Below the pieces are notes generated by a model. It had not been told where the DNA came from. It saw only the letters and a program-made list of their open reading frames with translations, and ran no database searches. From NCBI GenBank assembly GCA_963777955.1, contig CAVZSQ010000013.1, positions 448,001 through 512,000 on the forward strand: a stretch of 64,000 bases of DNA, read 5' to 3'. This stretch comes from Calditrichia bacterium (GTDB taxonomy: Bacteria > Calditrichota > Calditrichia > JAJRVZ01). Positions 1 through 64,000 of this stretch are shown piece after piece. The number at the start of each line of letters is the position of its first letter. Position 1 is the stretch's first letter. A program made the translations under genes and the position numbers.

Positions 1-1089
1 GCCAGTGCCCTGGTTGCCCATGAAAGGTATGGCTCATTGCTCTACTATTCACGCAAGCAGATTATCTGGGGCTTTGTATGTATCGTAGCCCTCTTTGTTT
101 TTTCAAGAATAAATTTGAGAATTTTCACGACAAAAGGCCTGCCACTGGCACTGGTGCTGGTTCATATACTTTTGCTGATCGGCCTTTTTTTCTGGGGGGC
201 TATGGTAAACGGTGCCCGCCGGTGGTACAATCTGGGTCTGGGAAGTTTTCAACCGTCCGAGCTGGTCAAAATTGTCCTGATTATCTACTTTGCAGACATT
301 TTCAGCCGTAAAGGAGAATTATTGCACGATTGGCAGAAGGGATTATTACCGCATGTGATCCTCCTGGCCCTGGTGCTGGTACCCATCTTGCTGGAACCAG
401 ATCTGGGTACCGCCATTATGATCGTTTTGATTTTATCTGTCATGGTATTACTGAGCAATGTTCGTGCACAGCATATCCTGGCCGGGATTTTCCTGGCTAT
501 GCCCCTGGTGCTTTTAAAAATACGCGGCAGTGCGTATCAAATGGATCGTATCTATTCCTGGTGGGAAAATATTTCGAATCCGCTGGGTTCCGGTTATCAG
601 GTGAAACAATCTCTGATCGGCCTGGGCAGCGGCGGCCTGTTGGGCAGTGGTATCGGTACCAGTAGACAAAAATTCTATTTCTTGCCTGATTCACACACCG
701 ATTTTGTTTTTGCCATTGTTGGCGAAGAGATCGGTTTTATCGGCACTACCCTGGTATTACTGCTTTTCCTGGTCATTCTGTGGCGTGGGATCAGCATCGC
801 CAAAAGGGCTGAAAATGCTTTTTTGCAGTATTGTGCTATTGGTGCAACCATGAGTCTGGTTCTGTATGCCTTGATCAATGCTGCAGTAGTCACCATGTTA
901 ATTCCCACGACAGGTGTGCCCCTACCTTTCCTGAGTTATGGAGGATCCTCATTACTCTCAGCCGGTATCGCCGTGGGCATATTAATTAATATTTCCCGTA
1001 ATGCCGGGCAACCGTTTCATCAGTTTGGACATAATCGTGCCCAGGCCAATTTACCGGACAGACAGCGTATCTTTATGACGACGAGGTAA
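1..1089 (+). CDS. ftsW: Cell division protein FtsW (SEDS family), 5' truncated by window edge
   Basis: Polytopic membrane protein with NGARRW, FQPSELVK, EPDLGT, LPDSHTDFVFA and GVPLPFLSYGGSS motifs; frame open from position 1; directly upstream of murG. Confidence 0.95.
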   Translation, partial: ASALVAHERYGSLLYYSRKQIIWGFVCIVALFVFSRINLRIFTTKGLPLALVLVHILLLIGLFFWGAMVNGARRWYNLGLGSFQPSELVKIVLIIYFADIFSRKGELLHDWQKGLLPHVILLALVLVPILLEPDLGTAIMIVLILSVMVLLSNVRAQHILAGIFLAMPLVLLKIRGSAYQMDRIYSWWENISNPLGSGYQVKQSLIGLGSGGLLGSGIGTSRQKFYFLPDSHTDFVFAIVGEEIGFIGTTLVLLLFLVILWRGISIAKRAENAFLQYCAIGATMSLVLYALINAAVVTMLIPTTGVPLPFLSYGGSSLLSAGIAVGILINISRNAGQPFHQFGHNRAQANLPDRQRIFMTTR

Positions 1090-1091
1090 TA

Positions 1092-2225
1092 GTGAGAAGA
1101 GAATTACGCATACTGCTGGCCGGAGGAGGAACGGGCGGACATGTTTTTCCGGCAATATATATTGCTGAGCACCTTAAAAAATACTGGGGAGCGCATTGTC
1201 AGTTTATCGGTACCAAAAAAGGAATAGAAAATATAAAAGTACCCCAGGCCGGGTTTGTGGTGCGCAATATCTGGATCAGCGGTCTTCAGCGCGGTTTTGC
1301 TTTGCGCAATTTATGGCTGCCCTTAAAAATCATAATCAGCATGTTACAGAGTAAACGGGAAATACTTCGATTCAAACCTGACCTGGTCATCGGTACCGGC
1401 GGCTATGTATCCGGCCCTGTTCTGTATCAGGCGGTTAAAATGAACATCCCGACTGCTATCCAGGAGCAGAACAGTTATCCCGGTATTACCACCCGCCTGC
1501 TGGCTTCACGGGTGGATTGTGTGTTTTTGGCCTATCAGGAAGCTTTGAATTATCTGAAGAAAATTAAAAAATATGTATTGGTCGGGAATCCGATCAGGAT
1601 GCAAATCATCACTCAGGATCTGGAAGAAGCTCTGAAGTACTTTAATATCAAAAAAGGCCTGGCTACGGTGCTGGTCTTCGGCGGCAGCCAGGGCGCCCGC
1701 AGTATAAATCAGGCCGTTGACTTTTTAGTAGAAACAGGAATATTCGATCAGATACAATTGATCTGGCAGACCGGTACCCGGGAATTCGAACATTTTAAAC
1801 AGAAATATCTGCGGCAGAACAATAAAAATTTACGGATCATGCCTTTTATCGACCGGATGGATTATGCTTATACGGTAGCGAATCTTGCGGTGTGCCGGGC
1901 CGGTGCCATGACCATTTCCGAATTGGCAGCCGCGGGGCTGCCGGCAATTCTGATTCCCTATCCTTTTGCGGCGGAAAATCATCAATTCAAGAATGCCCAG
2001 GCTGTGGTTCATAGTGAAGGGGCTATTTTAATCGAGGATAATACTGACCTGGCCGCAACACTTAAAACGGCGCTTGTTGCTTTAATGCAAAAGCCTGAGC
2101 GTCTGACCTATATGGCCGGGCAGATAAAAAATTTTCACCACCCCGACACTTTGCAGCGGATTGCTTTCGAATTGGAAGATCTGTGTAAACACAAAGATAA
2201 AACTGAATCCAGGAACGGACAGTAG
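1092..2225 (+). CDS. murG: Undecaprenyldiphospho-muramoylpentapeptide beta-N-acetylglucosaminyltransferase
   Basis: GGGTGGHVFP, GTGGYVSGP, QEQNSYPG, FGGSQGA, CRAGAMTISEL motifs; GTG start. Confidence 0.97.
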   Translation: MRRELRILLAGGGTGGHVFPAIYIAEHLKKYWGAHCQFIGTKKGIENIKVPQAGFVVRNIWISGLQRGFALRNLWLPLKIIISMLQSKREILRFKPDLVIGTGGYVSGPVLYQAVKMNIPTAIQEQNSYPGITTRLLASRVDCVFLAYQEALNYLKKIKKYVLVGNPIRMQIITQDLEEALKYFNIKKGLATVLVFGGSQGARSINQAVDFLVETGIFDQIQLIWQTGTREFEHFKQKYLRQNNKNLRIMPFIDRMDYAYTVANLAVCRAGAMTISELAAAGLPAILIPYPFAAENHQFKNAQAVVHSEGAILIEDNTDLAATLKTALVALMQKPERLTYMAGQIKNFHHPDTLQRIAFELEDLCKHKDKTESRNGQ

Positions 2226-2229
2226 TGGT

Positions 2230-3621
2230 ATGGCCGGATTAAAAAAATTTAAACATGTTTTTTTCAGCGGTATCGGTGGCATCGGTATGAGCGCGATGGC
2301 CAGGATTCTACTGGAAGACGGTTTCAAAGTATCCGGCTCAGACCGGGAGTTATCCGATATTACCCGGCAACTGACTGCACTTGGCGCTGTAATCTATGAA
2401 GGACAACGCGCTGAAAATATAAAAAACGCCGACGTATTGGTATACTCCTCGGCAATTGCGGCAGATAATCCCGAACGGGCAGCAGCCGGGCAACTGCGGA
2501 TACCGGTAATCCGGCGAGCCGAAATGCTGGCCGAAATGATGCGCTTGAAATATTGCCTGGCTATTGCCGGAACTCACGGCAAAACCACTACCTCGGCCAT
2601 GTGCACCACGATTTTTAAAAAGGCCGGCCTGCAGCCGACCTTTCTGGTCGGTGGCCGCCTGCTTGACCTGAAAACAAATGCCGGGGCGGGGCAAGGGGAA
2701 TTTTTCATAACAGAAGCTGATGAATATGATCGCTCCTTTCTGACCCTCAATCCTACTTTTGCCCTGATTACCAATATTGAAGCAGATCATCTCGATTGCT
2801 ATCTCGATCTGGATGACATCAAAAAGGCCTTCATAAGTTTTGCCAGCAAAGTACCATTTTATGGCGCCGTTATTTGCTGCAGCGATGATGCAGGCGTAAA
2901 GGATATTTTGCCGGAATTAAATAACCAGGTTATTACCTATGGTTTAAATGAACAGGCAAACTATCGGGCCGTCCGAATACAGTTCGATAAAAGCCTGGCG
3001 ACCACAACATTTGAAGTCTATCAGCAGGGTAAATCAATCGGTGATATTAAATTAGTCGTATCCGGCGAGCATAATGTTAAAAACGCCCTGGCTGCTATTG
3101 CTCTGGCTATTGAAAACGAAATTCCATTCCACCATATCCAGGCGGCCCTGGCAGCCTTTCATGGAGTTGAACGCCGTTTTGAAGTAAAGGGTTTGATCGA
3201 TAATATTATGGTTATCGATGATTATGCCCACCATCCGACTGAATTGGGCGCTACTCTTGCCACGGCTAAAAAAATCTGGCCGGGGCGCGTGCTGGCTGTT
3301 TTTCAACCGCATCTGTTTTCCCGCACCCGGGATTTTTACAAACAATTTGCCGATCGCTTGCTGCCTGCCGACCTGATCTTCATAACCGATATCTACCCGG
3401 CCCGGGAGCAACCCATGGCCGGGATTACCGCGGAATTGATCGTGCAGGAATTAACGAAACAGAGTCATCCCGCGGTACAGTATGTACCTGACCGCAGGAC
3501 AGTTGCCGGTGCAATACACAAACATGTGCAGGCCGGTGATATGGTTCTGTTCATGGGGGCCGGGGACATTTGGAAATCGGCTAGAGAGTTAACGGAATTA
3601 TTAAAAATCAAAAAGATATAA
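2230..3621 (+). CDS. murC: UDP-N-acetylmuramate--L-alanine ligase
   Basis: GIGGIGMSA, AGTHGKTTT, EADEYDRSFL, DDYAHHPTE, FQPHLFSRT; start placed at ATG 2230 rather than the overlapping TTG at 2161. Confidence 0.96.
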   Translation: MAGLKKFKHVFFSGIGGIGMSAMARILLEDGFKVSGSDRELSDITRQLTALGAVIYEGQRAENIKNADVLVYSSAIAADNPERAAAGQLRIPVIRRAEMLAEMMRLKYCLAIAGTHGKTTTSAMCTTIFKKAGLQPTFLVGGRLLDLKTNAGAGQGEFFITEADEYDRSFLTLNPTFALITNIEADHLDCYLDLDDIKKAFISFASKVPFYGAVICCSDDAGVKDILPELNNQVITYGLNEQANYRAVRIQFDKSLATTTFEVYQQGKSIGDIKLVVSGEHNVKNALAAIALAIENEIPFHHIQAALAAFHGVERRFEVKGLIDNIMVIDDYAHHPTELGATLATAKKIWPGRVLAVFQPHLFSRTRDFYKQFADRLLPADLIFITDIYPAREQPMAGITAELIVQELTKQSHPAVQYVPDRRTVAGAIHKHVQAGDMVLFMGAGDIWKSARELTELLKIKKI

Positions 3622-3624
3622 ACT

Positions 3625-4428
3625 ATGAATATGAGAGATTATAAGAAACCTTTGCCCAGAAAACGGGCGGTGTCAAATTTTGGATCAAAATATTCAAAGA
3701 TCATTTTTATTCTGATTTTTGTTTTACTGTTCTTCTATACGCTCGGTAAAGTTCTAAAACTCAATCTGAACGAGACCAATACCTACCAGCGTGAAAATGT
3801 GCAGATCAGCGGTAATAAATTAACCGCTACAAAAACGATAATGCAGATATGCGGCTTTGATAATAAAGAAGATGATGCCGTGGCAATGGATCCAAATAAA
3901 ATTTCGCAAAAAATAATGGAGTTGGATTTCATCAAAGGAGTAAGTATAACTTTTCGTCCTCCCCGGATTCTCAATATTACTGTTGAAGAAAGGCAACCGG
4001 TAGCATTCGTCTATGGCCGTGGCTTGAATCTTATCGACACCGAAGGTTTCTTGATGCCCATACCCGAGATGAATACCAGTTGGGACATTCCTTTGATTTC
4101 AGGAATCCAGGAGAATTTGGGTACGTTGGGCGGGCAGGCCACTGCCAAAGAAGTTTACCTGGCTCTGGCCATTGTAAATTACCTTGAGACCGAACATCCC
4201 CTGCTGGCAGGTTTGATTTCCGAAATCAATCTGGCCGCAGACGATTATGTGGAAATATATCTGGTCCATGGTGGTGCAAAAATCCGAACCAACAAAAATT
4301 CCTTCTACAAGGAGTTATACATTTTAAAGACCTATCTGGCTAATTACTATGACTGGTACCAATTGAAAAAAACAGAATACATCGATCTGCGTTTTGCTGA
4401 CCAGATCATTGTCAAAGCAAAAGTATAA
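3625..4428 (+). CDS. ftsQ: Cell division protein FtsQ/DivIB
   Basis: Single N-terminal TM, POTRA-like region, ITVEERQPVA and YIDLRFADQII motifs; lies between murC and ftsA. Confidence 0.88.
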   Translation: MNMRDYKKPLPRKRAVSNFGSKYSKIIFILIFVLLFFYTLGKVLKLNLNETNTYQRENVQISGNKLTATKTIMQICGFDNKEDDAVAMDPNKISQKIMELDFIKGVSITFRPPRILNITVEERQPVAFVYGRGLNLIDTEGFLMPIPEMNTSWDIPLISGIQENLGTLGGQATAKEVYLALAIVNYLETEHPLLAGLISEINLAADDYVEIYLVHGGAKIRTNKNSFYKELYILKTYLANYYDWYQLKKTEYIDLRFADQIIVKAKV

Positions 4429-4507
4429 GGTATTAGCGGAACCCGGCTAGATGAAACCGGACCGGTGCACATTATTGAACATGAATAAAAGAATCAGGGT
4501 ATAAATT

Positions 4508-5740
4508 ATGGATGAAGAAAAAATCTTTGTCGGACTCGATATCGGGACCACTAAAATTGCCGCCGTGGTGGCTCGTATCGATGAGTATGGCACTTTAAAT
4601 ATTGCCGGTGTCGGCACCTCGGCCTCACAGGGCTTGCGCCGCGGGGTGGTGATCAATATTGAGAAGACAGTTAATTCGATCAAAAGAGCTATCGAGCAGG
4701 CGCAATTGATGTCAGGTTGCCATATCGAGAATATTCATGCCGGCATAGCCGGCGACCATATCCGCAGTATTAACAGCAAAGGTGTTATTGCTGTCAGCGG
4801 CCGGGACAGGATCATTAATCAGAATGATGTCGAGCGGGTCATCGATGCAGCCAAAGCCATTGCCCTGCCCATGGACCGCGAGGTAATTCACATATTACCC
4901 CAGGAATTTATTGTCGATGAACAGGACGGTATTAAGAATCCTATCGGTATGGCCGGGACGCGTTTGGAGTGTGAAGTACATATTGTCACAGCAGCGGCAT
5001 CTTCAGTTCAGAACATTGTCAATTGCGTTCAGCAGGCGGGATATAATGTAGAAGAAATTGTTCTGGAACCTTATGCCTCAAGTCTGGCCGTACTGGATAA
5101 AGATGAATTAGATCTGGGTGTGGCCGTGATGGACATTGGCGGTGGTACCACCGATATCGCTGTTTTCCTGGACGGCGGTATTCGATACACTTCTGTGCTT
5201 GGTCTGGGGGGCGAACATGTCACCAGCGATCTGTCACATGGCTTGCGTACTCCCATGGATCAGGCCGAGGATATCAAGCGCAAGTACGGTTGTGCCATGC
5301 AGAGCCTGATCAGCGAAGATGAATTGATTGTGGTACCGGGCATCGCCGGCCGGGCACCGCGTGAAATTGCCAAAAGTGTCTTATGTGCAATCATTGAACC
5401 GCGCATGGAAGAAATGTTCTCGCTGGCTCTGCGTGAATTGGAAAAATCGGATGTTTATGATTCGCTGGGTGCCGGGGTTGTTCTGACCGGAGGGGCTTCA
5501 TTGCTGCCCGGCAGCGTGGAATTGGGCGAACGGGTGTTAGGATTACCCACAAAAGTCGGGTATCCCATCGTCTCCGGCGGGCTGGTCGAAACAGTCAAAA
5601 GTCCGATTTTCGCCACCAGTGTCGGCCTGATCAAATATGCCATGGCCCGCCAGACCGAAAGCAGTATTAAAAGGAAATCCAGCGGAGGGATAAAAAATAT
5701 CTTTGGCAAGATCAAGGATCAATTTGAGGATCTGTTTTAA
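4508..5740 (+). CDS. ftsA: Cell division protein FtsA
   Basis: GLDIGTTKI, DIGGGTTDIA, VVLTGGASLL; C-terminal amphipathic helix. Confidence 0.97.
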   Translation: MDEEKIFVGLDIGTTKIAAVVARIDEYGTLNIAGVGTSASQGLRRGVVINIEKTVNSIKRAIEQAQLMSGCHIENIHAGIAGDHIRSINSKGVIAVSGRDRIINQNDVERVIDAAKAIALPMDREVIHILPQEFIVDEQDGIKNPIGMAGTRLECEVHIVTAAASSVQNIVNCVQQAGYNVEEIVLEPYASSLAVLDKDELDLGVAVMDIGGGTTDIAVFLDGGIRYTSVLGLGGEHVTSDLSHGLRTPMDQAEDIKRKYGCAMQSLISEDELIVVPGIAGRAPREIAKSVLCAIIEPRMEEMFSLALRELEKSDVYDSLGAGVVLTGGASLLPGSVELGERVLGLPTKVGYPIVSGGLVETVKSPIFATSVGLIKYAMARQTESSIKRKSSGGIKNIFGKIKDQFEDLF

Positions 5741-5799
5741 AAATTAAATGGCAAATATTTTTCATGATAATATCAAGCAAATCTTAAAGGGAGACCCAT

Positions 5800-7002
5800 A
5801 TGATACAATTTGCTAATCTGGCTGAACAACATGCACGAATTAAAGTTGTCGGCGTAGGGGGAGCAGGTGGTAATGCTCTCAATGGAATGATCGAAGCAGG
5901 TCTTACCGGGGTTGAATTTGTGTCAATCAATACCGATGCCCAGAATCTTGAAAATAACCGTGCACCATACCGGATCCAAATCGGCAAGAATTTGACCAAA
6001 GGCCTGGGTGCCGGAGCGAATCCGGAAATTGGTTTAAAAGCCATTGAAGAAGACAAGGAAGCGGTTATTAACTGCCTGACCGGTGCTGATATGGTGTTTG
6101 TAACAGCGGGTATGGGCGGTGGCACAGGTACCGGCGCTGCTCCGGTGGTCGCCGAAATCGCCAAAGATCTGGGAGCGCTGACCGTAGGTGTGGTAACCCG
6201 TCCTTTTCCGTTTGAAGGGATTGTACGCCAGCGTAATTCAGAGAAGGGAATTCAGGAATTGCGCAAATGCGTGGATACGTTGATTGTCATTCCCAATGAA
6301 CGGGTTTTTAATATCATTGAACGTCATACCCCGGCAATTTCCGCCTTCAAAGTTATTGATTCAATCCTGCTGGAGGCCACCCGCAGTATCTCGGATCTGA
6401 TCAACGTTCACGGTTATATTAATCTTGATTTTGCCGATATCCGCACCATCATGATGGGTATGGGTGATGCTTTGATGGGTACCGGTGTGGCCACCGGAGA
6501 AAGCCGGGCTACTCATGCTGCTGAACAGGCCATAACATCTCCGCTGCTTGATGGTGTGACCATTGATGGCGCCCTGGGTGTGCTGATTAATATAACCGGA
6601 GGTTCCAATCTTACTCTGTGGGAAGTAAATGAAGCCGCCAGTGTCATCCAGCATGCCGCCGGTGACAGGGTCAATGTCATCTTTGGAATGGTGATCGATG
6701 AAGCCCTGCGCGAAGAAATCCGTGTTACTGTGATTGCGACAGGATTCAACAAAGAATCAAAAATAAAATCCGTGCTGGCAGCTCCAAAAGAAAGCGCGAA
6801 ACATTTTGAACCGATTAACCTGAATGAACTGGATAAGCCCACCTTTATCCGTAAACAAAAAGATGAAGAAAAAAGCCATCCCAAAATGCCTCTGCTGGCT
6901 AAACCAGCGCGGACAAACATCTACTCATTTGAAGAAGAGGAATTACCCCCGGAACCCGATGAACTGGATACTCCGACTTTCCTGCGTAAACAGATGGATT
7001 GA
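5800..7002 (+). CDS. ftsZ: Cell division protein FtsZ
   Basis: VGVGGAGGNA, tubulin signature GMGGGTGTGAAP, INLDFAD, C-terminal DTPTFLRKQMD. Confidence 0.98.
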   Translation: MIQFANLAEQHARIKVVGVGGAGGNALNGMIEAGLTGVEFVSINTDAQNLENNRAPYRIQIGKNLTKGLGAGANPEIGLKAIEEDKEAVINCLTGADMVFVTAGMGGGTGTGAAPVVAEIAKDLGALTVGVVTRPFPFEGIVRQRNSEKGIQELRKCVDTLIVIPNERVFNIIERHTPAISAFKVIDSILLEATRSISDLINVHGYINLDFADIRTIMMGMGDALMGTGVATGESRATHAAEQAITSPLLDGVTIDGALGVLINITGGSNLTLWEVNEAASVIQHAAGDRVNVIFGMVIDEALREEIRVTVIATGFNKESKIKSVLAAPKESAKHFEPINLNELDKPTFIRKQKDEEKSHPKMPLLAKPARTNIYSFEEEELPPEPDELDTPTFLRKQMD

Positions 7003-7024
7003 TTAGTTAAGATTTGCTTGATTC

Positions 7025-7062
7025 AAAACCGCTTTGCCTGATTCAGGCAGAGCGGTTTTTTT
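7025..7062 (+). terminator. Intrinsic terminator after ftsZ, probably bidirectional (recJ converges)
   Basis: AAAACCGCTTTGCCTG-ATT-CAGGCAGAGCGGTTTTTTT hairpin with T-tail and upstream A-run. Confidence 0.85.
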
Positions 7063-7097
7063 GTTAGCGGCGGCCTGGATTATTTCAACAAATACTA

Positions 7098-8786
7098 TTA
7101 TTCCCTCGGCCGCAGATCTGCGACAACCAATTGTAATTTGCGAAAGGTTTTCCATAAATTGATAGTCGGTCTGAAGGCTAAATCAACCGGCATCTGAAAA
7201 CGAATCGCGTCCTTGTACTCAGCCTTATTCCACCAGACACATTCAATCGGCCGACCGGTTTTCTCGATAGTAAACTTCAGATGACGACCCTGCAACGGTG
7301 GAAAAATGTCCCTGATCCTGGCGTTCTCCAGCAACAGAATCGGTTCCGGATTTCCTTCACCATATGGTCCGATGTTACGGATAGTATCCACCAGGGCTTC
7401 ATTTAATTGCTCCGCAGACAAAACCGAGTCTATCACTAATTCAGGAATCAGCAACTCATCTTTTAACACAGCGGAGACATGTGCAATAAATTTTTGTTTG
7501 AATTCCTGAAAATTCTCGCTGGATATTGTCAATCCTGCTGCTTTCTGGTGACCGCCATAATTCAGAAAGAGTTCATTGAACCGGGTCAGCGCTTCGGTTA
7601 TATGAAAACCATCAATACTGCGGCCCGAGCCGACATAATTCCCGTCCTTATCACGGGTAAATACAATAATGGGCCGATTGAAATGGTCTTTTAATTTGCC
7701 GGATACGATCCCGATTAAACCCGGGTCCCACTCCTCGCTTTCCAGGATCAATACTTTGTCGGTCTCAGCCTGATTAGTTTTGATTATTTCAAGCGCCTCT
7801 TCAATATATTCGTCCTGTTTTTTTTGTCTTTTTACATTCAGGTTGTTCAGCACTGTAGCCAGGCGGGCTGCTTCATCCCTGTCTTTACACAATAACAGTT
7901 GCACGGCCAGGTCCGGATCGGCCAGGCGCCCGGCGGCATTTAACCGCGGACCGAGATAATATCCAACAGCAACCGGGGTGATCTCTTTGCCCAACAGACC
8001 GCTGATACGCTTTAATTCAACAATTCCCGGGCGCAGGGTATTGGTAAGACTTTTTAAACCAAACTTGACAAACGCATAATTCTCGTCGCGGATCGGAGCG
8101 ATATCGGCTATGGTGGCCATGGCCACCAGGTCCAGTTGATTCAACATATAACTCTTATATTCATCTCCGGAAAAATAATGCGGTGCCAGTGCCTGTAACA
8201 ATTTAAACACCACGCCGGCCCCGCAAATCTCTTTACAGGGATAAGGACAATCTTTACGGTTGGGATTGATAATCGCCAGGGCATCAGGCAGTATGCCTTC
8301 CGGCAGGTGATGATCGGTCACAATAACGTCAAGTTTATGCTGATTGGCATAGGCAATCGCTTCCCGTGAAGATATGCCATTATCTACCGTAATTAACAGA
8401 TCAATCTTATCATCCAGGGCCTGTTGTACCCCCTGGATGCGTAAACCATAACCATCCTTCTGGCGACTGGGTAAAAAATATGAAACAGCCCTGCCGATTT
8501 TTTCGAAAAATTTTACCATTAAAACTGTGGCAATAATCCCATCAACATCATAGTCACCGAATATTCCTATTTTTTCCCCCCGGGTTACTGCGGTCCTGAT
8601 CCGTTCGACGGCAATATTCATGTCACGAAGCAGGAAAGGATCATGTAATCGATCTGATAACTTGAATTCTGCCAGATGCTCCAGGGTCAGCTGACGGTTC
8701 TGCAGCAAAACATCAATCAGCGATTTGCTATAATCTTTATTTAGTATATTCCACTTTTTTAACGGTAAGGATTTGTCAGGATACAT
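7098..8786 (-). CDS. recJ: Single-stranded-DNA-specific exonuclease RecJ
   Basis: GDYDVDG, ITVDNGI, TDHH, PRLNAAGR, GSGRS and GGHQKAAG DHH/DHHA1 motifs. Confidence 0.95.
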   Translation of the reverse strand: MYPDKSLPLKKWNILNKDYSKSLIDVLLQNRQLTLEHLAEFKLSDRLHDPFLLRDMNIAVERIRTAVTRGEKIGIFGDYDVDGIIATVLMVKFFEKIGRAVSYFLPSRQKDGYGLRIQGVQQALDDKIDLLITVDNGISSREAIAYANQHKLDVIVTDHHLPEGILPDALAIINPNRKDCPYPCKEICGAGVVFKLLQALAPHYFSGDEYKSYMLNQLDLVAMATIADIAPIRDENYAFVKFGLKSLTNTLRPGIVELKRISGLLGKEITPVAVGYYLGPRLNAAGRLADPDLAVQLLLCKDRDEAARLATVLNNLNVKRQKKQDEYIEEALEIIKTNQAETDKVLILESEEWDPGLIGIVSGKLKDHFNRPIIVFTRDKDGNYVGSGRSIDGFHITEALTRFNELFLNYGGHQKAAGLTISSENFQEFKQKFIAHVSAVLKDELLIPELVIDSVLSAEQLNEALVDTIRNIGPYGEGNPEPILLLENARIRDIFPPLQGRHLKFTIEKTGRPIECVWWNKAEYKDAIRFQMPVDLAFRPTINLWKTFRKLQLVVADLRPRE

Positions 8787-8924
8787 TAGTATTCATTCTT
8801 TCAGCACTAAGCGCTTTTCCGGTTTGTTATACTGTCTTGCTGCTGTATGATAAAATATAATTCATTCCGACGCAACCTGTATTATTTATGTCGGCAGCAA
8901 GCGGGAAGAATAAAATTCCTGTAA

Positions 8925-11910
8925 TCACCCTGCGGCATAAGGCAACTGCAATTCCTTGATAAACGATGAATATTCCTGTTGCCATCCTCCACGATTTTTG
9001 ACCACGGTCAGTATCAATTCATTCTTGGCCCGGGTTATGCCTACATATAACAACCTGCGCTGTTCTTCCATTTTCTTGACCTGGGGCCGGTCATCATCTG
9101 CTTCTTCGCGCAAAGCATGATATCCGGGCATATTATTATTCTCCAATCCCATAATAATTACTTTTTCAAACTCCAGGCCTTTAGCGGCATGGTAAGTTAA
9201 TAACGAAACTGCATTGATATCTTCCAGCTCGTCCTGGGAATTGTTCAGCGAAAGCGTACTAAGAAACTGGGCAATCGCCTCGTCAACCGGCAGGTGATCA
9301 TATTGCTGTGTCATTGCTTTTATCTTGCTCAACAACTGTTCCTGACGGTTAAGGGTCCCGGCAAACGGATTCAATTCTGACAATTTATTATGGATGTCGG
9401 CCGACATTTGAATTTCATTCAACCCGAACTTCGAACAGAATGTGCTTAGAATCTGTGAATAGTGCGTGACTAATCTTCTGGCACCATTGATGAAAAAGAT
9501 GCGATCTTCGTTTTTCTCGATGGCATGTTCCAGAAAATTTCCCAGAGCCACATAATCCAGAAATGATTCCAGAGAAAGTTTTTTACTGAGGGCTAGTTGC
9601 TCCTGCTGCATTTTTTGAAATATCCCGTTCAGGATATACACATCGCTCAGAGCCCGGTGGCGAACTGAATTGCTGATTTCTAACCGTGCCATTAAACTAT
9701 CCACAGAATTGGACAGATCAGGATACAGATTACGGGCCATAGCCAGGGTATCGATACGGCGATTGTTTAATTTATGACCGTCGAACTGCTTAGCCATCCG
9801 GTCCAGTATAATAAAATCAAAACTAAATCCATTATGTGCCACCATTACTTCGTCACCGAGGAAGGCCTTGATTTCAGGCCAGTATTGCTGCAGGGTAGGC
9901 TGATCCCGCACCATTTCCTCCGTTATATGATGAACCGCCAGTGCGCCCGCAGTAATGGCTTGCTGCGGGTTAATTAAAATATTCATTTCCTTAATAATCT
10001 TACCGTTTTCGACCAATGCGGCTGCAAATTCCATAACGGCACATGAGTAGGCATCCTTACCCGTGGTTTCTAAATCCAACACCACATACCGGTCGAAGAG
10101 GATTTTATCATGCTGTGTTGTATACCATTGTAAAAATTTAAACAAAACAGCCAGGGTACCGTTACGTTTCTCATTTTTAAGTCTGTATAACGGTATGACC
10201 CGGTAAAATCCATGCTGTTGTTGTGACGGTTCAAATTCTAAAAGTACCGTTTGCTCCAGCAGCTGCATTTTGCTGATGGCCGGAAAATACGGTTACCGGT
10301 TGTTGTACTAGAGATGCGATTAATTCAGCGGCCAAAAAACAAATTCTTTTATCGGGATGATGAACGCACCAATTATACTGGCCTGCCGTCAGGTCCTGCG
10401 GATCACCAAGGAGATCTGCAACATTTGCGACGGATTCCAGATGAATGTTATAGCGGGTCAGGAAAGAATTCTGTTGTTGCTCAGGCAGGGAATTGATCTG
10501 ATCAATCAGTTTAGACAATGTAAAAAAATATTTTAAATTAAACAGATTGGCAATATGTGTCACCAGCCGCCGCAGTTTAAACTTTGTCTCCAGTCCGATG
10601 GATTTTTCTTCATCCTGATACAATTGTGCGAGAGTTTTACGAAATGAAAGTTTACGCCGGATTGCCTGATCTTTTATAAAATTGTAAAGGGATTGTCCTA
10701 ATTCAGCGCTGCTGAGTTCCTCCAGGGCAACCTGATCCTGAATATCCCGGATCAGGCTTAAATATAACAGGATTTTATTAAGATAAGGATGATCAAGGAA
10801 ACTCCGGCCTTCAGCCATCTGGTAGGGAATTTGATTTTTTAACAGGTAGTCTTCGACAATCTGGCCGATGCGGTGAAAAGGATAGATCAACGCTATCTGT
10901 TTATATTCCAGACTTTGCTGTTGCCAGGTCCTGATTTTCCGCAGGATGTAATCTAGCTCTTCTGAATCGGTTAAAAAGAATTTAACCTCGACCTGATCTG
11001 TACGTCCCGTGTCCACTTTCAGAAATTTACCGGGTTCGATTCTTTCAGTATGGGAAATTATGCGGCTGGCGCATTCTAATATATTCTGACCGCTGCGATA
11101 ATTGATCTCCAGAAAAATTGGTTTTACCTTAAAATCGGCTATAAATCTTCTGATATTTTCCGGATCTGCCCCGCGCCAGGAATAGATCGACTGATCATCA
11201 TCGGCGACCACAAAGATATTTTTATGTTCTCCCGCCAACAGGCACAAAACGTCATATTGTACCGGATCGGTATCCTGGAATTCATCAACCAGAATGGCCG
11301 GATATAAAAACTGATATTCCTGCAGAATATCAGGATGATCGCTGAGCAATTTACGCGCCTGAACCAGGATATGATCAAAATCGATCAGGTGGTGCTTTTT
11401 TAAATGATTCATATATTCTGTATACCGTTCACGGCTGAAAAGAGGCAATTCTTTGCCTTTGATGATATGATTTGAGTAAGCCAGTGACATCCCCTTTACT
11501 TTAGCTTCAATATCTTCCCGGATATACGGTGCACATAAATTTTTTAACAGGTGCCTGAGGTATTCAGGGTTGGCCACCGAAAAATACTTGCTCAACTCAA
11601 GATGATGATGATACTTGCGCAGTAGACGCAGCATAAAGGAATGAAAAGTACTTATGGTTACCGGCTCGGCTGACTGGCCGATAAGTTGATGCAACCTGGA
11701 TCTCATCTCAGCGGCGGCCTTATTGGTAAAAGTGACCGCCAGTATCTTCTCCGCCTCTATTCCCTGCTGTCTGATCAACCAGGCGATCCGTGAAACCAGT
11801 AAACGGGTTTTGCCTGAACCGGGTCCGGCTAAAATTAAAACAGCACCTGCAGGTTGCTGCACCGCTGCTAACTGTTGTTTATTTAAGTCAGAAAAAATTT
11901 CTGAATTCAT
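8925..11910 (-). CDS. UvrD/PcrA-family helicase with inserted DEDDh (DnaQ-like) 3'-5' exonuclease; split into ORFs 10231-11910 and 8925-10268 by one apparent +1 indel near 10270-10300
   Basis: AGPGSGKT, VDEFQDT and QSIYSWRGA in the upstream ORF; exonuclease VLDLETTG/AHNGFSFD/HRALSDV plus helicase motifs V (TYHAAKGLEF) and VI (EEQRRLLYVGITRAK) in the downstream ORF. Confidence 0.85.
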
Positions 11911-12114
11911 CGGTCTGGATTTCTACCCATTTTTATTAAGTCTGTGACCTTTTCAGCAATGATTCAATGCAAATATTGGGCCGTTTTACCCGGAATCTTA
12001 TATTTTTTTAGAAAACCGGCAGACGGGATTTATTTTAATCATGGGGTAAATAATATTGCAGGTTGTTGGTGCAGATGCAGGTGCACAGCAAAAGTTCAGG
12101 ATCCGCAGCACTCC

Positions 12115-12567
12115 TCATTTTAAATCTGTTACTAAAAAATCACCCGGTTGCCAGGTTTCAACCTTCAACTTATTATCCCGGTAGACCTTAAAACGATCAC
12201 GACTGGAATTTAAAAGCGTGGAATCATATTTCTCGGCAAAATCGATCACTTGTTCAAATTTAAGTACCGTATCCAGCGCTACGGGATGGGCTAAAAGCAA
12301 AACCTCGAATCCGGGATTATTTTCAATGTGCGTCGTTAAAATAACGGGTTCCAAGACCTTATAACTTAATTGCTGGCTATATAAATGCGGAATAAAACTT
12401 GCCTGTTTCCAGATCCACAGCAGGTGATCTAATTCATTCCCCTGCTCGGCATTCTTTACCTGTATTACTACTTTTTTCCCGGCCAGATAGAATTTTTCGG
12501 TAAGTTCGCAGATTAATTTCTGTTTGGTATCATTACTCAGAACTAAAAAACAAACCTGTGTATCCAA
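12115..12567 (-). CDS. holC: DNA polymerase III chi subunit-like protein
   Basis: LDHLLWIWKQASFIPH and SRDRFKVYR match the HolC LD..LW.....F.PH and R.R...Y motifs; 150 aa. Confidence 0.8.
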   Translation of the reverse strand: MDTQVCFLVLSNDTKQKLICELTEKFYLAGKKVVIQVKNAEQGNELDHLLWIWKQASFIPHLYSQQLSYKVLEPVILTTHIENNPGFEVLLLAHPVALDTVLKFEQVIDFAEKYDSTLLNSSRDRFKVYRDNKLKVETWQPGDFLVTDLK

Positions 12568-12571
12568 TCGC

Positions 12572-13243
12572 TTAAAACCTTTGTGCTATTTCAAAGCGAA
12601 TTTCAAACATTGAATGGTTGCTGCGTTCACCTATTTTTTCAGAAAATGGAATGATGCGGTACTGGGCCCGAATTGAAACCAGGCTATTTGATTTGACGCT
12701 GAAATCTATCCCGCAACCGACATATCCGCCAAAGGCCCAGGCAAATTCATCCTTTTTCTGATAAGTACTGGAATCGGTACTTATTTCCGCTTCCGGGTAA
12801 TTCATCCCGTAGATCGGGCCCACCGCTAAACTGAGAAACGGCCGAAAGTCATCTGATAGATCATCTCTGAACAATCTTCTTTTCGCGGTAAGCAGCAGAT
12901 CAAACAGATAGACATTATTCTGTTTGTTTATGGTATAAGGTATCCCATAATAGTAATCATAAAAATCTATTTGTTTTGAATCCCTTAATAGAAATGCATC
13001 GAATCCGATTCCAAAATGATAATCGGGTAACAGGGGCCAGGTCATAAACAGACCTAAACTGGAGCCGGATTCAGCCATGGCAAAACCCAGGCCGCCCTGG
13101 CGCTTTAGGTCATAAGGTGTTTCAGCACCCGGATCATAATCCTGTGCTGATAATATCGAGCACAGCAAGACCAGGATCAGGTACAGCTGAATCTTAGAAA
13201 TATATATTTTCGCGTAAAATGAAGAGCAACTGACATTGATCAT
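12572..13243 (-). CDS. Putative small outer-membrane beta-barrel protein
   Basis: Signal-like hydrophobic stretch, alternating aromatic/Gly strands, C-terminal Phe (FEIAQRF). Confidence 0.6.
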   Translation of the reverse strand: MINVSCSSFYAKIYISKIQLYLILVLLCSILSAQDYDPGAETPYDLKRQGGLGFAMAESGSSLGLFMTWPLLPDYHFGIGFDAFLLRDSKQIDFYDYYYGIPYTINKQNNVYLFDLLLTAKRRLFRDDLSDDFRPFLSLAVGPIYGMNYPEAEISTDSSTYQKKDEFAWAFGGYVGCGIDFSVKSNSLVSIRAQYRIIPFSEKIGERSNHSMFEIRFEIAQRF

Positions 13244-13332
13244 ATGGCAAATCCGTTTGGTATTTGATACTGGACGTTAATGTTATATTGTATTATCCAA
13301 TTAAAACGGAGGAAAATTAATACTGTTCCCCT

Positions 13333-15687
13333 CTATTTCTTTTTATTCGCATCAGCCGTTATGGCCAGACTGATTACTTCATCCATATCTTTGACAAAAT
13401 GAAATTGCAGATCATTAATATTATGTGCCGGGATTTCTTCCAGATCTTTCTTATTTTTTTCCGGAAGGATGATAGTGGAGATACCCGCGCGTTTAGCAGC
13501 CAGAATTTTTTCTTTTATTCCCCCCACGGGTAAGATCATACCGCGCAGCGTTATTTCACCGGTCATGGCCAGATCGCCGCGCACACATTTTCCGGTGAAC
13601 AAGGAATAAAGCGCGGTAAACATGGTTACTCCAGCCGAGGGGCCATCCTTGGGTATCGCACCGGCGGGAACATGGATATGAATGTCATATTTTTCGTGGA
13701 AGTCGGTTTCAATTTTATATTTTTCGCAATTGGAGCGCAAATAACTCAGGGCGGCTGAAGCAGATTCTTTCATCACTTCACCCAGTTTACCGGTCAGGAT
13801 CAGATTGCCCTTTCCCTTCATTTTCGATGCTTCGATAAACAGGATATCGCCGCCTACCGGAGTCCAGGCCAGACCGGTAGCTACACCAGGCCGCGAGGTT
13901 CGTTCGGCAACTTCGGAGTAAAAGCGTTCGGGACCCAGGTATCTGGAGATCATGGCCGGAGTGATTTTACGGCCGGTTACTTTTCGCTCGACTATTTCCT
14001 TGGCTACGCCGCGGGCGATGGAGGCAATTTCCCTCTCCAGATTACGCACCCCCGCTTCACGGGTATAACGTGTGATCAGAACCTGAAGGGCTTTGCCGGT
14101 AAAAGATATCTGCTCCGTGCTTAAACCGTGGGCATTGAGTTGTTTGGGGATCAGGTACTTTTCAGCAATTCTTAATTTCTCTTCTTCCGTATATCCATTG
14201 ATCTCGATAATCTCCATGCGGTCTTTTAAAGCCGGCGGAATCGGATCCGGCATATTTGCCGTAGCAATAAACATCGCCTTGGAGAGATCGAAAGGAACCT
14301 CCAGGTAGTGATCGGTAAAAGAAAAATTTTGTTCAGGATCAAGTACTTCCAGTAAAGCTGAAGAAGGATCACCGCGGAAGTCCATTCCGAGTTTATCGAT
14401 TTCATCAAGCATGATCAGCGGATTACTGGAGCCCAGTTTTTTAATCTCCTGAATAATACGTCCGGGCAGGGCACCGACATAAGTACGGCGGTGTCCGCGA
14501 ATTTCGGCTTCATCACGAACGCCCCCCAGAGACATCCGGGAAAACTTTCTGCCCAGGGCCCGGGCAATCGAGCGGCCCAGACTGGTTTTACCTACTCCCG
14601 GAGGCCCGATAAAGCACAGGATGGGACCTTTCATCTCTGCTTTGATCTGACGTACCGCCAGATATTCCAGGATACGTTTCTTGACTTTTTCCAGGCCATA
14701 GTGATCTTCTTCCAGAATCTGCTCGGCCTCTTGTATCTCCAGACGATCTTTCGTTTTCTTGGACCAGGGCATTTCCAGCAGCCAATCAAGATAGGTCCGC
14801 GAAACCGTATATTCACTGGCCATCGGGGACATGCGGGCCAGACGGTTTAATTCCTTTTCGGCAACTTTAAAAACATCTTCGGGCATTTTTGTCTGGGCTA
14901 ATTTCTGCCGTAATTCTTCTATCTCAGTACTTTCATCCTCGTATTCACCCAACTCTTTTTTAATCGCTTTCAACTGTTCGCGCAGATAATAATGCCGCTG
15001 TGTTTTATTTAACTCGCCCTGTACCTCGCTTTGTATCTTTGAACCCAGTTCCAATACCTGCAGTTCTTTATTGAGCAGGTAATGGACGCGTTCCAGACGT
15101 GTCTTTACATCAACGATTTCCAGAATTTCCTGTTTTTCGCTGACGGTGAAATTGATCTGCGAGGCAATAATATCGGTTAATTTTGCCGGATCTTCGGTAT
15201 TCAGCACCATGACCCGGTGTTCACTGGTCAGGTAAGGTGACAGATCCACTATTTTCTGGAAAAGCATTTTCAAATTATTGATCAAGGCTTCGATTTCCAC
15301 ATTCCGCTGCACCGTTTCCTGGGCGGGTAGAACAGTGGCTTCAAAATGCGGTTCCTGCTGGGCATAACCGACAATATGTATCCGGTACATCCCCTGGACA
15401 ATAAGTTGTTCACTGCCATCGGGCATTTTAAATTTCTTGAGAATCATGGCCGCAGTGCCCCAATCGTACAGATCTTCGATCTTGGGTTCTTCTATATTCC
15501 CGTCCCGCTGGGCCACCAGACCGATGATGCGGTTCTCATCATCCATATATTTCAACAGGTTAAGTGATCGTTGCCGCCCCACAGCCAGGGGTATAACCTG
15601 ATGTGGGAAGACAACCGTATTCCTCAATGGCATGATTGGCAGAACTTCCTTTAATTCCACGCTTTTATCACCCGGAGTGTGAGCCAT
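13333..15687 (-). CDS. lon: ATP-dependent protease La (LonA)
   Basis: LON N-domain, [21 protein letters not shown], catalytic PKDGPSAG and [10 protein letters not shown]. Confidence 0.97.
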
Positions 15688-15864
15688 ATTTTCTCCTGTT
15701 TTATACAGCTAACGTAAGTTCTACAAAAAAAATGCCAACTTTTTTAAATAAAGTTAACTTTTATATAATCAATTGGTTACATTTTTTACGAAAAAACCCC
15801 CCGATTTTAAATTCTGTCAATATGTCAGGGGCATAGTCTTCATTGCTATCAGCCGTTGACCGGT

Positions 15865-17433
15865 TTAATCATTATTTCTCTCCAGGACGGTACGAATTTT
15901 TTTCATCAGGGTCACGGCGTTAAACGGTTTTTGCAGAAAATGCACAGGATCCCTTAACAACTCCTGTTCCGCCAGAACGGTATCGGTATAACCGGACATG
16001 AATAAGAATTTATTACGCGGATAGACCGGTCGGATCTTATTGGCAAATTCTATTCCGCTCATTTGCGGCATGACAATATCAGTTAATATCAGGTCTATCG
16101 TGTCTTTATGTTTTTCATAAATCGTAAAAGCATTACTGGCATTGGGAGCTTCCAGTACCGTATAACCGTAGAAGCGCAGCATCTCACTGACTAATTCCCG
16201 TACTTCCTTCTCATCATCAATCACCAGGATGGTTTCATAACCACGCAAACTCTGATCGCTGCTGACAGTTTTTTCAATCACCTCAACTTTTTCATCAAAT
16301 TGCGGTAAATATATCTTGATCGTCGTGCCCTTGCCGGTTTCACTGTACAGCCAGACAAATCCATCACTCTGTTTCACCGTTCCGTAAACTGTGGCCAGGC
16401 CCATACCGGTACCTTTACCCTTCTCCTTTGTGGTAAAAAAGGGTTCGAAAACATGATCTTTAATTTTATCATTCATGCCCTTACCCGTGTCGCTGATGAC
16501 CAGCAGGATATAAGATCCCGGTTTAACCATCGGTCGTTTTTTTATATAAGCACTATCCAGAATGACATTCATCGTCTCGATTATTACTTTACCCCCTTCC
16601 GGCATGGCGTCGCGGGCATTCAACAACAGATTGATCAGGACCTGCTCTAACTGAGCCGGATCGGCTTTGATATTTCCATGAATATTCTTCAAAGACAGCA
16701 TCAACTGAATTTTTTCGCCCAGAATTTGTTGTAACCTGGTTTTCATACTCTGGATCAGTTGATTAAGATTCAGAATTTTTGGCTGCAGCAATTGTTGCCG
16801 GCTGAAGGCTAACAATTTTTGGATCAGCGATTCAGCACGTTTGGATGAAATATCGATCTGACGTACATGTTCATAGTCGCTTTGGTTTTCATCCATGTTC
16901 AGGGTCAGTTTGGCGCAATGGCCCTGGATGACCGTCAATATATTATTAAAATCATGAGCCAGACCTCCGGCCAACTTGCCGATGGCTTCCAACCTCTGGG
17001 CCTGCCGGTACTGCTCCTCCAATTTTTTACGTCCGCTGATATCGCTGAATAGCAGCAAATAATATAATAAATGCTGCTCGCCGGAATAAACCGGTATACC
17101 CTGGCACTGCACAAATAACCTTTCACCCTCTTTATTAGGGATGACCAGGGAATCAAAATCAAACGGCTGACTGTGCTCAATCAGATTTTTAAAATAAGTT
17201 TCTGCACCGACTTCGTTCAACGGCAACAAATCATACACTGATATCTTCCTGGCCAGATAATCATGATCGAGGTTCAGTAAATTTAAAAATGCCCGGTTAG
17301 CCGATGTAATCAGTCCTTCCTGATCCAGGGTAATAAGGGCATTCGGCAAAGCATCTATGAGTGCAGCAAATTCGCTTCCTGCCGGTAAGATAGATGTCAT
17401 ACTCCTGCTGAGCCGGGATAGTGTTGTGATCAT
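15865..17433 (-). CDS. Cytoplasmic hybrid histidine kinase (PAS-HisKA-HATPase-REC, CckA/NtrB type)
   Basis: AGGLAHDFNNIL, NARDAMPEGG, FEPFFTTKEKGKGTGMGLA; receiver ILVIDD...LTDIVMPQMSG...FLQKPF. Confidence 0.93.
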   Translation of the reverse strand: MITTLSRLSRSMTSILPAGSEFAALIDALPNALITLDQEGLITSANRAFLNLLNLDHDYLARKISVYDLLPLNEVGAETYFKNLIEHSQPFDFDSLVIPNKEGERLFVQCQGIPVYSGEQHLLYYLLLFSDISGRKKLEEQYRQAQRLEAIGKLAGGLAHDFNNILTVIQGHCAKLTLNMDENQSDYEHVRQIDISSKRAESLIQKLLAFSRQQLLQPKILNLNQLIQSMKTRLQQILGEKIQLMLSLKNIHGNIKADPAQLEQVLINLLLNARDAMPEGGKVIIETMNVILDSAYIKKRPMVKPGSYILLVISDTGKGMNDKIKDHVFEPFFTTKEKGKGTGMGLATVYGTVKQSDGFVWLYSETGKGTTIKIYLPQFDEKVEVIEKTVSSDQSLRGYETILVIDDEKEVRELVSEMLRFYGYTVLEAPNASNAFTIYEKHKDTIDLILTDIVMPQMSGIEFANKIRPVYPRNKFLFMSGYTDTVLAEQELLRDPVHFLQKPFNAVTLMKKIRTVLERNND

Positions 17434-17585
17434 AACCAGACATATTATATTTCCTCTACTGACTGATTATCTCTTCCTGCCAAAGAAGTAGAAGAGTTTA
17501 TTGCGTCAGGAAGAACCGCTTGAGAAATATATTTTATATATTCAATATTAATTAACATTAAAGCTAAGATAAAGAAACCAATAAC

Positions 17586-18873
17586 TCAACACTGTAATTT
17601 TCTGCGCAGCAAAGCATATTCACCCGGAGGATTTTGACAGGGTATCCTGACATCTTTGCCGCCGCCATGAGCTATTTCGACTTTTTCACCGTCCAGGGTA
17701 TAAATGGCTTCTACTTTGAGAACCTGGTTGTCCTGTGGCGTGATTATTTCTAATTCTTCGCCGCTGCAGATGCGGTTGCGTACGCTTACCTGCATCAAGT
17801 TACCGCGGGGATCCGGATTACGTATAATGCCGCAATACTGATGAGTACAATTAGCCGGCTGGCTTTCCGTATAGTTTTCACCGGATGCCCGCGGATTAGA
17901 TTCCAGAAATCCGCTGCTATATTCACGGTTTGCTACACTGAACAACTCCTGTTCCGCGGCCTGATCATAAGCTCTTCCGGCCAGCAGATTATCAATAGCC
18001 CGGCGATAAGCCCGGGTAGTTACACTGACATAATAAACCGATTTGGACCGGCCTTCAATCTTAAAACTGTTTACGCCGGCGGCAGCGAGTTGATCAAGCA
18101 AACCTACGGCACAAAGATCCTTGGCATTCATAATATAGGTACCGTGTTCATCCTCATCAATTGGCATAAACTGGCCGGGACGCTCGTTTTCTTCCAGATA
18201 ATATTTTCCATTCAGCGGTTGATAATCCTCCAACGGCGGTTGATCCGGCTGATCCTGATAAAGCCGGTATAACCAGCGACAACTATTGGTACATATCCCC
18301 TGATTGGGATCACGGAAATTAAAGTAATTGGAGAGCAAGCATCTGCCCGAGTAGGCTACACAAACCGCTCCGTGAACGAAACATTCCAATTCAATCTCAG
18401 GAACTTTTTGCCTGATTTCGGCAATTTCGGAGATCGCTAATTCCCGGGACAGGATAATCCTGTCCACGCCGATCTCTTTCCAGAATTTAACACTGACCCA
18501 ATTTACCGTATTGACCTGCGTCGACAAATGTATCGGAATTTGGGGACATAATTCTTTGGCCAGCAGGATAACTCCGGGATCTGATATAATAATCGCATCC
18601 GGCCGTTTTTGGCGCTAACCAGGTTAAAGATGACTTAACCGCTTCAATTTTGCGGTTATGGGGAAATATATTCAGGGTCAGATAGATTTTCCTGTCCGAC
18701 TGATGACAGTACTCGATGGCCTCGGCCAGGATCTCTGTGCTGAAGTCATTTTCGCGGGCACGCAGTGAATACCTGGGGATGCCTGCGTATACGGCATCAG
18801 CTCCATAGGCCAACGCGTATTTCAGTTTTTCAAAATTTCCTGCAGGCGATAATAATTCAACTTTAACTTTCAT
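17586..18873 (-). CDS. U32 family protein, TrhP/YegQ-like (tRNA hydroxylation); split by an extra base in the T5 run at about 18607-18611
   Basis: ELLSPAG, GADAVYAG, FVHGAVCVAYSGRCLLS, CTNSCRW and KIEGRSK; removing one base joins ORFs 18487-18873 and 17586-18527. Confidence 0.88.
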
Positions 18874-19065
18874 TATATCCGGCGCTCAGTGATTTTGTAA
18901 ATTTAGTAACTCCCGGGAAGCAGTTCCAGAACTTTAAATTTAAAATATATTTTGCCGGAAGTTCGACATATTTTCAGCAACATTAATGCTCATTTCTGTC
19001 GAAGAGGTTTTAAGATTTTACTTGAATTGAGTAAGCGGGACAAATATATTCGATAGAAAATCCAT

Positions 19066-20502
19066 ATGAGCAAAAATTATACTGACCTGAGTTTTCTGCA
19101 AACTGCCGATTCACGGCGGGTCTATATCCTGGATACCAATGTTCTGCTGCACGATCCGGCTTCTATCTTCCGTTTTGACGAACATATAGTACTGATCCCT
19201 TTTCTGACCATTGAAGAAATTGACACCATCAAAAATGATCCTGGTATAGGTTTTAATGCCCGGGACCTGAGCCAGAAACTTGAAATGCTCAGTTCCCGCC
19301 AGGATGACAACACCAGTATTCCCATTCCAAACGGTAAAGAGGGACTCTTATCCTATTTAACCGGTTACATATCAAAATCTTTTCCTGAAGAACTGGATCT
19401 GAAATATAAAGACAACACCATGCTGGCCCAGGTACTGGGCTTAAAGGAAAATTTTCCAAACCGTGATTTTATTTTTGTCACCAAAGACCGGAATCTGCGT
19501 ATAAAGTGCCGCGCCCTGGGCATACACACCGAAGATTACAAACATGATAAAATCAGTGAAGAATACCTGACCAGTTTTTTTCAAACCACCAAAGAAGTTA
19601 CCCTCAGCGTGGAAGAAATCAACGAGATCTTTACCGCCAAGGAAGGTAATAAATGGAATTTACCCTACCGGAAAAAATGGCGGCTGCGTGAGAACGAAGG
19701 AATTGTCCTGAACGATGCTTCCGGCGAATTTTTTGGACTGGGTATCCGCAAGGGTGAAATATTGCACTATATAGATTATAATTCGATCAGAGTTCTGGGT
19801 ACTGCTCCTAAAGCTCTGGATGATAAAAATTACTCGTATAATTTTGAACAGGCGATTTGCATGTACCAGGCTCTCGATGACGATATCAGGGTACAGATCA
19901 TCATCGGACGGGCCGGTACCGGTAAAACACATATCGCCATGGCCGCAGCCATGGAAAAAGTACTGAAAGAAAAAAAATACGAAAGTATAAAATTAATTAA
20001 ACCCATTGTTACCAAAAGCCGGCTGGGTGAAGATATCGGTTTTTTGCCCGGTTCCCTGCGGCGCAAATTGATCCCCAAGATGCGGCCGTTTATCGAAAAA
20101 CTGCGCCAGTTCAGCACCGAGGATACAAGCCCCGATGATGCGGGATATCAAAAATTGCTGGATTCCGGTATGATCGAATTGATAAATCTGGCTGATGTAC
20201 GCGGGGCCGATTTAGCTGATGCTATAGTCATTTTTGACGAAGCTCAGAACGCTAATCCTTTTCAGATGCGTACGCTGGGTACACGCCTGGGTGAGAATAC
20301 AAAATTGATTGTACTGGGTGATCCTACTCAGATTGATAGTATCTATCTGGATAAATATTCCAATGCTTTGATTAATTTATACCTTAACTCCATAAAAAAT
20401 CCTGCGCCGTTCCTGGCACAGGTTTGCCTGATCCAGATGGTCCGCTCGCATACCTCCCGCTGGTTTGAGGAGGTCATTCAATCCAACCAGGAAAAATATT
20501 AG
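19066..20502 (+). CDS. PIN domain-PhoH family ATPase (PhoH2/YlaK type)
   Basis: YILDTNVLLHDP and FVTKDRNLRIK (PIN); GRAGTGKT, IGFLPG, DEAQN and GDPTQID (PhoH). Confidence 0.9.
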   Translation: MSKNYTDLSFLQTADSRRVYILDTNVLLHDPASIFRFDEHIVLIPFLTIEEIDTIKNDPGIGFNARDLSQKLEMLSSRQDDNTSIPIPNGKEGLLSYLTGYISKSFPEELDLKYKDNTMLAQVLGLKENFPNRDFIFVTKDRNLRIKCRALGIHTEDYKHDKISEEYLTSFFQTTKEVTLSVEEINEIFTAKEGNKWNLPYRKKWRLRENEGIVLNDASGEFFGLGIRKGEILHYIDYNSIRVLGTAPKALDDKNYSYNFEQAICMYQALDDDIRVQIIIGRAGTGKTHIAMAAAMEKVLKEKKYESIKLIKPIVTKSRLGEDIGFLPGSLRRKLIPKMRPFIEKLRQFSTEDTSPDDAGYQKLLDSGMIELINLADVRGADLADAIVIFDEAQNANPFQMRTLGTRLGENTKLIVLGDPTQIDSIYLDKYSNALINLYLNSIKNPAPFLAQVCLIQMVRSHTSRWFEEVIQSNQEKY

Positions 20503-20536
20503 TCGGAGATTAGTCTCCGACCAATCTCCGACTAAT
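20498..20536. terminator. 14-bp perfect inverted repeat between convergent genes, possible bidirectional terminator
   Basis: ATTAGTCGGAGATT-11 nt-AATCTCCGACTAAT; no clear U-tail. Confidence 0.5.
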
Positions 20537-21275
20537 CCTCGTTATATTTTTCCTTCGAGATCTGTTCCGAAGTTTTTTCAGGTACTAATATTGCCGGCGA
20601 TGTTTCCAGGCAGACCATGGCCACGCCGGGAGTGTATTCCTTCAGTACCGGATCTTTGATTCTTTTCAATTTATCGAGAATTTCCGCGATACGATTGGTG
20701 CCCTTAAATATAAAATCGGAGATTTTTTCCATTTGAGCAACATTGACTGATTCATGCTCAATTTCCAATTTTAATAATCCCACTGCATTGATTATTACCG
20801 TTAAAGCCTGATTTATTTCATGGTAAGCGGTCACAACCGTCGCTTCATACATTTTCTTTTTACCCCGCTCCAGGCAGCGATGGAGATACCAGCGTTGGTT
20901 CAGCACCCGTAACAAACCTTCCAGTAAAGCAACCTGATCGGCTGTCTTATCGTACACCAGGACATCCGCTACCCCATCACGGATAAAATTCTGGTATTCA
21001 GCGAAAGTCAGGCCCTTAAAAGTAAAGATGATCACGGCAGAAGCAGGGCATCTTTTCAGGGTATAGTCGATCATATCATCCAGCAGACTTTTGTTATCGC
21101 TCAGATGCAACACCACACACCGAAAACCCTGGGATTTCTGTAAATAGTCGGAGAGGGTTTCCAGCGAACCGGTTTCAACTTCTGTATTTAACTTGCGGCC
21201 GAGGGTACTTTTAATCGCTTCACCGATTTTCCTGTTTTCAGCCCAAATTAAAAATGGAATATCCTGATAGTTCAT
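20532..21275 (-). CDS. Atypical receiver-like domain plus HisKA-like (DHp) helix pair, no ATPase domain
   Basis: REC-like strand/helix pattern ending GVADVLV; H-box-like TAYHEINQALTVI; protein ends before any HATPase boxes. Confidence 0.6.
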   Translation of the reverse strand: MNYQDIPFLIWAENRKIGEAIKSTLGRKLNTEVETGSLETLSDYLQKSQGFRCVVLHLSDNKSLLDDMIDYTLKRCPASAVIIFTFKGLTFAEYQNFIRDGVADVLVYDKTADQVALLEGLLRVLNQRWYLHRCLERGKKKMYEATVVTAYHEINQALTVIINAVGLLKLEIEHESVNVAQMEKISDFIFKGTNRIAEILDKLKRIKDPVLKEYTPGVAMVCLETSPAILVPEKTSEQISKEKYNED

Positions 21276-21381
21276 ATATATATATTCGAGATATTTTCCG
21301 CAATATTGAATTAAAACTGGCAGTTGATAAGATTCGCATCACGAAACGATGCGTAAAATTGATGCAGCAACTGCAGCGGAA

Positions 21382-24037
21382 TTAATAACGATAGCCAAAC
21401 GATAAATAAAAAATTCCTGATTTATTCCGGGTTTGTCCATATCCTGCCAGCAGCGGGCCTATAAACGTGTCAATTCCAAACCAGACCCCATACCCCGGAA
21501 AAAAGTCCTGACTCTTCATGATCAGGTCCGGAGTCTCCCAGATACCGGCCAGATCATAGCGCAGGGCGAAATATGCGTCCGAAATAATTTTAAAGGGCAA
21601 TTGATAGCGGAATTCCAGATTGGAATAGATTAATTGGCGGCCCGTGTACTCATATTCGTACAAGCCCATAAATTCCTCAATTCCGCCTAATCGGAAGTAT
21701 TCCGAGAAAGGAAGAGTTTTATCCGCCACTCCAATTCCGCCGCGAAGATGCAGCGTGTACTTTGACCGGTAAGTATAAAATCCTTCCAGTTTGACATAAG
21801 CCTTGGTATATTTTTCCTGGCCTCCGATGATGCGCTCATTTCCGGCTTCCCAGTACCAGATGTTGTATATCCCCTGGGAAGGAAAGGCTATTTTATTACG
21901 CTTATCTGTCACCGAGCGGATACCGAGAGTGCGTAACTCGCTGTTTTTACTATAGATGAATTCTCCTGAATATCGCCGGTCTTTTACATTTTCGATACGC
22001 AATTCAATGTTCATTTGTCCCAGTTTTCTTAACTGCTGACCGACGATCAATTTACCACCTATACGCTCTTCCCAGTATTCTCCGATTTTTCGCAGGTTGA
22101 CCAGAAATGGATTTAATTTAAAATCATAATATGTATGCAGAGCCGCAGTAAAATAAGTTTTGAAAACGCGGTCGATCCGGAAATTGAGACCGCCATTTTT
22201 ATCTTTTTCTCCTATCCTGCCTGACAGAGACAGGCTGCTGCCCATGCCCTGAAAATTATCATTGCCAAATTCCAGGTAACTCTGTACACCGCGGTCCAGA
22301 CTTATATTTCCGCCGAAATGCAGAGCCGTATATTTCTTTTCCCGTACTTTAATGAGCAACAGATTCCGGGTATAATCCGGATCTACATTGATAGTCACCT
22401 TCTCAAAAAGTTGCGTATCGTAGATGTTCTGCATTCCCTGTTTGACTAACCGTGAATTAAAAAACGATTTCTCTTTCAGGGGAAATTCACGCAAAATCAC
22501 GTAATCCCTGGTTACATCGTTACCTTCGATTCTGATACTATCTATTGCTCCGGTATTTATCTTTATATGCAGAATACCGCGGGCGCTGTCCAATTCCACC
22601 TGTCGAAAACTCATCAATCCATATCCCGCCTGCATGTACAGTTGGTTTAAATTATTTAAATCCTGCAGGATGGTCGTATAATTTAAACCCGTATGTAATG
22701 GATGGGTAATACATTTGCTCAACAGCGAATCCGGGTAAAACCTGTCACCGCTGAACTGAACCTGGTGAATGATTGGATTCTGCTGCGCGTTAATTTTCAT
22801 AACGGTTGTGTCGTTCAAATCCCGTTCAATATTGATTTTTCTATATAATCCCGTCGAGAAAACAGAATCCACCAGGTTTTTCAGGAATTGCAGCGACAAG
22901 GAATCAGAATTTTCAAAGAAGCGGGAAGTTTGTACCGCCGTGGGTTGTATCTCATTCCAGACATAGATCCGGGGAATGATCCGCTTGACATTAATGGTAT
23001 CGGCCAGTCCTTTGTTCAGAATCAGGTTTTCCAGCAGAGGTAAATTCCGCTCCACGGCTTTTTCCCCTTCGGCAATCATCTCGCTATATTTGGAAAAGTC
23101 TGTGCTGCCGATATTCTCCAATTCCGGCTTGATAATAATATCAGCCAGGTCCCGTTGTTCCACATACTGGGATTGCTGCATAATGGTCGTTACCTGATCT
23201 GCAATTTCCCAGGGTGCTTTCAGTTCATCATCCGTACGCAGGGGTGAAGAGATATCCACCAGGATGACCCGCTCCATACCGGCAGCACGGGCCACATCAA
23301 CCGGGAGATTTGAAGATAATCCGCCATCTACCAATAACATATTGTCCCAGCGCATTGGTGAAAAAAGCAGAGGCACCGCCGTGCTGCCATAGATTGCCTC
23401 GGCCAGATCCCCTTTGGTGATCACGATTCTTTTGCCTGAAATCAGATCGGTAGCTATTGCCCGAAACGGTATACGCAAGCTGTCAAAATTCGAAAATTTC
23501 CGGATATTCAGTTGATACAATTGCTCGGTTAAAATGGAAAGTATTTTCTGGCCGGTGGAGATACTGCTGGGTATATACGGATTCCACTGGTCGAAGCGGA
23601 TGGTCACTATATAACGATCCTGCTCAACTTTTTGACCTAAGAACAGATCTTCCCTTTGAGTAACATCACTGAATATATCGTTCCACTGAATGCTTTTCAC
23701 GATTGTTTCTAGTTGCGCTGGACGTGAACCCGGCAGCATAGAAGCCGCCCATCACACTGCCCATACTCGTGCCGACAATCAAATCAATCGGAATGTTATG
23801 CTTTTCTAATCCTTTCAGAACACCCACATGACTGATGCCGCGGGCACCACCGCCGGAAAGGACCAGGCCTACTTTTGGATAGGCTTTTTTGATCTGAAAG
23901 GATTTTTGTACCGACAGGGATTGAAGCGGGGGGAGACTACGACTATAGATCACCTCGGAGGTCAACTGCCCTGTCACAGTACTGACCAGGCTCGACCAGA
24001 TTAAACCTGCAGCAAGCAGACGGATATATCTATTCAT
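21382..24037 (-). CDS. Patatin-like phospholipase with POTRA domains and Omp85/BamA-type barrel (PlpD-like); one apparent +1 indel near 23725
   Basis: Signal peptide, [13 protein letters not shown] nucleophile elbow, LVDGG, POTRA-like [16 protein letters not shown]-terminal YLSFGYRY. Confidence 0.88.
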
Positions 24038-24043
24038 GGCTCT

Positions 24044-27000
24044 TTACTGATTTTGATCATTTGCTGTTGATTGACTCAGGGTTTTAAAATAGTCTTCAAT
24101 TATTTTTTCATAAGCCGGATGATACCCCTCCTGCAAAGCGCGCCGCAAATCCTGCTGTAATTTCTGGCCGCGCTGATCGAAGGGATCGAGTTTTTCTGCA
24201 GGGGATTTTTTCGCATAATTTTTACCCGCTTCAGCCTGACGATTACGGCTGTACTCCCTTTCCCTTACAGATTTTTGTGCATCCAGTAAACGGTTGAATA
24301 TTTGCTGCTGCCGTTCAATCGTCTTACGGTCCAACTTCAGTGCTTCCATATCCTGTACAACTTTTTCCATTTCTTCCGCCAGATTTTCGACCCGGCCCAA
24401 TACATCGGAACGGTTACCCGTTTCATCCGTCAGTTGTTCCAGTGCCTGCCGGATAGCCGACTGTTCGGCAGCCAATCTTCGCAATTCCTGCTGTTGCTGC
24501 ATGGTCAGGCTACCCTGATTCCCGGCCCCCTGGCCGGCCCCCTGGAAAAAATTGAGACTTTCCTCGTTAAGCATTCCCTGCTGTTTGGACATTTGCATCA
24601 GGCTCTGCATGAATTGTTCAAATCCCAGCGCAGAATTCGATTGGGCCATTTGCTGCATCGAATTCTGCATCCCCAGTACAGATTCATTCAGACCCGCCAT
24701 TGCTTGTTCCTGGAATTTACCGGCTGCACCCTGGTTGCGATTTTCCAATTCTGCCAATGTCTTACGAATACCGCCGCTTGCTTTACCGAGGGATTTACTC
24801 ATTTCCGGTGAGATGAAAAATGTCTGGTGTGAAAGATCGATAATCTCCTGCACCAGGCCATTCATATTTTCAGCCATGGTTTGCTGCCGGGAAGCCATAT
24901 CATGAAACTCGGTACTGAAATCAGATAAATTTTTAGTTACATTCATCAAATCTTCCTGAGTAGCGGATAATTGCAGCAGATCTGCCGATATTTTCGACAT
25001 TTTTGACAGCAAACGGGTTTGCTCGCTGGAAACCATATTTTGTCTGGCCTGTTGTAAAGCGGAATAAAGTTGCTGCAAACTTTGTTCGGCCTGCTGCGAT
25101 TGTTGTCCGGCCTTTCCTGAACTACTCTGCCGGATCATATCTTTGAGCGCCCCCAGCCGGGCAGCGATATCCTGCTGATCAATTAATTCTTGTGCGGATT
25201 CCAGGTCATGCTTTACACTGCCGTTGTTTTCCAGCATTTCATTCTTTATTAATTCATCCAGGCCCAGTTCAGTTTGCTGCAGAACTGTTTGCTGAGATTG
25301 AATTTTATTTTCCAGCTCAGCCTGAGATTTCTTATCCGAAAGTTTGTTTTGATCCAATTCTCCGGAAATTTTCTTCTGCTCATCCTGCATTTTTTTAGCC
25401 AGCTGCACCAACTGATCCAGCGCCTGCTCCAGTTGCACTTTTTTAAAAAGTTCCAGAGTCCGTTCCAGCCGCTCCTGGAATTGTTGCTGGTTGAGTTGCA
25501 GTTTTTGCAATGCAGTTTTGATCTGATTCTCATTCATTTTATCCAGTGATTTTTGTAACTCTTCCAGAGTTTGTAATAATTCAGGTGTAGCAATCTCCTG
25601 AAACAATTGCTGCAGTTGACGGTATTTCTCCAGCAATTCAGGGCTTAGTAATTGAACATTTTCCAGTTTTTGCAGCGCTTCGGCCAGATTCTGCTGGATC
25701 TGCTCTAATTTTTGCTGAATTTCTTTCTGTTTTTGCAGAGAGGACTCTATCTCCTGTTTCCGCTCCCAGTCAATGTTCTTGTCCCGTTTCAATTCACGGT
25801 TAATTTCTTCCAACTTTTTTTTCAACTCATCGCTTGCGTCTGCTGCCTGTTCGGTTTCCTCGATATTCGTTGATTGTTTCTCGGCAAAGTCATTGAATAA
25901 AGTTTCCAGGGAAGGAAAATGAATAAAATACTCATTCGAGCGGGCGGTTTTGGGTCCGCGAATCGGATCGTTATCCCTGATTTCCACATAGTATTTGATT
26001 GCATCTTCAAATCCCACGTCCAGCACTGCAAAATTCCACAGATAATTTTGCTGGAAATATGTAACCGCCCGGGCCGGAAAGGCGAGTTGTACTACATGCC
26101 AACTGGAATCCTGCCTGAGATTTGATTTAGCAGTAACCTGATAATTTAATTTAAGGTCGCTAAAACCAAAATCATCCCGGCCTTCGATCAACAGGGTTAT
26201 GGCCCCATCCGCCGGTATTTCCACATCCATTCCCGGTTCAATCAGGTTCACCGTGGGATACAGGTCTTCCAGCATGGTGATAAAATACTGGATAGGATTT
26301 TGGCTGTTCACGCTATCCTGATCAATTAAATCGATGTGATAGGAATTTGTTTTATCCACCGGAAATTGCACATAAATTTTATCTTCACGGATCCGGGCCT
26401 CCAATGCCGAGCTATCGGCAAAAACCACCTTTGCGTCTTTTATTATTTTATTCGATTTTGCGTTGATGGTTACAAGCGATCCCGGATAAACCAGCATATC
26501 TCCGGTATTCTCTTCCAGGAACTGCCGCGGTAAAGCAGTATAAGCCGGCGGCGTAACTGTAATTGACAATTCGGACAGCGAGGGGGGCGTCAGTACCTGA
26601 ACCTGATACAATCCGCTGATGACTTTTTCGCTCCACTCGTTGCGCTGAGTAAAAGTGGACTTGAGGCGATATTCCATGGGCCGGCGTATATTGGGCAGTG
26701 CGGCCTGATAAAAATTACCGGCAGGTTGCAAGGCCAACTGTTGAAAGGATGATTCCTCTTTGCTCCGGTATAAAAGTAAGCAACCCGAATTCGGGGGACC
26801 CTGGTACTGAGTGCGGATATCCAGGGATTGCCCCATAATAATTCTGGTATTACCGGGCCAGGTATTAAAAGTAAATGCCGGAGTATCGGCAAACTCTTTA
26901 TCAGGATAACATATTCGCTGCAGGGCCAGCGGGACATCAAATGCAGTCATTAAAAAAATGCTGCCCAGCAGTACCGGCAACAAGAAAGATACAGGAAAAA

Positions 27001-27457
27001 CATAGTTTAAAAATCTGAGCTGCTTTTTAAAATCGATATCCTTAACCTGTTCGTAAAATCTGTCGACAGCGAATTCTTTTAATTGCAGGGAGAATCCTTT
27101 GTCGCTGCGGTTAATCAGTTGATAGATGTTGGTCAGCCGGTCCTGGATTTCAGGATAAAAACATCCGATTTCAGCAGTGATGGAGGAGAGATCGCCGCTG
27201 TGGTGTATACGCAAGAGGTAAGGATCGGCGGTACATATAAAACGGCAACTGTAACCGACGGTGATGATTAAGTTTAAAATTAACAGACCCCAGCGTGTAG
27301 TCGAAGAGAAGAAGAAAATCTGGTCGGTCACCAGGGTAACCAGCCAGATGCAGGTTAGACATACCAGCAGATTGATCAGGTTGGCCCATAGTATGAAGGC
27401 CAGTTTTTTACCCTGATATTTTTTGATTTTATTAATCAGCAGCGTTGCACTATTCAT
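24044..27457 (-). CDS. DUF4175-like membrane-anchored protein with Ig-like domains and long Gln-rich coiled coil
   Basis: Three N-terminal TMs, PPAYT and DDFGFS motifs, DNDPIRGPK, long Q/E/L heptad region, C-terminal YEKIIEDYFKTL. Confidence 0.7.
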   Translation of the reverse strand: MNSATLLINKIKKYQGKKLAFILWANLINLLVCLTCIWLVTLVTDQIFFFSSTTRWGLLILNLIITVGYSCRFICTADPYLLRIHHSGDLSSITAEIGCFYPEIQDRLTNIYQLINRSDKGFSLQLKEFAVDRFYEQVKDIDFKKQLRFLNYVFPVSFLLPVLLGSIFLMTAFDVPLALQRICYPDKEFADTPAFTFNTWPGNTRIIMGQSLDIRTQYQGPPNSGCLLLYRSKEESSFQQLALQPAGNFYQAALPNIRRPMEYRLKSTFTQRNEWSEKVISGLYQVQVLTPPSLSELSITVTPPAYTALPRQFLEENTGDMLVYPGSLVTINAKSNKIIKDAKVVFADSSALEARIREDKIYVQFPVDKTNSYHIDLIDQDSVNSQNPIQYFITMLEDLYPTVNLIEPGMDVEIPADGAITLLIEGRDDFGFSDLKLNYQVTAKSNLRQDSSWHVVQLAFPARAVTYFQQNYLWNFAVLDVGFEDAIKYYVEIRDNDPIRGPKTARSNEYFIHFPSLETLFNDFAEKQSTNIEETEQAADASDELKKKLEEINRELKRDKNIDWERKQEIESSLQKQKEIQQKLEQIQQNLAEALQKLENVQLLSPELLEKYRQLQQLFQEIATPELLQTLEELQKSLDKMNENQIKTALQKLQLNQQQFQERLERTLELFKKVQLEQALDQLVQLAKKMQDEQKKISGELDQNKLSDKKSQAELENKIQSQQTVLQQTELGLDELIKNEMLENNGSVKHDLESAQELIDQQDIAARLGALKDMIRQSSSGKAGQQSQQAEQSLQQLYSALQQARQNMVSSEQTRLLSKMSKISADLLQLSATQEDLMNVTKNLSDFSTEFHDMASRQQTMAENMNGLVQEIIDLSHQTFFISPEMSKSLGKASGGIRKTLAELENRNQGAAGKFQEQAMAGLNESVLGMQNSMQQMAQSNSALGFEQFMQSLMQMSKQQGMLNEESLNFFQGAGQGAGNQGSLTMQQQQELRRLAAEQSAIRQALEQLTDETGNRSDVLGRVENLAEEMEKVVQDMEALKLDRKTIERQQQIFNRLLDAQKSVREREYSRNRQAEAGKNYAKKSPAEKLDPFDQRGQKLQQDLRRALQEGYHPAYEKIIEDYFKTLSQSTANDQNQ

Positions 27458-28126
27458 TAGTTTAGTAAAGCATAGAGTAGAATATTTACACCCATTTTTA
27501 AGGCTAAATCACGTTTTTCAGGGGGATCGTTATGGATTTCCGCGTCCTCACAGCCATCTGAAATATCTGTATTGAAAGAATAGAAAACAACCAGGCGTCC
27601 CTCATAGATCAGACCCAAACCCTGCGGCGGTCCGCCCCCGTGTTCGTGAATCTTGGGCAATCCATCACTAAACTTATAATATATATTATATATGGGATGA
27701 TTAAAAGGAAGTTCCACAAATTTTAGTTCCGGGAAAACCTTGCCCAGTCTCCCTGCGGAAGGAAGGATCCATACCGTAATCATCATCGGCGAATAAGAAT
27801 CCCCCACTGGTTAAATAGGTGCGTAATCGTTGGACATCCTGGTCGCTGAATTTGATATTCCCATGTCCGGCGATATAAGCGATCGGGTAATTAAAAAATG
27901 ATTCGTCCCTGATCTCTGCAGTCGCTTCCTTAATAGCGGTCTTTAGGCCTGTTTCTTTCCTGATCTTTGCGAACAGATTCATAAATGTTGTTTTATTACC
28001 GTACCAGTCGCCGCCGCCGTCGTACTTGATGCGCACCACCGACAGTTCGTTCAACTCGGGGAGTATCTGGGCTGGCAGGAGTGCGCTAAGAAATAACATT
28101 ATAAATATGCAATAACGCTGATACAT
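27457..28126 (-). CDS. DUF4159 domain secreted protein; one apparent +1 indel near 27748
   Basis: KYDGGGDWY, GHGNIKFS, LTSGGFLFADDDYG, GLPKIHEHGG and ALKMGVNILLYAL across ORFs 27701-28126 and 27457-27807. Confidence 0.82.
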
Positions 28127-28215
28127 TTCTGGTTATAATTTGTAATTAGTAATTAGTAATTGATTAAATTATTTTCATGCAACTAAGTGTCAAAGGTTCG
28201 GAAAATTTAACACCA

Positions 28216-29766
28216 TCAAATAATCCAGCGGCGATCCCGTTGCCTGCAATCAGGCAGCACTTCCAGGGCAATATTTACATCATCCACAATCTGAAAATCA
28301 TACATGCCCACACAGATGAAATCTGCGCCGTTTTTAAAAGCAAACTGGAAGCCCTCTTTGGGGTGTATCGCCCCGGCTGCCAGAATTTTAAAAGCGATCC
28401 AGGGCTGCGGCAGAGTTTGCATATACTTTATTGTTTCGTCCGGAGCCGGACACCAGTTATTATCTTTTTCCTGTCCGCTCCGGGCAGACCAGTAATTGAC
28501 CGGATGAAGTGTTTTCATCCAGTAATCCGGTTTCAGGCCATACTCGACACATGCTTGCACGGTTTTCAAGGCATGTGCTCCAATACCTGCGGGCAAACCA
28601 TTTTGTTTGATCAGTTCAAGTGCCTGGGCAATCTGTTCTATTTTACCCTCCTGCACCAGGTTATCAGCGATACCCCCCTGGACATAACAGGAGTGGGCAC
28701 CATTATCGACAGAGATCTTGATACCGGCCGTCAGGTCCCCCTGGTAGGCGCAATCGGAAATAAACTTGATAGTACCGATATTTCTTTTCCAGTATTCACT
28801 GATGACCTGGCTCAGCACCGGATTGGTTAAAAAGCAATTGATGCCGCATTTTTCAGCCAGGAAAAAGGTTTCGAAAATCTTATCTTTGGTATGATAAGAT
28901 TTGACCAGTTTATCGACATAGATTAAATCCCGGGCATGAGCCCAGCCGCCGATAAGGTTCCCGCCCAAAATCACCCTGCTCAACTTTAATTCGCCTATAT
29001 GGCCAAAAGGCAAAGTACCCTTTAAATCCTGCAATTTGGTGTAATTGAACGATTTTGTGGTGGCGCCGGTAACCGCATCGATACTCTCTGTTAAATTTTT
29101 TCTTTCATAACTTTCCCAGCCGATTTTTTTCATGACAGCAAAAACAAAAGCGCCAAAAACAGGGAGGGTGATAAGACTCTTAATAATTTCCCGCCGGTTA
29201 AAATCTGTAGTTTGATTAGTCGATGTTTCTGCTGATGTTTTAGCCGGCTTTGTAACCGAAAATACTTTTTGTATTTTATTTTTCAGCATTATAAAAATTT
29301 GTCGTAGACCTGCCATACTGCTGGTGGGAAACATGGTCAGAACAGCCAGGGCGATAAGTTCAATCAAAACTTTATCCACAAGCAGATAATTTCCCTCGCT
29401 GGACAGGTCAAGGCCCAGGCCAATCAATGCCGGATGGGCCAGGTAATACAGTAATAAAAGTACTATACCTGATATACCGGCCGCCCGGGTAAAGATTCCG
29501 AAGAAAAGTCCCAGTCCGATCAGGATCAGTCCCCAGATATTGAGAAAATCCACAATCTTTAATACCGCAGGATTGGAAATAATCCAGTTGAAAACACCCT
29601 GTAATATCCACCGGGATGAATCAAGATAGGATTCAGCCGACCAGCTGGGTGTAAAAAGTTTCGCCAGGCCTTCATACAGAAAATGCCAGCCAATGGCCAG
29701 TCGGAGTAAAATCAGGCCGGTCAATTGAGCGTTGGAATAATTATTTCCATTTTTATTAAATTCCAT
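28216..29766 (-). CDS. DoxX-family membrane domain fused to an aldo/keto-reductase-like TIM-barrel domain, with an internal twin-arginine motif
   Basis: LRLAIGWHFLYEGLAK (DoxX/DoxD), four TMs, FNRREIIK plus hydrophobic stretch, then LSRVILGGN...PWIAFKILAAGAI...ADFICVGM. Confidence 0.75.
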   Translation of the reverse strand: MEFNKNGNNYSNAQLTGLILLRLAIGWHFLYEGLAKLFTPSWSAESYLDSSRWILQGVFNWIISNPAVLKIVDFLNIWGLILIGLGLFFGIFTRAAGISGIVLLLLYYLAHPALIGLGLDLSSEGNYLLVDKVLIELIALAVLTMFPTSSMAGLRQIFIMLKNKIQKVFSVTKPAKTSAETSTNQTTDFNRREIIKSLITLPVFGAFVFAVMKKIGWESYERKNLTESIDAVTGATTKSFNYTKLQDLKGTLPFGHIGELKLSRVILGGNLIGGWAHARDLIYVDKLVKSYHTKDKIFETFFLAEKCGINCFLTNPVLSQVISEYWKRNIGTIKFISDCAYQGDLTAGIKISVDNGAHSCYVQGGIADNLVQEGKIEQIAQALELIKQNGLPAGIGAHALKTVQACVEYGLKPDYWMKTLHPVNYWSARSGQEKDNNWCPAPDETIKYMQTLPQPWIAFKILAAGAIHPKEGFQFAFKNGADFICVGMYDFQIVDDVNIALEVLPDCRQRDRRWII

Positions 29767-29801
29767 ATCTATCTCCTGGAATGATAGATCATTTTGTTTA
29801 A

Positions 29802-30602
29802 TTAATAGTAATATACATTTGGCTTAATCAAAACCAACAATGAAAATGTTTGATATATTTGATTTATCACTTCCTTTCCATCTAGATCAGGAATACCCAT
29901 TGCTTTACCAATGTCATGAAAGGCAGGTGGGTCATTTTCAAGCATCTTTAAAAATTTACTTATATCAACGGCAATAGATTCTGGTAATTCAAAAAAATCA
30001 TTTTTTGTAAGAAGTACTGCTAATCGAACAACATCATTCTTATGTTTCTTAATATCTTGATCATCTATTTTTTCACCCTGTGCTTTTCTTGCATTCAAGT
30101 CAAGATATGCTTTGGCTTTTAAACAAATCAATGTTTCTGTGGTTGCCCGGTGCAGATTACCTTCAATTTCACTGTTTTTAATGGTAAATTCATAATAATC
30201 ATCATTCATTAAAATGGCGGATAGACTTGACAAATCTTCATTTACTGGTATGGGGGTAAAATGTGTGCCTGCAGGCAAATCCAATAAATCTGGATTGCGG
30301 GCAAATATTTCCAACTGAACAGGGAATTCTTTATTTTTCGGTTTAAGAAAACGATAGTGTTTTCGTGCACCTTCGCTCTTTTGGTTTTCTTCATAACCAC
30401 CAGCTTTCACAAAGTTCCAAAAGTGCTTTACAAATTTTGCATTAAGTGCTTCCACAATAAGAACAATATCCAAGTCTTTGGTAACCCTGAATGTCAATCC
30501 CGCTTCACTCAAATGTTCAGCGCAAGCTGCTCCGCCAATTAATACATAATTATCAACAAATTCCTTGAAATAATTTCGGAATACTTCTACACCCTTTACC
30601 AT
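29802..30602 (-). CDS. Nucleotidyltransferase-fold protein, AbiEii/type IV toxin-like
   Basis: LIGGAAC...RVTKDLDIVL (GG...DxD), LICLKAKAY, KKHKNDV; ATG overlaps the upstream gene's stop (ATGGTAA). Confidence 0.7.
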   Translation of the reverse strand: MVKGVEVFRNYFKEFVDNYVLIGGAACAEHLSEAGLTFRVTKDLDIVLIVEALNAKFVKHFWNFVKAGGYEENQKSEGARKHYRFLKPKNKEFPVQLEIFARNPDLLDLPAGTHFTPIPVNEDLSSLSAILMNDDYYEFTIKNSEIEGNLHRATTETLICLKAKAYLDLNARKAQGEKIDDQDIKKHKNDVVRLAVLLTKNDFFELPESIAVDISKFLKMLENDPPAFHDIGKAMGIPDLDGKEVINQIYQTFSLLVLIKPNVYYY

Positions 30603-31593
30603 AGCTGCGTCAACATTTTAACGAGTTCCATTTCAACTCTTTCATCTTTTATATCTTTAAAGGTTAGATATAATGACAGGGGATCGACTATTCGGTTTGC
30701 ACTAAGAATACCTGGTGCATAATTCCATATCTCGTAGACAAACGCGTCCTTCAGGTTTATTTGTAATTCTGATCTGCTTTTGTTTTTTTAAGTACAGGTA
30801 ATTGGCTTTCGAAATAGCATAATATTCGATTGATTCCCCAGCTGATATTTGTATAGAATGATAAGGCAGAATAACCGGCTCGATATATTAAATTATTGTC
30901 AATATTTTCTTCGATGTATATTTTCCTTTTGACCGGGTTTTGTAAATAAGGTAAAGCCTTTTCCCACAGAATTTTGCGATCCCCAGCGAAAGTCAATCTT
31001 TTATCCTTTGCACCATCCATCAGGCATAGATTTATTTCCTTGAGTTGATTAGCTGCCCGGGTGATGGTCATCGGAGTATAGTTTAATTTAGCGGCAATTT
31101 GCTTAAAATTCAGCTGTTCTAATTTTTCTTTTAAAATATGATATAATAGCAGACACTGGGCCGCTGGTGGAATTATTTCTCTTCGATTTTGATTATCATC
31201 ATACCGGAATTCTTTAAGATTAACCATTAATTGCGGAATAAACAATTGCTTGCCGGGGATAACAAATGCAATCTGCTTTTCTATAAGACGTTTGTCGACA
31301 TATACGCTTAAACGTTTTGATCGTAAGCCAAAACAGCACGGTTTTATTTCTTCGAGTGTCATATTTCGGCAACTTCAATATGCTTGCGATATTGTCCAAC
31401 GGTCCGATATTCATTATCTCTTTGTTCAAGAAAAAGAATATCCCGCTTAAATAAACGGGTAGTTTTAAAATTATAAATGCTTCAGTAGATATAGCGGTAC
31501 ATTTTTCAGGTCAGGTTCAGCCAGGCGCTTAAGAATTATATTAACACCCAAAATATCATTGAAATATTTTTCCAGTAATTTCATAGTATTCAT
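30596..31593 (-). CDS. Winged-HTH/MarR-like AbiEi-type antitoxin candidate, interrupted by several indels
   Basis: Fragments across frames: MNTMKLLEKYFNDILG, RLIEKQIAFVIPGKQLFIP, HTH FKQIAAKLNYTPMTITRA, AGYSALSFYT, VDPLSLYLTFKDIKDERVEMEL. Confidence 0.62.
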
Positions 31594-31816
31594 CTTAATA
31601 ACTTTATATATGCACAATAACATTACTAATGATATTATGCAAATATAATGTTACTATTAACTAAAATAAAGCACTTTCTGGCGTTTCGTGCCCTCACTTG
31701 ATATTTAAAAACATTGTTTTAAGTTATACTCTTCACGATTATCAGGGTATAACTTCAATAATAACAAGTATATTGTTAATTTTTAACCAAAATTCTATTA
31801 AAGGTTTGTTAAAACA

Positions 31817-31948
31817 TTATTTTTCTAACTTCATTTCCTCTATGACTTTCATGGTTTCAACACTAACCGTGCAAACCTTTTGCAGCAAATCGATTACCTG
31901 TTCCTTGTAATCAGCAAACCGGTAGTGTAAATCGTCAAAAACTCCCAC
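31817..31948 (-). pseudogene. Orphan C-terminal remnant of a type ISP restriction-modification enzyme
   Basis: Minus-strand translation HYRFADYKEQVIDLLQKVCTVSVETMKVIEEMKLEK*, resembling the terminal helix of LlaBIII-like type ISP proteins; in-frame TGA just upstream at 31955-31957. Confidence 0.6.
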
Positions 31949-32017
31949 CGATTTTCATGAATTTATTAATTAATGCCAGTCGGTTCATTGTTTAATTGAA
32001 AGAATTGTCAGCAAATA

Positions 32018-32935
32018 TTATTTCATATTTGTTTTATATGACTGTTTTACTAAAGACAATATGTATTCTATGTTTTCATCATCGTTTATTTGTATTTCAT
32101 AATCACCATTGCCCCAGTGTCCTACATTGGAGACATCTCTCATTAGTCCTTTCGGATCATCTAATTCGCCTTTTTTTAGGTTTATCCACAACTTTAAAGA
32201 ATTTTTTTGAACATGTATATCAACAATATTTGAACCACTGACAAATGCTATATATAATTTTTTTGGTTTAATTTCAATCTGACCTATGTTTAAAATCATT
32301 AATTTTATCTTTTCATACAGTTCAACCATTTCATCAGAAGCATCAGCAAGGTGTTCTTCTTCTGTATATACCTTAATTTCTTTACTGACTGCTTTTATAT
32401 TTTCATCTTTGATTGTGATTGTTTTTATACTTGCTTGTGCTTTTGAAGACTGAATCTGCTCGTACCCGATTGTTTGATTAGAATACTTCTTTATTATCCA
32501 TAATGAAATCGGTAAATCTTTAAAATTAATAGATTCATTCTGATAAGCAGTAAAGGAAGGTGATATAAATATTACTCTTGATTGTGACCACTCAATGTCA
32601 TCTCGTTTAATTGTGCGATTCTTATTTTCATTATATTCTAAAATAAACTCCGCCTTATTATTGAGCATTAGAGCTAGATATGTATATCCCTGATCTATGA
32701 CACTAAAATTCCTGTCTTTTTTATATTCAATTATTACAAATGATTTTGATTCACGATCAAAGGCCAATGTATCGATTCTAAAATTATTAATAAAACATTC
32801 TGATTTCACAATTTCTAAACCAAATAGTAATTCTAAGTTTTCTTCTGTTAGTTTTTGTATATCTTTTTCATATTTAAAAAATTCTTCTTTAATAAATGTT
32901 AATTTATTATCAGAATTTTGATATAAAGCCATCAA
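32018..32935 (-). CDS. PD-(D/E)XK (NucS/EndoMS-like) nuclease-fold domain plus DUF5655 domain
   Basis: EKDIQ...RIDTLAFD...VIIEYKK...QG..Y; C-terminal KKLYIAF, LDDPKGLMRDVSNVGHWGNGDYE. Confidence 0.75.
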   Translation of the reverse strand: MMALYQNSDNKLTFIKEEFFKYEKDIQKLTEENLELLFGLEIVKSECFINNFRIDTLAFDRESKSFVIIEYKKDRNFSVIDQGYTYLALMLNNKAEFILEYNENKNRTIKRDDIEWSQSRVIFISPSFTAYQNESINFKDLPISLWIIKKYSNQTIGYEQIQSSKAQASIKTITIKDENIKAVSKEIKVYTEEEHLADASDEMVELYEKIKLMILNIGQIEIKPKKLYIAFVSGSNIVDIHVQKNSLKLWINLKKGELDDPKGLMRDVSNVGHWGNGDYEIQINDDENIEYILSLVKQSYKTNMK

Positions 32936-33146
32936 ATCCTCTCTTTATTATTGCTCTAGCAATCAACATGAATGAAAAACCTACGATATATTATGAACTT
33001 TTATTTAATGGAAGAATCAAGGAATCTCGATTTGAATTTGTACTGATCTATTGATAGATATAATATAATCAGTATTTTCAAGGCACATACTGAAAATATT
33101 CCTTTACCAGTCATACGCTATCTTTGATTTGCTTAAACTAATTGAC

Positions 33147-33184
33147 AAAAAAAATCCCAAATTATTTTACAACAATTTGGGATT
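33147..33184 (-). terminator. Intrinsic terminator closing the long minus-strand adhesin/partner-switch operon
   Basis: Minus strand AATCCCAAATTGTTGTAAAATAATTTGGGATTTTTTTT: stem-loop with T-tail about 20 nt after the DUF456 stop. Confidence 0.75.
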
Positions 33185-33205
33185 CCATAGTTGGCCTGTC
33201 TATAA

Positions 33206-33709
33206 TTAATAGATTGTATACCCGATCATAATCAGCATGGTGACCGCAGCGCAGGTCTTGACCGACAATCCCCCGATTTTACCGATGAACGAACCGATTC
33301 CGGAGTTCAGTGCTGCGCGCAAATTATAGGACTTGAAGAATTCCAGCAAGGTGCCCCCTAAAAAGACTCCCAGCACAGACCCGATTATGGCACCGATGAC
33401 CGGGGTGACAAAGGCGCCGCTGATGGCTCCGGCTATTCCCCCGATAATGCTGCCGCTGATGCCCCACTTGGATGCGCCGTATCTCCTGGCTGCTACAATG
33501 ATCAGAAAATATTCTAAAGACTCGGAAATCAATACTATCAGAAAGAGGGTTAATACAAATGTGAAGGTAAAACTATTGAAACTCGTGATCAGACCATAAA
33601 CCAGTGAATCCAGGGCTATCAGTAAATTACCAGGCAGACCGAAAAAATTCGAAAAGAATGAACCCAGTACTGCGGTTAAAAAAACAATTTCAACGATCAG
33701 ATCCAACAT
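33206..33709 (-). CDS. DUF456 family membrane protein
   Basis: GLPGN, ARRYGASKWGISGSIIGGIAG, Gly-rich TM helices. Confidence 0.8.
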   Translation of the reverse strand: MLDLIVEIVFLTAVLGSFFSNFFGLPGNLLIALDSLVYGLITSFNSFTFTFVLTLFLIVLISESLEYFLIIVAARRYGASKWGISGSIIGGIAGAISGAFVTPVIGAIIGSVLGVFLGGTLLEFFKSYNLRAALNSGIGSFIGKIGGLSVKTCAAVTMLIMIGYTIY

Positions 33710-33721
33710 CGGCTGCTACAC

Positions 33722-34447
33722 CTATTTGTTTGAACCAGAGGCAAAGGCATAACGACGGGTTTTACTGTTTAATCCCAGTCTTTGCAATTCACCCCGCACC
33801 ATCAGCCAGCCAACCTTCATAAAACCATAATCTATGGTATTCAGTTGCTTCTTTATTTTATAGGCTCCGTATTCCGGATTTTTTCTGACAATCATCTTTA
33901 TTTTTTCTATTAACGATAAATCAGCAGTGGCCATTTCACCTCTTTCGATAATTGTCTCCGTTACTCCGGTCGCAGCCGCTGTTTTAGAAGCACCTGTTCC
34001 CGTAGCAGCAGTTGCTGCCGTCTCTTTACCGGCAACCACTTCCGGCTTCTTGAAACTGACTTCTTTGGCTACAGGTTTGCCCGCCGATTCCAAAACTTCG
34101 AACTTGTTGATAGCTTCGTCAACTGTGTCGTATACATCCAGAATATGATGGAATTCCAGCAACTCAAATATTTCATATACATCCGGTACCATTCGTACTA
34201 ATTTCAGATCTCCACCATTTTCCCTGATGGATTTAATTTCACTGATAAAGATACCCCAGCCCGCGCTGCTGATATAATCCACATTTCCCAGATCCACCAC
34301 AATAAAGAATCGCCCCTGTTTTAATAAAGAATCTAAAGCTCGCTCCAATTCTGAAGACGTAGTGGTATCAATGTAGCCACCCACTTTAATTATTGAAATC
34401 TGATTTCTGCTCCCGGCAACTTCTGCTGATACCTGAATGCCTTCCAT
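33722..34447 (-). CDS. STAS anti-sigma-factor antagonist (RsbV/SpoIIAA type) with Ala/Thr linker and C-terminal HTH-like extension
   Basis: GYIDTTT, VDLGNVDYISSAGWG (phosphoacceptor Ser motif), GDLKL, VYEIFELL; about 65 aa C-terminal NPEYGAYKIKKQL module. Confidence 0.9.
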   Translation of the reverse strand: MEGIQVSAEVAGSRNQISIIKVGGYIDTTTSSELERALDSLLKQGRFFIVVDLGNVDYISSAGWGIFISEIKSIRENGGDLKLVRMVPDVYEIFELLEFHHILDVYDTVDEAINKFEVLESAGKPVAKEVSFKKPEVVAGKETAATAATGTGASKTAAATGVTETIIERGEMATADLSLIEKIKMIVRKNPEYGAYKIKKQLNTIDYGFMKVGWLMVRGELQRLGLNSKTRRYAFASGSNK

Positions 34448-34477
34448 TCAACTCCTCCTTAATCTGATTGGGACAAT

Positions 34478-37400
34478 CTAACCTTGGTTAGATTTCGATA
34501 GTAAATCGAGTATTGCCTTGTTCTTCAATAAATTTTTATTGGCAATTTTTTTACGTACTGCATCCAGATCAGATTGACCAGCTGAAACATCTTTGCTCGC
34601 CTTTTCTCTGATCTGCAGATTTTTTATCCCGACTTCGTTAATCTGTTCTAGTATTGTATTCAATAATATATTTTCTTTTTTTATGTATATCAACACTTCT
34701 TTAGCATTTTCAATAACAAACTGTTCTTCCAACTCCGCACTGTTCTCTGACAAAAATTCAATTACACTGATGACCTGGGTGAACAGTTGCCTTACATTCA
34801 GCATATCTTTTAAAAGATGGTGGGTGGATATAATTTTCAGGGATAGTACAATTTTTATAAAATCTTCCTTCTTAAAATTTCCGTCCGTCCAGTTTAAAAC
34901 GACATCATCGATTAATTTTAAATCATCCTGTATCGTATCGTAAAAAGTATCCAGTTTTTCCGGAGTGATTAGCTGAACAGGTGCAGCCAGCGTGGGCACT
35001 GTTTCTGCTTTCGGTTCTTCCGGAAGCGCCTGGAAAACATTTATCGGTACTGCCACCGAAGGTATTTTAGGCGGTGGAGTTGTTTCGACTTTGGATTCAA
35101 TACTCGCTTCCTTAACCGGTGCTGCAGGCGCTTTGAGTTTGCGGAGCCGCGGCGGAGTTATTTTAGCCTCTTTCGGCTTGTAAGTTTCTGTCTTGGTTTT
35201 AAAGTCAATCCTTGGTTCAGGAAGTTTTTCCTTGACCGGCGGTTTTTCGCTGACTGGTTGAATTGCATCTGCCGCAGGTATGCCCGCCTCAGCTGTTGCC
35301 GGTTCTTCAATTCTCTTTGAAACTAATTGTTTATCAGCAAACCTTTTTTCTGATTCCAGCGGCGGGGGCGGCATGAATTCAGCCGGTGCTTTGGTCCCGC
35401 GTTTTTCCGAAATAACTTTTTCTGCCGATTCATAATTCAGGATGACCTGGCCATCCAGGGTTAACAACGGTGTTCCGGGCAGTTTGATCCGCTTACGGCC
35501 GCCCCGCTTGATAAACGCTTCACGTTTTTCGGCAGTGGTCAGACGGGCATGTTTGAGTTCTTCGTAAATACGACGGGGTTCCAACAATGTAAAACTATAC
35601 TTTTCGGTATTCAATTCATCACTGATCCGCTTGGGCCCAAATTCAGGATTATTGCGTACTACTTCAAATAACTTGGTTTTATCTTCAATACTGATATGTT
35701 TTTTCTCGATATAATCTGTCTCATATAAAGCTTCCTTCAGTCCTTCCCAGCCAACTTCTTCTTTAATACGCTTGTACTTGCGGTACATATAAGGGGATAC
35801 CAGCATCTGCTCGCAGGCTTCTTTTACCGGAACCTTGACCTCTTCAATCAACCGGAACAGTTCCTTTTGAATGGCATATATGACTTCACCCTGCATTAAC
35901 TTTTCTTTGATCGCTACAAAAGTGATGTCATCGTTCTGAGGATATCCCTGGGTATGGTGTTTGATGTCGTCTTTCACCCGCTGGATGAATTCCGATACAT
36001 CATAGTTGGAAAACCGGCGAATTACATCCAGAAAGCGTTCTTCCCGGTATAATTCACGCTTGGGATTCATGGCTTCGGTAACACCATCGGTGTACAGAAC
36101 CAGCAGATCATCTTCCCGTAAACGTATTGTATCTGCCTGTATTTTCTGATCAAACAGGGTCAGATCCGGTAATTGAATACCTACCGGAAATCCGGATGGA
36201 TTTAAATAATAGGTCTGCTTGGTGCTGCCGCGATATAAGATCATCGGATTGTGGCCGGCACTGGCATAATGAATAATACGGTTACGGCTGTCCAGCACCA
36301 GATAAAACATGGTCACGAACATACCCCGCTTCATGTCATCGGTCACGAAACGGTTGACCTTGCTCAGTACATCGGCCGGATTTTTATTGCCGCGTGCTTC
36401 CAGACGCAGAGCAGTACGGATCATGGTCATGATCAACGATCCCGGTACGCCCTTTCCGGCCACATCGGCTACGCAGATACCGATCGTATCATTATCGACT
36501 TCCACGAAGTCGAACAGGTCTCCGCCCACTTCTTTGGCCGCTTCATAATAGGAGGCCAGTTCATACCCTTTTACCTGCGGGAAGTCGCTGGGCAATAACA
36601 TCTGCTGAATTTCCTGGGCAACCTGTAATTCTTTTTGCAGACGCTGCTGCTCGATCAGGTTAACCTGGGCCTCGCGGAACTTATTGGTCATCAGGTTAAA
36701 GGCCTGGGCAATTTCACCCAATTCGTCGGAAGCATCGATATCAATTTCGTCCTCATCGATGGTACCCTGGCCGACTTCCTTGACCCAATCAGCAAGGGAA
36801 TGGAAGGGGGTAACAATGCGGTCGATCAGAAAATAACTGCCTACATAACTGATTAAAAGAATTATTATAAGGTAAATGATCAGATTGGTTTTACTCTGAC
36901 TGGCCCGTGATTGGATATAATCGTCCGGGATCCAGATATGTGCCCAGCCGATTAATTCCCCCTGGCCGCGCAAACCGGTATGGATTTCGGCGGCAAAATC
37001 ATATAAGGTCAGAGTATCCTCAGCGGTATATTTATATACGCTCAGGTAGCGCAGAGTATCTCCGGTATCCACCACAGACTTCTTTTCGGGATAGTTATAA
37101 ATCCCCTGTGATTTTAGCGGTGTACTGCCGCTGACGATCTCCCGGGCCGAGTCGACAATGAATGTCTCATAAATCAGATCAGGATTATTTTTTTTGAGTG
37201 AATGAGCAAGGGAAAACAGATCCAGATACTGGTCTTTTTGTAAATATTCGGAACTATTATCGGCCAGCGAGAGGGACTGCACTTTGATGGTCTGGATTGC
37301 CTCATTCAGATTAGTTTCATCAACCTGAAAATACAATAATGAAAAGATGACTAAAGCTAAAAAGGTAATTATCACCGAAGCTGTAATGGTATGCCGTGTG

Positions 37401-37873
37401 CGCAGGGTCAGATCTTCCCAAAGGGCTTGCGGTTTGGTCTGCGGTATGACTTCACGCTGTTTGGTCAGACGTAATTCGTTGCCGCGGCTGGTAATATTGT
37501 ACTGGACATCATCCATCAACTTGCGCATCATGAAAATGCCCAGTCCACCCTTTTTACCGATCTGGATATATTTTTCCAGGTCCGGCGTGGAAGCCTGCCG
37601 CGGATCGTAACTGATACCCTGGTCGACGACAACGATGGTCAAACTCTGCCGGCGGACAATCGCCTTGATGGTGATCTCGCCGCCCTTGATATCACGGTAG
37701 CCATGGCGGATAATGTTCGTACAGGCTTCTTCGATAACCAGTTTGAAGGAGTTGATCAGGCGGTCTTCATATCTGTACTTTTTGCCGATGTGATCGATAA
37801 AATCCCTTACCTGGCCCAGATAACTCATCTGTGCCGGTATGGCGATCAATTCCTTTCTGACATTTCGAAACAT
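34478..37873 (-). CDS. Membrane-bound RsbW-type Ser kinase / periplasmic sensor / HAMP / SpoIIE (PP2C) phosphatase fusion with HTH-like, Pro-rich and helical C-terminal domains
   Basis: EEACTNIIRHGY, DQGISYDP, GGLGIFMMRKLMDDV (HATPase_c_2); two TMs; DELGEIAQAFN (HAMP); VGGDLFD, ADVAGKG, ASAGHNP, YTDGVTEA, DDIT (SpoIIE). Confidence 0.9.
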   Translation of the reverse strand: MFRNVRKELIAIPAQMSYLGQVRDFIDHIGKKYRYEDRLINSFKLVIEEACTNIIRHGYRDIKGGEITIKAIVRRQSLTIVVVDQGISYDPRQASTPDLEKYIQIGKKGGLGIFMMRKLMDDVQYNITSRGNELRLTKQREVIPQTKPQALWEDLTLRTRHTITASVIITFLALVIFSLLYFQVDETNLNEAIQTIKVQSLSLADNSSEYLQKDQYLDLFSLAHSLKKNNPDLIYETFIVDSAREIVSGSTPLKSQGIYNYPEKKSVVDTGDTLRYLSVYKYTAEDTLTLYDFAAEIHTGLRGQGELIGWAHIWIPDDYIQSRASQSKTNLIIYLIIILLISYVGSYFLIDRIVTPFHSLADWVKEVGQGTIDEDEIDIDASDELGEIAQAFNLMTNKFREAQVNLIEQQRLQKELQVAQEIQQMLLPSDFPQVKGYELASYYEAAKEVGGDLFDFVEVDNDTIGICVADVAGKGVPGSLIMTMIRTALRLEARGNKNPADVLSKVNRFVTDDMKRGMFVTMFYLVLDSRNRIIHYASAGHNPMILYRGSTKQTYYLNPSGFPVGIQLPDLTLFDQKIQADTIRLREDDLLVLYTDGVTEAMNPKRELYREERFLDVIRRFSNYDVSEFIQRVKDDIKHHTQGYPQNDDITFVAIKEKLMQGEVIYAIQKELFRLIEEVKVPVKEACEQMLVSPYMYRKYKRIKEEVGWEGLKEALYETDYIEKKHISIEDKTKLFEVVRNNPEFGPKRISDELNTEKYSFTLLEPRRIYEELKHARLTTAEKREAFIKRGGRKRIKLPGTPLLTLDGQVILNYESAEKVISEKRGTKAPAEFMPPPPLESEKRFADKQLVSKRIEEPATAEAGIPAADAIQPVSEKPPVKEKLPEPRIDFKTKTETYKPKEAKITPPRLRKLKAPAAPVKEASIESKVETTPPPKIPSVAVPINVFQALPEEPKAETVPTLAAPVQLITPEKLDTFYDTIQDDLKLIDDVVLNWTDGNFKKEDFIKIVLSLKIISTHHLLKDMLNVRQLFTQVISVIEFLSENSAELEEQFVIENAKEVLIYIKKENILLNTILEQINEVGIKNLQIREKASKDVSAGQSDLDAVRKKIANKNLLKNKAILDLLSKSNQG

Positions 37874-37882
37874 TTAATTGTC

Positions 37883-39783
37883 CTATTTATTTTGGCTGCG
37901 TTTCAGACGATCTTCCGCACCGCTGATCGCTTCCAGTACTTTTTTATTATAGGGGTGCTGTTTTAATATTTCCTGCCAGATCTCGATGGCTTCATTATAT
38001 CGTCCTAATAAAAACTTGTCCACCCCTTCCAGATAGCGGCGTTCGGCTTCCGGTTCCATTTTTTCCGTTTCGGCCAGTGCTTCAATCTTGGATTTGGTAT
38101 AATACTGGCGGATAAACTGATTGCCCGGATCCTGCGACAATACGTCCTCAAATATTTTCAAGGCGTCTTCGTATTGCCCGATATCAAATAACATCAAACC
38201 TTTCTGGATATTTTCCTGTAATTTAACTCTTTCAACTAATGTGTCAACCTCTTTTTTCACCTGCGAGTCATCGCTGCTGAGCAGGCGGGCTTCAGACAGC
38301 AGGCGCAGTGCTTCCGAATAATTTTCCTTCTCGAATTCCTGACGGGCCCGCAAGACCAGGGCATTGATATCCTCCCTCATCCGGCGCTGGGTGGTATTGA
38401 TCGCATCCCTGATCGGCTTATTCTCAGGATCACGTTCCAGCGCCTGATTAAAAGCAATTAAAGCCTCGGTGTACTGTTTTTTATCTAAGTATAATCGGCC
38501 TTTCTGGTACTGATCTTCAATAAATTTTTTATCAACTTCGGCGCGATTTTTATCGATGGCCGCTAAGATGGCCTGGTTCTGCCGATCGTCAATTTCCCGG
38601 CTCAATAAGACATTGGCCGAATCAAGCATGATCCTGGCTTGTTGATGGAAAGGCTCCTGGTTGATCACCTCGCGGTATTCAACCACGGCATCAAGATACT
38701 TCTTTTCCCTGAAATATGCATCTGCTTTCTGTAAATGGTCGGCAATGGATTTTTGTTTATCCGCTTCGCGAATTTCAGTAATGATGCGCTCCTCCTCCAA
38801 CCGTCTTCAATTCCTGTACGATGGCAAACATTTCATCGCGATTCATGCCAAAATTGGCCGTGAGTGAAATCCGGTGAATGGAAGACAACATGCCTTCGCT
38901 ACTGGGATTACCAAAGGCATAATCGATCTGGAACATACTGTATTGCACCCCGGCACCAAAAGCGATACCATTATTGCTATAACCTAACCGGACCCTGCCC
39001 ATATCCATAAAACTGTATTCAGTTCCAAAACCTACAGCCATGTCGGTATCCACGCTTTTGTCCAGATCCAGCAGTACATTCAGCGAATTACCTTCACCAA
39101 AAAAGGGGATCTTACGGGCATATACCAAAACGGAATACCAGCGGCAGAACATCAGCTGAACCACCTTCGCCCACCTGTGGCGGAAATAGATTTTCCAGAT
39201 TGAGACCTAACGACCAGTCACGCATATACGGGGAGAGACTGAAAGTCGGCCGGTACATTAATCCTAAATCCATGCCCACACCAACGCCTACTGTCTTGCC
39301 ATAACCGGTCAGACCGGGCCAGGCCGAGCGGTTTACTTTGACGGATAAACCGCCTGCCAGATCCCAGGGAAGTTTCAGACCATATGAAAAATACACCTGA
39401 TATCTTTCCCGCGAAAAGGTAGCCAGATCCTCAAAATTTCGATTGGTTTGGGGAATATCCCCAATTCCTATCCGTGCAATACCTATGGCGAAGGTACCCA
39501 GATCCAGGGTTGGATAGGCATATCCTAGAAAGTCATAAGAGGCACCTTCGTACAGGGAAGCATGAAATAAGGTCACGCTCTGCTGGTAGATGTAATCCAG
39601 ACCGGCCGGATTCCAATAAACAGCAGTGGGATCATCGGCCAGTGCTGTAAAGGCATTGCCCATGCCCATGGCCCGGGCCCCAAAGCCAAAATCAAACAAA
39701 CTGCGCGTGCCGGCCTGCCCATTTCCATCCTGGGCCATCAATATGCCGGGCAAGAATATCAGAAGTAATAAAAATTTCTTCAT
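37883..39783 (-). CDS. PorV/UPF0164-like outer-membrane barrel fused to C-terminal TPR domains; split into ORFs 39112-39822, 38775-39164 and 37883-38800 by two apparent +1 indels
   Basis: Signal peptide MKKFLLL, GARAMGMGNAFTALADDPTAVYWNPAGL, GMDLGLMY, IDYAF...IHRISL; then TPR repeats (YTEALIAFNQALERDPEN). Confidence 0.8.
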
Positions 39784-39835
39784 AGGCATACCCTGTATAT
39801 ACTTATAACTTTTAATTCTCATCTCGACAACTCAC

Positions 39836-42800
39836 TTATTTTAGATAAGCAATTTTTGTGATATAGGTCTGTGTCGCTCCACCGCCGACAGGTTTGATTT
39901 GCAACTGACACAGATATACATCATTAAGCACCGTTTTCCCGCGGTCATTTTTACCATCCCACTTGATATCATCATATGATCCACGAGATCTTCTATCCTT
40001 TTTCGTCCAGACCAATCCTCCGGTCAGAGTAAAGATACGTATTTCAATAGTCGGAATCCTGCTCCAGATATACCAGGATTATGGTTTCGTCTTCATTCCG
40101 GCCAAATGGATTAGGATAATTCCGGAATGCTTCTTTGGAATTATGGGGTACACGACTAATCACCCCCGATCTGCCACCCATCGCTTTGAGGCACTCTTCC
40201 ATCTGGACCCGCCACATCCAAGGACCATATGCGGGATTTACATCATAGGCATAAATATCGAGCAGTACACATCTGAAACTGCGATTGGTAGCGTCTAGAT
40301 TTAAATTTAGCCAGTACTATCACTGTATCCTCTAGTACCTGCAGCCATGACTGAATCACTCCGGTGAATGGGAAGGAATAATGGATTCCCACGTACTCAT
40401 TAGTAATGTCAAGCGAACCAAATTCTATTGCGTCCTTGGCCAGAGCCTGTAATTCATGGTAACGATCCAGATTAACCAGCGTCAAGGATTCAAACATATT
40501 GACCAAAGTTGAAGTCATCAACGTATCGTCACTGCTGGCACCAATAAAAGACAAGTTTTAAATTCTTAAGGGTCACATCATTCTGCAGCCCCGCTAAATC
40601 CAGCATTCGAAATTTCAAAAGCCAATAAGGGTGCATTATCGTCACCGCGTCTGGAACATTTGATTTTCGATCAGGGAATCGGTCAGATTGGTAACTATTA
40701 TACTTCTTTTTCTCAGTGCTGATTGAGAATGACCTGCTGCTGTTACTTGCATCAACATATGCAGGATCGCCACTGTTACGGTCATCCGGTACACCCGGAT
40801 CAGGGTAAAAGTTATAGTTTTGGCAAATACCGTGGTGTCTGGCGCCAGAACACTCCAGATTACCAGGGTATCATCAATGGCAAAGGTGCGAATACTAGTC
40901 TGGTGGTGTTAAAGTAAATATATCCGGCCGTGAGATCTTTACCTGGCATAGACCGGTAACATCAGCCATACCAGTAATACCGTTAAGATCCCTTTCTACC
41001 TTGGTACGGAATTCAATTGTCTGGCCCACTGAAACCAGGCCGTTCTTTGCGGTTTCCGGTGAACTAATTTCTGCCGTCAACATAACCCGGGCGTACGGCT
41101 GCACCAGAATAGAATCATTAACCGTCTGACTTTCTATCTCAGTTCCACTGTTATTATCTGTTACCCAGGCTGTTAGACTAAATCTTTGCATAATTGCACT
41201 GAGCAGAGTTTTTTCACTCCTGATATTCCAGGTGATTACCTTTGTATCCGGAATATATTGCACCGGATTGCTAACAATGAGTCCCGTACCAGGAGGCAAT
41301 GATATTACAGCACGCATATTTGTTACATTGGCGCTGAAATCGAAATAGCGGGTGTAGGTAAAAGTCTGCCCTGCCGATACAGTATCCGCAGGATTGCCGC
41401 CGAGAATTGATATTTCAGCTATGGTTTCCGTGGTAACCGGGATTAATACCTGCCGTACCGCAGCATTGGCCGGCCGCAAGGTATTTTCATCCAGCGGGGT
41501 TGTATCGATCCGGATAGCAATCGATCCGGCTCCCGTTGTCTCAGCCTGTTGTTTCAACGCAACCGAAAGTTCGTTCAGCAATCTCTGCTGTTCCGCTGCC
41601 GCTACGCTGTTCTGCTGGCCATAAGCGCTTCTGGAACTGGTGGCTCCAAGTTTGGACAGTATTTCACTGATCGGCGAGGCAGCATTTTTATTTATGGTAG
41701 TGGTATTGGCATCGATCCACCAGCTGACCGTATCACCGACTGTATAGGTTTTCTGAACAGCATTATCCGTACAACTGCTGCAAAGGCTGAACAGAGAATC
41801 ATCAACTTGTACTGAGATCAAACCCTGGCTGCCGGGAACAATATTGGCCGTACCGGCTCGACTGATATTAGCCCGGATCCTGAACTGCTGACCTTCGGAA
41901 ACACTGCCATCTCTTGCACCAACCGGTTCTACAATAGCCGCTGTAAATACAATACTGGCCTTGGTTATAGTTTGAATGGCCAGCGTGGCATTCGTACTGA
42001 CCGGTGTCAGATTTGCATCGGCATTGAAATTCGCTGAGGCCAACAGGTTCAGCACTGACCAGTCGCTGGCATCTTTCGGAGCCCGGATATACCAGGACAA
42101 ATCATAAACACTCTGCTGAACGTTCAGGAGCTGGCGAATTAAACTGCTATCCTGCGTGGAATAACCTTCTCCGACCGGCAATTGCAGTTTAACCTGGCGG
42201 TTATGGTCAAGCAAGGGATGAAAAGTCACCCGGGCATCTATCCGGATGGAATCCTGATCGGTCGAGACAGTAACACTGTCATTCGTAACGGGACTGCTGA
42301 ACTGTATGGAATTTATTACAATGGAGGCCTGGATCGCATTCACCAGTAACTGGCTGCCGAATGAGTTGATCACGGCATCCTGACCGGTGTTCTGGTCAAC
42401 AGGATAAATCAACTGTGATATCATCAGGGTATCATTAATACCAGCCGTCTGTGCCAGCGATTGTACCAGCCAGCTGACCGAGCGATTGCTAAATGTATAA
42501 GAAGTGTCGGCGGCGGATAAGATCTGGTAATTGGCGGGAACATTCAGGCGTAATAATCCCGGACTAAATGTTGCCGTGCCGCTACTGGTGACATTTAATC
42601 GTACATAGAACCGCTGTCCAACCGCCACGGTCGAATTTGTATCCCCGCTCAGCGTGGTGACTGTACTGCTCAAAGTCAGCACCGCCGGCATATCGGCATG
42701 AACCTGCGCGGTATTTTGAAGTCGGTTGCCCTATACTGATCGGTTGGCCGGTGGTGGCATCAATCGCTGAAACAATTCTGGCCAGGTAAGTATAATCACC

Positions 42801-45800
42801 AGCAAGCGGAATGCTATCCCGGTAGGTATATATGTATTGAGAAGCGGGGGATATATTCTCCGCCAGGACTATCTGGCTTAGCAGATTATTATTGCGAAGT
42901 ATATCGAAAGTCACACTCTTGGCTGTATCGGTTCCGCTGTTGGTTATAAACAACTGCAACTGGAAGGGACGATTTACGTTGACTTTTGGCTTATTGGGTG
43001 CAAGACTATTCCGGACCATGATCAGGCTGTCAATTTTCAGAGCAGCAGGTAATACCACCAGCACGGTATCGGGGCTGCCGGTAAAATTAAATGTATCGAC
43101 CAGAGCCGGAGTACGCTGATCACTGTACCAGACACCCGGTTGCATTACGATTACTCCCGTATCAGCCTGGGCATTCAGCGTAAATGCAGCAGAATAAGGC
43201 CGGCTGTTCCCGGCCGGCAGGATATCCGGTAATGTCGGACTCAATGCGGATGAAATCCAGTTGGCCGATACATCCTTGTTATCACTGGTCCTGCGAAAAT
43301 AAGGTATGATATTTTTTATATCTGCAGTAGAATTACCGCTATTCTGCAGGGTATAAGATACCTGGATATTTTCCTGTCCCTGCCGGACCATATCAGGTAA
43401 CAGATTGAAACTGGTAACCGTAATGGTTGCCGGCTGCAGAATCCGGATGGTGTTCAGACTTACCGTTTCGCGCAGGGTATCTCCGCTGATCTGGATTCCG
43501 ACAACACGCAGGGTAACCGCATAGTCGCTGTTGACCGCCTCGCCCGCCGGAATCATCAATGGTTGAAATTCGATCCAACTGGAATCCTGCGCCAACAGCA
43601 CATAATTGGCCGAAGGATATGTACGCTGGGGTGTGGAAAACCCAAATTCCAGGTAAGAAAGTTCCTTCACGATGGACAGCGAAGCGGTACCCGAATCGTA
43701 CAAACTGATGGTGAATGGGACATTCTGTCTGGGCACCACGCTGGCCGGAGTCAGGGTATTACTCATGTATGTAACCCTGGCGCCGATCAGTACTCTGAAA
43801 CTGGTTATCGGCTGCAGAGATGTTTTAATGATATTTCCGCTGTTCAGGCTCAGCCGGGCAAAAACATTAATCCGTCCAAGCGGAAAATCCTGCGGAACAT
43901 CAAAGACAAAACGTAATTCATTATTGGGTATAGTCTGCAATACTGTAAGCGAATCGGCCCGGCTAATTGTAGATACCAGCAATTCATTTTGTGCCTCATC
44001 CTTAAAAATCAATCTGGTACCGAGTGAATCGATTGGTATTGGAGCTCCATTATTTTCAACCTGCATGATCACCGTGACATTTGACTGACCCTGCAAAACG
44101 TACCCGGGGGAAACCCGTGCCGGGCCGAAGATAATTTGCCCGCCGATCGTGATCTGCCCGGCCTCGATTTGCTGAACATATGAACTGCCATTGCTCCAGC
44201 CGGCTAAAGTAATTGTAACCGGATAATCACCCGCCGGGACGCCGGTTATTAAAGTTTGTCTGAATGCAAGTAAAGTACTGTCAAGCCCGTTCAGAGTTTG
44301 ATCGGAGGTACCGGCCAGCGGAATAGCATAGACCGTCCCGTTAATACTTAAAGTAGTCCGGGCTGAATCAAGAGCAATACCTGCCTGACCGTTGTTATAA
44401 AATCGGGCTGTGAGTTGAACTGTTGTATCGACTCCGAATCCCGCCGGTTGAATGTTAAGCCAGAGAGGATCCGCCGGAGTCTGCAGAAAAATATTGTGCT
44501 GGGCGCCGGCAGAAATCGGAGCCTGGGAATTTACATCTATACCGGAGACCGAAACGCTGGCCTGCACATCCCCAAGAATACCATTGGCCGCGATAATGTA
44601 AAAACGAATGGTGTCGGAACTGTTTCCGGCAAGTATGTACGGCGTCGAACGATTATCCAGTATGTAACGCTGGAACCTTGAATCTGCCGTGCTGAACGTC
44701 ATGGAGATATTCTCGATCCTGGCCGGCGAAATACCGCCATTGCGGAATTGAATGACAGCCAGTACGCTGTCCTGATTCCAGCTGACCGTATCCGGAGTAA
44801 GGTCAAAGCTTAATATATTTAAAGCGGCAATATTTTGAACACTCAGAGTATCCCTGCTGGCTGCCGTGGTGATATTAAATGGCTGATAGTCATTAGCATC
44901 ACTGTAGGTAATAAAGCCGTCGACAAAATAACTACCAATCGTCGCCAGCGGGGAGACCGAAACATTATAGTCGATTACAGTGCTCTGTCCGGCTGTGAGA
45001 AATAATGGTATAGAAGGCGTTGATCTCCGGCTTATGACAAAGTTGCCATCGGCATTCGCCGCGCCTAACATCATATTCAGATCGACACTATCAAGTCGCG
45101 CCGTGGCGCCACTTTGATTGACAATGGTTAAACTGGCCGTCAGACCGGTTTGGCCGGTACTGGCCACATCAGGAGTAATCGCTGCCGACTGCAGTACCAC
45201 AACCGGACGTGTCTGCACCGTCCAATTGTCTGTAGTTACGGCTCCGCTCAGGAGAATAGTCTGGCCTGATGATATCTCCGTGGCCTGTATGCGGGCATCG
45301 ATTGTCTCCAGGCCCAGCATAGCCGTTGGCTGTACAGAAACCTGAATGGTGAAAATCTGTGAAGTGCCTGCATTCAGCACCACCGGTAATGCCGGTAATG
45401 CTTGTGCAGTCGTATAATTTGCCAGGCCATTGGCAAACATCAACAGCACGCTATCCACCCGGATGGCGGTACCCCCTAGATTCCGTAAAGTGACCGAAAC
45501 CGGAATGTCAGCCTGACCACGACTGACCAGTTGAGGAGTCGTGATCACGGACGCAATCTCCATATTCGATACTGATTGCACCTGCCAGATCCAATTTGCG
45601 CTGCTGGTAAATTCAGCACTCGCGCCGGAAACCTGGTTCGTGTAAGCAACCTGGGCCCGTAAAGTATCATACCCCACTGCTGAATTACCGGCTACATTGA
45701 TTGTATCTACCAGTATTCTCGTGCTGTTGCCATTCAGGATAATGGGTAATAATGGCCGGCGCTGGGTATACAGACCGATCTTACTGGTCAGGTTCAATGA

Positions 45801-48800
45801 GTTAACCTGCACGGCAGCCTGTCCGCTATTGACCATTCTGATATAAACCAGAATATCACTCTGACCCTGAACCACATATGGCAGCGAGTAGATCGAATCG
45901 ACGGTCACATTCGGCTGGGTGAGCAGGAACCAGTTGTCCGTCACAGCCCCGGATACATCCTGTACCCGCTGGTTGCTGTTGATATCATATCCGTAGACCT
46001 GTGCCGAGATTGTGGTGTTGCCGGCCGGAGCACTGCCCGGAATATGTACGCGCAAATCAAAAGCCCTCGTTCCGCCGCCGTTTACTGTAAACGGCAAGGC
46101 GGGAGTAACTGCCAGGGGATCTCCGTAAGGAATCGTCCGTAATGTATCTATAACCACAGATGCCTGTCCGGTATTACCAATCGTTACCGTCAGGGTTGTA
46201 TCCATATTTTGAGTTACCGTATCAGTACTGACCACCAAACCCTGGACAATTGTGTTTGCCACCGTTTGAATACGCAATGAATCACCCAGGATGATGGTAC
46301 GATCAAAACTTGAACTATTTTCATGTCCGACCAGCCGGAGTGAGTATGGGTATATACCCGCTGCTGCGGTCATGGCCGCCTGGTTAAATTGCAGGTTCGG
46401 AGTACTATTCCCGGGAATGACTGTAAAATTCTGAACAGGGAAACTTTGTCCGTCAACCTGCAACCTGGTCAAACTTGTATCCAGATCCAAATCTGCCTGG
46501 CCGGTGTTCTGCAATTGCACTTCCGGTTGAATTAACTGATTCCGGGAGATCAATGTGGGAGTAACAGCACTGTAAACTATATTTACGGCACGCTGGATCA
46601 GCCAGCTGTCAGTGGTATCAGCACCAACATCGGAAACCGGGGAGTCTGTAAAAGTATCCCGGCCATATACCGACGCATTGATCATTTCCACACCGCTCGG
46701 AGAGGCAGCATTCAGTTGAACCAGGAATTGAATGGCAGTGGTCGACGCACTGTCCAGAGTAATAGCCGGTTGTTGAAAAACCGTAGCCGGAATATATAAT
46801 CCGCGAATTGTATTTAACCGCACGGAATCGATTACCACAGAATTATTTCCGGAATTGGCCACCCGGAGCAGAACCCGGATGCTATCCTGGCCGGTACTCA
46901 CAGTATCCAGATCAGCCTGTACGGCAAGGATATTCACCCCTCCTGAACCAAAAACCTGCCAGGCCGAAAGATACGCGGATGTATGCGTTCCGTCCTGAGT
47001 GCGGTTTACTTCCTGGAATTGCACTCCGCCGCGCAAAGAATCAACACCAAGGGGTGCCGTAGTAAGCACATCCACATCGTAGGTGATCGTGTCCTGTTGA
47101 CCGCCATCGATGAAGAATGGAAAAGTCGGCGCGATTAATTCACGATTATAATAAGTATTACCATTTCTGAAATTAAGCGTAACCGAATTCAGCTGAGCAC
47201 GGGCTTGTCCATAATTGCGTACCGCCAGCGTTGTGGCAATATCATTTTGACCCTGGCGGACTGAAGCAGGATTGGTAATAGCAAACACGCGGACATCAGC
47301 AGGTGTCTGCAGCAGAATTGAATCGGTTTGTACACTTCCCAGGACATTCACACTTGAACCTGTAATCTGATCGGTTCCAAATGCATTCAGATTCAAAGTA
47401 ATGTAACCACTGTCTAGCGGCGTTGCACTGGCAGTCAACCGGAACTGAGCAGTAATCCTTTGGCCGGCATTCAGCAGATAAGGTATATTAGGCGCCATTA
47501 ATTGAGCGGATAGTATCGGATGAATAACTATACCATCAAAAGTCATTTGCAAAGTATTCAGTTGAACCGCTGCGTCCCCGGTATTGCCGATTACCGCATA
47601 GGCCAATACGCCGGTTTGACCCAGAGTCATGCTCGTGGTTGCCGTATAAACACTGTCGATCACCAATGCGGCCTGATTGCCAATCCTCCAGGTCTTGGGA
47701 GTGACTGCACCACTGTCCACATAACTGGCGGTCAGATTATTGGCATCCCGGTATCTGACAAAACCATCCACCCATATCGTATCACCAATTACTGAATTTG
47801 ATATATCCACATTATAAAATATGGTATCTCTCTCCCCTCCGGACAGTGAATCTTTTAGTGTGGCGATCAGGATCGAATCAATTATGGAACCTGCCGGTAC
47901 GCCATACAGGCCGGTGGTATCCATGTAAGCAGTAGCCAATCCCTGATTGCGAATTTGCATTTCCACCAGCAGATTCTGCTGACCCCGGTTGACCTGCGGA
48001 TAACTGTTGCGGATTGACGTGATCACGATCTGGGGTGCTGACTGAACCAGCCAGGCATCAAGGTAAGCACTCTGGTCTGCTGCGATTGCCCCGGTACGCT
48101 GATTGCGGCCGATAACAAATCCGCGAATGGAATCGATCCCTGTCGCAGCAAAGGTGTTTATGGTTACCGTAAAATCAAACTGCTGCGTCGATAACGGAGC
48201 AATGGTAAACGGCAGTACGGGCGCAGTTAATGTTACCAGATTATTATTGTTCAAAAATTGCAATCCGATGCTGTCAGCGGCGCCGATGCGTGCTCCCACC
48301 TGGCCGGTATTAGTAATCTGCATCTGAATAGTTAAACCGGCCTGGCCCTGACTGACCCTGCTGGCAATGGCATTAATAGACATAATATCAAGATTGGCCC
48401 GGCTCAAGACCGTCCAGGTATCATAAATAACAGGATTATTCAGCACATAAGTACTGCCGCTATTCTGATCCTGATAAGTGACCGCTACCCGGAAAGTATC
48501 TAATCCGGTGGCAGCATTCTCAGCAATATCTATTGTATAGTTAATAAGTGCCGAATCACCGCCATTGATTGTTAGTGGGAAAATAATTCCGGACGGTGCC
48601 AGGGTATATGTAGAGTTATAGTCAAAGACTATATCAGCGGCACTATTGATCCGTGCCGTCGCATTACCGCTATTCCGAACCCGAACCGCAATACTTTGAT
48701 CCTGTTCACCCTGACTCACATTGATATCACTTAACAGGATGGAAGAAAGAATTAAACTGCTTGGTGATTGAACCTCAAGTTCATCTCCCGGAGCTGTAAG

Positions 48801-51800
48801 CAGAGTACCGCTGTAAGGCACCCCATTCTCAGTTCCGTTCAGGATCAACGTACCGGAATAACTTCCCTGTGCCAGGCTGATATTTGCGGCAGCGAACCGC
48901 AGGATAGAATTAGTAGCTGCGGTAATTGCCTGATCTCCGTTGAGAGTAAAAGTCTGCGTACCGAAAGTCAGCGTTGTTTGCGCCTGCTGGAGCAGGACAT
49001 TCGCATCTCCGGTGTTGTTTACTGTAACCTCGAATGAGGCCGGCTGCCCGTTTGATACGGTTTGTGGTGTGTAACTGACCAGGGCAACTTGTGCAGCATT
49101 AATGATTGTAAACGAGTCCGTGGTAATAGACGAATTGTCATACACAAAATTGCCATTGACCGCCAGTGTCCCGGAGATATATCCATCCACCTGCACATTA
49201 CCGAGAGTAGCACTGACCGGTACTGCCACACGGAACGAAAAACTCGCCTGGGCTTTTGCCGGGATATTAACCGGATTGGCCGGAGCGGGTATTAAGGTAA
49301 AACCTAACTCCGGATTAAAAACCAGCGCAGGATTCAGGTTCTGCAGAAGATAAGCGCTATTATTTTGAACTACCATGGTGATATCGGGTATGGTATCACC
49401 CAGACTTACAATATTACCCGCTAAACCAATAATGGTAACAGAGCGAATAACCAGCGGCTCGATTGCTAATTCAGCCGGCGATGAGTTTAACGTACCATTT
49501 ATCGTTTCTCCGCCTGACGTAGCATCAAAAGTGAATGCCGGGGTATAATCACCCATAATAAAATTATCCGCGATAATTCCATCAATAAATTTAAGCCGGA
49601 CTGTATTCGATCGTGCAGGCATCGCCGCCGGTGAATCCAGTTGCGCCGTGGTAGTATTGATGCCATCCGAGAAACTTAAATATGTATTAGCCAGGTTTAA
49701 ATTGACAACATCCGGACCTGGATTGGAAAAATCTGCATAAAAAGTTAATGTATCACCCGGTAAACCGACCTTGGGATTAAGTGAATTACTATTATATCTG
49801 ACAGCATAGACATTGAATGTGGTGGTATCGTTTGCTCCGATGATATAAGCGCGGGCAATACTCGAATCTAAATTAGCCGGTGGAAAATATACACTCTGGG
49901 CCAGGCCCGAACTATTCGTGCTGGTTATCGGATTGGATACACGCGTTGCCGGTAAAAATCCGACTGAACGGTTGGCCACCAGATTATTATACTGATCCCT
50001 GACTTCGGCCTGCAAAAGCCGTCCGCTGCCGGCAAAGGTTGTCCGGTTATTGCCGGTAATTGAAGTAATATTAACTGCCGCACCTGGTATAACAGTTGCC
50101 CGGAATAAAGCAGGATCCGCACCTGAAGAAGTGGCTCTGAGCGTATCATAACCAGCCTGGGTTCTCAGGACCCAATTCGCCTGAGCATAGCCGCCGGAAT
50201 TAGTCAGCAAGCCGGCATTGACTGTATCACCATCAGCAGTGTTAGTCCAGTCGATCGTTGCACCTGAAACCGGATTCATATACTGATCAACAAGCCGGAT
50301 CCTCACCGCTAAAGCCAACTGGGTTCCGGCCACACCTGACTGCTGATTGCCGGAGTACAGGATAAGCGAATCCCCTACATCGGCCAGTGCTGTGGCTTGA
50401 AACAGAATCTGACCGGGATCGAGTGTATTATTCATCGCCACAACAACATAATTTCCAATTTTGGATCCCATGGTAAAAGTAGTTTGAGCCAAACCACTGG
50501 CGTTGGTCTGTGTTTGAATCGGATTGAGCGAGTAATCCCCGCCTCCATCCGGTAAAGCTAACATACCAAAGGCAATGGTAACTCCGGATACCGGATTACC
50601 CAGACTATCCGCAACCCTGACCACCATAGGCAGGGGTAAATTAGTTCCAACAACACCCGTTTGATTGTTACCTGAAACTAAGATCAGACTATCGGCAGAT
50701 GACGAACCTACAATTGCATAAAATGCCGCTGTAGCGGGTATACTGGCCACAGTGGCATAAGCAGTATCGGCACCCAGGCTGCTGCGCAAACGCCAGTTAG
50801 CACCGGCATAACCTGAATTATCAGTAATATTTATTGCCGGAATCGAGCTGGCCGCTGGACGAAGGAGTAGTCCAGTTTACGGTAATATTTGGCACCGGAT
50901 TGGTAAAACGATCGATAACCCGTATCCGCGGCGGATCGGAGACGAATGAACTGGCCGAACCGGTCTGCACAAAACCGCCGCCGACAATTATTATTGAGTC
51001 GGGATTTGCCGGACGTACCCGGATCAAACCTGAAATATCGCCTAATACAGTATGACGAGCTCTGAAAATTGCAGAATTGACCGTCCGGAAATAAAACCGG
51101 TTAAATGTCGCTGAATCTGAGTTGGCAAAGAAACCGATCGGATCGCCATCGGTTGACCATAAAACTCTCTGGTCACCTAAATAATTATTTTCCAGATCAT
51201 AACCGGCGGCATAAAGGGCAACCGAATCGCCGGCAATCCGGGTTAAAGTGTCCAGTTCGATCCCGCCGCCGCCAGGCCCTGTGCGGATGATCAGTTTTGT
51301 CAAACCGCCGGGCTGGATGACGATTGTTCCGGTTGAATCATTATTCCAACCTGAACTGTTGGTTGTATAAATAAATCCGTTGCCTGGTGCAATCGGGAAA
51401 ATATTCAAGTTAGAGGTATTGGTGCTGTCGGTAAATCCTGATATTGTTCCGGTCTTTTGCCAGTCTACATTTACATCCGATACATAATTGCTGTTTACAT
51501 CGTAGCCGGCGGAATAGAAATGAAGATTATCGCCGACGACGATCGTATCAGCAGCAAACTCTGCTCCGGCACCGTCAGGTGCATCACGTATGACTAGTGA
51601 GGCCACGGTACCTGTCCCAACCGTAATTAAACCTGTATAATCAAGAATACTTGGATTGCTTGTACTTATGGCCCGGATCAGACCTGAACCAAGTGTTGTT
51701 GCATCGAATACAATGCTGTCCAGTAAATTAGCAGTTATGAATTGTCCGATCGGGGCATTTAAAAACCAGTTTGCATTCCTGGTGCCTAGATAATTACCAT

Positions 51801-54800
51801 AAAGATCATAACCGACCGCATACAATGTTAAAGTCTGATCCGTGGTCAGTGTCGTGTCATCAAACGCCTGACCTGCCGTGCGTATTGTCTGTATTTTTAA
51901 TTCTGCCAATGTCCCGCTAGTAATTGTAATAGTACCTGTTGAATCAGGAGTTACACCGCCAATAGAACTGGTGGCGATGATCCGCCCGGCATCGGGTGCG
52001 ATACTCGGAGAAAAGACATAAGAACTTCCGGAACCTGAAACTGAATTGGCTAATCCGATCTCCGACCAATTGACTGTAACATTGCCCGTGTAATTTGCAT
52101 ACTGGTCGTATCCCGCTGCATAGAATACAATTGAACTTGTGACAGTAATGGTTGAATCAGCAAATTCTACTCCCTGATTATTATTTGCTGTTCGTATGCG
52201 CACATAATCAAGACTATTGGACGTAATCGTGATTAGCCCGCTCACCCCCTGCTTGGCGTGATCTGACTGGCTCCAGCCGGTCAGCGTAAAACTCTCCGCG
52301 GTATTGTCATATACCTGAAACGTCGCTACTCCCGCCGTTAAACTCTGACTCGCCGGCGTCTCTATAACATTGGCACTGCTGCCGATTAATTCCACCACCG
52401 TGCTGTTATCGCTGCTTACTAAATTGTTATTGCCGTCATAGGCACGGACCACTACGTTTATATTCACCCCGGCCAGCGCACTGTATACCGCCGGCGTCAC
52501 CGTGTAGTACGATATGCCTCCCGCTGTTCCCGTCACCGTGAACACTATACTATCCGCAGGACTGCTCACTATCACCGCCGCCACCAGGTTCGCACCCGCT
52601 ACCGCTCCGGTCGTTAACGTCGCCTCCGCTATGCCATTGGCACCGCTGCTTACCGTGCGCACTCCCAAACCACCTAAATTTCCGCCGCCGCTTATTACCC
52701 GGTATCTGATACTCTCATTATTCACTACATTACCATACGCATCCGTCACCAATGAACGCAGTAACTGATCCGTTCCTGCCACCACGCTCACTCCGCTACC
52801 GCTCGATACCGACAGGTTCGTCGCCGCATTCGAACTGACCGTCACTACCCCGCTAACCCCCTGCTTGGCGTGATCTGACTGGCTCCAGCCGGTCAGCGTA
52901 AAACTCTCCGCGGTATTGTCATATACCTGAAACGTCGCTACTCCCGCCGTTAAACTCTGACTCGCCGGCGTCTCTATAACATTGGCACTGCTGCCGATTA
53001 ATTCCACCACCGTGCTGTTATCGCTGCTTACTAAATTGTTATTGCCGTCATAGGCACGGACCACTACGTTTATATTCACCCCGGCCAGAGCACTGTATAC
53101 CGCCGGCGTCACCGTGTAGTACGATATGCCTCCCGCTGTTCCCGTCACCGTGAACACTATACTATCCGCAGGACTGCTCACTATCACCGCCGCCACCAGG
53201 TTCGCACCCGCTACCGCTCCGGTCGTTAACGTCGCCTCCGCTATGCCATTGGCACCGCTGCTCACCGTGCGCACTCCCAAACCACCTAAATTTCCGCCGC
53301 CGCTTATTACCCGGTATCTGATACTCTCATTATTCACTACATTACCATACGCATCCGTCACCAATGAACGCAGTAACTGATCCGTTCCTGCCACCACGCT
53401 CACTCCGCTACCGCTCGATACCGACAGGTTCGTCGCCGCATTCGAACTGACCGTCACTACCCCGCTAACCCCCTGCTTGGCGTGATCTGACTGGCTCCAG
53501 CCGGTCAGCGTAAAACTCTCCGCGGTATTGTCATATACCTGAAACGTCGCTACTCCCGCCGTTAAACTCTGACTCGCCGGCGTCTCTATAACATTGGCAC
53601 TGCTGCCGATTAATTCCACCACCGTGCTGTTATCGCTGCTTACTAAATTGTTATTGCCGTCATAGGCACGGACCACTACGTTTATATTCACCCCGGCCAG
53701 CGCACTGTATACCGCCGGCGTCACCGTGTAGTACGATATGCCTCCCGCTGTTCCCGTCACCGTGAACACTATACTATCCGCAGGACTGCTCACTATCACC
53801 GCCGCCACCAGGTTCGCACCCGCTACCGCTCCGGTCGTTAACGTCGCCTCCGCTATGCCATTGGCACCGCTGCTCACCGTGCGCACTCCCAAACCACCTA
53901 AATTTCCGCCGCCGCTTATTACCCGGTATCTGATACTCTCATTATTCACTACATTACCATACGCATCCGTCACCAATGAACGCAGTAACTGATCCGTTCC
54001 CGCCACCACGCTCACTCCGCTACCGCTCGATACCGACAGGTTCGTCGCCGCATTCGAACTGACCGTCACTACCCCGCTAACCCCCTGCTTGGCGTGATCT
54101 GACTGGCTCCAGCCGGTCAGCGTAAAACTCTCCGCTGTATTGTCATATACCTGAAACGTCGCTACTCCCGCCGTTAAACTCTGACTCGCCGGCGTCTCTA
54201 TAACATTCGCACTGCTGCCGATTAATTCCACCACCGTGCTGTTATCGCTGCTCACTAAATTGTTATTGCCGTCATAGGCACGTACCACTACGTTTATATT
54301 CACCCCGGCCAGCGCACTGTATACCGCCGGCGTCACCGTGTAGTACGATATGCCTCCCGCTGTTCCCGTCACCGTGAACACTATACTATCCGCAGGACTG
54401 CTCACTATCACCGCCGCCACCAGGTTCGCACCCGCTACCGCTCCGGTCGTTAACGTCGCCTCCGCTATGCCATTGGCACCGCTGCTCACCGTGCGCACTC
54501 CCAAACCACCTAAATTTCCGCCGCCGCTTATTACCCGGTATCTGATACTCTCATTATTCACTACATTACCATACGCATCCGTCACCAATGAACGCAGTAA
54601 CTGATCCGTTCCTGCCACCACGCTCACTCCGCTACCGCTCGATACCGACAGGTTCGTCGCCGCATTCGAACTGACCGTCACTACCCCGCTAACCCCCTGC
54701 TTGGCGTGATCTGACTGGCTCCAGCCGGTCAGCGTAAAACTCTCCGCGGTATTGTCATATACCTGAAACGTCGCTACTCCCGCCGTTAAACTCTGACTCG

Positions 54801-57340
54801 CCGGCGTCTCTATAACATTCGCACTGCTGCCGATTAATTCCACCACCGTGCTGTTATCGCTGCTCACTAAATTGTTATTGCCGTCATAGGCACGTACCAC
54901 TACGTTTATATTCACCCCGGCCAGCGCACTGTATACCGCCGGCGTCACCGTGTAGTACGATATGCCTCCCGCTGTTCCCGTCACCGTGAACACTATACTA
55001 TCCGCAGGACTGCTCACTATCACCGCCGCCACCAGGTTCGCACCCGCTACCGCTCCGGTCGTTAACGTCGCCTCCGCTATGCCATTGGCACCGCTGCTCA
55101 CCGTGCGCACTCCCAAACCACCTAAATTTCCGCCGCCGCTTATTACCCGGTATCTGATACTCTCATTATTCACTACATTACCATACGCATCCGTCACCAA
55201 TGAACGCAGTAACTGATCCGTTCCGGCCACCACGCTCACTCCGCTACCGCTCGATACCGACAGGTTCGTCGCCGCATTCGAACTGACCGTCACTACCCCG
55301 CTAACCCCCTGCTTGGCGTGATCTGACTGGCTCCAGCCGGTCAGCGTAAAACTCTCCGCGGTATTGTCATATACCTGAAACGTCGCTACTCCCGCCGTTA
55401 AACTCTGACTCGCCGGCGTCTCTATAACATTGGCACTGCTGCCGATTAATTCCACCACCGTGCTGTTATCGCTGCTCACTAAATTGTTATTGCCGTCATA
55501 GGCACGTACCACTACGTTTATATTCACCCCGGCCAGCGCACTGTATACCGCCGGCGTCACCGTGTAGTACGATATGCCTCCCGGTATCCCCGTTATCGTA
55601 AAACGAAATGAGTCAGACGGGCTGCTGACCAGGATAGCGGTAACCTGGTTCGTACCGGCCGTGGAGCCGGTAGTGAATGTCGCTTCTGCCAAACCATTGA
55701 CATTGGTGATCTTAAAAACGTTGGATGCTCCCTCCAGGTTTCCATTCCCGCTGCGTACAATGAAATTGACAGTTTGGCTGCTTTTAGCGTTACCGAAAGT
55801 ATCCGTAACGGCGACCCGTAAAAGTTGATTTGTACCTGCAATGACAGAACCATTACCGCTCTGGTACAAAAGGGTATCAGCGCCGCCGGCAGCGACTGTT
55901 ACCAGCGCGCTGGTTCCGCTGACCGAGGTATTATATTTACTGCGGGCTGTAAAAGTAAGATTTTCCGCTGCAGAATCTGCAAAAGTAAAACTGGCTACTC
56001 CTGCGCTAAGATTATCTTCCGTCGCACTGAGACGTACGCGGGATCCGGTAGTTAAAAATTCAACGGTTGTGGTATCATCCCAGCTGACCAGGTTATCTCC
56101 GGCATCATAGGCACTGACCGTGACAGACACATTTGTTCCCGCTGTTGTACTCAGCACCGCCGGGACAACAGTATAATAAGCGATCAACTCCGGTAAAACG
56201 GTTACGCTGTATCCGCCATTAGTAGTGTTGACCGCAGAACTGGTACCGATAGCAGCGTCGATAGTGGATGTGAAATTACCTGAGCCGGTCTGCGCTGAAC
56301 CATTTTCCAGAAAAGTAACTACCACGGAATCTTTGATAGCAAAATATGATGTCTTAATTACCAGACTATCACCGGTGGGATAGTACCACCACGAGGCAAA
56401 TTGCGGCGCGGTCGGCCGGCTTTGACTGCGTTGAATAAAATAACTGGAACCGTCAATATTAACGGATACTACAGAAATGGATTCATCCGTAAAAGGGTTG
56501 TTAATCACCACATGATCGGCTTTACCCATATTCGAAGTCGAGGAAGAAATACTGGTAATTCTGTATACATATTCATTGGAAGATGATGCCCGCAGTACCG
56601 TATCCGGGTTTATACTCGCTGTCGCGGAATTTACATCGTCGCCATACCAGATGATAGACATGGAATCCAGAACAGCCGGTGTGTCATTATTGGCGAATTG
56701 CAGACCTATCGTACCATCACTGTTTTCTGTTCCAATCGTGGCTGCCCCGAGTGAATCGTCCATTGCGGCCAGATAGTTGAAAACAAATTCATTGGTGGAT
56801 TCAGATAAAATTATTTGAAAATAATATGAACCGGCCTGAGTGATGTCAACACAGAAGTCGTTCCATTGAACGATAAACTTGCGGTAAGGAGCAGTACCGA
56901 TCGTTTGATAATAAACGTCAGAAAACGCAGTCTCCGCTGCGGAATCTTATTGCACTCCAGCCAGCTGCCATGATATTATTAGGTACATTAACATTTGGAA
57001 CGCCGTCATCATTCTGGTCCTCATAACTGGTGGCGATAGAAGTGAAATCGATGAATCCACCTGTACTGATCCACACCTGAGAATAATCTGTGCCATAATA
57101 ATTAAAGTTAAAACCGATCGATATGGGGCCCCTGAAGTCATCCGAGACTACAAAATCTGCCTGTGATCCCGCCAGCACATCTTGCCAGGTGAAAGGTATT
57201 GTAGCACCACTGGCCAGCGAGGTTTTCCAGCGGTAACCATAACTATCCGGGCCTCCGCTGGGCGATGTAGCCAGTTGGGCAATTGCAGCAGTACTGAGTG
57301 AAAGTACTATCAGAATTGATAATATCTTCGCAAGTTTCAT
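39836..57340 (-). CDS. Giant (~5,800 aa) secreted Ig-repeat surface protein/adhesin with nidogen-like N-terminal domain, Big_1-like repeats and FlgD-Ig/T9SS-like C-terminal domain; fragmented into ORFs 56918-57340, 50821-56763, 42582-50789, 40895-42691, 40243-40554 and smaller pieces
   Basis: Signal peptide; GPISIGFNFNYYG...VYYQTIGTAPYRKFIVQW; VTDAYGN/VADSLGNPV Big_1-like motifs; C-terminal NYPNPF...WDGKNDRGKTVLNDVY...TKIAYLK*; each junction examined is repaired by deleting one base. Confidence 0.8.
52237..55582 (-). repeat. About 5.5 near-identical tandem copies of a 612-bp (204-aa, two Ig-like domains) unit within the giant protein gene
   Basis: Identical antisense ORFs at 52514, 53126, 53738, 54350 and 54962 (612-bp period); degenerate extra copy at about 55583-56190. 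Confidence 0.97.
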
Positions 57341-57352
57341 AGTTATATCTCA

Positions 57353-57877
57353 CTACTTGTTAAGCGTTATTATATTTCCCCTGCCGGTCACGGTTGCTGC
57401 AAAAACGCCATTGGGCAGCAGGGTTTCGACCATAACCGAATTTTGCTGGTTTGCTTCGGAAATTTGTTTTTCATTTAAATTCAACTGTATTTCCAGCGTC
57501 AGAGCATAAGGATCTGTATAGACAAAAGGATATACCCGCAGGGTGCCGGTGGAGTCCGTATAATTCCAGGCCAGCACATTATCGCGGGCAGCATTTTCCA
57601 TCGACTGGATCAGCCAGAGTGCCTCTCCGGATTTTTCCGCGTAGAGCAGGGTAAGTTTCCCCGGAATACCTTCCAACCGTATATCGATATTTTCTACAGT
57701 GGTTACGCCGGTGGTATTAATACGCAGGCGTAATGATTGCGGTTCTGGATTGGACTGGAGATCTGTAGTCAGAACTTCATATTCAACCAGAGCTGTGGAC
57801 GGAATCTGATTTTGTGCAGGTAGGACATTGTATAAAAACAAAAAAATTATCCCTACGAATAATACTCTGGACGACAT
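57353..57877 (-). CDS. Small secreted beta-rich hypothetical protein, first gene of the adhesin operon
   Basis: Sec-type signal peptide, GGAG RBS upstream, 12 bp from the giant gene start. Confidence 0.7.
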   Translation of the reverse strand: MSSRVLFVGIIFLFLYNVLPAQNQIPSTALVEYEVLTTDLQSNPEPQSLRLRINTTGVTTVENIDIRLEGIPGKLTLLYAEKSGEALWLIQSMENAARDNVLAWNYTDSTGTLRVYPFVYTDPYALTLEIQLNLNEKQISEANQQNSVMVETLLPNGVFAATVTGRGNIITLNK

Positions 57878-57992
57878 TATGTTGTACTCCTTATTTTTAT
57901 AAAAAATACAATACTTGATAAAGCAATTTTACATATTCGTGTCATCGTAGTGGTGATAAAAAGCACATTTCACAGTCAGGATTATTTACTGA

Positions 57993-58019
57993 GATTCGGC
58001 ATTGTTTTCATTAAGTTTA
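57993..58019 (-). promoter_or_regulatory. Candidate sigma28 (FliA/SigD)-type promoter of the adhesin operon
   Basis: Minus strand TAAA-N15-GCCGAATC versus consensus TAAA-N15-GCCGATAA. Confidence 0.45.
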
Positions 58020-58091
58020 ACGAATATTTCACTTAAAAAACAGAAGCGAAAGAAAAAACCACCTTTTTACAGGTTTTTAGGAGGGTGATGT

Positions 58092-59240
58092 TTATTTTAA
58101 TATGGCACGGAGCAGGATCAGGAATTCTTTCCCGTCATTTTCAACCAGTTTTTTATTTTTTATAGCTTTATCAAAATCAGGATTGATTTCCAGTGCCCGG
58201 TTAAATTCATTCAGCGCCTGCAGAAACAGATTCCGGCATTGAATAAGATGGACTACCCCCAGATTATTCCACAGATCGGCATATTCGGCATTCTGCTCGA
58301 TGGCGGATTTCAAGCGGTACTCGTAACGCTTAATAGTTTCCATATCGAGTCCCTTACCGCCGTACATAAATTTTAAATAAAAATTGGTAGAAATAAGATT
58401 GCTGACATCTTTCAGGAAAATTCTTTTGCGGTTTTCTTCCAGTAACTGAATAATCTGTTCGACTTTATTCTGATTGACCAGTTTCAGGGCTTTATCATAA
58501 ACCACATCGAATATTTTTATATTTTTATCCTTTAACTGATCAAGATGCTCCATCGCCCGTTGAATACGGATGGAAGGGGGGGGCAGAAAATGGTTATCAT
58601 TGGAGTTTAAAGTACTGCGCAGATACAGCGAGGCAATATTATAATGTGCCTCCAGATAATTTTTATTCTGTTTGATCGCTTTCTTGAACTCGCGCAGAGC
58701 CGCCTCATACTGATTATCCATCATCAGGGCAAACCCGTAATTATTCAACATATCCGTGAAATGTTCCCCTTTCAGCATACCCTGGCGCAGGATCTCTACA
58801 GCCTTGGTATGATTTCCTGACTGAGTATAAGCCTGGCCGAGGTTATTATATCCCTCCAGGTTATGCGGATTGATTTCAATAGCCAGTTGAAAATGCTTGA
58901 TGGCATCTTCGGCCAGATTATTCTGCAGGAATAAAATCCCGATTTTATTGTGTGAACTGCAATGCCTGATCTGCATAACTTTTTCTGAAATTTTGAACAA
59001 GAGATCAACTTCATTGATCATCTCATTATGCATCGATTCGACAATAACTTTCAGGCGGTCTTCCACCGAATCACGGCGATCACCTTTACGTCTTTCAAAA
59101 TCTACCGTGGTAGCCGTAATTACACGTCCGTCTTCATACACTTCACAACGGATTTTCCCCTTGCTGGAGTTGGTGGAAGTTTGAAAGTGGAATTTTCGTC
59201 CGAACACTTCCAGATTATCATTAAATCCTATCTCTGACAT
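58092..59240 (-). CDS. Cytoplasmic TPR-repeat protein with uncharacterised N-terminal domain
   Basis: TPR motifs (AIKHFQLAIEINPHNLEGYNNLG, YADLWNNLG, ALNEFNRALEINPDF); no signal peptide. Confidence 0.85.
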   Translation of the reverse strand: MSEIGFNDNLEVFGRKFHFQTSTNSSKGKIRCEVYEDGRVITATTVDFERRKGDRRDSVEDRLKVIVESMHNEMINEVDLLFKISEKVMQIRHCSSHNKIGILFLQNNLAEDAIKHFQLAIEINPHNLEGYNNLGQAYTQSGNHTKAVEILRQGMLKGEHFTDMLNNYGFALMMDNQYEAALREFKKAIKQNKNYLEAHYNIASLYLRSTLNSNDNHFLPPPSIRIQRAMEHLDQLKDKNIKIFDVVYDKALKLVNQNKVEQIIQLLEENRKRIFLKDVSNLISTNFYLKFMYGGKGLDMETIKRYEYRLKSAIEQNAEYADLWNNLGVVHLIQCRNLFLQALNEFNRALEINPDFDKAIKNKKLVENDGKEFLILLRAILK

Positions 59241-59303
59241 GCTCTGTTATCCTAAAATTCGAATTTGAACCTTTTATGGTATACGGATACTATTTATGAT
59301 TCC

Positions 59304-60971
59304 CTACTGGGTTATCACTCGGGTAATTTCTTTCTGCAAGTCAACATCCCGACGGGCCGAATTCAGATACAAGCGCATTTGATTGCGGCCCATATTCTTG
59401 GCTTCATACAGAGCCTGATCGGCGCGCTGAATCAATTCATCCGGATTACGGGCGTCATCCGGAAAAGTCGCACCGCCCAGGCTGACGGTCAGTTTACCAT
59501 CAGGTTGTACTCGTTCTTTATAAAACACATGACTTTCAATTTTCTGTCGCAGACGTTCGCCCAGAATCTCCATGCTGCTTTTCGAGATCCCCGGCAGGAT
59601 AATGCAGAATTCTTCCCCGCCGTACCGGGAGACAATATCTTCATCACGTACGGCTGCTTTTAAAACTTTACCCAGGCTGCGCAGGGCCTCATCTCCGGCC
59701 TGGTGTCCCAGGGTATCATTATAATTTTTAAAATGATCAATATCAATAATCAGCAGGGACACCTTGGATTTATTACGGCGACCCCGGTTTAATTCTTCCT
59801 TTAAGCGGATCGAGAAATAACGGTAATTATGCAAATTAGTCATCGCATCGGTCAGGGATAAGTTTTTAACTTCTTCATAATGCAGGGCATTCTCGATCGA
59901 GATGGAAATAATGTTTATCAGTACATGAAATAATTCGTAATCACTCTGGGAAAATGAATGCCCGTATAATTTCTCACCGATTCCGATAATCCCCTGCAGA
60001 CGTCCCTGGATAAGGATAGGAGCAATCAGGTATAAACCAATTCTTTTAAGTTTTTTGGTATAGGCGTTCAGCACATATTCTTTTTCTAAATCTTCGACAA
60101 ACAGAGGGGTTCCCCTTTTTAGCAGATATTTGGCTATGGGTGTTTCAATCTTAAATTTAAGAATTTCCACATCCCGTTCTTTGAACCCTTTCTGAAAATT
60201 ATGACTGAAAGTATGCGTGCCGGCTTCATACATCAAGGCCAGCGCATTCTGGATACCCAGTTGGCCGATTATGGTCAGCAAGGCAGAGTTAATCAACTGT
60301 TTAAAATTTAAGATGGAATAGATCTCATTGCTGGCTTCGACCAGGTTGTGCAGATCATATACTTTTCGTTTTACTGCTTTTTCCGCAATCTGCAGCGAGT
60401 TTGCGCTCTCCAGCAGGGATTTATGCAGAATCGCGATTTGTTCCTTTAAACCTGCTCTGGCCACTGATTCCTGATGGGACTTGAGCAAACGGGAAATAAT
60501 GAGATAAAAAAGGTTATAATAATTCGCACGGTACTTTTTATTTGCAATTCTTAAAATATAATAAAATTCGTCCTGTAACTGAAAATAAAGAAATTCACTC
60601 TGGAACTCATTCTCCGGATTGGATTTTTCGGCTCCGTCATAAATACCCAGCTGATTCGTGAAAATATCATTAAAATGCCGGATAAAATAACCTGACTTTT
60701 TCAGATGCAGCGGTTTTTTCGCCAGCAGGTCCAGCCAATGCTCCGGAGTATCTTTGCGGACACCGTATAGATCAAGGCTGAGCGATGTGAATTTTGAAAT
60801 CTTTTCGAAGGCCCGGATCAGATGAATATTCAGATCAATGTTAGAGATCACATTTTGATCCGGCAGAGCCAGATAAGTATCGCTGAGAATAAAATCGTTA
60901 AATAGATGCGCCTGCTGATTCAGCAAGGGCAGGAAATCAAAACGTAGAATTTTTTTAAAAATACTTTTCAT
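59304..60971 (-). CDS. GAF-domain diguanylate cyclase
   Basis: TDAMTNLHN, DIDHFKNYNDTLGHQAGD, intact A-site GGEEF with RxxD I-site (RDED), upstream GAF (LIAPILIQGRLQGII). Confidence 0.92.
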   Translation of the reverse strand: MKSIFKKILRFDFLPLLNQQAHLFNDFILSDTYLALPDQNVISNIDLNIHLIRAFEKISKFTSLSLDLYGVRKDTPEHWLDLLAKKPLHLKKSGYFIRHFNDIFTNQLGIYDGAEKSNPENEFQSEFLYFQLQDEFYYILRIANKKYRANYYNLFYLIISRLLKSHQESVARAGLKEQIAILHKSLLESANSLQIAEKAVKRKVYDLHNLVEASNEIYSILNFKQLINSALLTIIGQLGIQNALALMYEAGTHTFSHNFQKGFKERDVEILKFKIETPIAKYLLKRGTPLFVEDLEKEYVLNAYTKKLKRIGLYLIAPILIQGRLQGIIGIGEKLYGHSFSQSDYELFHVLINIISISIENALHYEEVKNLSLTDAMTNLHNYRYFSIRLKEELNRGRRNKSKVSLLIIDIDHFKNYNDTLGHQAGDEALRSLGKVLKAAVRDEDIVSRYGGEEFCIILPGISKSSMEILGERLRQKIESHVFYKERVQPDGKLTVSLGGATFPDDARNPDELIQRADQALYEAKNMGRNQMRLYLNSARRDVDLQKEITRVITQ

Positions 60972-61160
60972 CCAGGCTATGTTATTCCGTTTAGGTAATG
61001 TCCTGCCTCTGGCCCACGCTCGAAGATTTTCTTCGGACTAATCTGCGGTATCAATTGAATTGATACAAATATATTTAAATGTATATCACTGTCCTAAATA
61101 TACTACCAAAATCAGTCCAGTTAAAGTACAAACTCGTAGTCCTTACAATACACTCATTTA

Positions 61161-61188
61161 GTATCGGCATTTAAAAACAGTAAGATTA
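61161..61188 (-). promoter_or_regulatory. Candidate sigma28-type promoter upstream of the diguanylate cyclase
   Basis: Minus strand TAAT-N16-GCCGATAC; shares TTAAWCTTA...AATGCCGA with the motif at 57993-58020. Confidence 0.4.
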
Positions 61189-61273
61189 ATAATTTAATTT
61201 AACTTTCGGCAGGCAGTGATATTTTAAAGAATTGAATTTACGTGTCTTCGCTGCGGAAAACCGGACACGATTG

Positions 61274-62563
61274 TCAATTAAAAGTAACGTGGTATACCAC
61301 CGGGATTTCTTTTCTCAGTTTTTCCATCCATTTAACATATTCCAGTTCAATTTTATGATTAAGAGCAATTTGTTGTATTTGATCCCAATCGTTTTCCAGG
61401 GTGAGCTGCCGCGGTTCTTTCCGCCAGTTCAGCCTGAGGATATGATAACCGTAATCCGTTTTAAATGGCGTACTTACTTCGCCGGGGGTCAATTTATCTA
61501 TAATTTCCTTAAAAGCCGGGATTGCCAGTTTGTCAGTTTCCCAGTCACCCAGATTCCCTTTGTCTTTTTCAACATTCTCATCCTCTGAATACAGCACCGC
61601 CAGGCTATCAAAACTGGCACCGGCTAAAATTTCCTGCCGGAGCGTATTCAGGAAATCGACAACTTTTTGCGCATCTTCGACTCCCGGGCGAACCTGTAAC
61701 AGAATATGACTTGTACGGATTTGCTCACCGCGACGTTCATTCAGTTTGATAATATGAAATCCGAATTGAGTTTGTACGATATCGGATATCTGGCCGACGC
61801 TCAGGGCGAACGCTGCTTCTTCAAATTCTTTAACAAAATCACCCCGTTTGGTGAATCCCAGGTCTCCGTCTCTTTTCGCCGTGGCCGGATCTTCAGAATA
61901 TTCTTTGGCCAGTTCTGCGAAGTTACCCCCTTCGTCCAATTTTCTTTTAATCTCGCGCATTCTGACCAGCGCTGCCTGTGTGCTGCTTTCTCCCGGTTTA
62001 ACCTGCCTGAGAATATGGCTGATATTGACTGTTTCCTTCAGAACCGGCAGGCTGTCGCGATACGATTGATAAAATTTTTCTATTTCCCGGCGTGAAACCT
62101 TGACTTCCTGGAATTTCGTACGCCGCAGCATTTCGATTTTCATGCGCTCAATGGTTTCCTTGCGCAAATCCTTGCGGATCTTGCGCATGGGACTTTGAAA
62201 AGATTCTTCTAATTTACCTTCGGAACCGACCTGCTGGATCAGATAAGCGATATGTTCCTCAACCCTCTTGTCAACATCCCGGTCATCCACTTTAACAGTA
62301 TCTTCGTCTGCTTTGGCCAGCATAATTTTTTGTTCGATCATTTTCTCCAATACCTGTTTTTGCAGATCCTGCAGGAGTTTTATATCGCCGCGAATGTTCA
62401 ACTTATTCTGCAGCGCATAATTCTGCACAAATTGTTCAATTTCCGATCTTAAAATTATCTCCTGGCCGACCGTAGCAGCGATCCCTTCGATCGTTTGCTG
62501 GGCCAAACCGCTGCTGCTGAATAACATAAGCAGACCGAGAAGCCTGTAGATTAGTCGTGTCAT
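61274..62563 (-). CDS. surA: SurA-like periplasmic chaperone/parvulin PPIase
   Basis: Signal peptide, SurA N-domain (IAATVGQEIILRSEI), two rotamase domains (FAELAKEYSEDP...GDLGF...TQFGFHIIK; TDYGYHILR). Confidence 0.8.
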   Translation of the reverse strand: MTRLIYRLLGLLMLFSSSGLAQQTIEGIAATVGQEIILRSEIEQFVQNYALQNKLNIRGDIKLLQDLQKQVLEKMIEQKIMLAKADEDTVKVDDRDVDKRVEEHIAYLIQQVGSEGKLEESFQSPMRKIRKDLRKETIERMKIEMLRRTKFQEVKVSRREIEKFYQSYRDSLPVLKETVNISHILRQVKPGESSTQAALVRMREIKRKLDEGGNFAELAKEYSEDPATAKRDGDLGFTKRGDFVKEFEEAAFALSVGQISDIVQTQFGFHIIKLNERRGEQIRTSHILLQVRPGVEDAQKVVDFLNTLRQEILAGASFDSLAVLYSEDENVEKDKGNLGDWETDKLAIPAFKEIIDKLTPGEVSTPFKTDYGYHILRLNWRKEPRQLTLENDWDQIQQIALNHKIELEYVKWMEKLRKEIPVVYHVTFN

Positions 62564-62573
62564 GTTCGAATCA

Positions 62574-63443
62574 TTACTCCTGTTGATTTAATTTGCTGAG
62601 ATCGGTTTGGATGGTAAATTTGGGCTGAAGATTTTGTTTTAGTTTTTCTATCTCTTTCAACCGCTGCTCGATTTTTAAGCGCATCACGATCTCAGCTTTG
62701 ACTACTTCCAGCTCCTGCTGAGCGCCTGCGGGCTGGAGATCGATAACCTGGATATAGTGATACCCATAGTCCGTTTTAATCGGTCCGCGGATGGCGCCGG
62801 TTGGAGCCTGTTTGATGGTCTGGACTAAACGCGGCGGCAATTCGCTTAATTTTATATAACCCAGGTCACCAATCGGCCGCCAGGCACTTGACTGCTGGTC
62901 CATGAAGTTGTTTTTAATGACCTCAATTAAATTTACGCTCTTGCTGATTTCTTCCTTGATAGTCTGATCATCGGTATCCAGGATAAGATGAATCAGATGT
63001 GCGTACTCATCCTGCCACACGAATTCCCGGCGGTGTTGATTATAATAATTCTCGATTTCCTGATCCAGCGGCCGGTAATTCAGATTTACATATTTATCCA
63101 GGTATTTTCCAACCAGCAGGCTGCGGCGGTAATTCTCAACCTGTTGTACTTCATCATCACTTAAAGATATACCTTCGTTCATGGCCGTCTGATAGAATAT
63201 TTCGTCTTCAATCCATTTTTCCACCAATTTGCGCTTGAGTGCGGCCGCAACCTCAACCGTGACAGTTTGTGGTATGGCTATTTCCAAATCCCTGGTCGTC
63301 ATCCGGGCCAGATTGACCTGGGCAACAACATCAGCCTTCATTTGTTCTTTTTTTGAACAGGAGATAAAGCCGCAGGTGGCTAGCCCCAGTGCCAGCGCTA
63401 GCACCGCCGCTAAAAATATTTTTATTGGTATTTTTATCCGCAT
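62574..63443 (-). CDS. Parvulin-type peptidylprolyl isomerase, probable lipoprotein
   Basis: FISC lipobox-like site, VVAQVN, GDLGYI, PIKTDYGYHYIQV. Confidence 0.75.
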   Translation of the reverse strand: MRIKIPIKIFLAAVLALALGLATCGFISCSKKEQMKADVVAQVNLARMTTRDLEIAIPQTVTVEVAAALKRKLVEKWIEDEIFYQTAMNEGISLSDDEVQQVENYRRSLLVGKYLDKYVNLNYRPLDQEIENYYNQHRREFVWQDEYAHLIHLILDTDDQTIKEEISKSVNLIEVIKNNFMDQQSSAWRPIGDLGYIKLSELPPRLVQTIKQAPTGAIRGPIKTDYGYHYIQVIDLQPAGAQQELEVVKAEIVMRLKIEQRLKEIEKLKQNLQPKFTIQTDLSKLNQQE

Positions 63444-63452
63444 GTCGAACTT

Positions 63453-64000
63453 TTACACCTGTTTTAATACATCATCCTTGATAACAGGTTTAAACTTTTT
63501 CTCCAGATTTTGTTCCCACTGTACACGGTTTGCTTTAATCCTGTCAGTACGCATTATACTGCGGGCTTGATTTTCAACTTCCTTGAAAGGCCGTAACATT
63601 TTTTCGTTTTTCTTTCCTGTTTTAAAGATTGTCCAGCCAGATTGGGTTTTTACCGGACCACCGATTTTATTTGGTCCCAGTTTGAAGGCTTCCTGACCGA
63701 CGGCTCCTAACGCGCTCGCTGAACGAAATCCAACATATCCGCCTTTGCCAGATGAAGAACGTTCTTGCGAATACTTCTTGGCCAGAGCGCCGAAATCGCT
63801 TCCTGCGCGGACCTTGGCCGCAATTGTCCTGGCCAGTTTATCGTCTTTAACATAAATCTGCCAGATTTCCATTTCTTCATTTTTCGTGAACCTGTTGGGA
63901 TTGTTCTCGTAGTATTTAAGCACTTCGTCATCCGTTACGGTGACATTTTCATCAACTTCTTTTTTCTCGATAAGTTGAATTAAACGGTCTTCTAAAAACG
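63453..64000 (-). CDS. Parvulin-type peptidylprolyl isomerase, 5' truncated by window edge
   Basis: DFGALAKKYS, GGYVGF, GPVKTQSGWTIFK; frame runs to the window end. Confidence 0.8.
   Translation of the reverse strand, partial: FLEDRLIQLIEKKEVDENVTVTDDEVLKYYENNPNRFTKNEEMEIWQIYVKDDKLARTIAAKVRAGSDFGALAKKYSQERSSSGKGGYVGFRSASALGAVGQEAFKLGPNKIGGPVKTQSGWTIFKTGKKNEKMLRPFKEVENQARSIMRTDRIKANRVQWEQNLEKKFKPVIKDDVLKQV

Follow-up and report, generated by a model that had tools for sequence, protein, structure and literature searches.

Genes and features of the locus

The analyzed stretch of 64,000 nucleotides, here called the window, belongs to the Calditrichota and carries eight genes that all lie on the minus strand (Table 1), as the first-pass annotation had proposed, once frameshifts are allowed for. 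Its tight spacers from 57877 to 33206 were measured as 12, 13, 9, 30, and 12 bp, and the gaps between the cyclase and TPR genes and between the TPR and 174-aa genes are 63 and 214 bp, respectively. The closing terminator was also found, as a hairpin with a T-tail. In relatives, the run passes straight into genes for DUF4159, DUF4175, and patatin-POTRA-Omp85 proteins, which in the window are located about 5 kb beyond the hairpin.

Table 1. Features of the locus, listed in the direction of transcription.
Feature	Position	Strand	Basis or details
GAF-GGDEF diguanylate cyclase	59304..60971	-	Pfam and motifs; RxxD I-site and GGEEF intact
RomY-like N-terminal domain (residues 4-78) and TPR protein	58092..59240	-	NF053858
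CRP-type palindromic box	57952..57967	-	20 bp upstream of -10-like hexamer at 57931-57926
174-aa protein, first gene of the operon	57353..57877	-	hydrophobic N-terminus; no family
Giant Ig-like/Big_1 surface protein, ~5,800 aa (about 5,835 codons)	39836..57340	-	about 8 frame breaks in this assembly
Putative T9SS-type C-terminal domain of the giant protein	39839-40078	-	CHU_C/PorU-like tail
PorV-family outer-membrane barrel with ~300-aa TPR arm (PorV-TPR)	37883..39822	-	2 frame breaks in this assembly
Membrane kinase/phosphatase (KP)	34478..37873	-	kinase, TM, sensor, TM, HAMP, PP2C, HTH, PGTP motif, tail
IS481-type transposase N-terminal DNA-binding module in KP	35519..35863	-	NF033577; catalytic core absent
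STAS-HTH1	33722..34447	-	acidic STAS with S61, low-conservation linker, basic HTH; STAS and HTH_21 matches
DUF456 membrane protein, optional last gene	33206..33709	-	present in 35/52 evaluable loci
Terminator-like hairpin	33151..33186	-	16 pairs with T-tail

The giant protein contains five near-identical 204-aa repeats and a partial sixth, starting at 55581. The corresponding 612-bp repeat was found by a script, as Tandem Repeats Finder overlooked it because of its period limit of 500. The tail of the protein matches CHU_C, PorU-tail, and TIGR04183, all below the cut-offs. The genome encodes SprA and has 67 FlgD_ig matches, while a search for GldM matched neither this genome nor any control genome. 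In most relatives, the place of the 174-aa gene is taken by a gene for 150-240 aa. PorV-TPR is a single ORF of 630-660 aa in relatives; as the copy in the window is split and was scanned in pieces, the scores for the PorV family (NF033709, 116-133 bits at a cut-off of 90) come from three of three intact relatives. Together with the Big_1 and CHU_C/PorU-like matches, they bear out the earlier domain calls for both proteins. A complex prediction of the TPR arm with the periplasmic domain of KP gave a score of 0.00, which we weighed neither for nor against a contact.

In this assembly, the giant gene is broken by about eight frame changes and the PorV-TPR gene by two, which the first-pass annotation did not report. 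Both genes are uninterrupted single ORFs in most relatives. The frameshifts are most likely assembly errors, because contigs from independent runs are without the extra letters at 38805, 39121, 40791, 42720-3, and 50845 (among the matches listed). Stop-codon recoding was rejected, as the breaks are frame changes.

Distribution and order of the cassette

KP is present in 81/86 Calditrichota and 143/151 KSB1 genomes, mostly as a single copy. The conserved core consists of the RomY-like TPR gene, the small secreted protein, the giant Ig-like protein with its putative T9SS-type tail, PorV-TPR, KP, and STAS-HTH, and the set is complete in a cultured member, Caldithrix abyssi. We surveyed the neighborhoods of 71 family loci for KP and STAS genes unlinked to the adhesin and PorV genes, and the linkage held in the evaluable subsets: PorV-TPR immediately precedes KP in 57 of 61 loci, the giant/CTD gene is linked in 50 of 52, and STAS-HTH follows downstream of KP in 53 of 59. 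This order is also kept in Eisenbacteria-like contigs. A class of long TPR-tailed KP paralogues (4/71 loci) occurs without the cassette, and in contig L116, PorV-TPR and KP are encoded in the absence of a giant or STAS gene. In a metagenome scan, most of what was recovered proved to be generic PP2C proteins, and 5 of 80 loci were full-length family members. In agreement with the earlier view that no described system has this architecture, we found no account of it in the open (non-subscription) literature, and the words anti-sigma, adhes-, secretion, Crp, and c-di-GMP do not appear in the main text of the C. abyssi genome paper (PMC5317091).

Domain architecture of KP

The N-terminal RsbW-type kinase of KP (residues 12-138; HATPase_c_2) aligns with RsbW and has intact N-box and G motifs. 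It is followed by a single Cache/PAS-like periplasmic domain between two TM segments (hydrophobic stretches near residues 161 and 331), HAMP (348-398), SpoIIE/PP2C (461-656), the bipartite IS481-type HTH (671-785), a conserved PGTP motif (799-808), and a variable tail, for which searches with residues 945-1131 returned solely unnamed look-alikes and a 16% Hpt lead. These assignments agree with the earlier description of a bifunctional kinase/phosphatase that has a periplasmic sensor and HAMP in place of a receiver. The GGD, DV.GKG, TDG, and DD motifs of the phosphatase, which we take to be the metal-binding aspartate motifs, are conserved in a 58-row alignment. The kinase, PP2C, and STAS motifs are the best-conserved parts (mean consensus 0.80-0.82), and the periplasmic domain is poorly conserved (0.38).

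STAS-HTH proteins and their transposase-type module

S61 in the YISSAG motif of STAS-HTH1 aligns with the motif serine of RsbV/SpoIIAA. The additional HTH-like module that had been noticed on both switch proteins is real, and profile and sequence comparisons showed that the two copies are homologous, with the HTH of STAS-HTH1 being the counterpart of the latter half of the module in KP. The HTH of the STAS proteins has a net charge of +5 to +13 in 47/47 cases and their STAS domain one of -6 to -11, and the median net charge of the first HTH of KP is 0. The KP module matches positions 4-114 of the 284 positions of NF033577 (E 7.6e-7), and matches among 42 orthologues were to HTH_23 (37), HTH_32 (35), Tnp_1 (33), HTH_28 (28), and HTH_29 (28). 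A sequence search against solved structures yielded nothing below E 0.037, and in fold searches the top matches were of the transposase type but scored weakly (Foldseek, E of 0.06 or above; Z of 6.8 with an rmsd of 13). We rejected an IS481 element as the identity of this gene, as only the N-terminal part of the profile is matched, the integrase core is absent, and the locus is single and conserved. In this genome, the module is confined to KP and two STAS proteins; outside the group, GT2 glycosyltransferases of Patescibacteria bear it.

The second of these STAS proteins, the paralogue STAS-HTH2, had been overlooked in the first-pass annotation. It is encoded directly before wza/wzc in a polysaccharide export locus, with wza directly downstream in 28/30 Calditrichota and 30/30 KSB1 loci (58/60), and the HTH is retained on both STAS paralogues in all 60 STAS2 loci. 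In a tree, STAS2 proteins of both phyla fall on one side of a 100/96 branch. With the query used, STAS2 was not found in several genomes of two families (f7 and f8). As the genome encodes about 10 STAS, 4 RsbW-like, and about 14 PP2C proteins, another kinase could serve STAS-HTH2.

Cyclase and RomY-like TPR protein

The cyclase had been counted as part of the system, which did not hold for the core: it is intact in 17, degenerate in 2, and absent in 13 of 32 Calditrichota regions and absent in 18/18 KSB1 regions. As the predicted promoter element of the giant-protein operon is moreover located downstream of the cyclase gene, the cyclase is a lineage-limited accessory outside this operon. The adjacent TPR protein has a RomY-like N-terminus that had previously been overlooked (NF053858, E 1e-7; its 32 bits fall short of the cut-off, 50). 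Its gene precedes the small and giant genes in 31/32 Calditrichota and 18/20 KSB1 regions and is probably a separate transcription unit and conserved neighbor; most genomes have a paralogue elsewhere.

Promoters of the two operons

The palindrome upstream of the giant-protein operon, which we take to fit the CRP consensus with class II spacing, is the top intergenic site of the genome when scored with a matrix from the sites of 29 other genomes, and the two best intergenic CRP-type sites belong to the giant and polysaccharide operons. For the following counts, both motifs had initially been noticed by eye in some of the counted sequences, and kin are not independent. With at most 2 mismatches, the box occurs upstream of 29/32 giant operons (shuffle 5.4) and of 17/23 polysaccharide operons (shuffle 2.1), compared with 3/32 controls (shuffle 3.5), and in 5/18 KSB1 cases (shuffle 3.3). 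A sigma-54 motif is found in 22/30 KSB1 STAS2 promoters (shuffle 0.1), and a matrix derived from these promoters recovers 15/18 giant operons of KSB1 (shuffle 3.6, antisense 0). As judged from these predicted sites, one promoter type per phylum is common to both operons, namely CRP-type in Calditrichota and sigma-54 in KSB1. The palindrome was also considered as a binding site of STAS-HTH. We set this idea aside because of the CRP fit, because 75/86 genomes have a Crp orthologue, and because KSB1 keeps STAS-HTH without the box. The predicted promoters thus point to ordinary regulators, and not to STAS-HTH, for both operons.

Generic promoter scans of the window remained at chance level. The earlier statement that no sigma factor is encoded in the window can be extended, as the mapped neighborhoods likewise yielded no sigma gene, with family scans covering a minority of the flanking ORFs. 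However, it says little, because 15 sigma70-r2 matches, one of which comprises regions 2, 3, and 4, and 17 strong sigma-54 activator matches were counted in the genome.

Proposed mechanism and alternatives

The explanation toward which we lean, with somewhat better than even confidence, is a membrane-sensed partner switch of the SypE/SypA kind that would govern the cell-surface matrix through two STAS-HTH outputs, one for the adhesin and one for polysaccharide. It is a best explanation in which every functional step rests on genomic context. The periplasmic Cache sensor and HAMP would act from their position between the kinase and the phosphatase in one inner-membrane protein, and KP probably adds phosphate to and removes it from its two STAS-HTH partners, in which case it would set the phosphorylation of the conserved serine on both. 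The output of STAS-HTH1 would be tied to the giant protein and its dedicated PorV-type anchor and that of STAS-HTH2 to wza/wzc, and STAS-HTH proteins, not a sigma factor, would be the outputs. The basic, putatively transposase-derived HTH may bind nucleic acid or a partner and be switched by the acidic STAS domain. If transcription of both operons is begun by ordinary regulators, Crp-type in Calditrichota and sigma-54 in KSB1, the switch would therefore be a second layer, with c-di-GMP enzymes as a likely add-on in some families. In this scheme, we infer the phosphorylation of either STAS protein by KP, the signal, the output target, and the adhesin function. Taken together, the gene arrangement suggests an undescribed control of the sticky coat of the cell. 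A bolder version, which we regard as doubtful, is a trans-envelope checkpoint across several FCB-related phyla: the giant protein would dock on the PorV barrel dedicated to it, the TPR arm of this barrel would reach the Cache domain of KP, and KP would switch two sigma-independent STAS regulators that bind DNA via a domesticated IS481 domain, coupling adhesin display to polysaccharide export, with KP tethering DNA at the membrane.

The same genes could also form a spatial scaffold without gene control, in which the HTH modules would anchor DNA or bind partners at the membrane and, acting with MglA/MglB and the RomY-like TPR protein, would direct the giant protein and polysaccharide export to a pole or division site. 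The tight linkage of the RomY-like gene and its position downstream of KP in one rearranged contig (L114) would fit, as would the presence of mglA/mglB in the genome, given that the RomY N-terminal domain boosts MglB GAP activity (PMC9481161). KP carries the full bipartite module although it is membrane-bound, the Patescibacteria glycosyltransferases share this module, and SypA works below transcription (PMC10120452). We nevertheless consider such a scaffold unlikely, as the RomY match is below its cut-off, the promoter of the operon does not cover the gene, and most genomes have a paralogue of it elsewhere. Less likely still is a canonical Rsb/SpoIIA switch, in which the KP kinase would hold a sigma factor encoded elsewhere, STAS-HTH would free it, and the HTH would be auxiliary. 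The good alignments of the kinase with RsbW and of STAS with RsbV, as well as the many sigma70-r2 proteins, speak for it, but the mapped neighborhoods, with a minority of their flanking ORFs family-scanned, revealed no sigma gene, both STAS paralogues retain the HTH, and the linked operons bear CRP-type or sigma-54 promoters and no alternative sigma-70 motif. That KP and STAS merely adjoin surface-protein genes by old core-genome synteny, with no functional link, appears most improbable. The cassette is indeed located inside long conserved blocks (surA-like PPIases upstream; DUF4159, DUF4175, and patatin-Omp85 downstream), and the operon is split in one genome (G082). However, the flanks differ between the phyla with the core order unchanged, the spacers are short, PorV-TPR and KP are adjacent even in distant contigs, and the STAS paralogue has an independent link to polysaccharide export.

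What the output of SypA and other sigma-independent STAS switches is counts as an open question (PMC10120452). The candidate output domain on the STAS proteins makes this question testable here. If true, the proposed switch would be an instance in bacteria in which the DNA-binding domain of a transposase was domesticated for signaling. The data also point to a shared adhesin-plus-polysaccharide regulon and to T9SS-like surface anchoring in two common, little-studied sediment phyla.

Comparison with known systems

The motifs of the catalytic domains and the STAS serine resemble Bacillus RsbU/RsbV/RsbW and SpoIIE/SpoIIAA/SpoIIAB, but here no linked sigma factor was seen, kinase and phosphatase are fused in the membrane, and STAS bears an output-like domain. 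The HTH is like the N-terminal domain of IS481-family transposases, a bipartite module of the HTH_28/HTH_32 type, from which it differs in having no catalytic core and in being a fixed single-copy fusion conserved across phyla. With the Bacteroidota type B CTD proteins, PorP/SprF, and PorE (PMC9143113), the locus shares a large CTD protein beside its own barrel and a TPR-bearing periplasmic part. However, the barrel scores as PorV family and only weakly as PorP, the TPR is fused to it, a peptidoglycan-binding domain is absent, and a gene for a signaling enzyme follows.

Pseudomonas aeruginosa SiaABCD (PMC7647112) similarly combines a membrane PP2C with HAMP and two TM segments, a kinase, STAS, and an adjoining cyclase in aggregation control. 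In contrast to it, kinase and phosphatase are fused here, a serine stands where SiaABCD has T68, the cyclase is not constant and lies outside the operon, and HTH modules are present. We did not find separate SiaA/SiaB proteins above the family cut-offs with a constant cyclase, as KP residues 331-655 match the SiaA model with E 7e-18 and 64.5 bits at a cut-off of 700, and the SiaD model gave 152 bits at a cut-off of 290.

A close likeness is to Vibrio fischeri SypE, which has the order kinase-sensor-phosphatase, and to SypA, its downstream output for a polysaccharide locus (PMC10120452). One protein with an N-terminal serine kinase, a central input, and a C-terminal PP2C acts with a STAS partner in that system (PMC10120452 and PMC8256260), and the location of the STAS gene in a polysaccharide locus is matched by STAS-HTH2, with STAS-HTH1 in the giant-protein operon. 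SypE uses a receiver as input and SypA is a STAS-only protein of 105 aa, whereas KP has TM-Cache-TM-HAMP and both STAS partners carry the transposase-type HTH. Moreover, there are two STAS paralogues here, one of them in the adhesin/PorV operon.

Conservation of the gene cassette

KP, the membrane protein with RsbW-type kinase, Cache, HAMP and PP2C domains, is a predicted bifunctional enzyme, and the genome of the window (G000) has two STAS-HTH genes, one in the adhesin-like giant-protein operon and one (STAS-HTH2) in a polysaccharide export operon. KP occurs in 81/86 Calditrichota genomes (52/53 of the high-quality ones) and in 143/151 sampled KSB1 genomes, a tally that takes in the unpublished genomes G175 and G231. 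Relatives that bear a name belong to Eisenbacteria, Spirochaetota and Krumholzibacteriota, and a STAS look-alike cluster was commonest in Zixibacteria. The linkage proposed in the first-pass annotation was borne out at 71 family loci: with loci of too little flank omitted from each count, PorV-TPR lay upstream of KP in 57/61 and a giant/CTD gene likewise upstream in 50/52, and STAS-HTH and DUF456 followed downstream in 53/59 and 35/52. Four of the misses are long TPR-tailed KP paralogues, and a STAS gene was seen at two loci counted as STAS misses (L009 and L068). Five distant matches (L078-L082) had none of the PorV-TPR, giant, STAS-HTH or DUF456 neighbours. Among regions hand-picked from long contigs, a RomY-like TPR gene lies 5' of the small and giant genes in 31/32 Calditrichota and 18/20 KSB1 cases.

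G000 also carries a second, partial cassette adjoining a polysaccharide cluster, and the KSB1 locus L076 likewise has a kinase-only copy, 3' of its long KP paralogue. The KSB1 cassette is preceded, at a distance of a few genes, by pilM/pilO-like genes.

All eight genes annotated for the run are present in the window, tightly spaced as described from the 174-aa small gene through DUF456 (9-30 bp), with gaps of 214 bp 3' of the TPR gene and 63 bp 3' of the cyclase gene, and the expected terminator-like hairpin closes the run. The window corresponds to G000 C13:448001-512000, and its nearest relatives are Calditrichota (92% identity). There are about eight frame breaks in the giant gene and two in the PorV-TPR gene; because both are single ORFs in relatives, and because the extra letters at five breaks are missing from independent contigs, the breaks are treated as putative assembly errors. 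The giant protein (~5,835 codons) has Big_1 domains, a T9SS-like tail and five 204-aa repeats differing by 2-5 bases per 606. The DUF4159-DUF4175-patatin/Omp85 genes directly follow the cassette in most Calditrichota relatives.

Coordinates of the features discussed
Feature	Location	Strand	Remark
KP	window 34478..37873	-	
STAS-HTH1	window 33722..34447	-	
Terminator-like hairpin	window 33186-33151		
Segment between DUF456 and DUF4159-DUF4175-patatin/Omp85 genes	window 28100-33100		~5 kb; DUF5655, MarR-like and DoxX genes
Base composition	window 30-34 kb		GC 34%
Partial cassette	G000 C24, L001:5305-17444		giant gene is shorter; PorV-TPR, at 643 aa, is intact; 162-aa kinase-only ORF
Second RomY-like TPR paralogue	G000 C26, L004:9361-10509		382 aa; 3' of receiver-domain gene; in most Calditrichota genomes
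Sigma-54 activator	L098:4284-5639		Pfam-confirmed
Sigma-54 activator	L084:12025-13338		

Shared promoters and accessory genes

The giant-protein and polysaccharide operons share a promoter class. A palindrome that fits the CRP consensus precedes the small gene in 29/32 Calditrichota regions with at most two mismatches (shuffle 5.4) and in 13/32 with at most one (shuffle 0.3). It also precedes the first polysaccharide gene in 17/23 loci, 7/30 having been dropped because their 5' flank was too short or began with another gene (shuffle 2.1), and was at chance level in a control region (3/32) and in KSB1 (5/18). Most often (15/30) it stands 21 bp from a -10-like hexamer, the class II position. For a matrix trained without the window, the best G000 intergenic site is the window's own, followed by that of the polysaccharide operon; a Crp orthologue is present in 75/86 genomes. 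In KSB1, a sigma-54-type motif, written after the sequences had been viewed, precedes STAS-HTH2 at 22/30 loci (shuffle 0.1), and a matrix from these sites found 15/18 giant-operon spacers (shuffle 3.6, antisense 0).

Since the palindrome stays beside the small gene even with an HD-GYP gene in between, the giant-protein operon probably starts there, with the cyclase and TPR genes outside. The first-pass placement of the cyclase in the core did not hold, as it is intact in 17, degenerate in two (Caldithrix) and absent in 13 of 32 Calditrichota regions and absent from 18/18 KSB1 regions. In 14/32 Calditrichota regions the TPR gene is followed by an inserted HD-GYP gene; given this patchiness of both genes, c-di-GMP is a recurring accessory and not core. 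In some families, a sigma-54 activator gene lies directly upstream of the cyclase.

STAS-HTH2 of G000 lies on contig C26 between a sugar transferase gene and wza, with wzc-like and GT2 genes downstream. Among the 30 best-scoring loci per phylum, wza follows in 28/30 Calditrichota and 30/30 KSB1 cases, and the HTH is retained in 60/60. In a 56-row unrooted tree, a 100/96 branch has STAS-HTH2 of both phyla on the same side, consistent with a duplication that predates their split. A conserved GGCG-containing motif, similar to an ops/JUMPstart antitermination element, lies 26-47 bp 5' of STAS-HTH2, often after a short hairpin, at 13/30 Calditrichota loci (L266-L289), with no exact match listed for G000.

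Domain anatomy

KP comprises an RsbW-type kinase, two hydrophobic helices, HAMP and SpoIIE, its catalytic motifs being kept across a 58-row alignment. The periplasmic part is confidently predicted as a single Cache/PAS-like domain (pLDDT 87) with a fold near WalK (E 2e-5 to 5e-4), and relatives match sCache_3_2. For residues 671-785 the match is to the N-terminal portion of IS481 transposases, and transposase HTH families were matched in up to 37/42 orthologues. The extra HTH-like module noted on both switch proteins was corroborated, the STAS tail being homologous to the second KP HTH (probability 98.7%). This tail is basic in 47/47 rows and the STAS domain acidic. Fold searches placed TnsB, Mu, Pax and Tc3 domains top or near top, with weak scores.

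In some KP variants the protein is fused to three STAS domains (L114, P0060 and P0061, one named from Krumholzibacteriota); in L114, a pair of STAS genes and a RomY-like TPR gene follow downstream. The long TPR-tailed paralogues (L072, L073, L075 and L076; ~1,900-2,000 aa) retain neither the first HTH nor the cassette. Repeated copies of the transposase-type HTH module form the N-termini of large GT2 glycosyltransferases (P0083, P0103, P0105, P0114, P0118, P0124, P0131, P0141 and P0143; Patescibacteria where named), which may be another domestication event, this one involving an enzyme of surface-polysaccharide synthesis.

Mechanism and comparison with known systems

We lean towards a mechanism in which KP would phosphorylate and dephosphorylate both STAS-HTH proteins, the STAS domain would gate the basic HTH, and the outputs would tune matrix production as SypA does. 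The KP sensor may read either the PorV-TPR arm or a small molecule. Against this mechanism stand the numerous further STAS, kinase and PP2C genes of G000, the first KP HTH, which is not basic, one contig with PorV-TPR and KP alone, and the split operon of genome G082. A spatial scaffold linked to MglA/B polarity is unlikely. The N-terminus of the TPR protein is RomY-like by a match below the cut-off, mglA and mglB are present in G000, and RomY function is as described in PMC9481161. A canonical anti-sigma switch seems quite improbable, and mere synteny of the genes very improbable. We regard the system, with partner switching as the preferred reading, as a real, old and widespread variant with unusual parts.

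G000 also has SprA, ~29 PorV-like matches and 67 FlgD_ig-type tails; GldM had no match there, in a search that matched no control genome either, and a motor-less T9SS-like system is possible.

The literature search, which covered the main text of openly available papers, returned no description of the KP/STAS-HTH/giant/PorV-TPR architecture. KP/STAS-HTH is proposed to work like SypE/SypA (PMC10120452, PMC8256260), yet falls outside that family; KP likewise resembles a SiaB-SiaA fusion, but is not a member of the Sia system (PMC7647112). The giant/barrel/TPR part parallels the type B CTD-PorP-PorE arrangement (PMC9143113).

Follow-up and report, generated by a model that had tools for sequence, protein, structure and literature searches.

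A helix-turn-helix (HTH) module homologous to the DNA-binding head of IS481 transposases is carried by three proteins of a predicted partner switch in Calditrichota, namely a membrane sensor in which a kinase and a phosphatase are fused, and two STAS-domain proteins, STAS1 and STAS2. The module is an old, fixed domain, usually present three times per genome, and the trio is tied to surface operons (those of a giant surface protein and of polysaccharide export) in at least two phyla. STAS1 and the sensor are encoded side by side in the window, by which is meant the whole 64,000-nucleotide stretch of Calditrichia bacterium DNA analysed here (GCA_963777955.1 CAVZSQ010000013.1:448001-512000).

Two host genes in the window carry a homologous module

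The sensor comprises, in order, an RsbW-type kinase, a transmembrane segment, an outer domain, a second transmembrane segment, and HAMP and SpoIIE domains, followed by a bipartite HTH region, a Pro/Glu-rich linker and a helical tail (Table 1). Hydropathy placed the transmembrane segments at approximately aa 161-185 and 329-354, and a Pfam search placed HAMP at aa 348-398. The first-pass annotation of the window, made from the sequence alone, had aligned by eye the C-terminus of STAS1 with a segment of the sensor downstream of the phosphatase, and the ORF coordinates of both genes placed the two segments at these positions and in frame. The likeness proved to be homology: BLASTP with the whole proteins aligned the STAS1 tail with sensor aa 711-787 with 24 of 77 identities (31%, E 3e-8), and the local score of 86 was not reached by any of 2000 shuffles of the fusion (mean 32, maximum 55). 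Both proteins are thus confirmed as hosts, whilst a third copy of the module, on STAS2, is encoded elsewhere in the genome. The bipartite IS481-type region that had been described for the pair is present in the sensor, but the STAS protein carries only its second HTH. The short motif at sensor aa 795-808 lies at the point where a transposase would run on into its catalytic domain.

Table 1. Coordinates of the trio members, their domains and associated features in the window
Feature	Position	Strand	Description
STAS1	33722-34447	(-)	241 aa; STAS domain of the anti-sigma-antagonist type, then a variable linker and the HTH module at the C-terminus
STAS1 STAS domain, aa 14-112	34112-34408	(-)	Pfam STAS, E 4.5e-20
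STAS1 module, aa 175-238	33734-33925	(-)	Four-helix HTH corresponding to the second HTH of the IS481-type N-terminus
Membrane sensor (kinase/phosphatase fusion)	34478-37873	(-)	1131 aa
HATPase_c_2 (RsbW-type serine kinase), sensor aa 12-138	37460-37840	(-)	Pfam E 2e-27
Sensor TM1 to HAMP stretch, including extracytoplasmic domain	36680-37393	(-)	Hydropathy; HAMP E 9.5e-9
SpoIIE/PP2C phosphatase, sensor aa 461-656	35906-36493	(-)	Pfam E 4.7e-50
First HTH of IS481-type unit (HTH_28/23/29-like), approximately aa 671-718	35720-35863	(-)	Sensor only
Second HTH of sensor, aa 727-790	35504-35695	(-)	Homologous to the STAS modules
Short motif after second HTH of sensor, aa 795-808	35450-35491	(-)	Nearly invariant in orthologue alignment
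PorV/UPF0164-like and TPR gene	37883-39822	(-)	Upstream of sensor; three frames here, one gene of 630-670 aa in relatives
Genes for a small secreted protein and a giant surface protein (the latter in several frames here)	40895-57877	(-)	Head the sensor operon
Conserved palindromic box	57952-57967	(-)	Leader of the giant-protein operon

The bipartite unit is of IS481 type

A 115-aa region of the sensor matched positions 4-115 of the NCBIfam IS481 model NF033577 (E 3.2e-8, far under the whole-protein cut-off), and IS481 was the best-scoring IS family for this region, with IS3 reaching only E 0.002. Comparison with transposase profiles likewise recovered the IS481 N-terminus: the sensor profile aligned with that of L197, a true IS481 of a relative, over 109 columns (hhalign, 96.9%, E 1.9e-10), and in a search of 168 frames it matched, at 4e-12 to 1e-10, the N-termini of the three IS481-like transposases scoring above the family cut-off, of which L197 is one, all comparison transposases having been taken from the genomes of relatives. 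The Pfam matches were sub-threshold and comprised HTH_21, in 29 of 66 modules at E<=0.1 and in the STAS1 module at E 2.2e-4, and HTH_32, HTH_23, HTH_Tnp_1, HTH_28 and HTH_29, in 17-20 of 24 sensor regions; the first HTH alone matched HTH_23, HTH_28 or HTH_29 at E<=0.1 in 17-19 of 24 orthologues (best 1e-7).

In AlphaFold models the sensor region folds into two HTH units and the STAS module into a four-helix HTH (pLDDT 94). The I-beta/gamma region of MuA transposase was the closest fold to the bipartite model (Z 6.9, rmsd 12.5, 118 aligned); Tc3 reached Z 5.6, and TnsB stood first in the Foldseek list (E 0.1), whilst the single STAS module matched generic HTH proteins, including the RpoN box and ArgR (Z 5.0-5.7). 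The best VIA-align Z scores, 6.9 for the bipartite model and 5.7 for the single module, are middling, and Foldseek returned no match at E<=0.001 for either model, hence it is the sequence profiles that bear the transposase assignment. A PDB sequence search gave nothing better than E 0.011, and the ESM Atlas gave no usable match for the module; when queried with full STAS2 it returned only unannotated Calditrichota STAS clusters.

The sensor therefore presents the collinear arrangement of an IS481 transposase N-terminus (HTH_28/HTH_29 followed by HTH_32/HTH_21) and the STAS proteins its second HTH, which together support an IS481-type ancestry for the bipartite unit. The trio is nonetheless not an IS481 element. 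As the first-pass annotation had reported, neither a DDE domain nor terminal repeats accompany the modules: translation of the window in all six frames revealed no IS481 DDE catalytic domain, nor did 84 near-full-length fusions contain one, although the same profile picked up a DDE frame at another place in the genome (E 7e-24), and no terminal-repeat-like pairs or target duplication bracketed either module, whereas the same repeat tool recovered 37-nt terminal arms in L197. Nor are the modules mobile, being found in the same three host genes and at the same positions across relatives. They further differ from IS481 in the changed linker and in a short, conserved insertion that separates helix 2 from helix 3 in all three host classes.

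Distribution, phylogeny and origin of the module

The module is kept in homologues. With the STAS tail as a single query it was found in 84 of 86 Calditrichota genomes, and in all 53 of those of good quality; 56 of the 84 matching genomes contained three copies. In a second phylum, which a single protein name suggests is KSB1, the module profile matched all 121 sampled genomes (a tally that includes the unpublished genome G164), 117 of which had at least three copies. In a further lineage, 16 of 21 genomes had the sensor at one locus and a single STAS module at another. The best 150 of 585 matches in a 1.84-billion library consisted of 57 sensors or fragments thereof, 50 STAS-module proteins, 37 short fragments with the module at their end and six unrelated repeat proteins; none of these 150 combined the module with a DDE domain.

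In a tree of the module, STAS1 and STAS2 were grouped together (100/99), and the transposases fell on one side (78/95), nearest to the sensor copies. This tree was built from 64 columns, with 18 random rows per host class and 10 transposases; it is unrooted and cannot fix the donor. The topology is loosely consistent with one capture, followed by copying of the second HTH onto an ancestral STAS protein that was later duplicated, rather than with the grafting onto both proteins that had been envisaged at first. The proposal of a domesticated transposase HTH holds for its transposase-type origin, through the NF033577 match and the 109-column alignment, and for its long-term fixation in two phyla.

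Collinearity of the two-HTH unit with IS481 over those 109 columns, with spacing and fourth helix included, argues against an ordinary HTH whose likeness to a transposase head arose by deep common ancestry, by convergence or by the borrowing of regulators' HTHs by transposases. The same is true of the transposase HTH families that top both the Pfam and the NCBIfam lists, and of the restriction of the module to a few related lineages in the searches made, IS481 itself being widespread. Such an origin is quite improbable, although it would suit the poor match of the 64-aa module alone to L197 (hhalign, 18%, E 1e-3), which is much weaker than that of the bipartite unit, as well as the many HTH regulators that share its fold, the want of a DDE domain among the best 150 library matches and the unrooted tree. 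Some sensors and fragments bear the name 'transposase' in JGI automatic annotation, as might be expected of a recent or functionless insertion-sequence scar; however, modules that are in frame, lack DDE domains and terminal repeats, and retain the same position, three copies and invariant residues across two phyla leave almost no room for this explanation, which their conservation refutes.

Components of the switch

The N-box, G1 and G2 motifs are present in the sensor kinase and the metal-binding motifs in its PP2C domain, and amongst 84 sensors these were found in 71-83 (kinase) and 77-83 (PP2C). STAS1 and STAS2 both score over the TIGR00377 cut-off, and S60/S61 is invariant in both paralogues (32 and 60 aligned sequences); by the RsbV/SpoIIAA motif, we take S61 (34265-34267) to be the phospho-acceptor of STAS1. 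Operon position and knowledge of the families suggest that the sensor phosphorylates and dephosphorylates the STAS proteins, and both STAS1 and STAS2 are its probable substrates, given their operon positions, the STAS subfamily to which both belong and their co-occurrence. A homodimer prediction for STAS1 (score 0.00, mark 0.42) was counted neither way.

No SigB/F/G sigma factor scored over the cut-off in the 86 Calditrichota genomes (three weak matches) or at E<=1e-50 in the 121 genomes of the second phylum, the search being positive for B. subtilis. The genome encodes 10 STAS proteins (eight besides the trio), four RsbW-type kinases (three besides the sensor) and 15 sigma-70-family matches, and given these an ECF or FliA-type sigma factor may be the target of the switch.

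Genomic neighbourhoods of the trio

STAS2 (C26:62669-63493) lies outside the window within an exopolysaccharide (EPS) cluster, between genes for a WcaJ-type sugar transferase and wza. The gene immediately following STAS2 had a Poly_export match (wza) in 30 of 31 fetched loci, which span both phyla and include close kin, and the gene after wza was Wzc-like in all nine tested. At the sensor locus, the 630-670 aa gene precedes the sensor in 31 of 36 loci; TPR matches were found in seven of seven tested, whilst the PorV/UPF0164 matches in the window are weak. This gene is in turn preceded by that of the giant secreted protein, which in the relative L035 has C-terminal CHU_C/FlgD_ig matches (E ~1e-4).

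In a third, metagenomic lineage, the STAS proteins P0123 and P0126 combine one module of the STAS type with one of the sensor type in a single chain. The two-module STAS is encoded in an EPS cluster, among wzz-like, TPR and tyrosine-kinase genes, and is adjoined by a 382-aa TPR protein; the same protein precedes the giant-protein operon in Calditrichota.

Conserved elements in the operon leaders

The leader searches identified no target site specific to the module, though several conserved elements were recovered. A Gibbs search of 20 giant-protein-operon leaders returned a palindrome of 15.3 bits, against 12.0-12.4 in two shuffles. The pattern was present in 15 of 16 Calditrichota leaders, with left-out scores of at least 10 bits in 14 of the 15, and was not evident in the four second-phylum leaders or, as a box, in 60972-61273 of the window. 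A matrix trained only on giant-protein-operon leaders scored at least 10 in 14 of 23 EPS-operon leaders, where shuffles predict 0.8, and in 40 of 2081 intergenic gaps genome-wide. Since the box is shared by their leaders, the giant-protein and EPS operons are probably co-regulated. It presumably represents a CRP/FNR-type site, which it resembles; CRP-family genes were found in 68 of 71 genomes, and this genome encodes two proteins with a CRP-type recognition helix. The box is therefore no evidence for a target of the module, and was dropped as such in favour of the simpler assignment to a CRP-family protein.

Another element, found in 84 of 86 genomes, immediately precedes STAS2 in 10 of 23 Calditrichota loci. 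It also occurs before a second NusG gene and other export genes, and was set aside as an HTH target; by its likeness we assume it to be an ops-like antitermination site, of which a NusG paralogue is the candidate reader (at least two NusG-type genes in 48 of 56 genomes). A sigma-54-type site, with sigma-54 as candidate reader, was present in six of eight second-phylum STAS2 leaders, and the region in front of the 382-aa TPR gene contained no motif above shuffled controls. The terminal repeat of L197 bears a short resemblance to the box before the EPS operon of this genome, which was considered one chance match of AT-rich sequence and given no weight.

Relationship to known partner switches

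The classical partner switches are RsbU/RsbV/RsbW-SigB and SpoIIE/SpoIIAA/SpoIIAB-SigF, and SiaABC is a sigma-free variant. The trio has the same three catalytic and substrate domain types as the classical systems, but differs in the fusion of kinase and phosphatase within a membrane protein, in the HTH additions and in that no SigB/F/G was found.

The closest working model is CapK/CapS, from which the trio differs in architecture, signal and context. CapS is a STAS-winged-HTH repressor released by phosphorylation, a DNA-binding homodimer sensitive to its phosphorylation state, and CapK an anti-sigma-type GHKL kinase with an HTH of its own, activated by ssDNA, soluble (HTH-STAS-GHKL) and encoded beside immune operons (Chambers et al. 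2026, PMC13373217). The two systems share a STAS domain followed by an HTH-type domain, a conserved serine and an HTH-bearing GHKL kinase, and the CapK/CapS circuit operates without a sigma factor. However, the HTH of CapS is winged, whereas the module of the trio STAS proteins is an all-helical IS481-type HTH with no wing in the model; here the same IS481-type HTH is common to enzyme and substrates, and there are two STAS paralogues, unlike in the CapK/CapS system. The soluble CapK also contrasts with a sensor of GHKL-TM-TM-HAMP-SpoIIE-HTH order with a fused PP2C domain, and the immune operons beside CapK/CapS with the surface-protein and EPS genes beside the trio.

SypE of Vibrio fischeri likewise unites an RsbW-type kinase and a PP2C phosphatase in one protein, under receiver-domain control, and its partner SypA is a bare STAS protein encoded in an exopolysaccharide locus and has no known sigma target (PMC4517449, PMC10120452, PMC8256260). 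Kinase and phosphatase in one chain and a STAS gene in an EPS locus are thus common to both systems, whereas the receiver domain of SypE is replaced here by a TM-HAMP sensor (a Pfam search of the sensor found no receiver domain) and the bare SypA by STAS-HTH proteins. HenR/All4160 has been described in a bioRxiv preprint as a further sigma-free polysaccharide switch. The trio resembles all three systems and is a member of none, and a search of the open-access literature found no description of it.

Module surface and proposed mechanism

Over its 64 aa the module has a mean net charge of +7.8 in STAS1 (n=109) and +9.3 in STAS2 (n=82). R58, R60 and R63 of the last helix are present in 99-100% of STAS2 modules, and the third (recognition) helix of the STAS modules starts with aromatics (in STAS1, W 82%, F 70%). 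The STAS linker varies freely in alignments while the module is kept. The second HTH of the sensor has a charge of +3.0 and Y-E-E on its third helix, and another sequence stands where transposases have a basic linker between their HTHs; the first HTH keeps a typical transposase-like DNA-reading helix. To judge from these residues, the charge of the STAS modules fits nucleic-acid binding better than charge-driven docking.

We give roughly an even chance to the trio being a partner switch that governs the cell surface without a sigma factor, with the STAS-HTH proteins as its nucleic-acid-binding outputs. A signal at the extracytoplasmic domain would pass through HAMP to alter the balance between the RsbW-type kinase and the SpoIIE phosphatase, as their motifs predict, and this balance would determine how far the conserved serine is phosphorylated on STAS1, encoded adjacently, and on STAS2 in the EPS operon. 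Depending on its phosphorylation state, the STAS HTH would then bind nucleic acid, most likely DNA, in the manner of the CapS winged HTH, and may in this way tune the polysaccharide and giant surface-protein operons. The sensor would have retained the whole bipartite unit, the first HTH of which still resembles a DNA reader. Homology to the end-binding region of IS481, conservation of the module, its basic charge, the intact catalytic motifs, the lack of SigB/F/G in the genomes searched, the position of STAS2 before wza, the shared leader box and the precedent of CapS all count in favour of this mechanism. On the other side, each STAS protein has only one HTH, its recognition helix begins with aromatics, as base-reading helices seldom do, the second HTH of the sensor is much less basic, with its linker replaced, in a membrane-bound protein, and each of the conserved leader elements recovered can be assigned to a more commonplace candidate reader. 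A fuller version, which we hold only tentatively, would have a single domestication before the Calditrichota/KSB1 split give rise to serine-phosphorylation-controlled STAS-HTH transcription factors and a membrane-tethered DNA-binding sensor, together directly running both operons without a sigma factor, with the shared leader palindrome or an adjoining site as operator.

The module is found on these three partners alone and is missing from the eight other STAS proteins, a pattern that would also be expected if it were a docking or specificity tag that matches the sensor to its two cognate STAS partners (or to the TPR proteins of the operons), and so keeps the switch apart from the other STAS/RsbW pairs of the cell, instead of reading DNA. 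The class-specific conserved surfaces, with aromatics on the STAS modules and acidic residues on the third helix of the sensor module, and the joining of both module types in P0123 and P0126, agree with such a role; however, both module types are net positive, and the first HTH of the sensor, with its typical DNA-reading helix, would be superfluous for docking, which makes this function less likely than nucleic-acid binding. It is unlikely that the output is instead post-transcriptional, with unphosphorylated STAS acting, like SypA, on RNA leaders or on polysaccharide machinery such as Wzc or the TPR protein through a basic aromatic surface that binds RNA or protein. STAS2 is fixed in the EPS operon, the third-lineage STAS lies among wzz-like, TPR and tyrosine-kinase genes, and SypA and All4160 control polysaccharide without a sigma factor, but the ancestor of the module is a double-stranded-DNA end-binding domain and no RNA motif linked to the module was found.

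Implications

The domestication of transposases into core signalling is familiar in eukaryotes, as in the Pax paired domain, and to our knowledge is rarely documented in bacteria; here a transposase-derived signalling module is near-universal in two phyla. What is new is an ancient, hitherto undescribed HTH addition to a known type of switch. In SypA and All4160, a STAS protein downstream of a kinase controls polysaccharide, with a known output long lacking, and the STAS-HTH proteins bring a candidate output domain to such systems. The cultured Caldithrix abyssi belongs to the family, which makes both binding and phosphorylation testable in vitro. If the proposed mechanism is true, the logic of CapK/CapS would extend from immunity to envelope sensing and biofilm-type programmes.

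Gene content of the giant surface-protein operon

Most relatives encode the giant surface protein in a single frame, and likewise the PorV-like/TPR protein. In the window both genes are divided into several frames, probably through sequence errors in the assembly. The giant protein also contains several near-identical tandem repeats of approximately 200 aa each (window 50821-56763). The gene for a 382-aa TPR protein lies immediately before this operon, a position conserved in Calditrichota and in the second phylum (inferred KSB1). In the third, metagenomic lineage, the EPS cluster has a look-alike (L259:3497-4648) directly after its STAS gene. The 382-aa TPR protein is a candidate additional component.

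Other architectures

Two-module STAS proteins (L259:2365-3537, P0123 and P0126), encoded in an EPS cluster, carry one STAS-type and one sensor-type module linked by a coiled coil. P0248, P0270, P0122 and P0250 consist of tandem transposase-type HTH units without a catalytic domain, and are possibly other re-uses of the same transposase head. Some second-phylum genomes (G180, G138 and G194) gave two sensor-length matches, the second copy of G180 (L187) having no adjoining STAS gene.

Leader elements of the surface operons

In the second phylum, where a glycogen-synthase-like gene precedes STAS2, six of the eight STAS2 leaders harboured a sigma-54-type -24/-12 site; none was found in the 23 Calditrichota STAS2 leaders.

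A 21-nt element was present in 84 of 86 Calditrichota genomes, upstream of polysaccharide-export genes and the second NusG gene. It is probably the ops-like site of Calditrichota for an RfaH/UpxY-type paralogue.

Coordinates of genes and leader elements
Feature	Location	Strand or position
Sigma-54-type site	L177, L178, L182, L185, L191, L194	58-115 nt upstream of STAS2
Palindromic box, giant surface-protein operon leader	window 57952-57967	(-)
Same box, EPS operon leader	G000:C26:61283-61298 (same genome, outside window)	(+)
21-nt element	G000:C26:61418-61438; L031 about 7418-7438; L227-L256	
PorV-like/TPR gene, several frames	window 37883-39822	
Giant surface-protein gene, several frames	window 39963-57340	
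382-aa TPR protein gene	window 58092-59240	

A palindrome resembling CRP/FNR-type sites was identified in the giant surface-protein operon leaders of 15/16 Calditrichota and in 14/23 EPS operon leaders. Since both leaders carry the same palindrome, the two operons appear to belong to a common CRP-family regulon for the cell surface.
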